Assembly (NCBI GenBank): GCA_041176065.1
Contig: JBEDDU010000051.1
Coordinates: 1 to 26,147, forward strand
From: Verrucomicrobiota bacterium
Lineage (GTDB): Bacteria > Verrucomicrobiota > Verrucomicrobiia > Opitutales > UBA953
DNA: 26,147 bases
Direction: 5' to 3'
The first letter of the stretch is position 1. Each line of letters begins with the position of its first letter. Position numbers and translations under genes: made by a program. Below the pieces are notes generated by a model. That model was not told the DNA's origin. It saw nothing but the letters and a program-made list of their open reading frames with translations, and ran no database searches. Below, piece by piece: positions 1 through 26,147 of the stretch.

Positions 1-2
1 TG

Positions 3-671
3 TCCCTCCTGTCCGCCAAGGCCGCCGCCCTCGCCGGCGACACCGCCAAGGCCGAGGCCGCGCTCGAGCGCGCCACCAAGATCTGGCCGCAGAATCCCGG
101 CGTGAAGGAATTCGCCAACCAGGTCGTGAGCCGCCAGGACACCCTCGCCCAGAAGGTCCCCGAGTTCGACCGCCTGATGGCCGAGTCCAAGTGGCGTGAG
201 ATCTTCAACAAGAAGCTCGAGTACGCCTTGGCCCTCGCGCAGGACAAGGAGCGCTCCGACAAGCTCCGCAAGGTCGTGCAGCGCGTCGGCGAGCTCGACG
301 CCAACATCCAGAAGGCCTCGATGCTGGCGGCCCAGAACAATCCTTACCTGGCGTGGGACGTCATCGTGGAGGCCTACAAGACCGAATCCGACGACCTCGT
401 GCTCGCCAAGACCCGTTCCGACATCGCGCCGCTCGTCGCCGGCTACGCCCAGCTCATCGGCCGGGCCGAGAAGCTCGAGAAGGAAGGCGCCGAAGCCGCG
501 GCCCTCGCCGCCTGGCTGGCCGCGCAGGACCTCAACCCGGCTTCGCCGGCCTGCGGCGCGGCCGTCAAGCGCCTCGCCCGCTCGGTCGCCGAAAGCGCCG
601 TGATCCGTTCCGAGGGGACCGTGCCGTCGCCTCCGGCCGCGGACGACATCCCGGCTCCGCCGGCGAAGTAA
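3..671 (+). CDS. Hypothetical alpha-helical (TPR-like) protein, C-terminal part, 5'-truncated
   Basis: The frame is open from position 3 (SLLSAKAAALAGDTAKAEAALERATKIWPQNPGV...) to TAA at 669-671, with strongly GC3-biased codons. Motifs such as 'ERATKIWPQNP' and 'WLAAQDLNPASP' resemble TPR helix-turn ends. It has a Pro-rich C-tail. Confidence 0.75.
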   Translation, partial: SLLSAKAAALAGDTAKAEAALERATKIWPQNPGVKEFANQVVSRQDTLAQKVPEFDRLMAESKWREIFNKKLEYALALAQDKERSDKLRKVVQRVGELDANIQKASMLAAQNNPYLAWDVIVEAYKTESDDLVLAKTRSDIAPLVAGYAQLIGRAEKLEKEGAEAAALAAWLAAQDLNPASPACGAAVKRLARSVAESAVIRSEGTVPSPPAADDIPAPPAK

Positions 672-674
672 GCC

Positions 675-1469
675 TCACCAGAGGCTGACCGGATTGTCTT
701 CGAGAGGGTCGACCACCGTGACGCGGAGGTCGGTCTTCCGGTCGCGCACTTCGTTCATCAGCGCGTCGACGATGACGGTCCGGTTGCATTCCTTGCTCAG
801 GTGCCCGAGGTAGAGCTCGGTCGCCTGCCATTCGCGCAGGCCGAGGAGCAGGTCCTTGGTCTGGGTGTTGGAGAGATGGCCGAAATTGCCGCGGATGCGC
901 TGCTTGAGCGAGACCGGCCGCTTGGAAAGGTCGAGCATCTCGTCGTCGTAGTTCGACTCCAGCACGAGGATGTCCGCCAGCGCCACATGGTGCCGGACGA
1001 CGGGGGTGACGTGGCCGAGGTCCGTCAGCCAGGTCAGGCGTTTCGCGGGCCGGGCGTCTTCGGCGGGGAGGTCGAAGGCGTAGCCCACCGGGTCGGCGGC
1101 GTCGTGCGGGATCGGGATCGCGGTGACCTGCAGGCCCTTGAACTCGAAGGTGGTGCCGGTCTCGAACAGCTGCCAGTCCGGCTGGGACTTGAAGGAGTCC
1201 TTGATGCGCCGCGCGGTCTCGCGGTTGGCGAAGACCTTGAGCTGCGGATTCTGGCGGAGCAGGGCGGGCAGCCCGACGCAGTGGTCGGAGTGCTCGTGCG
1301 TGATGAAGACGGCGTCGAGCGCCCGGGCTTCGATCCCGAGCTTCTGCAGGGAGGCCTCGAGCCGCGGTCCTTGGAAACCCGCATCAAGCATCACCCGCGC
1401 GCCGCCGACCTCGAGCAAGGAGCAGTTGCCGGAACTGCTGGTGCCGAGGATGTGGAAGGCGAAAGCCAT
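675..1469 (-). CDS. MBL-fold metallo-hydrolase, WalJ/YycJ-like
   Basis: Contains GTSSSGNC, the HxHxDH motif THEHSDH, HDA, TDLG, LESNYD, GHLSN and LGHLS. Start chosen at ATG 1469 (MAFAFHILG), 264 aa. Confidence 0.9.
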   Translation of the reverse strand: MAFAFHILGTSSSGNCSLLEVGGARVMLDAGFQGPRLEASLQKLGIEARALDAVFITHEHSDHCVGLPALLRQNPQLKVFANRETARRIKDSFKSQPDWQLFETGTTFEFKGLQVTAIPIPHDAADPVGYAFDLPAEDARPAKRLTWLTDLGHVTPVVRHHVALADILVLESNYDDEMLDLSKRPVSLKQRIRGNFGHLSNTQTKDLLLGLREWQATELYLGHLSKECNRTVIVDALMNEVRDRKTDLRVTVVDPLEDNPVSLW

Positions 1470-1572
1470 GCGGAGGCCGATGCAACCCCGTGACCTCGTC
1501 GTCTTCAAGCCGCCATTCGACCTTTTCCGCTTGAGGGCGACCGCGACCGGAGGGAAGGTAGGTCATCCCGCC

Positions 1573-2868
1573 ATGCCCTCCCTTCCTCGCGTCATCAGCA
1601 TCATCATGGGGGGCGGCCGCGGCTCCCGCCTTTACCCCCTGACGAAGGACCGCTGCAAGCCGGCGGTGCCCCTCGCGAGCAACTACCGTCTGGTCGACAT
1701 CCCGATCAGCAACTGCCTCAACTCGGGCTTCAACCAGATCTTCGTGCTGACGCAGTTCAACACGGCCTCCCTCCATAAGCACATCCAGCAGACCTACAAG
1801 TTCGACGGTTTCGGGCGCGGCTTCGTCGACATCCTCGCCGCCGAGCAGACCGGCGACAAGGAGAGCTGGTATCAGGGTACGGCCGACGCGGTCCGTCAGA
1901 ACCTGCACCACTACAACCTCAAGGACGAGGACCTCGTCCTGATCCTCTCCGGCGACCAGCTCTACCGCCTCGATTTCGACGAGCTCGCCCGTCAGCACAT
2001 CGAGAACGCCGCCGACGTCACCATCGCCGCCAAAGCGATGCCTTCCGACCAGGTCTCCGCCCTCGGCGTCATGCGCGTCAACGCCGACCTCCGTATCGTC
2101 GAGTTCGTCGAGAAGCCCAAGGATCCGGCGGTGATCTCCTCCCTCGTGCTCGGCGGCAACGCCCGCGCCCGCCTCTCCGACAAGTCGGACAAGCCCTACT
2201 GCCTGGCTTCGATGGGCATCTACATGTTCTCCGGCAAGGTGATGCGCGAGGCCCTCTCCGACCACACCCAGACCGACTTCGGCAAGGAAGTCATCCCGGG
2301 CCTGCTCGCCTCCAAGCGCATGATGGCCTACGTCTTCGACGGCTACTGGGAGGACATCGGCACGGTCGGCTCCTTCTGGGAGTGCAATCTCACCCTCACG
2401 GATCCGGTGCCTCCGTTCGATTTCTTCGACGGTCAGAACCCGGTCTACACCCACGCCCGTTACCTCCCGCCCGCCAAGCTCAACGGCGCCCGCTCCTCGC
2501 GCGTGCTCATGGCCGACGGCGCGATCGTCGACGATTCCGAACTCAACCGCTGCGTGATCGGCGTCCGCTCCGTCATCCGCGGCGGCTCCCGCCTCGAGAA
2601 CGTCGTGATGATGGGCGCCGACGCCTTCGAGCGTCCGCACGACCTCGCCCGCAACAACTCCCTCGGCCGTCCCGACATCGGCGTCGGCGCCAACTGCCTC
2701 ATCCGCAACGCGATCATCGACAAGAACGCGCGCATCGGCGAGGGCTGCCGTCTGGCCCCCACGGGCCTGCCGGAGAAGTGGGAGACGGAGGCCTTGTTCG
2801 TCCGTGACGGCGTGATCGTCGTCAAGAAGGGCGCGATCGTGCCTCCGGGCACGGTGGTCGGGGAATGA
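1573..2868 (+). CDS. glgC: Glucose-1-phosphate adenylyltransferase (ADP-glucose pyrophosphorylase)
   Basis: Contains GGGRGSRLYPLTKDRCKPAVP, WYQGTADAV, ILSGDQLY, FVEKP, SMGIY, WEDIGT and a C-terminal left-handed beta-helix (IRNAIIDKNARIG). Start is ATG 1573, 431 aa. Confidence 0.97.
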   Translation: MPSLPRVISIIMGGGRGSRLYPLTKDRCKPAVPLASNYRLVDIPISNCLNSGFNQIFVLTQFNTASLHKHIQQTYKFDGFGRGFVDILAAEQTGDKESWYQGTADAVRQNLHHYNLKDEDLVLILSGDQLYRLDFDELARQHIENAADVTIAAKAMPSDQVSALGVMRVNADLRIVEFVEKPKDPAVISSLVLGGNARARLSDKSDKPYCLASMGIYMFSGKVMREALSDHTQTDFGKEVIPGLLASKRMMAYVFDGYWEDIGTVGSFWECNLTLTDPVPPFDFFDGQNPVYTHARYLPPAKLNGARSSRVLMADGAIVDDSELNRCVIGVRSVIRGGSRLENVVMMGADAFERPHDLARNNSLGRPDIGVGANCLIRNAIIDKNARIGEGCRLAPTGLPEKWETEALFVRDGVIVVKKGAIVPPGTVVGE

Positions 2869-3926
2869 AGACCTACGCGCTGACTTATTGGTTCACCTGG
2901 GCGTTCCTGGTGGTCGCCGCGGCCCTCACGGGCATGGCGTCGCTCAAGGACGCTTTCTTCGGCGGGCTCTTCGCCTCCGGGCTCTCGGCCCTGCTCACGC
3001 GTACCTACGTCCGCGCCGGCGCCCGCTATGCGCCGCTGCTCGGCGCGACCGCAGGTACCTTCTGGGTCGTCTTGATGTTCTTCCGGCTCCGCTGGTTCGG
3101 TCAGCCGGATGATTTCCTGTCGGCCCAGTGGACCTTGGGGGTCGACATCTCGGTCCATGCCGCGGGTTTCGCCGGTGCGGCCTTGCTCGTCGCTTTGCGC
3201 GACCGTCATGCCTTTGGTCGCGCCTTGGGCGGCGGCCTGCTCCTGGCTTCGGCCATGACGGCGGTGCCTTATGGTGTGATCGCGTGGATCGACCATCGTG
3301 TGGCCGGTCCTTTGGAGCTCGTGCTGCTGGTCAACGCGGACGTCCGTCCCGACGAAGGTCCGGTCCGTCGCGCCGGTGCCGTGCGCGCGGAACTCACGCC
3401 GACGGAAGTCGCTTTCCTCAAGGAGCGGATGCTGGTGGTGGACGGCCCCGGCGGCACGGAAGTCCTCGATGAAGCGGGGCGGCGCTATTGGCCGCTGTGG
3501 CGCCGCCGTCTCGTCTATCCCGGTAATCCCGGCGGCCCGGTCCGCACCTTGGTGGTCCTCCTGCCTCCGGATCTTCCGGCCGAGACCTGGGAACTGCCCG
3601 TCCATCAGGAGCCGACCGGGCTTGCGTTGGCGGTCTTAGGTTCGGCGAAATCCTTCCGCTTCAGCGGCGGTCCCGCCAGCCAAGCCGTCCGCGTCGAGCT
3701 CTCCCTCGCCGTCAAGTCGCGAGAGGGCGTGCCGACCTATCAGCATCTGCAGGCCGAGGTGTTCCGTCGTTCTCCGGTCGGCGATCTTTACGCCCCGGTG
3801 CTGACCAAGGGGCTGGCGCCGGCTTTCCCGACGACGGCCGTCGATGAATCGGCCCAGCCGGCCGAGGCTGGCAAAGGACGCCCGGTCCGCCCGAAGTTCG
3901 GTGCCGCCCCCGGCGGGGCGCGCTGA
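2865..3926 (+). CDS. Hypothetical membrane protein (about 5 N-terminal TM helices plus a soluble C-terminal domain)
   Basis: 353-aa ORF with an ATGA overlap with the glgC stop. The first ~140 aa contain several hydrophobic stretches. It fills the gap up to the convergent ABC gene. Confidence 0.7.
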   Translation: MKTYALTYWFTWAFLVVAAALTGMASLKDAFFGGLFASGLSALLTRTYVRAGARYAPLLGATAGTFWVVLMFFRLRWFGQPDDFLSAQWTLGVDISVHAAGFAGAALLVALRDRHAFGRALGGGLLLASAMTAVPYGVIAWIDHRVAGPLELVLLVNADVRPDEGPVRRAGAVRAELTPTEVAFLKERMLVVDGPGGTEVLDEAGRRYWPLWRRRLVYPGNPGGPVRTLVVLLPPDLPAETWELPVHQEPTGLALAVLGSAKSFRFSGGPASQAVRVELSLAVKSREGVPTYQHLQAEVFRRSPVGDLYAPVLTKGLAPAFPTTAVDESAQPAEAGKGRPVRPKFGAAPGGAR

Positions 3927-3932
3927 CCTCCG

Positions 3933-5737
3933 TCAGGTCGTCGAACTCAGGAAGTCCCGGTGCAGGGCGGCGTAGGCGCCTTGTCGGCTCAGGAGTTCGT
4001 CATGCGTGCCGCGTTCGACGATGCGGCCGGCCTCGAGGACGAGCACGCAGTCCGCGCGCCGGATGGTGCTGAGGCGATGCGCGACGACGAAACTGGTGCG
4101 GCCCTTCATCAGGCGCGTGAGCGCGACCTGCAGGCGGGCTTCGGTCAGCGTGTCGACGGCGCTGGTGGCCTCGTCGAGGACGAGGATGCGCGGGTCGGCG
4201 AGCAGGGCGCGGGCGAAGGCCACGAGCTGCTGCTGGCCCATCGACAGGCCGCGGCCCTTCTCGGAGCAGGGCGTATGGATGCCTTCCGGCAGGGCTTCGA
4301 TGAGGTCGAGGCAGTCGAGGTCGCGGAACGCCTGGCGGATCTCCTCCTCGGTGGCGTCCGGGCGGGCGGCCTTGACGTTCTCGGCGATCGTGCCGGCGAA
4401 GAGGAAGTTCTGCTGGAAGACGAAGCCCATCTGGCGGCGGAGCGTCTCCTGCCGCAGGTCGGCGAGGTCGTGTCCGTCGACGAGCACCTGGCCGGCGAGC
4501 GGTAGCTGGAACTTCGCGAGCAGGCCGATGATCGTCGACTTGCCGGACCCCGTGTGGCCGACCAACGCGATGACCTGGCCGGGCTGGGCCGTGAAGCTGA
4601 CGCCATGGAGCGCCGGGCGGTCCGGCACGTAGGCGAAGCCGACGTCGCGGAATTCCACCCGGCCCTGCAGCCGCGGGCAATCGCCGGCGCCGGGCTTATC
4701 CGTCCAGGCGGGCGGGGTGTCGAGCACCCGGAAATAGCGTTCGGCTCCCGCCATCGCGAGGGTCGCTTCGGACAGCTGCGTCCCGATGATCGTGATCGGG
4801 GAGAAGAACAGGTCCGCCAGGAAGAAGAACGTGACGAGGTCGCCCAGGCCCGTGCCCGTGCCGGAGAGCGCGGCCCAGCCGCCGACGCCGATGAGGGCGG
4901 CCATGAACCCGTGGGCGTTGAGTTCGAGCAGCGGCAGGTAAAGCGAGGTCAGGCTGGCGGTCTTCACGACGTTGCCCGCGAGGCTCCGGACCAGGCGCGT
5001 GAAGATGCCCGCGTTCGTGTCCTCGCGGGCGAAGCCCTGCGTCACCCGGATGCCTTGGACCGTCTCGGCGAGGGCCGAGGTGACGCGCGAGAAGGTCTCC
5101 TGCTGCACGCGGGAGGCGTGCAGGATGCGTCCGCGGAAGAACGCGTGGACGAGCAGCAGGCAGGGCACGATGGCCAGCAGGACCAGGAAGAGGCGCGGAT
5201 TCGCCAGCAGCATCAGCGCTGCCGCGGCGGTCATCTGCCCGAACGAGACGAACGTGATGAAGAAATTGTTCTGCACCCCGTTGCGCATCGCCTCGATGTC
5301 CGAGATCATGCGGCTGATGAGGCTGCCGTGGCGCCGGGCGTGGAAGAACGACAGCGGCTGCGTCAGGAGGTGCGCCATCAGGCGGTCGCGCAGGTCGCGG
5401 AGCACGTTCTCGCCGATCTGGTGCGCCAGTCGGATGCGCCAGTAGAGGGCGACGTCGGCCACGACGAAGAACACCGTGAAGAGGGCGAGCGCCCGGAAGG
5501 TCGCGGGTCCGTCGCCGGCCTGGACCGGTCCGCGGATGATGGCCCCGACGAACCAGGCGAGGCCCGGGAGGGCGAGCGCCCGGAAGACGCACAGCGCCAG
5601 CAGGGTGTTCCGCATCCCGCGATGCGGACCGGTGAAGGCCAGCAGCCGGGTGATGGTCGACCAGCGCAACGGAAGCCGGTCCGGTTCTTCTTCGTCGGGC
5701 CGCAGTCGGCGCACGGCGATCTCGAGGGGGGGCTTGC

Positions 5738-5741
<4 letters not shown>
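3933..5741 (-). CDS. ABC exporter half-transporter (TMD+NBD), MdlB/TM288-like subunit
   Basis: N-terminal TM domain, Walker A GHTGSGKS, Q-loop VFQQNFLF, signature LSMGQQQL, Walker B ILVLDEATSAVD, switch AHRLST. 602 aa. Confidence 0.93.
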
Positions 5742-7567
<1,826 letters not shown>

Positions 7568-7589
7568 GCGCGTCGGGGCGCAGGCGGGC

Positions 7590-8459
7590 TCAGCGGATCA
7601 TCTGGCCTTCGCGCGAAGCCTTCTTGCGGAACTCGGCGAGGATGCGGCCGGTGAGCGGGCCGGGTTTGCCGGTGCCGATCTTGCGCGCGTCGACTTCGAT
7701 GACCGGGATGACTTCCGCGGCGGTGCCCGTCAGGAAGCACTCGTCGGCGTTCCAGACGTCGTAGCGGGTGATGTTGGTCTCGACGGTCGGGATGCCGAGG
7801 GCGGCGGCGACTTCGAGGGCGACCTGGCGGGTGATGCCGACGAGGGCGCCGGCATGGGAGGCCGGGGTGATCAGGCGACCCTTGTGGATCAGGAAGACGT
7901 TGTCGCCGCTGCACTCGGAGACGTAACCCTGCTCGTTGAGCATCAGGCATTCGTGGAAGCCGTGCTGCTGGGCCTCCATCTTCGCCATGATGTTGTTCAG
8001 GTAGTTGAGGGACTTGATCATCGGCGGCAGGGCGGCCGGGCTGATGCGGCGCGTCGGAGCGGTGATGATGCGCATGCCCGTGGCGTAGAGTTCCTCGGGG
8101 TAGAGCTTGATGGAGTCGGCGATGCAGACGATCGACGGGGTCGGGCAGTTCTTCGGCGAGAGGCCGAGGTCGCCGAAGCCGCGGGAGACGACGAGGCGGA
8201 TGTAGCCGTCGGTCAGGTTGTTGCGTCGGCAGGATTCGCAGACGATTTCGGCGATCTCCTTGCGGGACCAAGGCATGTCGAGGCAGAGGGCCTTGGCGGA
8301 CATCTCGAGGCGCTCGAGGTGCTCGTCCAGGCGGAAGACGCAGCCCTGGTAGAGGCGGATGCCTTCGAAGATACCGTCACCATAGAGGAAACCGTGGTCG
8401 AAGACGGAGATCTTGGCCTCGGCCTTGGGGTAGAACTTACCGTCGATGTAGACTTCCAT
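7590..8459 (-). CDS. ilvE: Branched-chain amino acid aminotransferase (PLP fold IV)
   Basis: Contains FDHGFLYGDGIFEG, PLP-lysine region IKSLNYLNN, ECSGDNVF, GITR, and ECFLTGTAAEVIPV. 289 aa. Confidence 0.95.
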   Translation of the reverse strand: MEVYIDGKFYPKAEAKISVFDHGFLYGDGIFEGIRLYQGCVFRLDEHLERLEMSAKALCLDMPWSRKEIAEIVCESCRRNNLTDGYIRLVVSRGFGDLGLSPKNCPTPSIVCIADSIKLYPEELYATGMRIITAPTRRISPAALPPMIKSLNYLNNIMAKMEAQQHGFHECLMLNEQGYVSECSGDNVFLIHKGRLITPASHAGALVGITRQVALEVAAALGIPTVETNITRYDVWNADECFLTGTAAEVIPVIEVDARKIGTGKPGPLTGRILAEFRKKASREGQMIR

Positions 8460-8465
8460 GGTGGT

Positions 8466-8506
8466 GAAAAGCCTACCTTGGCGGGTAGGCTGGTCTTTTT
8501 CCAGCC
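8466..8506 (-). terminator. Hairpin with a short U-tract (candidate terminator) and an overlapping alternative hairpin upstream of ilvE
   Basis: Perfect inverted repeat AGCCTACC (8470-8477) / GGTAGGCT (8484-8491) with a 6-nt loop, followed on the minus strand by TTTTC. A second repeat GGCTGG (8488-8493) / CCAGCC (8501-8506) overlaps it. Confidence 0.45.
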
Positions 8507-8540
8507 CGAAAGCCCCTTTTCCGTTGGTAATCAGGCCGAG

Positions 8541-9773
8541 TCAGGCCGACTCGCGGACGGTCAGGCGGAATTTGCCTGAGTCTTCCGGGGTGAGCAGGCC
8601 GACCGTGCAGGAGGTGACAGGGGCGCCCAGCAGGACGGTAAGTCGTTCCTTGAGCGTCTCCTGGGCGGAAGCCAGGCCATCGTCGGTCATCGCAGGCAGG
8701 AGGTTCAGGTGCGCCGATCCGTCCGGTTGCTGACGCAGCTGGTAGTGGGCGACGCCGCTGAGTCCTTTGAAGGCCGCGTCGACCTGCCGGGTGGTCACGA
8801 TCCGTCCGTCGGCGCCACGAAGGGCGTCGCGTTTACGGCCGTGCACCAGGTAGCCGTCGGCGACACGTTCGACGAAGTCGCCGATCTCGTAGCGCAGCAA
8901 GGGCAGGTATGGGTTCGTCAGCGTCGTGACGAGGAGCTCGCCGACGCCGGCGGCCGCCGTCGTTTCGAGGAGCGCGGTCTCGGGGCTCGGGCGCATGACG
9001 CCGTCGACGTCGACCAGCAGGTGGCCGGTCTCGCTCGAGCCGTAAAGGTCGATGACCGGCACGCCGAAGACGCGCTCCATGATGGTGCGATGCGTGACGC
9101 TGGTGAATTCGTAACTCGTCAGGATGAACCGCAGGGAAGGGAAGCGTCGGCCGTGCCTTTCGCAGTGCAGGGCGAACCAGGCCCCGTGGACGGGGTCCAC
9201 GTCGAGGAAGGCGGGCGCCCAGCCTGCGACTTCGTCGGCCATCACGGCCAGCTTGTCATCGCCGAGGCTGAAGGGGATCCGCGTCTGGTTCACGTAACGG
9301 CTGTCGCCGAGCGTGCGTTGTTCGAGGTTGAGCCAGCGGTTGTAGCAGCTGACGCCGCTGCAGCCCGGCGTGGTCAGGACGGCGCGACGCAGGCTGAGCC
9401 GTTCTCCGAGGAGCCCGGCGATGAAGGGATTCCTGGTCAGGGCGCGACGTTCCTGCTCGGCCCACCAGGTCTTGCCGAAGACCACGCGCACGCTGGCGCC
9501 GGAAGTGCCGGAAGTGCTTTCCTCCTCGATGAGTCCGCGCGACAGCAAGGACTCGACCGACAGTCCTGGGGCAAGGAAACCCTCGGGGGAGTGCTCCCGC
9601 AGCTGGCTCTTCGTGATGCGCGGAAGGTCCGACAGGCGCGTGGCAGGATCGGCGAAGGCCGATTGCCAGACGGATGAATCGTAGAAAGGGACTCCGGCGG
9701 TCTGGGCGATCGCGTCTCGCAGGCTCGAGACATCGTCGCTGGCGCGGGCGCTGGGAGCGGTCGTGGTCGGCAT
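8541..9773 (-). CDS. Adenylate-forming enzyme, phenylacetate-CoA ligase (PaaK)/CapK-like
   Basis: ANL-family motifs STSGTSG, YGSSETG, LLRYEIGD, HGRKRD and C-terminal SGKFR. Start is uncertain (ATG 9773 chosen; 9821 is the alternative). Confidence 0.82.
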   Translation of the reverse strand: MPTTTAPSARASDDVSSLRDAIAQTAGVPFYDSSVWQSAFADPATRLSDLPRITKSQLREHSPEGFLAPGLSVESLLSRGLIEEESTSGTSGASVRVVFGKTWWAEQERRALTRNPFIAGLLGERLSLRRAVLTTPGCSGVSCYNRWLNLEQRTLGDSRYVNQTRIPFSLGDDKLAVMADEVAGWAPAFLDVDPVHGAWFALHCERHGRRFPSLRFILTSYEFTSVTHRTIMERVFGVPVIDLYGSSETGHLLVDVDGVMRPSPETALLETTAAAGVGELLVTTLTNPYLPLLRYEIGDFVERVADGYLVHGRKRDALRGADGRIVTTRQVDAAFKGLSGVAHYQLRQQPDGSAHLNLLPAMTDDGLASAQETLKERLTVLLGAPVTSCTVGLLTPEDSGKFRLTVRESA

Positions 9774-9880
9774 GAGCCCAAGGAGCAAGCAAGCGGCGTG
9801 AAAGCAAAACGCCGACGTCATTTAACGGAGGAAACTTTGCATATAGCTGGTTTCGGCCCCGTCGGCTGGAACTATCAGGA

Positions 9881-9914
9881 TTGAACGCGGTCTTTCGTGT
9901 TCATATCACCCCGT
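9881..9914 (+). promoter_or_regulatory. Candidate leaderless promoter for the Gfo/Idh/MocA gene
   Basis: TTGAAC (9881)-N17-TATCAC-N5-ATG (9915), with no SD motif. Confidence 0.4.
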
Positions 9915-11201
9915 ATGCGATTACCCCGTCGTTCATTTCTGCGTAAGGCCGCCGTCGCCGCGCTTGGCTTCACGATCATCCCGCGCCACGTCCTCGGTCG
10001 CGGCTTCGTCCCGCCCAGCGAGACCCTGAACCATGTGATCGTCGGCTGCGGCGGCATCTCGACGATGCACTCCGAGCCTCGCATGACGGGCAAGAACCGC
10101 ATCGTCGGCATCTGCGACGTCGACGCCCAGCGCGTGCAGAAGAAGCTCGAGCGCATCAAGCAGTCCGGCGGCGGCACGCCGATGACGGCCGAAGATTTCC
10201 GCGAAGTGATCGCCTTGCCCGACGCCGACGTCGTCCACGTCTGCACGCCGCCGCATTGGCACGGCGTCATCGCCGCCATGGCCGCCCGTCGCGGCAAGGC
10301 CGTCTGGTGCGAGAAGCCGCTGACGCGCACGATCGGGGAGGGTATCGCCCTCAACCGCGTCGTACAGCAGACCGGCGTACCTTTCCGCGTGAACACCTGG
10401 TTCCGCCTCAATCGCACGAATTACTACGGCGTGGGTCCGGCCCGCGAAATTCGTCGCGTCGTCGCGAGCGGCGTCCTCGGCGGTCCGCTGACGGTGCGTC
10501 TCGCCCCGGTCGGCGGCATCCAGTGGAAGGTGAACCTCTGGACTGGTAAGCCGGACCTTCAGCCTCAGCCCGTTCCCTCCCATTTGAACTGGGACCTCTA
10601 CTGCGGTCCGTCGCAACTGATTCCGTACCACCCCCATCGCTGTCATGGTTCCTTCCGCGGTTACTGGAACTTCGACCAGGGCGGCCTGGGCGACATGGGC
10701 CAGCACTTCCTGGATCCGGTGCAGTATTTCCTGGGTAAGGACGGGGAATTCCCGGTCAGCGTCGAGTGCGACGCCCCGCCTCAGGACGCCATGGCCTGCG
10801 GCGTCTGGAAGACCGTCACGCTGACTTACAAGGACGGCACGCGCATCATCCTGGAGTCCGAACTTGCCGAGCGTAATCCGGAGAACCCCTTCCTCGAAGG
10901 ACCGAACGGCAAGCTCTTCGCCGGCATGCGTTGCAGCCGTCCTGAGCTGCTCGCCAAGGCCGCCGAATTCCCGCTGCCGGAATATCAGGAAGATGACTTT
11001 GACCTCTGCGCCCGCGAGAGGCGGCCGTTCGGCTACGGCGTCAGCGAGGCTTTCCGCAGTTCGACGCTCGTGAACCTCGCCGCCCTGAGCGTCCGTCTCG
11101 GCCGCAAGCTCACCTTCAAGGCCGACGGTTCCGGCTTCGTCGGTGACGACCAGGCCAACCAGCTCCATTCTCCCGCGCTCCGCGGTAACTGGTCCATCTG
11201 A
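9915..11201 (+). CDS. Gfo/Idh/MocA-family oxidoreductase with Tat signal peptide
   Basis: Twin-arginine PRRSFLRKAAVAALG, Rossmann motif VIVGCGG, VCTPPHWH, WCEKPL, catalytic DMGQHFLD. Start is ATG 9915. Confidence 0.92.
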   Translation: MRLPRRSFLRKAAVAALGFTIIPRHVLGRGFVPPSETLNHVIVGCGGISTMHSEPRMTGKNRIVGICDVDAQRVQKKLERIKQSGGGTPMTAEDFREVIALPDADVVHVCTPPHWHGVIAAMAARRGKAVWCEKPLTRTIGEGIALNRVVQQTGVPFRVNTWFRLNRTNYYGVGPAREIRRVVASGVLGGPLTVRLAPVGGIQWKVNLWTGKPDLQPQPVPSHLNWDLYCGPSQLIPYHPHRCHGSFRGYWNFDQGGLGDMGQHFLDPVQYFLGKDGEFPVSVECDAPPQDAMACGVWKTVTLTYKDGTRIILESELAERNPENPFLEGPNGKLFAGMRCSRPELLAKAAEFPLPEYQEDDFDLCARERRPFGYGVSEAFRSSTLVNLAALSVRLGRKLTFKADGSGFVGDDQANQLHSPALRGNWSI

Positions 11202-11224
11202 GCCCACTCCCGCCCGTCACGATC

Positions 11225-12112
11225 ATGAAGCCTTTCGTCCTCCTCTTCGCCTGCGTCGCCGGCCTCGTCGGTCACGCCGCCGGAGCCCCCGCCGACGCCA
11301 CCTTCGCGGAACTCGCGGTCCCGGAGAAGCGCCTCGCCGCCCAGCAGGCTATCCTCGACCACTCCCGCGGCTTCACCAACGCCTCGCCCGAAGCCAAGGC
11401 CTGGTTTGAGCGCGTGCGCACGGCGGCCAAGACCGTCGAAAATCCTGAGGCGCAGGCCGCGCTGCAGCAGGTCTTGCTCTTCGATCCGAACACCAAGCCG
11501 CGGCTCCCGCTCAATCCAAAGCAGCCGAACACCTACGAGGATCCGGAAGGCACCACCCCGGAGACCAAGCTCGCCCACCTCGAGCGCGTGCTCGATCAGC
11601 GCCGCTCCGCCAAGGAGTATCCGCTGACCGTCGAAGAGCTCGTCGCGCTCACGAAGCATGAGGATTTCGCCACCGCCCAGCGCGCGAACCGACTGCTCCG
11701 CCGCGTCAGTTCCTCCGCCGCTGCTCCGATCCTCTGGGAACGTCTCGCCAAGCTCTCGCAACGTTCGCAGGTGCAGGAAGTGGAGGATGAGATCCTCCGG
11801 TTGCCCTTGTCTCAGGCCATCAAGCATACCCCGGTCGAGTTCGCCGGCACCTCGCTCGCTTCCAAGGCGGCCTGGGTCCGCATCGCTGCCGTCCGCGCTT
11901 CCAAGAGTTCGAAAGTGCGCACCGCCCTCAAGGCCGCGCTGCTCCCGCTGCTCAAAGGTCCGGCCAACGAACTAACCGAAGCCGCCTGGGCCGCCGTGCC
12001 CCGGATCTTCGCCGAGGCCGACCGCGCCGCGCTGACGGAGGCCGCGCAAGGCCTCTCCGAGCGACTCGCGCCCAAGGCCAAGGCCGCGTTGGAAGCCTTG
12101 CCCGCCAAGTAA
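11225..12112 (+). CDS. Hypothetical secreted alpha-helical protein
   Basis: 295 aa with a Sec signal (MKPFVLLFACVAGLVGHAAGA). Ala/Leu/Glu/Lys-rich helical content, host-like codon bias, and 23 nt downstream of the oxidoreductase. Confidence 0.72.
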   Translation: MKPFVLLFACVAGLVGHAAGAPADATFAELAVPEKRLAAQQAILDHSRGFTNASPEAKAWFERVRTAAKTVENPEAQAALQQVLLFDPNTKPRLPLNPKQPNTYEDPEGTTPETKLAHLERVLDQRRSAKEYPLTVEELVALTKHEDFATAQRANRLLRRVSSSAAAPILWERLAKLSQRSQVQEVEDEILRLPLSQAIKHTPVEFAGTSLASKAAWVRIAAVRASKSSKVRTALKAALLPLLKGPANELTEAAWAAVPRIFAEADRAALTEAAQGLSERLAPKAKAALEALPAK

Positions 12113-12131
12113 TCCTCCCGTCGCTTGTCGC

Positions 12132-12166
12132 TTGCCGTGGGGCGGGGTGACCCTTGCTATGGTCGC
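12132..12166 (+). promoter_or_regulatory. Candidate leaderless promoter for aroK
   Basis: TTGCCG (12132)-N17-TGCTAT-N6-ATG (12167), with no SD. Confidence 0.4.
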
Positions 12167-12736
12167 ATGTCGCCCGTGGCCAACAAGGACAACTCCCCGA
12201 ACCTGATCCTCGCCGGATTCATGGGCACGGGGAAGTCCGCGCTCGGACGGCAGCTGGCGAAGCGCTGGCGCCGGCCTTTCTACGACACCGACGAACTCGT
12301 CGAGAAACTCGCGGGCGCCACGATCGCCGACATCTTCGCCCAGCACGGCGAGGAGCACTTCCGCGGCCTTGAGCGCCAGGTCGTCGAGTCCATGCTGCCC
12401 GACTGCGGCGCCGTCATCGCCTGCGGCGGCGGCCTCGTCGTGCCTCCCGGCATGGGTGAGCTCGTCCGTTCCAAGGGGATCGTCGTGACGCTGTTCGCTT
12501 CCGTGGACACCATCCTGCGCCGCACGGCCGGCAACTCCCGGCGTCCGCTGCTCAAGGGCGAAGACCCCGAGGCCCGCATCCGCGAGCTCATGAAGAAGCG
12601 CGAGCAGGCCTACATGCAGGCGGGCATCGCCGTCTACACCGACGGACGTTCGCTGCAGCAGCTCTGCGTGATCGTCGAGCGCGTCTACGAGCGCGAGGCG
12701 CGGGCCTTGCTCAGGTCGCGTCCGAAGCCGGAGTGA
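12167..12736 (+). CDS. aroK: Shikimate kinase
   Basis: P-loop LAGFMGTGKS, DTDELVE, GEEHFRGLE, VIACGGG, RRPLL. Start is ATG 12167, 189 aa. Confidence 0.95.
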   Translation: MSPVANKDNSPNLILAGFMGTGKSALGRQLAKRWRRPFYDTDELVEKLAGATIADIFAQHGEEHFRGLERQVVESMLPDCGAVIACGGGLVVPPGMGELVRSKGIVVTLFASVDTILRRTAGNSRRPLLKGEDPEARIRELMKKREQAYMQAGIAVYTDGRSLQQLCVIVERVYEREARALLRSRPKPE

Positions 12737-13391
12737 CGAACGGGTCGCCTTCGGGCGGCTCGTCGCGGAACCGTTGCACGACGGCGAGGAACTCCGACCG
12801 GTCGACCGCGAAGGCGCCCAGGCTGGCCAGGTGCGCCGTCGGCACCTGGCAGTCGATGAGGACGTAGCCGGCGGCGGCGAGGCGGGCGACGAGCGTCGCG
12901 AAGCCGACCTTGGAGGCGTCGGCCTTGAGGTGGAACATCGATTCGCCGTGGAAGAGCCGGCCGAGCGCGACGCCGTAGAGGCCGCCGACCAGTTCGCCTT
13001 GCCAGGATACCTCGATGCTGTGGGCCACGCCGCGGCGGTGCAGGTCGCAGTAGGCGGCGATCATCTCCTCGGTGATCCAGGTGCCGTCCTGGCCGGGGCG
13101 GGGGACCTCCGCGCAGCGTCGCATGACGGTCTCGAAGGCCCGGTCGAAGGTCACCGACCAGCCTGCCTTGCGCATCGTCTTGCGCAGGCTGTCGGTGAGG
13201 CGGAAGTCCGCCGGACGCATCACGAACCGCGGATCAGGGCACCACCATTTCACCGGTTCGCCGGCGGAATACCAAGGGAAGACGCCGGCGCGATAGGCGC
13301 CGATGAGGGTGTCCGCGTCCAGCCTGCCTCCGCGGGCCAGCGGCGCCTGCGTAGGGCCTTTCGCCGGGTCTCCGCGGGTCCATTCCTGCAT
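12711..13391 (-). CDS. aat: Leucyl/phenylalanyl-tRNA--protein transferase
   Basis: Contains AYRAGVFPW, WWCPDPR, WITEEMIAAY, AHSIEV, GGLYGV, GESMF, ASKVG, IDCQ. 226 aa. Confidence 0.95.
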   Translation of the reverse strand: MQEWTRGDPAKGPTQAPLARGGRLDADTLIGAYRAGVFPWYSAGEPVKWWCPDPRFVMRPADFRLTDSLRKTMRKAGWSVTFDRAFETVMRRCAEVPRPGQDGTWITEEMIAAYCDLHRRGVAHSIEVSWQGELVGGLYGVALGRLFHGESMFHLKADASKVGFATLVARLAAAGYVLIDCQVPTAHLASLGAFAVDRSEFLAVVQRFRDEPPEGDPFVTPASDAT

Positions 13392-13426
13392 CGGCGGACA
13401 GTCGCCGAGGCGGAGCCCGCGGGCAA
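13392..13426 (-). promoter_or_regulatory. Candidate leaderless promoter for aat
   Basis: Minus strand TTGCCC (13426)-N17-GACTGT-N6-ATG (13391). It has the same geometry and the same -10 hexamer as the der promoter candidate. Confidence 0.5.
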
Positions 13427-13428
13427 GT

Positions 13429-13764
13429 TCAGTCCTTGGTGATGTTGTAGACCGACGGGATCGAGATGCCGAGCTCGGCGGCGATCTCGCGGACCGGGGC
13501 GCCCTTGCGGCGCATGGCCTGGGCCTTGTTGCGCATGCTGTCCGAAATCTGGGCGCGGGCGCGGTTGGGGCGTGAGAGCAGCTTGATCAGACGCTTGGCC
13601 AGCTCGGGCTTCGAGAGGCTCGCGACTTCGCGTTCGATCATCGACTGGCGCTCGCTGTGCTCGTCTTCCCAGGCCTGCACGGCCAGGTCGCGGGCCTTGG
13701 AGAGGGCGGCGCGGACATAGGCGTCCTTGGAGCTGAAGGCGGAGGGGTCGAGGTCGATTTTCAT
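13429..13764 (-). CDS. Small protein with C-terminal resolvase/Hin-type helix-turn-helix
   Basis: 111 aa from ATG 13764 (MKIDLDPS...). C-terminal GAPVREIAAELGISIPSVYNITK is a clear HTH. Strong GC3 bias, and no recombinase catalytic domain. Confidence 0.82.
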   Translation of the reverse strand: MKIDLDPSAFSSKDAYVRAALSKARDLAVQAWEDEHSERQSMIEREVASLSKPELAKRLIKLLSRPNRARAQISDSMRNKAQAMRRKGAPVREIAAELGISIPSVYNITKD

Positions 13765-13839
13765 AAGTGGGTGCGGAGGTTCGGGCGTCACCTGAGTTTG
13801 TCTCCGACAATCCTGAGGTTAGGCCAGCACCCTCAAGGG

Positions 13840-13881
13840 TTTTATAATATTCCCAATTGTCAAACTTTGGTAAAAAAATTT
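13840..13881 (-). promoter_or_regulatory. AT-rich promoter region upstream of the HTH gene
   Basis: The most AT-rich stretch in the window. The minus strand carries TTGACA (13863-13858), TATTAT/TATAAA and a T-tract. The exact -35/-10 pairing is ambiguous. Confidence 0.55.
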
Positions 13882-13917
13882 CACCCTAACCGCCGCCGCC
13901 ATCCTCCTGCGTCTGTC

Positions 13918-14895
13918 TCACTTGCTCCATTCCAACATCCGGCGGAGCGGAATCTCCGCGGCGGCCCGGATGCTTTCAGGCAGCGCGATCTCGGGCGTGC
14001 CGTCCCGCAGGCAGTCGCGGACCTTCGTCAGCGTGTTCATCTTCATGAACTTGCAGTCGTTGCACGAGCAGCGGTCGGTGGGCGCGGCGACGAACGTCTT
14101 GCCGGGCACTTCCTTGCGGAGGCGGTGGATCATCCCAGATTCCGTCGTAATGATGATGGTATTCGCCGTCTGCTGCTTGCACCAGCCGACCATGAGTTCG
14201 GTGGAACAGACCATGTCCGCCAGGTCGCGCACGGCTTCGGTGCATTCGGGGTGGGCGACGACCGGCGCGCCCGGGTGGGCGGCCTTGGTCCGGAGCAGCG
14301 CGCCCGGCGTGAACTGCACGTGGGCGTAGCAGTTGCCCGGCCACAGCTGCATGGCGCGGCCGGTCTTGCCGGACACCCAGCGGCCGAGGTTCTGGTCGGG
14401 GACGAAGAGGATCTTCCGGTCCGCGGGCACGCGGCTGACGATCTTCGAGGCGTTGCCGCTCGTGACGATGACGTCGCAGAGCGCCTTCACCGCGGCGCTG
14501 CAGTTGATGTAGGCGACGACGTAGAGCGAAGGGTCGGCGGCCTTGGCGGCGGCGAGCTTCTCCGCGGGGCAGGAGTCGGCGAGCGAGCAGCCGGCGGCGA
14601 GGTCGGGCAGCAGCACGCGCCGCGTCGGGTTCACGATCTTGGCCGTCTCGGCCATGAAGTGGACGCCGCAGAAGACGATCGTGGACTGCTTGGCTTCGGC
14701 GGCCTTGTAGGCGAGGCCGAGCGAATCACCCACGTAGTCGGCCACGCCCTGGATGTCTTCGCACTGATAGTTATGCGCGAGGATGAGGGCGTCCTTGGCC
14801 TTCTTCAGCGCAAGGACTTCCTTCTGCAGGTCGGACAAGGGCGTCCCGCCGGCGGGCAGGGGCGGGAAGACGGAGGCGGTCGGATAGGTGATCAT
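13918..14895 (-). CDS. nadA: Quinolinate synthase A ([4Fe-4S])
   Basis: Contains LILAHNYQ, DYVGDSLGL, FCGVHFMAETAK, AGCSLAD, FVPDQNLG, GNCYAH, AHPEC and CKFMK, with three cluster cysteines. Start ATG 14895 overlaps the Fur-like stop. 325 aa. Confidence 0.96.
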   Translation of the reverse strand: MITYPTASVFPPLPAGGTPLSDLQKEVLALKKAKDALILAHNYQCEDIQGVADYVGDSLGLAYKAAEAKQSTIVFCGVHFMAETAKIVNPTRRVLLPDLAAGCSLADSCPAEKLAAAKAADPSLYVVAYINCSAAVKALCDVIVTSGNASKIVSRVPADRKILFVPDQNLGRWVSGKTGRAMQLWPGNCYAHVQFTPGALLRTKAAHPGAPVVAHPECTEAVRDLADMVCSTELMVGWCKQQTANTIIITTESGMIHRLRKEVPGKTFVAAPTDRCSCNDCKFMKMNTLTKVRDCLRDGTPEIALPESIRAAAEIPLRRMLEWSK

Positions 14896-15371
14896 GGGCG
14901 GGCGTTCTTGCGGCGCGGGCAGCGCTCGTTGAGGCAGGCGGCGGTGACCTGGAGTTTCTGGGAGATCGGGCGCATGCCGTGCTTGGCGGCGACGGCCTTG
15001 CCGTACCACTCCATGAACGGCGCGTCGACCTCGACGATCGAATCGCAGTTCTCGCAGATGAGCTGGGCGCGGAAGGTCTCGCTGCCGGCCTCGGCGAGGT
15101 AATATTTCTGGTCGCGGCCGACGTCCATCTCGCGGATGACGTTGCTGCCGACGAGGAGGGGCAGGGCGCGGTAGATCGTCGCGCGGGAGACGCTGCGGTC
15201 GATCGAACGGGCTTTCTTCAGCAGGTCCTCGGCGGTGTAGTGCCCCTGGATGGCCCGGGCCGCCTCGAAGACGGCCATCCGCTGACGGGTCGCCCGCAGC
15301 CCCTTCTCGGCGATGAACGCCTTGAAGGCTCCCGATTGCACCGCGGATTCTGGATTGGGTTGCTTGGGCAT
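14892..15371 (-). CDS. Fur-family transcriptional regulator, atypical (His-poor)
   Basis: Contains GLRATRQRMAVF, HYTAEDL, SVSRATIYRALPLL and CENC...CLNERC. Start is ATG 15371 (GTG 15386 is the alternative). Confidence 0.88.
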   Translation of the reverse strand: MPKQPNPESAVQSGAFKAFIAEKGLRATRQRMAVFEAARAIQGHYTAEDLLKKARSIDRSVSRATIYRALPLLVGSNVIREMDVGRDQKYYLAEAGSETFRAQLICENCDSIVEVDAPFMEWYGKAVAAKHGMRPISQKLQVTAACLNERCPRRKNARP

Positions 15372-15491
15372 GCCGATTTGAGACACTTTTGATACTGAAA
15401 GCCCGTCGCGTCAACACGGGACGCGTCATTGACACCCGCCCCTCGTAGCCCTTCATTTGCCCTCTTTTCCCTCAGGGAAGCCCGCCTACCG

Positions 15492-16562
15492 ATGACCCAG
15501 AATACGGACGACCTACGCATCCGCAGCCAGCACCCCCTGCTGACTCCCGCCCTCGTGCTCGCCGAACTGCCGGTCTCGGAGCGCGCCGCCGAGGTCGTCG
15601 CCGCCGCCCGCCGGGACGCCGCCAAGGTGATCTCGGGCCAGGACGACCGTCTGATGGTCATCGTCGGACCTTGCTCCGTCCATGACACCAAGGCCGCCCT
15701 GGAATATGCCGCCCTCCTGAAGAAGGAAGCCCGGAAGCATGCTTCCGAGCTCCTCGTGGTGATGCGCGTCTACTTCGAGAAGCCGCGCACCACGGTCGGC
15801 TGGAAGGGGCTCATCAACGACCCGCAGGTCGATGGCTCTTTCCGCATCAACGACGGCCTCCGCCTCGCGCGCGGCCTGCTTTCGCAGATCGCCGAAGCCG
15901 GCCTGCCGGCCGCGACCGAGTTCCTCGACCCGATCACGCCGCAATACGTGGCCGACCTCGTCGCCTACGGCGCCATCGGGGCGCGCACCACGGAAAGCCA
16001 GATCCACCGCGAGCTCGCCTCCGGCCTCTCGATGCCCGTCGGCTTCAAGAACGGCACCGACGGCTCGGTCCAGGTCGCCGTCGACGCCTGCCTCTCGGCC
16101 CGTTCCTCCCACTGGTTCCCGTCCGTCACCAAGGACGGCGTCGTCGCCATCTTCCAGACGTCGGGCAACCCTGACGCGCACGTCATCCTGCGCGGCGGCT
16201 CCCGCACCGGCCCGAATTACGGCGCCGAATTCGTGACCGACGCCGCGGCCCGCATCCAGAAGGCCGGCCTCACGACCCGTCTCGTCATCGATTGCTCCCA
16301 CGGCAACAGCTCCAAGGACCATCGCCGTCAGCCGCTCGTCGCCGCCGACATCGCCGCGCAGGTCGCCGCGGGCTCCCGCGTCATCGCCGGCGTGATGATC
16401 GAGAGCCATCTCGCCGAAGGCCGTCAGGACTGGAAGGGCAAGGAGGCTTCGGCCTACGGCTGCAGCATCACCGACGCCTGCATCTCCTTCGAACAGACCG
16501 TCCCCGTGCTCGAGGGACTCGCCGCCGCCGTCCGCGCCCGTCGCGCCCTGCCGGCTTCCTGA
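15492..16562 (+). CDS. aroG: 3-deoxy-7-phosphoheptulonate (DAHP) synthase, class I (AroF/G/H type; isoenzyme specificity not determinable)
   Basis: Contains VGPCSVHD, RVYFEKPRT, GWKGLINDP, IGARTTESQIHRELASGLS, VGFKNGT, IDCSHGNS, MIESHL, SITDACI. Start is ATG 15492, 356 aa. Confidence 0.95.
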   Translation: MTQNTDDLRIRSQHPLLTPALVLAELPVSERAAEVVAAARRDAAKVISGQDDRLMVIVGPCSVHDTKAALEYAALLKKEARKHASELLVVMRVYFEKPRTTVGWKGLINDPQVDGSFRINDGLRLARGLLSQIAEAGLPAATEFLDPITPQYVADLVAYGAIGARTTESQIHRELASGLSMPVGFKNGTDGSVQVAVDACLSARSSHWFPSVTKDGVVAIFQTSGNPDAHVILRGGSRTGPNYGAEFVTDAAARIQKAGLTTRLVIDCSHGNSSKDHRRQPLVAADIAAQVAAGSRVIAGVMIESHLAEGRQDWKGKEASAYGCSITDACISFEQTVPVLEGLAAAVRARRALPAS

Positions 16563-16570
16563 ACTTCGCC

Positions 16571-17053
16571 ATGAACTCCGTACTCAAGCTCATCCTCGAC
16601 GGGGAAGCCCTCGACACCGCGCAGATCGGCCGCATCCTCGGGATGGGCGCCGAAGCCGTGGACCGCGAGCTGGCGGCCTTGCGTCAGCAGGGCGTCCTCC
16701 TGGGCATGCGTCCGGTGCTCAACCCGGGCTTCGAGTCCGAACACCGCGTCCGCGCGGTCATCGAGATCAAGGTCCGCACCGAAGGCGTCGGCGGCTTCGA
16801 CGCCATCGCCGAGCGCATCGCCGCCTTCGAGCAGGTCGAGAGCTGCTACCTGATGTCCGGCGGCTACGACCTCCTGGTCGTCGTCACCGCCGACAACCTC
16901 TACAAGGTCGCCGGCTTCGTGCACGAGCGACTGGCCCGCATCGACGGCGTCCAGGGCACCTCCACCCACTTCTTCCTCCGTGCCTACAAGAAGGACGGCT
17001 TCGTCGTCTCCGCCGACGGCGCCGGCCGCGACCGTCCCTCGGTCAGCCCCTGA
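16571..17053 (+). CDS. Lrp/AsnC-family transcriptional regulator (YugG/AlaR-like)
   Basis: N-terminal HTH, then IEIKV..GFDAIAERI..VESCYLMSGGYDL..STHFFL..YK. 160 aa from ATG 16571. Confidence 0.9.
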   Translation: MNSVLKLILDGEALDTAQIGRILGMGAEAVDRELAALRQQGVLLGMRPVLNPGFESEHRVRAVIEIKVRTEGVGGFDAIAERIAAFEQVESCYLMSGGYDLLVVVTADNLYKVAGFVHERLARIDGVQGTSTHFFLRAYKKDGFVVSADGAGRDRPSVSP

Positions 17054-17066
17054 GCCCCGCCTGACC

Positions 17067-18242
17067 ATGGATTCCTCCGGACGTTTCGTGGCGCGGCATG
17101 TCGCGACCTTGCCCAAGTCGGGCATCCGCGACTTCTTCGCCATCGTCTCCAAGATGAAGGACGCGGTCTCGCTCGGCATCGGCGAGCCCGACTTCGTCAC
17201 GCCTTACCACATCCGCGAAGCCGCGATCTCGTCCCTCGAGAAGGGCCGCACCTCCTACACGGACAACCGCGGTACGCAGCAGTTCCGCGAGGAGATCTCG
17301 CGCTACGTGGCCCGCCATTACGGTCCGGAATACGATCCCGAAACCGAGATCCTTGGCACCATCGGCGTCTCCGAGGCCCTCGACATCCTCCTGCGCGCCA
17401 CCCTCAACCCGGGCGACAAGGTCCTCTACCACGAGCCCTGCTACGTGAGCTACGCCCCGAGCGTCGCGCTCTGCCACGCCGAGGCCATCCCGATCCGCAC
17501 CGTCTCCGCCGACCAGTTCGCGCTCGATCCGGCGGCCCTGCGCGCCGCCTGGCAGCCGGGCTGCAAGCTCCTCGTCCTCAACTTCCCGACCAACCCGACC
17601 GGCGGCACCGCCGACCGCGCCAAGCTCGAAGCCATCGCGAAGTTCGCCATCGAGAAGGACCTGCTCGTCGCTTCCGACGAGATCTACTCCGAACTCACCT
17701 TCGAAGGCGACCACGTCTCGATCGCGTCGCTCCCGGGCATGCGCGAACGCACGGTCTTCCTGCATGGTTTCTCGAAGGCCTTCGCGATGACCGGTTTCCG
17801 CATCGGTTACGCCTGCGGCCCCGCCGCCGTCATCGACGGCATGCTCAAGGTGCACCAGTACGGCATCATGTGCGCCCCGATCATGAGCCAGGAGGCCGCC
17901 GTCGAGGCGCTCCGCAACGGCCGTGATTCGATGCTGCACATGCGCGACAAGTACCGCGAGCGCCGCGACTTCATCGTCCGCCGCTTCAACGAGCTCGGGC
18001 TGAAGTGCCATCTCCCGCGCGGCGCGTTCTACGCCTTCCCGGACATCACTTCGACGGGCATGGATTCGATGACCTTCGCCCAGAAGCTGCTCGAGCAGCA
18101 GAAGGTCGCCATGGTCCCCGGCACCGCCTTCGGCGCGGCCGGCGCCGGCTTCTGCCGGGCTTCGTTCTCGACCAGCTACGAGCGCATCCACGAGGCCGGC
18201 GAGCGGATCGCCCGCTTCCTGGACGGCATCCCGCGTCGCTGA
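17067..18242 (+). CDS. PLP-dependent aminotransferase class I/II (YugH/AlaT-like)
   Basis: Contains SGIRDFF, SLGIGEPDF, YTDNRG, NFPTNPTG, SDEIYSEL, PLP-lysine GFSKAFAMTGFRIGY, GAFYAF and VPGTAFG. 391 aa. Confidence 0.93.
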   Translation: MDSSGRFVARHVATLPKSGIRDFFAIVSKMKDAVSLGIGEPDFVTPYHIREAAISSLEKGRTSYTDNRGTQQFREEISRYVARHYGPEYDPETEILGTIGVSEALDILLRATLNPGDKVLYHEPCYVSYAPSVALCHAEAIPIRTVSADQFALDPAALRAAWQPGCKLLVLNFPTNPTGGTADRAKLEAIAKFAIEKDLLVASDEIYSELTFEGDHVSIASLPGMRERTVFLHGFSKAFAMTGFRIGYACGPAAVIDGMLKVHQYGIMCAPIMSQEAAVEALRNGRDSMLHMRDKYRERRDFIVRRFNELGLKCHLPRGAFYAFPDITSTGMDSMTFAQKLLEQQKVAMVPGTAFGAAGAGFCRASFSTSYERIHEAGERIARFLDGIPRR

Positions 18243-18252
18243 GCATCCTTGC

Positions 18253-18287
18253 TTGCTAGCCGGGCGGGTAGCCCTGACTGTCGTCCC
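18253..18287 (+). promoter_or_regulatory. Candidate leaderless promoter for der-fmt
   Basis: TTGCTA (18253)-N17-GACTGT (18276)-N6-ATG (18288), with no SD. Confidence 0.5.
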
Positions 18288-19943
18288 ATGGAACGGAACA
18301 CTGAACTTTCCCGCGCGGTAGCCATCGTGGGCCGTCCCAACGTCGGCAAGAGCCGCCTGTTCAACCGGCTCGTGGGACGGCGCATCTCGATCGTGCACGA
18401 CCAGCCGGGCGTCACCCGTGACCTGATCACGGCCGACGTCTTCGAAGGCCGCTACACCCTCATGGACACCGGTGGCATCGGCCTCTACCGCGCCGAGCTG
18501 ACGCCCAAGGTCGTGGCCGACGCCGTCGAGGAGCAGGTGGACTTCGCCCTCGCCGCCGCGGCGCTCGTGCTCCTCGTCGTCGACGCCTCCGAAGGCTGCG
18601 CCGCGCTTGACCTCGAGGTCGCCGCGAAGCTCCGCCAGGCCGGCAAGAAGGTGATCGTGATCGCGAACAAGGCCGACACCGAGGAGCGCGACGGGCTGAT
18701 GTCCGAGTTCTTCGCCCTCGGTTTCGGCGAGCCTCTCCTCATCTCGGCCGAGCACGGCCGCGGCATCCCGCAGCTCCAGGCCCTCATCCTCAAGCTGCTC
18801 GGACCCGAGCCGGAGACGCCCCGCGAAGAAGGTCCGCGCCCGATCCGTCTCGCCCTCGCGGGTCGTCCCAACGTCGGCAAGAGCTCCCTCGGCAACCGTC
18901 TGCTCGGCGGCTCGCGCCTCATCGTCAGCGAAGTCGCCGGCACCACGCGCGATCCCGTGCGCGCGCGTCTCTCCCGCACCAAGGCCGACGGCAGCCAGGC
19001 GAAGTTCTCGCTCGTCGACACGGCCGGCCGCCGCACCGCGAACAAGCGCGACACCCTCGACTTCTTCTCGCAGATCCGCGCCGACGAGATCCTCGCCGAG
19101 ACCGACGTGGTCTTCCTGGTGCTCGACGCCGGCCAGGGCGTCACGCGCATCGACAAGCAGCTCGCGGGCGAGCTCGCCCTCCTGGGCTGCGGCCTCGTCA
19201 TCGTGGTCAACAAGTGGGACCTCGCGAAGACGGCTTTCCGCGAGAAGAACATCGACGGCTTCGAGGACGAGGAGGAGTTCCGCGCGAAGTTCCGCTCCGC
19301 CATCCGCCGCGAGCTCTTCTTCCTGCCCGATCCGCCCATCCTCTTCGTTTCCGCCCAGACCGGCCTCCGCGCCGAGGACATGCTCGACGCCGCCGAAGGC
19401 GTCTTCGTCCGCGCCGGTACGGCGATCTCGACCGGCCGCCTCAACCGCGTCGTCCAGGACCTGATGATCAAGCGGCCGCCCCGCATGGTCTCGGGCAAGC
19501 GCTTCAAGTGCTACTACGTGACGCAGGTCTCCAAGCGTCCCATCCGCTTCCGGCTGTTCTGCAATTCCGAGGAACGCCTCGAGGACGCGTACCAGCGCTT
19601 CCTCGTGAAGGGCGTGCATGAGAGCTTCGACCTCGCCGGTGTCCCCCTCTTCCTCGACATCGTGGGCAAGCCCAAGCAGACCGGGCGTCGCGCAGGAGGT
19701 TCCGGCGCCGCCGGCGGCGCTCTGCCCGGCGAAGAGGGCGAGGCCCGCAAGCCGACCGCCAAGGTCCCCGGCAAGGCCGTCATCTCGGCCGCGCCGAAGA
19801 AGGCCGTGGGGCCGTCCGGACCGCGTCTGGGCAAGTCCAAGAATCCGCGCAGCAAGGTCGGTCCGGTCCGCAAGAAATCCTACACCCGCTGGGATAAGCC
19901 GCGTTCGCTGAAAGGCCGCGCCGCGCGCCAGGCCCGCAAGTAA
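18288..19943 (+). CDS. der: Ribosome biogenesis double GTPase Der (EngA) with a basic C-terminal extension
   Basis: Two G domains (GRPNVGKS/DTGG/NKAD and GRPNVGKS/DTAG/NKWD), then a KH-like domain (FKCYYVTQ...F). 551 aa. Confidence 0.96.
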   Translation: MERNTELSRAVAIVGRPNVGKSRLFNRLVGRRISIVHDQPGVTRDLITADVFEGRYTLMDTGGIGLYRAELTPKVVADAVEEQVDFALAAAALVLLVVDASEGCAALDLEVAAKLRQAGKKVIVIANKADTEERDGLMSEFFALGFGEPLLISAEHGRGIPQLQALILKLLGPEPETPREEGPRPIRLALAGRPNVGKSSLGNRLLGGSRLIVSEVAGTTRDPVRARLSRTKADGSQAKFSLVDTAGRRTANKRDTLDFFSQIRADEILAETDVVFLVLDAGQGVTRIDKQLAGELALLGCGLVIVVNKWDLAKTAFREKNIDGFEDEEEFRAKFRSAIRRELFFLPDPPILFVSAQTGLRAEDMLDAAEGVFVRAGTAISTGRLNRVVQDLMIKRPPRMVSGKRFKCYYVTQVSKRPIRFRLFCNSEERLEDAYQRFLVKGVHESFDLAGVPLFLDIVGKPKQTGRRAGGSGAAGGALPGEEGEARKPTAKVPGKAVISAAPKKAVGPSGPRLGKSKNPRSKVGPVRKKSYTRWDKPRSLKGRAARQARK

Positions 19944-19946
19944 CGC

Positions 19947-20939
19947 ATGCCCCGGAGACTGGTCCTGCTCGGTTCGGATGAGATCGCGCTCCCGGCTTTC
20001 GCCGCGGCCCGCGCCTTGCCCGACACCGAGGTCGTGGCCGTCTACACGCAGCCGGACCGTCCCGCCGGCCGCGGTCAGGAAGTCCGCCCGAACCCCGTCG
20101 CCGCCTGGGCCCGCGCCGAAGGCCTGCTTCTGCGTCAGCCTGAGAAACTGGGCCCGGAGGATGCCGCGCAGCTCGCCGCGCTCGGCGCCGACCTCGGCGT
20201 GGTCATGGCCTACGGGCAGCTGCTGAAGTCGGACTTCCTCGCCGCCACCCGTCTCGGCTTCGTCAACTTCCACGGCTCGTTGCTGCCCGCCTTGCGCGGC
20301 GCGACGCCGGTCGAAGGCGCCCTCGCGCTCGGTCTCCCGGAGACGGGCGTCTCGCTCCAGCAGGTGGTGCTCAAGCTGGATGCGGGTCCTTTGCACGCTT
20401 CGCGCGGCCTTCGTCCTCAGCCGGGCGAAGCCCGCGCCGCTCTTCGCGCCCGCCTCGGCGTCGTCGCCGGCGAACTCGCGGCCGCCGCGTTGCCCGCGGT
20501 GCTCGCAGGGACGTCGATCCCTGTGCCGCAGGACGAATCCCTCGTCACTTACGCGCGTCGTCTCAACCGGGCCGACGCGCCTCTCGATTTCCGTCAGCCG
20601 GCGACCGCGCTGCGTCAGCGCGTGCTCGCGCTCGAAGGCTGGCCGGGTTCGACCTTCGACCACCGTTGCGTCACGATCAAGGTCGGCGCGGCGCAGGCGG
20701 AGGAGGGCGGTCCGGCCGGCGTTCCCGGCCGGATCCTCGCCGCCGACCGCTCCGGCGTCCGCGTCGCCTGCGGTCAGGGTGTCCTGGTGCTTACTCACCT
20801 GCAGCGCCCGGGCGGCAAGATGCTCCCGGCGGGAGAGTTCCTGGCGGGCTTCCCTTTGGCCGTCGGCGAGACGCTCGCTTCCGCCGACATGCCGGCCTTC
20901 GTCGCTTCGGCCCCGTTCCCCCGGGCGCCCAAGGCGTAA
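19947..20939 (+). CDS. fmt: Methionyl-tRNA formyltransferase
   Basis: Contains VYTQPDRPAGRG, VVMAYGQLL, VNFHGSLLPALRGATP, ETGVS, LDAGP, GWPG and LQRPGGK. 330 aa. Confidence 0.94.
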   Translation: MPRRLVLLGSDEIALPAFAAARALPDTEVVAVYTQPDRPAGRGQEVRPNPVAAWARAEGLLLRQPEKLGPEDAAQLAALGADLGVVMAYGQLLKSDFLAATRLGFVNFHGSLLPALRGATPVEGALALGLPETGVSLQQVVLKLDAGPLHASRGLRPQPGEARAALRARLGVVAGELAAAALPAVLAGTSIPVPQDESLVTYARRLNRADAPLDFRQPATALRQRVLALEGWPGSTFDHRCVTIKVGAAQAEEGGPAGVPGRILAADRSGVRVACGQGVLVLTHLQRPGGKMLPAGEFLAGFPLAVGETLASADMPAFVASAPFPRAPKA

Positions 20940-20943
20940 TCGC

Positions 20944-20977
20944 TTGATAAGCATTCCCCGCCTGCTGTCATAGGGTC
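20944..20977 (+). promoter_or_regulatory. Candidate leaderless promoter for the lpt-hprK unit
   Basis: TTGATA (20944)-N16-TGTCAT-N6-ATG (20978), with no SD. Confidence 0.4.
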
Positions 20978-23050
20978 ATGCGCGCCGTCCTTCTCTGCCT
21001 CAGCCTGGCCGCGGGCGCCTTGGCGCAGCCGAAGGATCTTGCTTTGCAGCAGGTCACGGGCGGCGTCTTCGCCGGTTTTTCGGAAGATGCGAAGGCCGAG
21101 AAGGTCTGGGAGGCTTCCGCCCGGGAGATGCGTCCGGCCGCGAAGGAAGGCCAATGGGAGATGACGGACATCACACTGCTTTCGTTCCGCGACGCCCGGC
21201 CGCTCGCCCGCTTCGTCAGTCCCAGCGGCGTGATGACGCCGGCCGCGCGGGCCGCGCAGGGCACGGACATCCTCCGCGCGAAATCGCCGAGCTTCGAGCT
21301 GGCCGGCAAGGGCTGGAATTGGCGTTCGACCCCGCAAGGCGACTCTTTCGCGATCCTCTCGGAAGTCGTCGCCGAACTCGATCTCGCCAAGCCCGCGGCT
21401 CGCCGCCTTCGCCTGCGCGCCCTCCGTCTCGACGCCTCTCCTGCGCCCGGCGGGACGCTCATGGTCTTCGAGGGCGGCGTGGTCGCGGAGCGCGCGGGCG
21501 AGCGCACTACCTGCGAGCGCCTTGAATGCCTGGTCAGCGACGGTCCCGGCGGCGACGCCGAGGTGCGTTCGCTCGTCGCCACCGGGCGCGTCGTGCGCGT
21601 GGTCGGCGCCCAGACCTTGCGCGGCGACCGCGCCGCCTTCGATCCTAAGGAAGATTCCGCTGAACTCGTCGGTCACGTCGAGATCGACGAGCCGGAGGCC
21701 AAGGGTTCCGCCCAGCGCCTCCGCCATCAGCCCAAGCTGGGACTCACGGAACTTTATGCCGGCGACGGCCAGCCGGTGCGCCTGCAGCTGCGTCGCAAGC
21801 AGGAGGCGCCGGCCGACCTCACCGGCGCGCGCGTCACGCTGCGTCGCGAAGCGTCCGCCGGGATCACCCGCATCGAGGTCCAGGATGACGCCACCTATGT
21901 CTCCGCCGATGCTCGCCTGAGCGCCCGTCGGATGGTCGCCACCGAAGATCGCGCGGGCGACGGTCAGCTCGAGGCCTCCGGTGAAGTCAGAGGCCGGCTG
22001 GAAGGTTCCGAATTCAGTTCCGGTCGGGCCCGTTGGGATCGCAAGACCCGCGTCGTCGACCTCAACGAGAGCCCTCGTCTCCGCGAGAAGCGCGGTCTGG
22101 AAGCGGCGGGTTTCTCCATCCGCACCGACGCGCTCAAGGACCGCCTCGAGATCCGTTCGGCGCCGGGTGAGCGCGCCGCCCTGCGTCTTCCTGCCGAGGA
22201 AAACGGCGGCGTGCCCGGTCTGGCCGAGGCCGACCAGATCGTCGTCGTCACCGAGGACGGCGCGATGCAGGCCCAGCTGCTCGGCGCGGTGCGTTACGTC
22301 GCCGGCCAGGTCGTCACCTCTTCCGACCAGATGGTCGCCTTCGCCTTGCCCGTGCCGAAGAAGCGCGGCGAATACGCCCTGAACAAGGTCATCCTGGCCG
22401 GCACGGTCCGCTATGCCCAGCCCGGCCTGCGCTGCCTCGGCGAACGCCTTGACCTCACTCCCGCGGTCCAGGTCGAGGAGATCCTCGCGCAGGACGCGCT
22501 CGTCGGCCAGCCGCGTCTCCTGACCTTGTCGGGCGGCGTGGGACCGACCCGTCCGCGCCTGTTCCTTTCGCAGGGCGCGGGCCAGGAGGTCGGCTTCCTC
22601 GCGGACGCGCATGAGGTGCTGCATACTCCGGCGCTCACCAAGTTCTTCCTGCGGGGCGACGTCTCGATCGACTCCGCTTCCACGGACGCCACCTGCGACC
22701 TGCTGGAAGGACTGGCTTCGCCCGATAAATCCGGCCGTCTGGTGGCCCGCCGCGTGGTCGGCCGCGGCAACGTGGGCGTCGTCGCCGGCGGCGCCAGCGC
22801 GAAGGGGCGGAGCCTGGAGATGAATCCTGAACTGGGCACGGCGCGTCTGTTCGGCGACGCGCGGATCCTCGACAAGAACGGCAACGAAGGCGTGCCCGCC
22901 AAGGAGGTCACTTACGACCACAAGGCCAAGGCCTGGCGCATGGATTCCGCTCCGGACGACCTGAATCCCGGACAGGTGGTCCGCCCGAAGATCTTCCTCG
23001 GCCGTGACTTCACCTTGCCGGAGGTCAAAAGCCTCGACAAGGCACGCTGA
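20978..23050 (+). CDS. Large periplasmic LptC/LptA (OstA)-like beta-jellyroll protein
   Basis: Signal peptide (MRAVLLCLSLAAGALA|Q), repeated OstA-like beta motifs (e.g. ATGRVV...LRGDRAAFD, ASGEV...SSGRARWD, GRGNV...AKGRSLEMN...ARLFGDARI), and position directly before lptB. 690 aa. Confidence 0.7.
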   Translation: MRAVLLCLSLAAGALAQPKDLALQQVTGGVFAGFSEDAKAEKVWEASAREMRPAAKEGQWEMTDITLLSFRDARPLARFVSPSGVMTPAARAAQGTDILRAKSPSFELAGKGWNWRSTPQGDSFAILSEVVAELDLAKPAARRLRLRALRLDASPAPGGTLMVFEGGVVAERAGERTTCERLECLVSDGPGGDAEVRSLVATGRVVRVVGAQTLRGDRAAFDPKEDSAELVGHVEIDEPEAKGSAQRLRHQPKLGLTELYAGDGQPVRLQLRRKQEAPADLTGARVTLRREASAGITRIEVQDDATYVSADARLSARRMVATEDRAGDGQLEASGEVRGRLEGSEFSSGRARWDRKTRVVDLNESPRLREKRGLEAAGFSIRTDALKDRLEIRSAPGERAALRLPAEENGGVPGLAEADQIVVVTEDGAMQAQLLGAVRYVAGQVVTSSDQMVAFALPVPKKRGEYALNKVILAGTVRYAQPGLRCLGERLDLTPAVQVEEILAQDALVGQPRLLTLSGGVGPTRPRLFLSQGAGQEVGFLADAHEVLHTPALTKFFLRGDVSIDSASTDATCDLLEGLASPDKSGRLVARRVVGRGNVGVVAGGASAKGRSLEMNPELGTARLFGDARILDKNGNEGVPAKEVTYDHKAKAWRMDSAPDDLNPGQVVRPKIFLGRDFTLPEVKSLDKAR

Positions 23051-23069
23051 CCGCTTTCCTCTTCTTCGC

Positions 23070-23810
23070 ATGGCCGCATCGAGCGACAAGGGCGTCATCC
23101 GGGCGCAGGCCTTGGCCAAGCATTACGACGCCAAGGTGGCCGTCCAGGACGTCAGCCTCAGCTTGCAGGCAGGCGAGATCGTCGGTCTGCTCGGTCCGAA
23201 CGGGGCCGGCAAGACCACCACCTTCTACATGGTCGTCGGACTCATCCCGGCGACGCATGGCCGCGTCTTCCTCGACGGGCAGAACATCACCGCGGAGCCC
23301 ATGTGGCGCCGGGCGCGCGCGGGCGTCGGTTACCTCCCGCAGGAAGCCTCCGTCTTCCGCAAGCTCACCGTCTGGGAGAACGTCATGGCCGTGGTCGAGA
23401 CGCTCGACCTCAACGAGCGTGAACGCAAGGAACGAACGGCGGAGCAGCTGGCCGAGCTCGGGCTGGAGAAACTCGCGCGTCAGCCGGCGTTCACCCTTTC
23501 CGGCGGCGAACGTCGCCGTCTGGAGATCGCCCGCGCCCTGGCCACCCGCCCGCGCTTCCTGCTCATGGACGAGCCGTTCAGCGGGGTCGACCCCATCTCG
23601 GTCGCCGAAGTCCAGGCCATCATCCGCAAGCTCAAGGGCAGGGGCATCGGCATCCTGATCACGGATCATAACGTCCGGGAGACCCTCACCATCGTGGACC
23701 GGGCCTACCTCATCCACCAGGGGCGCGTCCTCGTCTCCGGGACCCCCGCTGAAATCGTGGACAATCCCGAAAGCCGACGCCATTATCTGGGCGAAGGTTT
23801 CAAACTCTGA
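23070..23810 (+). CDS. lptB: LPS export ABC transporter ATP-binding protein
   Basis: Contains [53 protein letters not shown] and [11 protein letters not shown]. 246 aa from ATG 23070. Confidence 0.96.
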
Positions 23811-23815
23811 CGTCC

Positions 23816-24790
23816 ATGTCCGACCCCGCTCCCGATACGCGCCCCGAATCCGTCTCGGTGCGTGAGTTCCTCACGTCCTTCCAGGACATGCTGCAGATGG
23901 AGCTCCTCGCCGGGGCCGAAGGTCTCGACAACATGATTTCGGAGAAGTCGTTGAACCGTCCGGCCCTCGCCGTCACGGGATACTTCAAGGAGTTCGCCCA
24001 CAGACGCCTGCAGCTGTTCGGCGCCGGCGAGATGGCCTACCTGAGCGATCAGTCCGCCGACGTGCGCGAGAAGCTCCTCGCCGACGTCTTCTCGAAACGG
24101 ATTCCCGCCGTGGTCATCTCCCGCGGCCTGGAAGTCGATGACGTCCTGCTGCGTTGCGCCGACCGCCATCGCGTCCCGTTGATCCGCACCCAGCTCAAGT
24201 CCAAGGACTTCTCGGCCGAGGCCACCGTCCTGCTGGAGGAGAAATTCGCCCCGCGCACCAACATCCACGCGACGTTGGTGGACATCAAGGGCGTCGGCGT
24301 GCTCATGCGCGGCGCCTCCGGCGTGGGCAAGAGCGAGTGCGCCCTCGCCCTCATCGAGCGCGGCCACTCGTTGGTCGCGGACGATTACGTGATCGTGACC
24401 TTGATCGGCGACCGCGAGCTGCAGGGGATGGCGAAGGAGCTCAACCGCGGCTACATGGAGTGCCGCGGCATCGGGATCATCAACGTCGCCTCGATCTTCG
24501 GCGTGCGTTCCGTCCGGCGCGAGAAGCGCGTGGACCTCGTCGTCACCTTCGTCCTGTGGCAGCCCGGCATGGACGAGGAACGCTCGGGCCTGGAGGTGGA
24601 GACCTACGAGATCCTCGGCCGCAAGGTGCCGCATATGACGATCCCGGTGCGTCCGGGACGTGACATGGCGCGGTTGGTCGAAGTGGCCGCCTCGGTGCAG
24701 GCGCTCCGGGCCATGGGCCATGATTCGGCCAAGGAATTCAGCGACCGCCTCATCCAGTTCATGGCGAAGGACAAGGCGGGCGAGGCCTGA
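23816..24790 (+). CDS. hprK: HPr(Ser) kinase/phosphorylase
   Basis: Contains [19 protein letters not shown], Walker [18 protein letters not shown], signature [11 protein letters not shown], and [10 protein letters not shown]. 324 aa. Confidence 0.95.
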
Positions 24791-24791
24791 G

Positions 24792-25439
24792 CTACTTCTT
24801 CCGTCCGTCCCAGCGGCAGTCGGCCATCACGCGGAGGCAGACTTCGCGCAGGTCGAACAGCGTGGCTTCGAGGTCGTGCGCCGCTTCGGCCGACGAGAGG
24901 CGCGCGGCGGCGGGCAGTCCGGCGGTGAGGCCGATCGAGTAGTTGATGGCCGCGAGGGCGCGTTTCATGTGCACGAGCGCCAGGGGGAGGTCGCCGGTGT
25001 CCGTGGCGTTGATGGCCATGACCATCTGGTGCTGCGCGTCCCAGAAGGAGTGGATGATGTCGGTGGCTTCGAGGGGGGTGAGCTGCGCGCCGGCGTCGAC
25101 GCAGAGGCGGCGGAAGGACTGCGTGAGCTGCAGGGAAAGCGCCCGGGCGACGACGTAGACCGGGTGCTGGTGGATGCAGTAGGGAAGGTCGGGTCCTTCG
25201 TCCTCGTCTTCGTTGACTTCTTCGGGGCCTTCCCCGGGGGCCCAGTCGGCGTTCTCCCAGCCCATGCGGCGGGCGCTGATATCCAGCCGGTCAGGCAGGT
25301 TCTTGACCTCGTTGTAATACGACAGGAAGCGCCCGACCTCGAGGTCGTTGCGCTGCAGGTAGCCGGACCAGTCCGCTTCGCCCCATGAGGCGTTGCCGGA
25401 ACCGTCGAAGTCGCCCTGGGGTTGGTCGCCATCGTCCAT
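24792..25439 (-). CDS. Acidic hypothetical protein
   Basis: C-terminal part of the 406-aa track ORF. Host-like codon bias begins near 25450. Start is ATG 25439 (25448 and 25451 are alternatives). Acidic N-half (WGEADW...NEDEDE) and a helical C-half. Confidence 0.75.
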   Translation of the reverse strand: MDDGDQPQGDFDGSGNASWGEADWSGYLQRNDLEVGRFLSYYNEVKNLPDRLDISARRMGWENADWAPGEGPEEVNEDEDEGPDLPYCIHQHPVYVVARALSLQLTQSFRRLCVDAGAQLTPLEATDIIHSFWDAQHQMVMAINATDTGDLPLALVHMKRALAAINYSIGLTAGLPAAARLSSAEAAHDLEATLFDLREVCLRVMADCRWDGRKK

Positions 25440-25495
25440 GGGGTGCATCATTGGGTGCTTTCCCCCCGTTGCAAACCCCTTGTGGTGAAAATGCC

Positions 25496-25529
25496 TTGTC
25501 CCGGTCGCCCCGAACGTGGCTAATCCGTC
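25496..25529 (+). promoter_or_regulatory. Candidate leaderless promoter for trpD
   Basis: TTGTCC (25496)-N17-GCTAAT-N5-ATG (25530), with no SD. Confidence 0.4.
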
Positions 25530-26147
25530 ATGGCCTTGGCCCTTCCTGACCTGACCGCCGCCCTGTCGGCCGGTCGCGACCTCGCCCCTGCGGAGGCCGC
25601 CGCGGCCGCCTTGGCCATGGCTGACGCCGCCGTCACGGATGCGGACAAGGCGGCCTTCCTGCTGGCCCTGGCGCGCAAAGGAGAGACGGCCGCGGAAGTC
25701 ACCGGCTTCGCCCGCACCTACCGAGACCTGGCCCGCCGGACCGACTTCGGCGACTGGCCGGCGAAGGCCATCGACATCGTGGGGACCGGCGGCGACCGCT
25801 CCGGCAGCTTCAACATCTCCTCCGCCAGCGCGCTCATCGTGGCCGCGGCCGGCGTGCCCGTGCTCAAGCACGGCAACCGTTCGATCACTTCGAAGTCGGG
25901 CAGCGCCGATTTCCTCGCCGGGCTCGGCGTCGTGCTCGACGCCGCGGACGAGCAGCTGCTCCGCGGCCTGCGCGAGGCGAACTTCTGCTACCTCTACGCG
26001 CCGGCTTTCCATCCGGCGTTCAAGGCCGTGCTCGGCGTGCGCAAGCAGCTGGCCGAGGGCGGCGCCAAGACCGTCTTCAACGTGCTCGGGCCGCTCATCA
26101 ACCCCGCGCGCCCGGCGTACATGGTCGTGGGCGTCTACGATGAACGC
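25530..26147 (+). CDS. trpD: Anthranilate phosphoribosyltransferase, 3'-truncated (not in the supplied ORF track)
   Basis: Manual translation from ATG 25530 gives MALALPDL...KGETAAEVTGFA...IDIVGTGGDRSGSFNISSASA...VLKHGNRSITSKSGSADFL...FHPAFK...KTVFNVLGPLINPA..., open to the window end. Confidence 0.95.
   Translation, partial: MALALPDLTAALSAGRDLAPAEAAAAALAMADAAVTDADKAAFLLALARKGETAAEVTGFARTYRDLARRTDFGDWPAKAIDIVGTGGDRSGSFNISSASALIVAAAGVPVLKHGNRSITSKSGSADFLAGLGVVLDAADEQLLRGLREANFCYLYAPAFHPAFKAVLGVRKQLAEGGAKTVFNVLGPLINPARPAYMVVGVYDER

Follow-up and report, generated by a model that had tools for sequence, protein, structure and literature searches.

Eight genes in the window (the whole 26,147-nt stretch of DNA analysed here, from an uncultured freshwater Opitutales bacterium with a 67% GC genome) were predicted to share a TTG at a near-fixed distance from the start codon, as TTG-N31/32-ATG, and to lack a Shine-Dalgarno (SD) sequence. 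This raises the question of whether promoters have been set directly against these coding sequences, such that the mRNAs would have no 5′ leader, and of whether the arrangement extends beyond this locus. Exact regular expressions retrieved each of these strings with its predicted hexamers and spacing, the ATG following the T of TTG by 34 or 35 nt, and no SD word (GGAG, GAGG, AGGA or GGGG) is present in the −20 to −3 region of any of the eight genes.

Two of these sites belong to divergent genes separated by a 141-nt spacer: a PaaK-like gene (minus strand, 9771..9807; TTGCTT at −34 to an ATG with its A at 9773, and a weak −10), whose start was picked independently by the coding-potential caller and whose TTG is at −34 in 5/5 distinct orthologous upstream sequences; and a GFO/IDH/MocA oxidoreductase gene (plus strand, 9881..9917; TTGAAC, 17 nt, TATCAC, 5 nt, ATG 9915), with TTG at −34/−35 in 13/13 orthologues and an N-terminus, MRLPRRSFLR (Tat-type signal), conserved from residue 1. 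The shikimate kinase gene aroK (plus strand, 12132..12169; TTGCCG, 17 nt, TGCTAT, 6 nt, ATG 12167) begins 54 nt after the preceding gene, and its orthologues have TTG at −35/−36 in 13/13 cases and a conserved TTGCTATG block. For aat, encoding Leu/Phe-tRNA protein transferase (minus strand, 13389..13426; TTGCCC, 17 nt, GACTGT, 6 nt, ATG with its A at 13391), the spacer is 37 nt, the −35 box coming just after the upstream gene's stop codon, and TTG is found at −34 to −37 in 16/16 orthologues with a diverged spacer. The der (EngA) gene (plus strand, 18253..18290; TTGCTA, 17 nt, GACTGT, 6 nt, ATG 18288) follows an intergenic gap of 45 nt; the sequence MERNTE(L/I)SRAV begins at this ATG in 24 of 25 same-genus loci (L025 ends at a contig end), and the CTTGCTTGCTA block and GAC..T at −12 to −7 are conserved in a diverged spacer. 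The gene for a 690-aa secreted lpt-locus protein (plus strand, 20944..20980; TTGATA, 16 nt, TGTCAT, 6 nt, ATG 20978), with its start fixed by the N-terminal signal peptide MRAVLLCLSL, lies after a gap of 38 nt and has TTG at −34/−35 in 16/16 orthologues, together with a conserved GTGTCAT. Finally, a hypothetical protein gene (24792; minus strand, 25437..25474; TTGCAA, 16 nt, AATGAT, 7 nt, ATG with its A at 25439) and trpD (plus strand, 25496..25532; TTGTCC, 17 nt, GCTAAT, 5 nt, ATG 25530) have their putative promoters back to back in a 90-nt spacer; TTG is at −34/−35 in 18/18 orthologues of the former and in 15/15 of the latter, where GTGGCTAAT is also conserved. The DAHP synthase gene aroG, previously listed as an exception, has TTGCCC at −35 of ATG 15492 (plus strand, 15457..15494) and makes a ninth case, though a weaker one whose conservation is partial, with TTG kept within −34 to −36 in 9/18 orthologues.

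Since any such alignment depends on the start codons, we checked these against gene calls and orthologues. The caller agreed with the predicted start in 6/8 genes in its first version and in 7/8 in its second, and placed that of the 24792 hypothetical 12 nt further upstream. Alignments across about 20 congeneric species nevertheless open at residue 1 on the predicted ATG for all eight genes; those of the 24792 hypothetical start with M(D/H/Q/R)DGD at ATG 25439, several having no upstream in-frame ATG. From the predicted ATG of each gene, the orthologues in these species keep TTG at 34–37 nt, as well as the gene-specific −10 blocks, within diverged spacers, and the drift in offset means that 1–2 leader bases are possible in some species.

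The arrangement is confirmed and holds genome-wide. Using motif-blind gene calls from the (crude) coding-potential caller, TTG occurs at −35 in 84/863 and at −34 in 65/863 transcription-unit heads, compared with 10.9 ± 4.2 at other offsets (binomial P = 5e-46 and 2e-29 respectively), while 200 dinucleotide shuffles gave a maximum of 26 over all offsets and internal genes had TTG in only 2/424 at each of the two positions. The positional peak expected by the original prediction for operon-first genes over internal genes and shuffles is thus strongly present, and no such peak was found for internal genes, downstream in-frame ATGs, deep internal ATGs or out-of-frame ATGs. Bar a general CCC context at −3, TTG, TTGC and TTGCC at −35 ranked highest in an unbiased k-mer by offset scan (top positional k-mers at −35/−36: TTGC, TTGCC and CTTGC), and the hexamer favoured before genes is TTGCCn, not TTGACA. 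Use of the TTG as an alternative start codon was ruled out, because neither 35 nor 34 is a multiple of 3. The layout serves roughly 18–21% of transcription-unit heads, a lower bound as only TTG-bearing −35 boxes were counted, and about 12% of genes. Two of the eight starts had been chosen with the pattern in mind and the caller is crude, as would suit chance or an artefact of start-codon choice; we regard this as having a negligible probability, given that the calls were motif-blind (P <1e-29 at −35), the shuffles never came near, the peak survived every control and the starts are pinned down by the N-termini of orthologues and by signal peptides. Moreover, in a test free of gene calls, CTTG-N20-22-ANNNT-N6-ATG was found 45 times in the genome, vs 3 times for the reversed pattern and 8 times for an N12 version.

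We then examined what lies between the TTG and the start codon. ANNNT is present at −11 in 35/111 TTG-positive heads (32%) vs 1–9 at adjacent offsets, and in 25/527 TTG-negative heads (5%), equal to background. Hence 35 of the 60 heads with ANNNT at −11 have TTG at −35/−34, nearly the whole excess over background, and among heads in the whole genome no class with a −10 element but lacking the −35 TTG was found. A full TANNNT/TATAAT box, with T at −12, occurs in only 3/111 TTG-positive heads, the bases at −13/−12 being mostly C or T, and two thirds of these heads have no recognisable ANNNT at −11; the −10 hexamers of aroK and the lpt-locus gene have G, not A, at this position. The description ‘conserved −35, degenerate −10’ therefore stands. 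The canonical E. coli σ70 promoter consists of TTGACA, 17 bp, TATAAT and 6–7 bp to +1. The composite pattern TTGN3-N16-18-NANNNT-d-RTG peaks at d = 6 (70) and d = 7 (30), as is canonical between a −10 box and +1; counts drop abruptly to 1–2 below d = 5 and stay low above d = 7. Start codons in 114 TTG-bearing heads are ATG in 89, GTG in 25 and TTG in none, so that the putative +1 is always a purine (A or G). They are preceded by C at −1 in 80–84%, which adds only weak support because the corresponding figure elsewhere, in genes without the motif, is 61%.

An independent promoter set comes from the tRNA genes, of which 24/38 have TTG[AC]C at −52 to −36 and −10 boxes such as CATCTT, CAGACT and TAAGTT, that is, promoters of the type TTGAC plus yANNNT. 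Only four σ70-family genes were found in the genome, and the primary one, the C211 open frame (739 aa), is canonical: it matches SigA/RpoD chains at E 1e-97 to 1e-101, and its regions 2.4 (ATWWIRQAITR) and 4.2 (VTRERIRQIEAKALRK) are identical to the DNA-reading motifs of solved SigA/RpoD chains. Compared with E. coli, the promoter geometry is identical, regions 2.4 and 4.2 are conserved and the tRNA promoters have TTGAC(A), but the −10 is reduced to yANNNT and placement at the start codon is common. The TTG block could instead be the DNA-binding site of a regulator, a site for an alternative sigma factor or a leader RNA element, as might be suggested by the TTGCCn hexamer and by the two thirds of cases in which the −10 is weak or missing. 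We consider this improbable in the extreme: the block is coupled to A−11/T−7 at the canonical 16–18 nt, the same TTGAC plus yANNNT precedes tRNA genes, the sigma repertoire is small with a canonical primary member, and the genes concerned are functionally unrelated.

Housekeeping promoters that yield leaderless mRNAs are, in our judgement, the best reading of this layout, given its genome-wide statistics, its conservation and the canonical sigma factor, with a probability of about 0.8. Promoters for the housekeeping (group 1, RpoD-type) sigma factor would adjoin the coding sequence: their −35 hexamer begins at −35 or −34 relative to the start codon and is followed, after 16–17 nt, by a minimal −10 (A−11, T−7). 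From this geometry we infer that RNA polymerase would initiate at the first base (A or G) of the start codon to produce an mRNA with neither 5′ leader nor SD, whose translation would presumably occur by direct recognition of the 5′-terminal AUG/GUG. ‘Leaderless’, the position of the transcription start site (TSS) and the mode of translation are, in this scheme, predicted from promoter geometry. A related possibility is that the promoters are real but the TSS precedes the start codon by a few bases, so that the mRNAs are near-leaderless, with 1–8 nt leaders, and are translated by the general non-SD mode of the genome. The offsets of 36–37 in some orthologues, a shoulder at −36 to −50 in the genome-wide TTG profile, the d = 7–10 (not d = 6) of sister genera g48 and g50 and the operation of the entire genome without SD are all compatible with this, but the TTG peak spans only two bases and the composite pattern is concentrated at d = 6–7, which makes it unlikely as the general case.

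Leaderless mRNAs might also be a side product of minor or conditional promoters, with read-through dominant at genes with short same-strand spacers (der, aat, aroK and lpt). These spacers of 37–54 nt have no terminator, and an RNA-library contig (X4 record 13, window 18080–18332) links the preceding gene to der, passing over the der start; unless it stems from contaminating DNA, at least der can thus also be transcribed by read-through. As a general explanation, however, read-through is very unlikely, because about 20 species retain the boxes in spacers that otherwise drift and because the same architecture occurs at divergent pairs, where read-through is impossible: nine such pairs, with gaps of 54–141 nt, have TTG on both sides. 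Furthermore, about one third of all same-strand spacers of 36–50 nt carry the architecture (TTG in 31/98), compared with 4/424 for gaps <30 nt.

Promoters yielding leaderless mRNAs would operate in a genome in which no SD signal was detected anywhere and no SD enrichment was found before any gene class. SD-like words are absent from the k-mer by offset scan upstream of starts, and their frequency in internal genes is 11% vs 10% in a control window. The anti-SD is nevertheless kept, as judged from four congeners, given that the window's own assembly has no 16S gene: the 16S 3′ end, GGATCACCTCCTTTCT, contains CCUCC. SD scarcity with a retained anti-SD is known in Bacteroidota, Akkermansia and ‘Verrucomicrobia bacterium IMCC26134’ (PMC10783764), and the lack of SD enrichment here and the anti-SD of the congeners match these two traits, but that literature deals with leadered SD-less initiation and does not report coupling of promoters to start codons (PMC10783764).

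The mechanism itself is not new, since leaderless transcription is a familiar phenomenon, already mapped in one verrucomicrobium; what is unusual here is its form, in that the conserved part is the −35 box and not the −10 box. The leaderless promoters of Actinobacteria and Deinococcus-Thermus (GeneMarkS-2 ‘group C’; M. tuberculosis, D. radiodurans, D. deserti) are likewise σ70-type and fixed against operon-first start codons, with a −10 box ending 6–8 nt before AUG/GUG, no SD and use in tens of percent of transcription units (PMC6028130, PMC3160421, PMC3898074, PMC4007540). In those lineages, however, a TANNNT −10 is conserved with ‘no conserved −35 motif’ (PMC3898074), and most leaderless genes of this kind have no classical −35 (PMC12340547), whereas here TTG at −35/−34 is nearly obligatory, T−12 is not conserved and ANNNT is present in only a third. 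Group C genomes also retain SD on other genes, while this one shows none, and so the combination that defines the group, a dominant Pribnow-type −10 with SD on the remaining genes, is not the one found here.

Akkermansia muciniphila, of the same phylum but a different class, has about 10% of its TSSs on annotated start codons (Cappable-seq, mouse caecum), compared with 0.4% leaderless TSSs in E. coli, and a promoter logo with biases at −35 and −10 and YR at −1/+1 (Ettwiller et al., 2016; PMC4782308). While the TSSs there are experimental and those here sequence-inferred, that study describes no −35-anchored class and gives no positional statistics relative to start codons (PMC4782308). The leaderless interpretation in the original prediction gains support from the positional peak and has a precedent in these TSSs, but its novelty within Verrucomicrobia is smaller than was thought.

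For annotation, the promoter can fix start codons in abundant uncultured lake and river bacteria, as for der and the 24792 hypothetical, and gene finders that rely on SD or a −10 box will place such starts wrongly; if our reading is correct, −10-seeking gene finders would miss leaderless genes of this clade. Heavy use of leaderless mRNA would then not be tied to TANNNT-dominated promoters, and a canonical sigma factor with a strong −35 and a minimal −10 could suffice to produce it in an SD-free, 67% GC genome, providing a natural system in which 5′-terminal AUGs are translated beside SD-less leadered and internal genes. For the clade of streamlined freshwater Opitutales formed by this and a sister genus, we put forward, at roughly even odds, a broader scenario: SD initiation has been wholly lost with the anti-SD kept, around one fifth of transcription units are leaderless via promoters read mainly at the −35, many spacers have been cut to a bare 36–50-nt promoter, and this constitutes a second leaderless route, distinct from the −10-anchored one of Actinobacteria and Deinococcus. 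Among the genomes sampled, the signal is strong in these two genera, patchy elsewhere in Verrucomicrobiota, and weaker in other classes of the phylum than in this genus. The TTG peak is also present in G023, of the same genus but 49% GC, and in G088, of the sister genus, and the pattern is in excess in genus g1 (1200 vs 244) and in g51 (556 vs 116).

The eight TTG-N31/32-ATG strings of the original prediction were all recovered by exact regular expressions with their hexamers and spacings unchanged, the T of TTG lying 35 nt from the ATG in der, aat, aroK and the 24792 hypothetical gene, and 34 nt from it in the lpt-locus gene, trpD, and the oxidoreductase and PaaK-like genes. The claim that none of them has a Shine-Dalgarno (SD) sequence also held, with no SD-like tetramer in -20 to -3 of any of the eight. 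Pfam upheld the names oxidoreductase, aroK, aat, der and trpD, showed the 15492 gene to encode a DAHP synthase, and at a cut-off of 1e-5 gave no match for the PaaK-like, lpt-locus and 24792 proteins; an Rfam search of the window returned no family matches. The DAHP synthase gene, originally listed (as aroG) among the exceptions, is not one, as its ATG at 15492 is preceded by TTGCCC at -35 (window 15457-15494).

The start codons were examined with a gene caller blind to upstream motifs, built on a three-periodic Markov model whose training set was long high-GC3 frames and choosing the start by maximal coding log-odds. Its starts coincided with those predicted in six of the eight genes in a first version and in seven in a second, that of the 24792 hypothetical gene being 12 nt upstream. 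In tblastn comparisons with ~20 congeneric species across the der-locus neighbourhood, alignments ran from residue 1 on the predicted ATG for every gene, N-terminal signal peptides were present on the oxidoreductase (Tat) and the lpt-locus protein (Sec), and several congeneric species lack the in-frame ATGs that lie upstream of the hypothetical gene's predicted start. Together with the caller, these observations support the predicted starts independently of the motif, including the two that had been chosen partly by the pattern, which are backed by the congener alignments and the missing upstream ATGs.

The window forms contig C51 of its assembly (1.75 Mb, 326 contigs, 67% GC, 78% complete), whose close relatives are Opitutales/Opitutia MAGs of Verrucomicrobiota from fresh water (lakes and rivers). 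Across the assembly we compared first genes of transcription units (heads, n=863: divergent neighbour, contig edge or same-strand gap >=36 nt) with internal genes (n=424: gap <30 nt). The genome-wide TTG peak expected from the original prediction was present in heads, where TTG occurred 84 times at -35, 65 at -34 and 37 at -36, against 10.9 +/- 4.2 at the remaining offsets (binomial P of 5e-46 at -35 and 2e-29 at -34) and a highest count at any offset of 26 in 200 dinucleotide-preserving shuffles; internal genes were flat, with two occurrences each at -35 and -34. Control codons gave no peak, whether ATG/GTG in frame downstream of the start, ATG in frame deep within genes, or ATG out of frame near heads. 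At upstream in-frame candidate starts the peak was present (24 and 30 vs ~7), indicating that the caller at times begins genes too late, as it did for der in its first version. An unbiased k-mer-by-offset scan (k = 3, 4 and 5; every word and every offset) placed TTG, TTGC and TTGCC at -35 top or near top (z 15-18); the sole comparable signal was a general CCC at -3, common to internal genes, and no SD-like word emerged in heads or internal genes. The excess over all candidate starts corresponds to ~150 genes, or 18-21% of heads and ~12% of genes. A repeat family could generate such a peak, and was ruled out because all 111 sequences differ.

Aligned on the start, TTG-positive genes (TTG at -35/-34) showed TTGCC, then A-11 (62% in the -34 set) and T-7 (55-66%), with C at -1 in 80-84% and ATG or GTG as start codon in all. 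The minimal -10 box, ANNNT at -11, was found in 35 of the 111 TTG-positive heads vs 1-9 at neighbouring offsets, and in 25 of the 527 TTG-negative heads, equal to neighbouring offsets. Its excess is thus confined to TTG-positive heads, so the -35 and -10 boxes are coupled, and there is no start-proximal -10 class without a -35 TTG. TANNNT was rare (3/111 TTG-positive heads), and these two frequencies bear out the original description of a conserved -35 with a degenerate -10. The composite TTGN3-N16-18-NANNNT-d-RTG, where d is the number of nucleotides from the -10 box to the start codon, occurred 11 times at d=5, 70 times at d=6 and 30 times at d=7; shorter distances (d<5) gave 1-2 occurrences and longer ones (d=8-20) 4-14. 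It piles up at the canonical distance from -10 to +1, and almost none of its occurrences place +1 inside the gene. Free of gene calls, CTTG-N20-22-ANNNT-N6-ATG was found 45 times in the genome vs 3 when reversed and 8 with N12 replacing N6.

Altered sigma specificity, as a cause of the weak -10, was ruled out. The primary sigma factor, a 739-aa frame on contig C211, aligns to solved SigA/RpoD chains (E ~1e-100), and its regions 2.4 (ATWWIRQAITR) and 4.2 (VTRERIRQIEAKALRK) match those chains exactly or almost exactly; this 78%-complete assembly yielded only four sigma-70-family genes (contigs C211, C26, C236 and C76; loci L255-L258). The weak -10 hence belongs to the promoters. Of the 38 tRNA genes, 24 carry TTGAC or TTGCC at -52 to -36 from the mature 5' end, with -10 boxes 16-18 nt further on (e.g. 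CATCTT, CAGACT, TAAGTT, GATAGT), so that a strong -35 plus a yANNNT -10 is the organism's general housekeeping promoter. ARAGORN also called a 90-nt 'tRNA-Stop(tta)' (contig C33, 2559-2648), probably a false positive given its weak D arm and mismatched stems.

In congeners, counting TTG 33-37 nt before the ATG per distinct upstream sequence, the motif was kept in every orthologous sequence of all eight genes: 21/21 for der, 18/18 for the 24792 hypothetical gene, 16/16 each for aat and the lpt-locus gene, 15/15 for trpD, 13/13 each for aroK and the oxidoreductase gene, and 5/5 for the PaaK-like gene. For DAHP synthase it was kept in 9 of 18 orthologues. Between the two boxes the sequence has diverged, and -10 blocks particular to a gene persist (e.g. 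der GAC..T, lpt GTGTCAT, trpD GTGGCTAAT). As the species compared are kin, this conservation amounts to footprinting and not to independent replication; indels of 1-2 nt blurred an ungapped column-conservation profile of nine heads, which carries no evidential weight.

The layout also marks genome organisation. TTG at -35/-34 was present in 31 of 98 same-strand spacers of 36-50 nt vs 4 of 424 at <30 nt, so that about one third of the 36-50-nt gaps are promoter-only spacers, starting abruptly at 36 nt, the promoter length. In the der (45 nt), aat (37 nt) and lpt (38 nt) spacers the upstream gene's stop codon adjoins the -35 box. Nine divergent pairs, the PaaK-like/oxidoreductase pair among them, have the motif on both sides (spacers 54-141 nt), but with 6.3 expected by chance they are not significant by themselves; the hypothetical/trpD pair has a matching layout at the predicted start, 12 nt inside that of the caller.

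No SD enrichment was detected, GGAG/GAGG/AGGA in -20 to -3 preceding 11% of internal genes vs 10% in a control window, and position-specific base frequencies contained no purine-rich block; in the other Opitutales families sampled, SD-like words precede 18-41% of internal genes. A search of the window's own assembly found no 16S gene and the anti-SD was therefore checked in four congeners (loci L251-L254), all of which retain it, with a 16S 3' end of GGATCACCTCCTTTCT. The combination matches the 'SD-scarce with conserved CCUCC' class (Akkermansia, Verrucomicrobia bacterium IMCC26134; PMC10783764). The start-codon context is C-rich, and not SD-like, in heads and internal genes (e.g. CCCATG of der, window 18285-18290), with CCC at -3 to -1 in 122/720 heads and 54/408 internal genes (~4% expected) and ACC likewise enriched.

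The genome-wide peak, the coupling of the boxes and their conservation support the leaderless reading of the original prediction, and we consider it probable, at roughly 80%, that these promoters give rise to leaderless mRNAs; it is from the promoter geometry that we infer TSS position and translation mode at these genes. Window 9600-26147 was compared with four freshwater metatranscriptome runs in the form of short contigs assembled from related strains. One RNA-library contig (run X4, record 13; window 18080-18332) joins the gene upstream of der to the der start, which may reflect either read-through transcription or contaminating DNA in the library.

In Actinobacteria and Deinococcus-Thermus, leaderless genes whose promoter stands at a fixed distance from the start codon are established, and such genes are widely predicted (PMC3160421, PMC6028130). 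In these two lineages the anchor is TANNNT, without a -35 motif (PMC3898074; PMC12340547), whereas that of the window organism is the -35, with a minimal -10. Leaderless transcription is not new in the phylum, since Cappable-seq in Akkermansia muciniphila placed 10% of TSSs on start codons (PMC4782308); Verrucomicrobia are unmentioned in the main texts of PMC6028130 and PMC3160421, and a search for leaderless with Opitut* found nothing relevant. Set against the literature searched, the new features are the -35-anchored form with a minimal -10, how often it occurs in a high-GC genome devoid of SD, the spacers that hold only a promoter, and the distribution of the layout within Opitutales.

Relatives were analysed by the gene-based test in samples of 110-200 kb per genome and, as the caller performed poorly at lower GC (many TTG starts), by all-candidate and pattern-only tests there. 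The d=6 peak was found in G023, of the same genus, and G088, of sister genus g51 (22/86 heads), and was weaker in three other Opitutales families. G023 has 49% G+C vs 67% in the window's genome, 18 points apart within one GTDB genus whose genome sizes range over 1.3-2.7 Mb, and the two share the promoter-to-start layout despite these differences. In G090 (genus g48) and G091 (g50) the peak, from small samples, moved outward (TTG at -38 or d=7-10), a 2-4 nt shift that may reflect leaders of very few nucleotides instead of a leaderless start. In the 110-200 kb samples from g49, from another order of the class and from three further genomes of the phylum, the peak was either missing or unclear. 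Among 60 family members, pattern vs reversed counts were 1200 vs 244 in the window's genus, 556 vs 116 in g51, 311 vs 129 in g50 and 430 vs 318 in g48. Over 80 genomes of the phylum the N6:N12 ratio was patchy, at 5.6 in the window's genome, ~3 or more in five others (G033, G051, G072, G068, G153) and near 1 in many. Both tests indicate that the layout recurs in Verrucomicrobiota and is strongest in the window organism's genus. Many contigs of another member of the phylum, G047, carry near-identical ~45-nt elements that begin CTTGGCGCCTCTGCGCCTCTGCGCGAG and end CCGGATG, which appear to be a dispersed repeat.

Follow-up and report, generated by a model that had tools for sequence, protein, structure and literature searches.

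How Fur, the textbook iron sensor of bacteria, works is actively debated, the signal being ascribed either to mononuclear Fe2+ at the His-rich site or to a [2Fe-2S] cluster at the Cys site (PMC10318462, PMC12538065). In E. coli Fur, site 2 is made up of H33, E81, H88 and H90, and site 1 of H87, D89, E108 and H125 (PMC10318462); the Fur proteins of E. coli and H. influenzae have also been described as [2Fe-2S] sensors at Cys93, Cys96 and Cys133 (Fontenot and Ding; PMC10318462, PMC12538065). In the Fur-fold regulator BosR, the CxxC motifs are essential (PMC6476982). A search of a literature library retrieved nothing specific on Fur in Verrucomicrobia or Opitutales, nor on any link between Fur and nadA.

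The DNA analysed here (hereinafter the window) is a 26,147-nucleotide stretch of an Opitutales genome (NCBI GenBank assembly GCA_041176065.1, contig JBEDDU010000051.1). It codes for a Fur-family protein with only two histidines (hereinafter the His-less Fur), directly followed by nadA.

Results

A conserved Fur subfamily with remodelled metal sites

The gene for the His-less Fur (14892..15371, minus strand; ATG at 15371, stop codon at 14892-14894) encodes 159 amino acids. Its product scores 73.7 bits against the Pfam FUR profile (PF01475; curated cut-off 23.1), and its AF2 model (mean pLDDT 81.9) adopts the Fur fold, with the winged helix and dimerisation domain that, together with the profile score, place it in PF01475. 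The model matches structures of Fur, Zur and PerR in Foldseek searches (E ~1e-11), with the DNA-bound Mn-Fur 4rb1 as its nearest neighbour (TM 0.80 by target, rmsd 2.9), and shows no domain or pocket in addition to the Fur fold; by sequence, the best matches among solved structures are those of C. jejuni Fur (4ets, 6d57). We placed the protein among the Fur classes by identity, motif states and NCBIfam scores, the last of which lie below every Fur, Zur, PerR and Irr equivalog cut-off (best 52.6 vs 200 bits).

The two histidines are H44 and H131, and the Cys pairs are CENC at 106-109 and C146-x4-C151. When aligned with C. jejuni Fur, M. tuberculosis FurB and S. coelicolor Zur, the tetrapeptide FRAQ falls on HHDH or HHHH, and Gln138 on the last ligand His. 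In terms of the E. coli protein, H87 is replaced by F100, H88 by R/Q at position 101, D89 by A102, H90 by Q103 and H125 by Q138, with H44 (E. coli H33), E121 (E. coli E108) and the four Cys being retained. The sequence-only reading of this DNA had described a 159-residue Fur-family product with two His and FRAQ in place of HHxH, and the open reading frame, the Pfam match and the structure alignments all agree with it. Two of its details needed correction: the His that it found missing from SQKLQV is indeed a Gln at the last ligand position, but the equivalent residue is Q138 rather than K139; and the second Cys pair that it read in CLNERC is present as C146-x4-C151, but the x4 spacing is peculiar to the closest relatives, the spacing across the family ranging from C-x2-C to about C-x12-C.

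In an alignment of 116 relatives, the residues that stand in for the ligands (F100, A102, Q103 and Q138) are invariant, and each of them, like C106, C109 and C146, is conserved in at least 97% of the sequences. The C106-x2-C109 motif occurs in at least 114 of the 116 and C151 in 104, and H44 is the sole conserved His. Thus, at site 2 the H33 equivalent (H44) alone is conserved, position 94 being N/E, 101 Q/R and 103 Q; at site 1 the E108 equivalent (E121) alone is kept, next to the invariant replacements F100, A102 and Q138. Neither of these sites nor the NCBIfam equivalog scores mark the protein as a strictly Fe2+-sensing Fur; the absence of any His in the stretch 97-105 and scores far below the respective equivalog cut-offs set it apart from PerR and Irr as well. 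Both Cys pairs of a Cys4 site are present, and the equivalents of Cys93, Cys96 and Cys133 of the [2Fe-2S]-Fur model of Ding are conserved as C106, C109 and C146.

A single copy of the His-less Fur (E 1e-41 or better) was recovered from 61 of the 62 other genomes of the order; outside the class there was no match at E 1e-25 or better. Homologs from other families of the class (36-45% identity) retain HPTHNH-LIC, i.e., an H-x-H-N-H motif before the CxxC, which points to descent of the His-less Fur from a Fur whose regulatory His site was normal. The loss of His is not uniform, since in genus g2 of the same family a His is restored at the H90 position (TFKGH-IVC). Local degeneration and a pseudogene are both ruled out by the invariance of the substituted residues and by the presence of a single copy in almost every genome sampled from the order, which also answers the question that the sequence-only reading had raised about the conservation of the His loss. 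Its view of a repurposed Fur subfamily is upheld: these patterns of conservation support a coherent subfamily in which the His-based metal sites were remodelled rather than decayed and the four Cys were kept. Its suggestion that sensing in such a protein bypasses the classical His site, perhaps by way of Cys or Fe-S, is still a live idea.

A candidate tandem operator on its own promoter and related palindromes at iron-uptake genes

The fur promoter carries a tandem GTCTCAAT repeat. In the window this candidate operator is a direct repeat with an 11-bp period (GTATCAAAAGT / GTCTCAAAT; 15376..15395, minus strand) that ends 4 nt before the start codon and overlaps the likely -10 region and transcription start. 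The putative -35 element of the fur-nadA promoter, TTGACG (15409..15414, minus strand), is conserved in the clade. Back to back with it lies the similarly conserved TTGACA (15429..15434, plus strand), probably the -35 of the divergent DAHP-synthase gene outside the operon, with TTCATT 17 nt on. A regular-expression search detected the tandem repeat upstream of fur in 67 of the 80 orthologous loci, and most of the remaining loci show variants recognisable by eye. The operator scores 35.6 bits with a position weight matrix, against 19.9 for the runner-up in the 1.75 Mb genome and 20.1 for a reversed-matrix control; in a 99%-complete genome of the same genus (G197) it is the only exact match. Weaker matches in the window's own genome, which precede nrdB (C166), fall at the end of contig C138 or lie between groES and groEL (C52), are at control level.

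The half-site of the tandem repeat recurs across the order as a 7-1-7 palindrome upstream of feoAB and of genes for TonB-dependent receptors. Palindromes containing the 8-mer ATTGAGAC were found upstream of feoA in the window's own genome (G000), G001-G005, G197 and G188, and also precede six genes whose products have TonB-dependent-receptor-like starts, five of which were checked and all confirmed with Pfam. Over 63 genomes of the order, a hand count gave 186 box matches vs 42 for the reversed control. The sharing of a half-site between 7-1-7 palindromes at feoAB and TonB-dependent receptors and the regulator's own promoter is the operator arrangement sought for a functional Fur. The window's own genome (assembly 78% complete) has two sites only, at the His-less Fur's own promoter and at feoA, and its regulon therefore looks very small.

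Tandem sites also precede leuC in G001-G005, and 3 of 30 further leuC loci clearly have one; there is none at leuC in the window's own genome. As a general target, leuC therefore holds only in part. Other matches to the tandem pattern in G001-G005 are intragenic noise.

The probable binder of the boxes

From the shared motifs, the logic of autoregulation and the elimination of other candidates, we infer that the His-less Fur binds both the tandem and the palindromic boxes, and that the signal it reads is iron status. The chief alternative, which we consider unlikely, is that the TGAGAC/GTCTCA boxes belong to another iron regulator, of which the His-less Fur would be a mere target with a different role, such as that of a CxxC thiol or redox sensor with sites of its own. 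The Fur family includes known Cys-based redox switches, the genomes have between two and five Fur paralogs, direct repeats are atypical for a Fur dimer, and a few genomes of the class without a close ortholog show some enrichment of the box (e.g., G020, with 11 matches vs 1 control). Set against this are the architecture of the box, which is of the Fur-type 7-1-7 kind, its presence directly upstream of feoAB in G248, where the homolog keeps the His motif, and the distribution of the competing regulators. In G188 (98% complete), the only two Fur-family genes are the His-less Fur and a suf-linked paralog, orthologs of which have a distinct palindrome of their own upstream. The Zur-like paralog (missing from G002 and G003) and the small paralog are ruled out as binders of the boxes, each being missing from some box-carrying genomes, and so is a DtxR-type regulator for at least the five box-carrying genomes in which no such domain was found (G000, G197, G188, G200 and G281).

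A second alternative, which strikes us as distinctly unlikely, grants the His-less Fur its DNA sites and denies it a signal: the hinge that metal at site 2 would ordinarily close might be locked by the Gln, Phe and Ala that replace the ligands, with activity set by the amount of protein or by a partner, such as the TPR protein encoded downstream. A protein partner that relieves Fur repression has been reported (PMC11559061), the analogy being the Fe(II)-binding Fpa/YlaN of S. aureus. Most orthologs of the His-less Fur lie in a housekeeping context, rplU-rpmA | fur-TPR-priA, and a TPR gene of ~120 amino acids follows fur in 32 loci, these TPR genes being about 50-60% identical to each other. 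The AF2 model is also nearer to the closed, DNA-bound holo form represented by 4rb1 than to apo forms (TM about 0.5); however, AF2 conformations are biased towards states observed in crystals. Moreover, a search of the window's own family, three genomes of which are 98-99% complete, found no such TPR gene, yet the Fur and its operators persist there.

The link to nadA

The second gene of the operon, nadA (13918..14895, minus strand; 325 amino acids), encodes quinolinate synthase, a [4Fe-4S] enzyme; its identity is clear from the Pfam NadA profile (378 bits) and the NCBIfam NadA equivalog (411 bits). As the sequence-only reading had noted, the stop codon of fur overlaps the start codon of nadA in ATGA (14892..14895, minus strand), an arrangement indicative of translational coupling; in close relatives the junction is the same, or no more than a few codons separate the two genes. 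A promoter-like site, TTACCA-18-TATTAT (13844..13873, minus strand; 1 site vs 0.1 expected in shuffles), lies between nadA and the next small HTH gene and suggests that the operon ends after nadA.

The conservation of this adjacency, on which the sequence-only reading had partly staked its case for a regulator of NAD synthesis, turned out to be limited to close relatives. nadA is directly downstream of fur in 42 of the 80 loci, all with at least 61% identity, and two further, more distant loci have the order fur-TPR-nadA; in the other loci with room to show it, nadA is absent from beside fur. Since nadA is attached to the operon in one clade only, the His-less Fur is probably no NAD sensor. 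A dedicated regulator of nadA that senses quinolinate, NaMN, NAD or the state of the NadA cluster would fit the ATGA coupling kept in the 42 close relatives, the fur-TPR-nadA loci and the confinement of the tandem operator to the fur-nadA promoter in the window's own genome and G197, neither of which has a second tandem site, yet it is highly improbable given that most orthologs across the order are not beside nadA, that nadA is unlinked and without operator in five genomes of the rplU-rpmA/fur-TPR-priA type, that nadC in the window's own genus is located elsewhere and without motif, that the operator half-site is common to the feoAB and TonB-receptor promoters of an iron regulon, that the tandem site of another family sits on leuC rather than on an NAD gene, and that the predicted structure adds no domain or pocket to the Fur fold. 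With neither order-wide linkage to NAD genes nor an operator shared among several of them, we reject the NAD-regulator reading.

Discussion

We lean, if only slightly, towards the His-less Fur being the Opitutales version of the primary Fur that controls iron uptake, with nadA as a lineage-specific addition to its operon. Such a protein would sense by non-canonical chemistry, possibly at the retained Cys4 site. Its ancestor would have been a Fur with a normal His site, in which both sets of His-site ligands were replaced within the order by fixed residues. The dimer is predicted to bind 7-1-7 palindromes of the TGAGACT-n-AATCTCA type at the promoters of feoAB and of TonB-dependent receptors, and also the tandem repeats over its own promoter; binding at the latter would make the His-less Fur autoregulated. 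In the window's clade, nadA would have been drawn into this autoregulated operon and translationally coupled to fur, and the expression of a [4Fe-4S] enzyme would therefore follow the iron or Fe-S signal of the regulator. Another family of the order carries this tandem operator on leuC, the gene for another [4Fe-4S] dehydratase; nadA here and leuC elsewhere are most likely lineage-specific additions of Fe-S enzymes. More speculatively, the signal might be read at the Cys4 site, for instance through a [2Fe-2S] cluster like that described for E. coli Fur, and the inverted and tandem sites might respond in opposite directions.

Several points weigh against Fur control of this kind. They include the enrichment of the box in some genomes of the class without a close ortholog, the two-site regulon of the window's own genome and the His restored in genus g2. 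Moreover, tandem direct repeats are not what a two-fold symmetric Fur dimer usually binds; and if the protein represses its own promoter in the iron-replete state, nadA falls when iron is plentiful, the opposite of a simple iron-sparing logic.

A bolder form of the iron-uptake Fur reading, which we regard as doubtful, holds that the whole order runs its iron-uptake regulon by a Fur without His sites, reading iron only via the Cys4 site (e.g., through a reversible [2Fe-2S] cluster), with inverted repeats serving uptake and tandem repeats serving the regulator itself and nadA or leuC, possibly with opposite responses. If true, the order would offer a naturally occurring knockout of the classical Fe2+ site, of direct relevance to the dispute about iron sensing by Fur; opposite responses of the two operator types would then yield both the repression of uptake and iron sparing from a single protein. 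Even short of that, an order-wide ortholog that preserves the fold, the Cys residues and, as judged by genome comparison, the iron-uptake regulon offers a natural test case: should the His-less Fur still prove iron-responsive, the His sites would be dispensable in the Opitutales lineage. The locus further suggests that single lineages can bring genes for Fe-S enzymes (nadA, leuC) under the operator of an iron regulator, and cautions that adjacency within one clade is not the same as pathway-specific regulation.

Comparison with known systems

The His-less Fur shares with classical Fur proteins (E. coli, V. cholerae, C. jejuni, H. pylori and M. gryphiswaldense) the winged helix and dimerisation domain, an ATVYR-type recognition helix, the CxxC and C-terminal Cys pairs, a single-copy, apparently autoregulated housekeeping gene, and a 7-1-7 inverted-repeat operator upstream of feoAB and TonB-dependent receptors. 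It differs from them in retaining one of four ligands at site 2 (the H33 equivalent) and one of four at site 1 (the E108 equivalent), in its half-site, TGAGAC(T) vs TGATAAT, in having tandem direct-repeat sites on its own promoter and in falling short of every NCBIfam Fur equivalog cut-off.

In contrast to the regulators of NAD metabolism NadR, NiaR, NrtR and NadQ, with which it has in common a place beside, and probable co-transcription with, a gene for de novo NAD synthesis, the His-less Fur belongs to an unrelated protein family without an effector domain, its linkage is limited to one clade, and other NAD genes share no operator with it. Irr, PerR and BosR are, like it, Fur-fold regulators that depart from Fe2+ sensing at site 2. 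However, Irr and PerR still depend on His (the HxH heme motif of Irr and His oxidation in PerR), BosR is an activator of rpoS, and none of the three is tied to feoAB-type boxes in the way that the His-less Fur is.

H. pylori and C. jejuni apo-Fur regulation involves separate holo and apo operators, with all His sites kept, and the inverted and tandem operators of the His-less Fur may recall this arrangement. Finally, in relation to the [2Fe-2S]-binding Fur of E. coli and H. influenzae, C106, C109 and C146, together with C151, form the only conserved candidate ligand set left to the His-less Fur; E. coli Fur has His sites alongside its Cys site, and the His-less Fur has lost them.

A Fur family with replaced ligand histidines

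The 159-aa fur-family ORF lies on the minus strand (ATG at 15371, stop at 14892-14894), with nadA 3' of it (14895 to 13918, minus strand) and the fur stop codon overlapping the nadA start codon as ATGA. The nadA product is a standard quinolinate synthase (NCBIfam), and the regulator is a clear Fur-family member (73.7 bits against the Pfam FUR profile) that reaches no cut-off of the NCBI curated equivalogs Fur, Zur, PerR, and Irr (best 52.6 vs 200 bits). It has two histidines in total; its CENC motif is preceded by FRAQ, and its second Cys pair lies at residues 146 and 151. HMMER alignments to solved structures place FRAQ under HHDH or HHHH and Q138 under the last ligand histidine. These alignments, with the two-histidine count, show that the sequence-only reading was correct in its observation of a Fur protein lacking the His motif; the CENC and the nadA overlap that it reported are likewise confirmed (ORF reading, profile scores, and alignment to solved structures). 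Of its finer points, the His loss in the last-strand motif stands, with the ligand-equivalent position at Q138 and not K139, and the second Cys pair is present, with a spacing that varies across the family.

A word-based search retrieved 731 relatives, and those with a source name are all Verrucomicrobiota of the Opitutales type. Conservation of the His loss, a check proposed with the original observation, was counted over 116 near-full-length relatives using the E. coli Fur site definitions (PMC10318462), and the substitutions proved invariant: F100, A102, Q103, and Q138 replace E. coli H87, D89, H90, and H125, respectively, and the H88 equivalent is Q or R. H44 (equivalent to E. coli H33) is the sole conserved histidine, E121 (E. 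coli E108) and the four cysteines are retained, and an APFMEWYG block is family-specific and invariant. Judged by this conservation, the His-less state is fixed rather than a product of decay.

Across 301 sampled genomes of the phylum (thresholds: E of 1e-41 or better for copies, 1e-25 for weaker homologs), exactly one copy is present in 61 of the 62 further members of the order; weaker homologs (36-45% identity) turned up in four genomes belonging to other families of the class, and the remaining genomes gave no match at E of 1e-25 or better. Because these weaker homologs keep H-P-T-H-N-H ahead of the CxxC, we place the loss within the order or at its base. Within the window's own family, the H90 position of one genus is again a histidine (TFKGH-IVC). 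Searching 1.84 billion representative proteins yielded only 13 clusters at E of 1e-30 or better. Motif states run from His-less by way of the weaker homologs' HxHNH to the canonical HHDH.

Structure prediction likewise bore out the family assignment: the AF2 model (89-sequence alignment; mean pLDDT 81.9) adopts a Fur fold. Its nearest structural match is Mn-Fur of M. gryphiswaldense bound to DNA (4rb1; TM 0.80 by target, rmsd 2.9), and it resembles apo forms less (TM ~0.5), which hints faintly at a closed conformation without site-2 metal, since AF2-type models are biased toward crystallised states.

Gene neighborhoods and the NAD question

Among 80 related loci from species-representative genomes, nadA lies directly downstream of fur in 42, all at least 61% identical to the window protein; two more have the order fur, small TPR gene, nadA, and in the other loci with enough flank nadA is absent within 6 kb. 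The usual context across the order is a divergent rplU-rpmA, then fur, a conserved ~120-aa TPR gene, and priA. In 32 loci this TPR gene trails the His-less fur (by ~50 nt in L047-L084, e.g., L049:6499-6864), and its products are 50-60% identical among themselves. The window's own family yielded no such gene, even in three genomes of 98-99% completeness; the TPR protein may act with the regulator as a partner or co-sensor. The lack of conserved nadA adjacency, a result that the sequence-only reading had itself named as refuting, disfavors its proposal of a regulator of NAD synthesis. Moreover, unlinked nadA in five genomes shows no trace of the fur-promoter motif upstream, and nadC, elsewhere in the genome in the window's genus, also lacks it; the coupling in the window notwithstanding, a dedicated NAD function is unlikely given this synteny and these motif-less genes.

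Downstream of nadA, a 120-aa protein whose C-terminus is HTH-like (13429-13791, minus strand) has its own promoter-like TTACCA-18-TATTAT (13844-13873) and is probably a separate transcription unit.

A candidate tandem operator at the fur promoter

TTGACG stands 37 nt before the fur ATG, and fur has no Shine-Dalgarno sequence, a layout compatible with a very short leader. A tandem direct repeat of 11-bp period is found directly upstream of the fur start in 67 of the 80 loci; lying between the -35-like hexamer and the ATG, it would therefore cover the -10 region and transcription start. Most of the order has the form GTCTCAAT-N3-GTCTCAAT, the window clade has GTATCAAAAGT-GTCTCAAAT (15376-15395), and most remaining loci show, by eye, one-mismatch, inverted, or 21-bp-spaced variants. 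With a position weight matrix from the tandem sites, the window site scored 35.6 bits, the next in the 1.75 Mb assembly 19.9, and the best reversed-matrix control 20.1; in a 99%-complete same-genus genome, the exact match occurs solely at fur-nadA.

Window positions 15409-15457 hold divergent promoter elements back to back, both conserved in the window clade: the TTGACG toward fur and TTGACA-17-TTCATT toward a DAHP-synthase gene (start probably 15492). Elsewhere in the window's genome (contig C166, ~1250-1430, minus strand), the stretch ahead of an nrdB-like gene carries two palindromes resembling NrdR boxes together with TATCAAAAACC-TGTCAAAAATCG, a repeat similar to the fur operator whose score is only at control level.

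An inverted box at iron-uptake genes and its likely binder

The reverse complement of the tandem unit, ATTGAGAC, is the left half of a TGAGACT-n-AATCTCA-type palindrome. In the window's genome this box immediately precedes feoA-feoB; it also precedes feoA in G197 (a genome of the same genus), in G188, and in five members of another family of the order, as well as six genes beginning like TonB-dependent receptors (five checked, all with Pfam Plug and barrel domains). By hand count, the 63 genomes of the order gave 186 matches vs 42 for the reversed control, and the first 40 genomes outside the class ~43 vs 28. G248, from another family of the class, has a homolog with the His motif, and 12 nt ahead of its feoAB stands the same box; the DNA specificity and iron-uptake target thus seem older than the His loss. 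In G197, a TTGACA hexamer is followed after 9 nt by a perfect-looking box, ATGAGATTGAGTCTCAT (locus L202, ~1500), 5' of a gene (1526-2332) whose exported 268-aa product matches DUF6662 weakly and is a candidate for a new outer-membrane protein under iron control.

The window's genome has three other Fur paralogs. One is His-rich, Zur-like or Fur-like; its type lies beside a His-rich TonB receptor in other genomes and looks Zur-like. The second, Cys-poor and directly upstream of sufC (C105, L003:1447-1893, + strand; 148 aa, no CxxC pairs, HAH motif), resembles a suf-operon regulator of PerR-like or Irr-like type, and its orthologues in other genomes of the order (L117-L121, L182, L185, L191) have their own 7-1-7 palindrome, TTAGAATAATTCTAA, upstream. 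The third, partial and with an HHH-LVC motif (C115, L004:3-266, + strand), lies directly upstream of katG, an arrangement resembling FurA/PerR-katG. A fourth, small type is present in some genomes only. In G188 (98% complete), the Fur family comprises the His-less Fur and the suf-linked paralog alone, yet the box stands 49 nt ahead of feoA; G002 and G003 are without the Zur-like paralog, and no DtxR-type domain was found in the box-carrying G000 (the window's genome), G197, G188, G200, and G281. With these alternatives eliminated and the motif on its own promoter, we infer that the His-less Fur is the best candidate to bind the box.

Iron–sulfur enzyme genes and two operator types

The tandem site overlaps the predicted leuC promoter in five genomes (G001-G005), all with the fur-TPR-priA context, where leuC encodes the 3-isopropylmalate dehydratase large subunit (NCBIfam, 729 bits). 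It is clear in only three of 30 further leuC loci across the order and absent at leuC of the window's genome. The products of nadA and leuC are [4Fe-4S] enzymes with a labile cluster; the common theme is Fe-S enzyme genes on the tandem-type operator and uptake genes on the inverted type.

The finding holds, and it is of more interest than a degenerate paralog would be. We lean slightly toward the window Fur being the order's iron Fur with both His sites replaced, and nadA would be a clade-specific passenger in an autoregulated fur operon. In H. pylori, holo and apo operators of Fur respond oppositely, and the tandem and inverted site types might do likewise.
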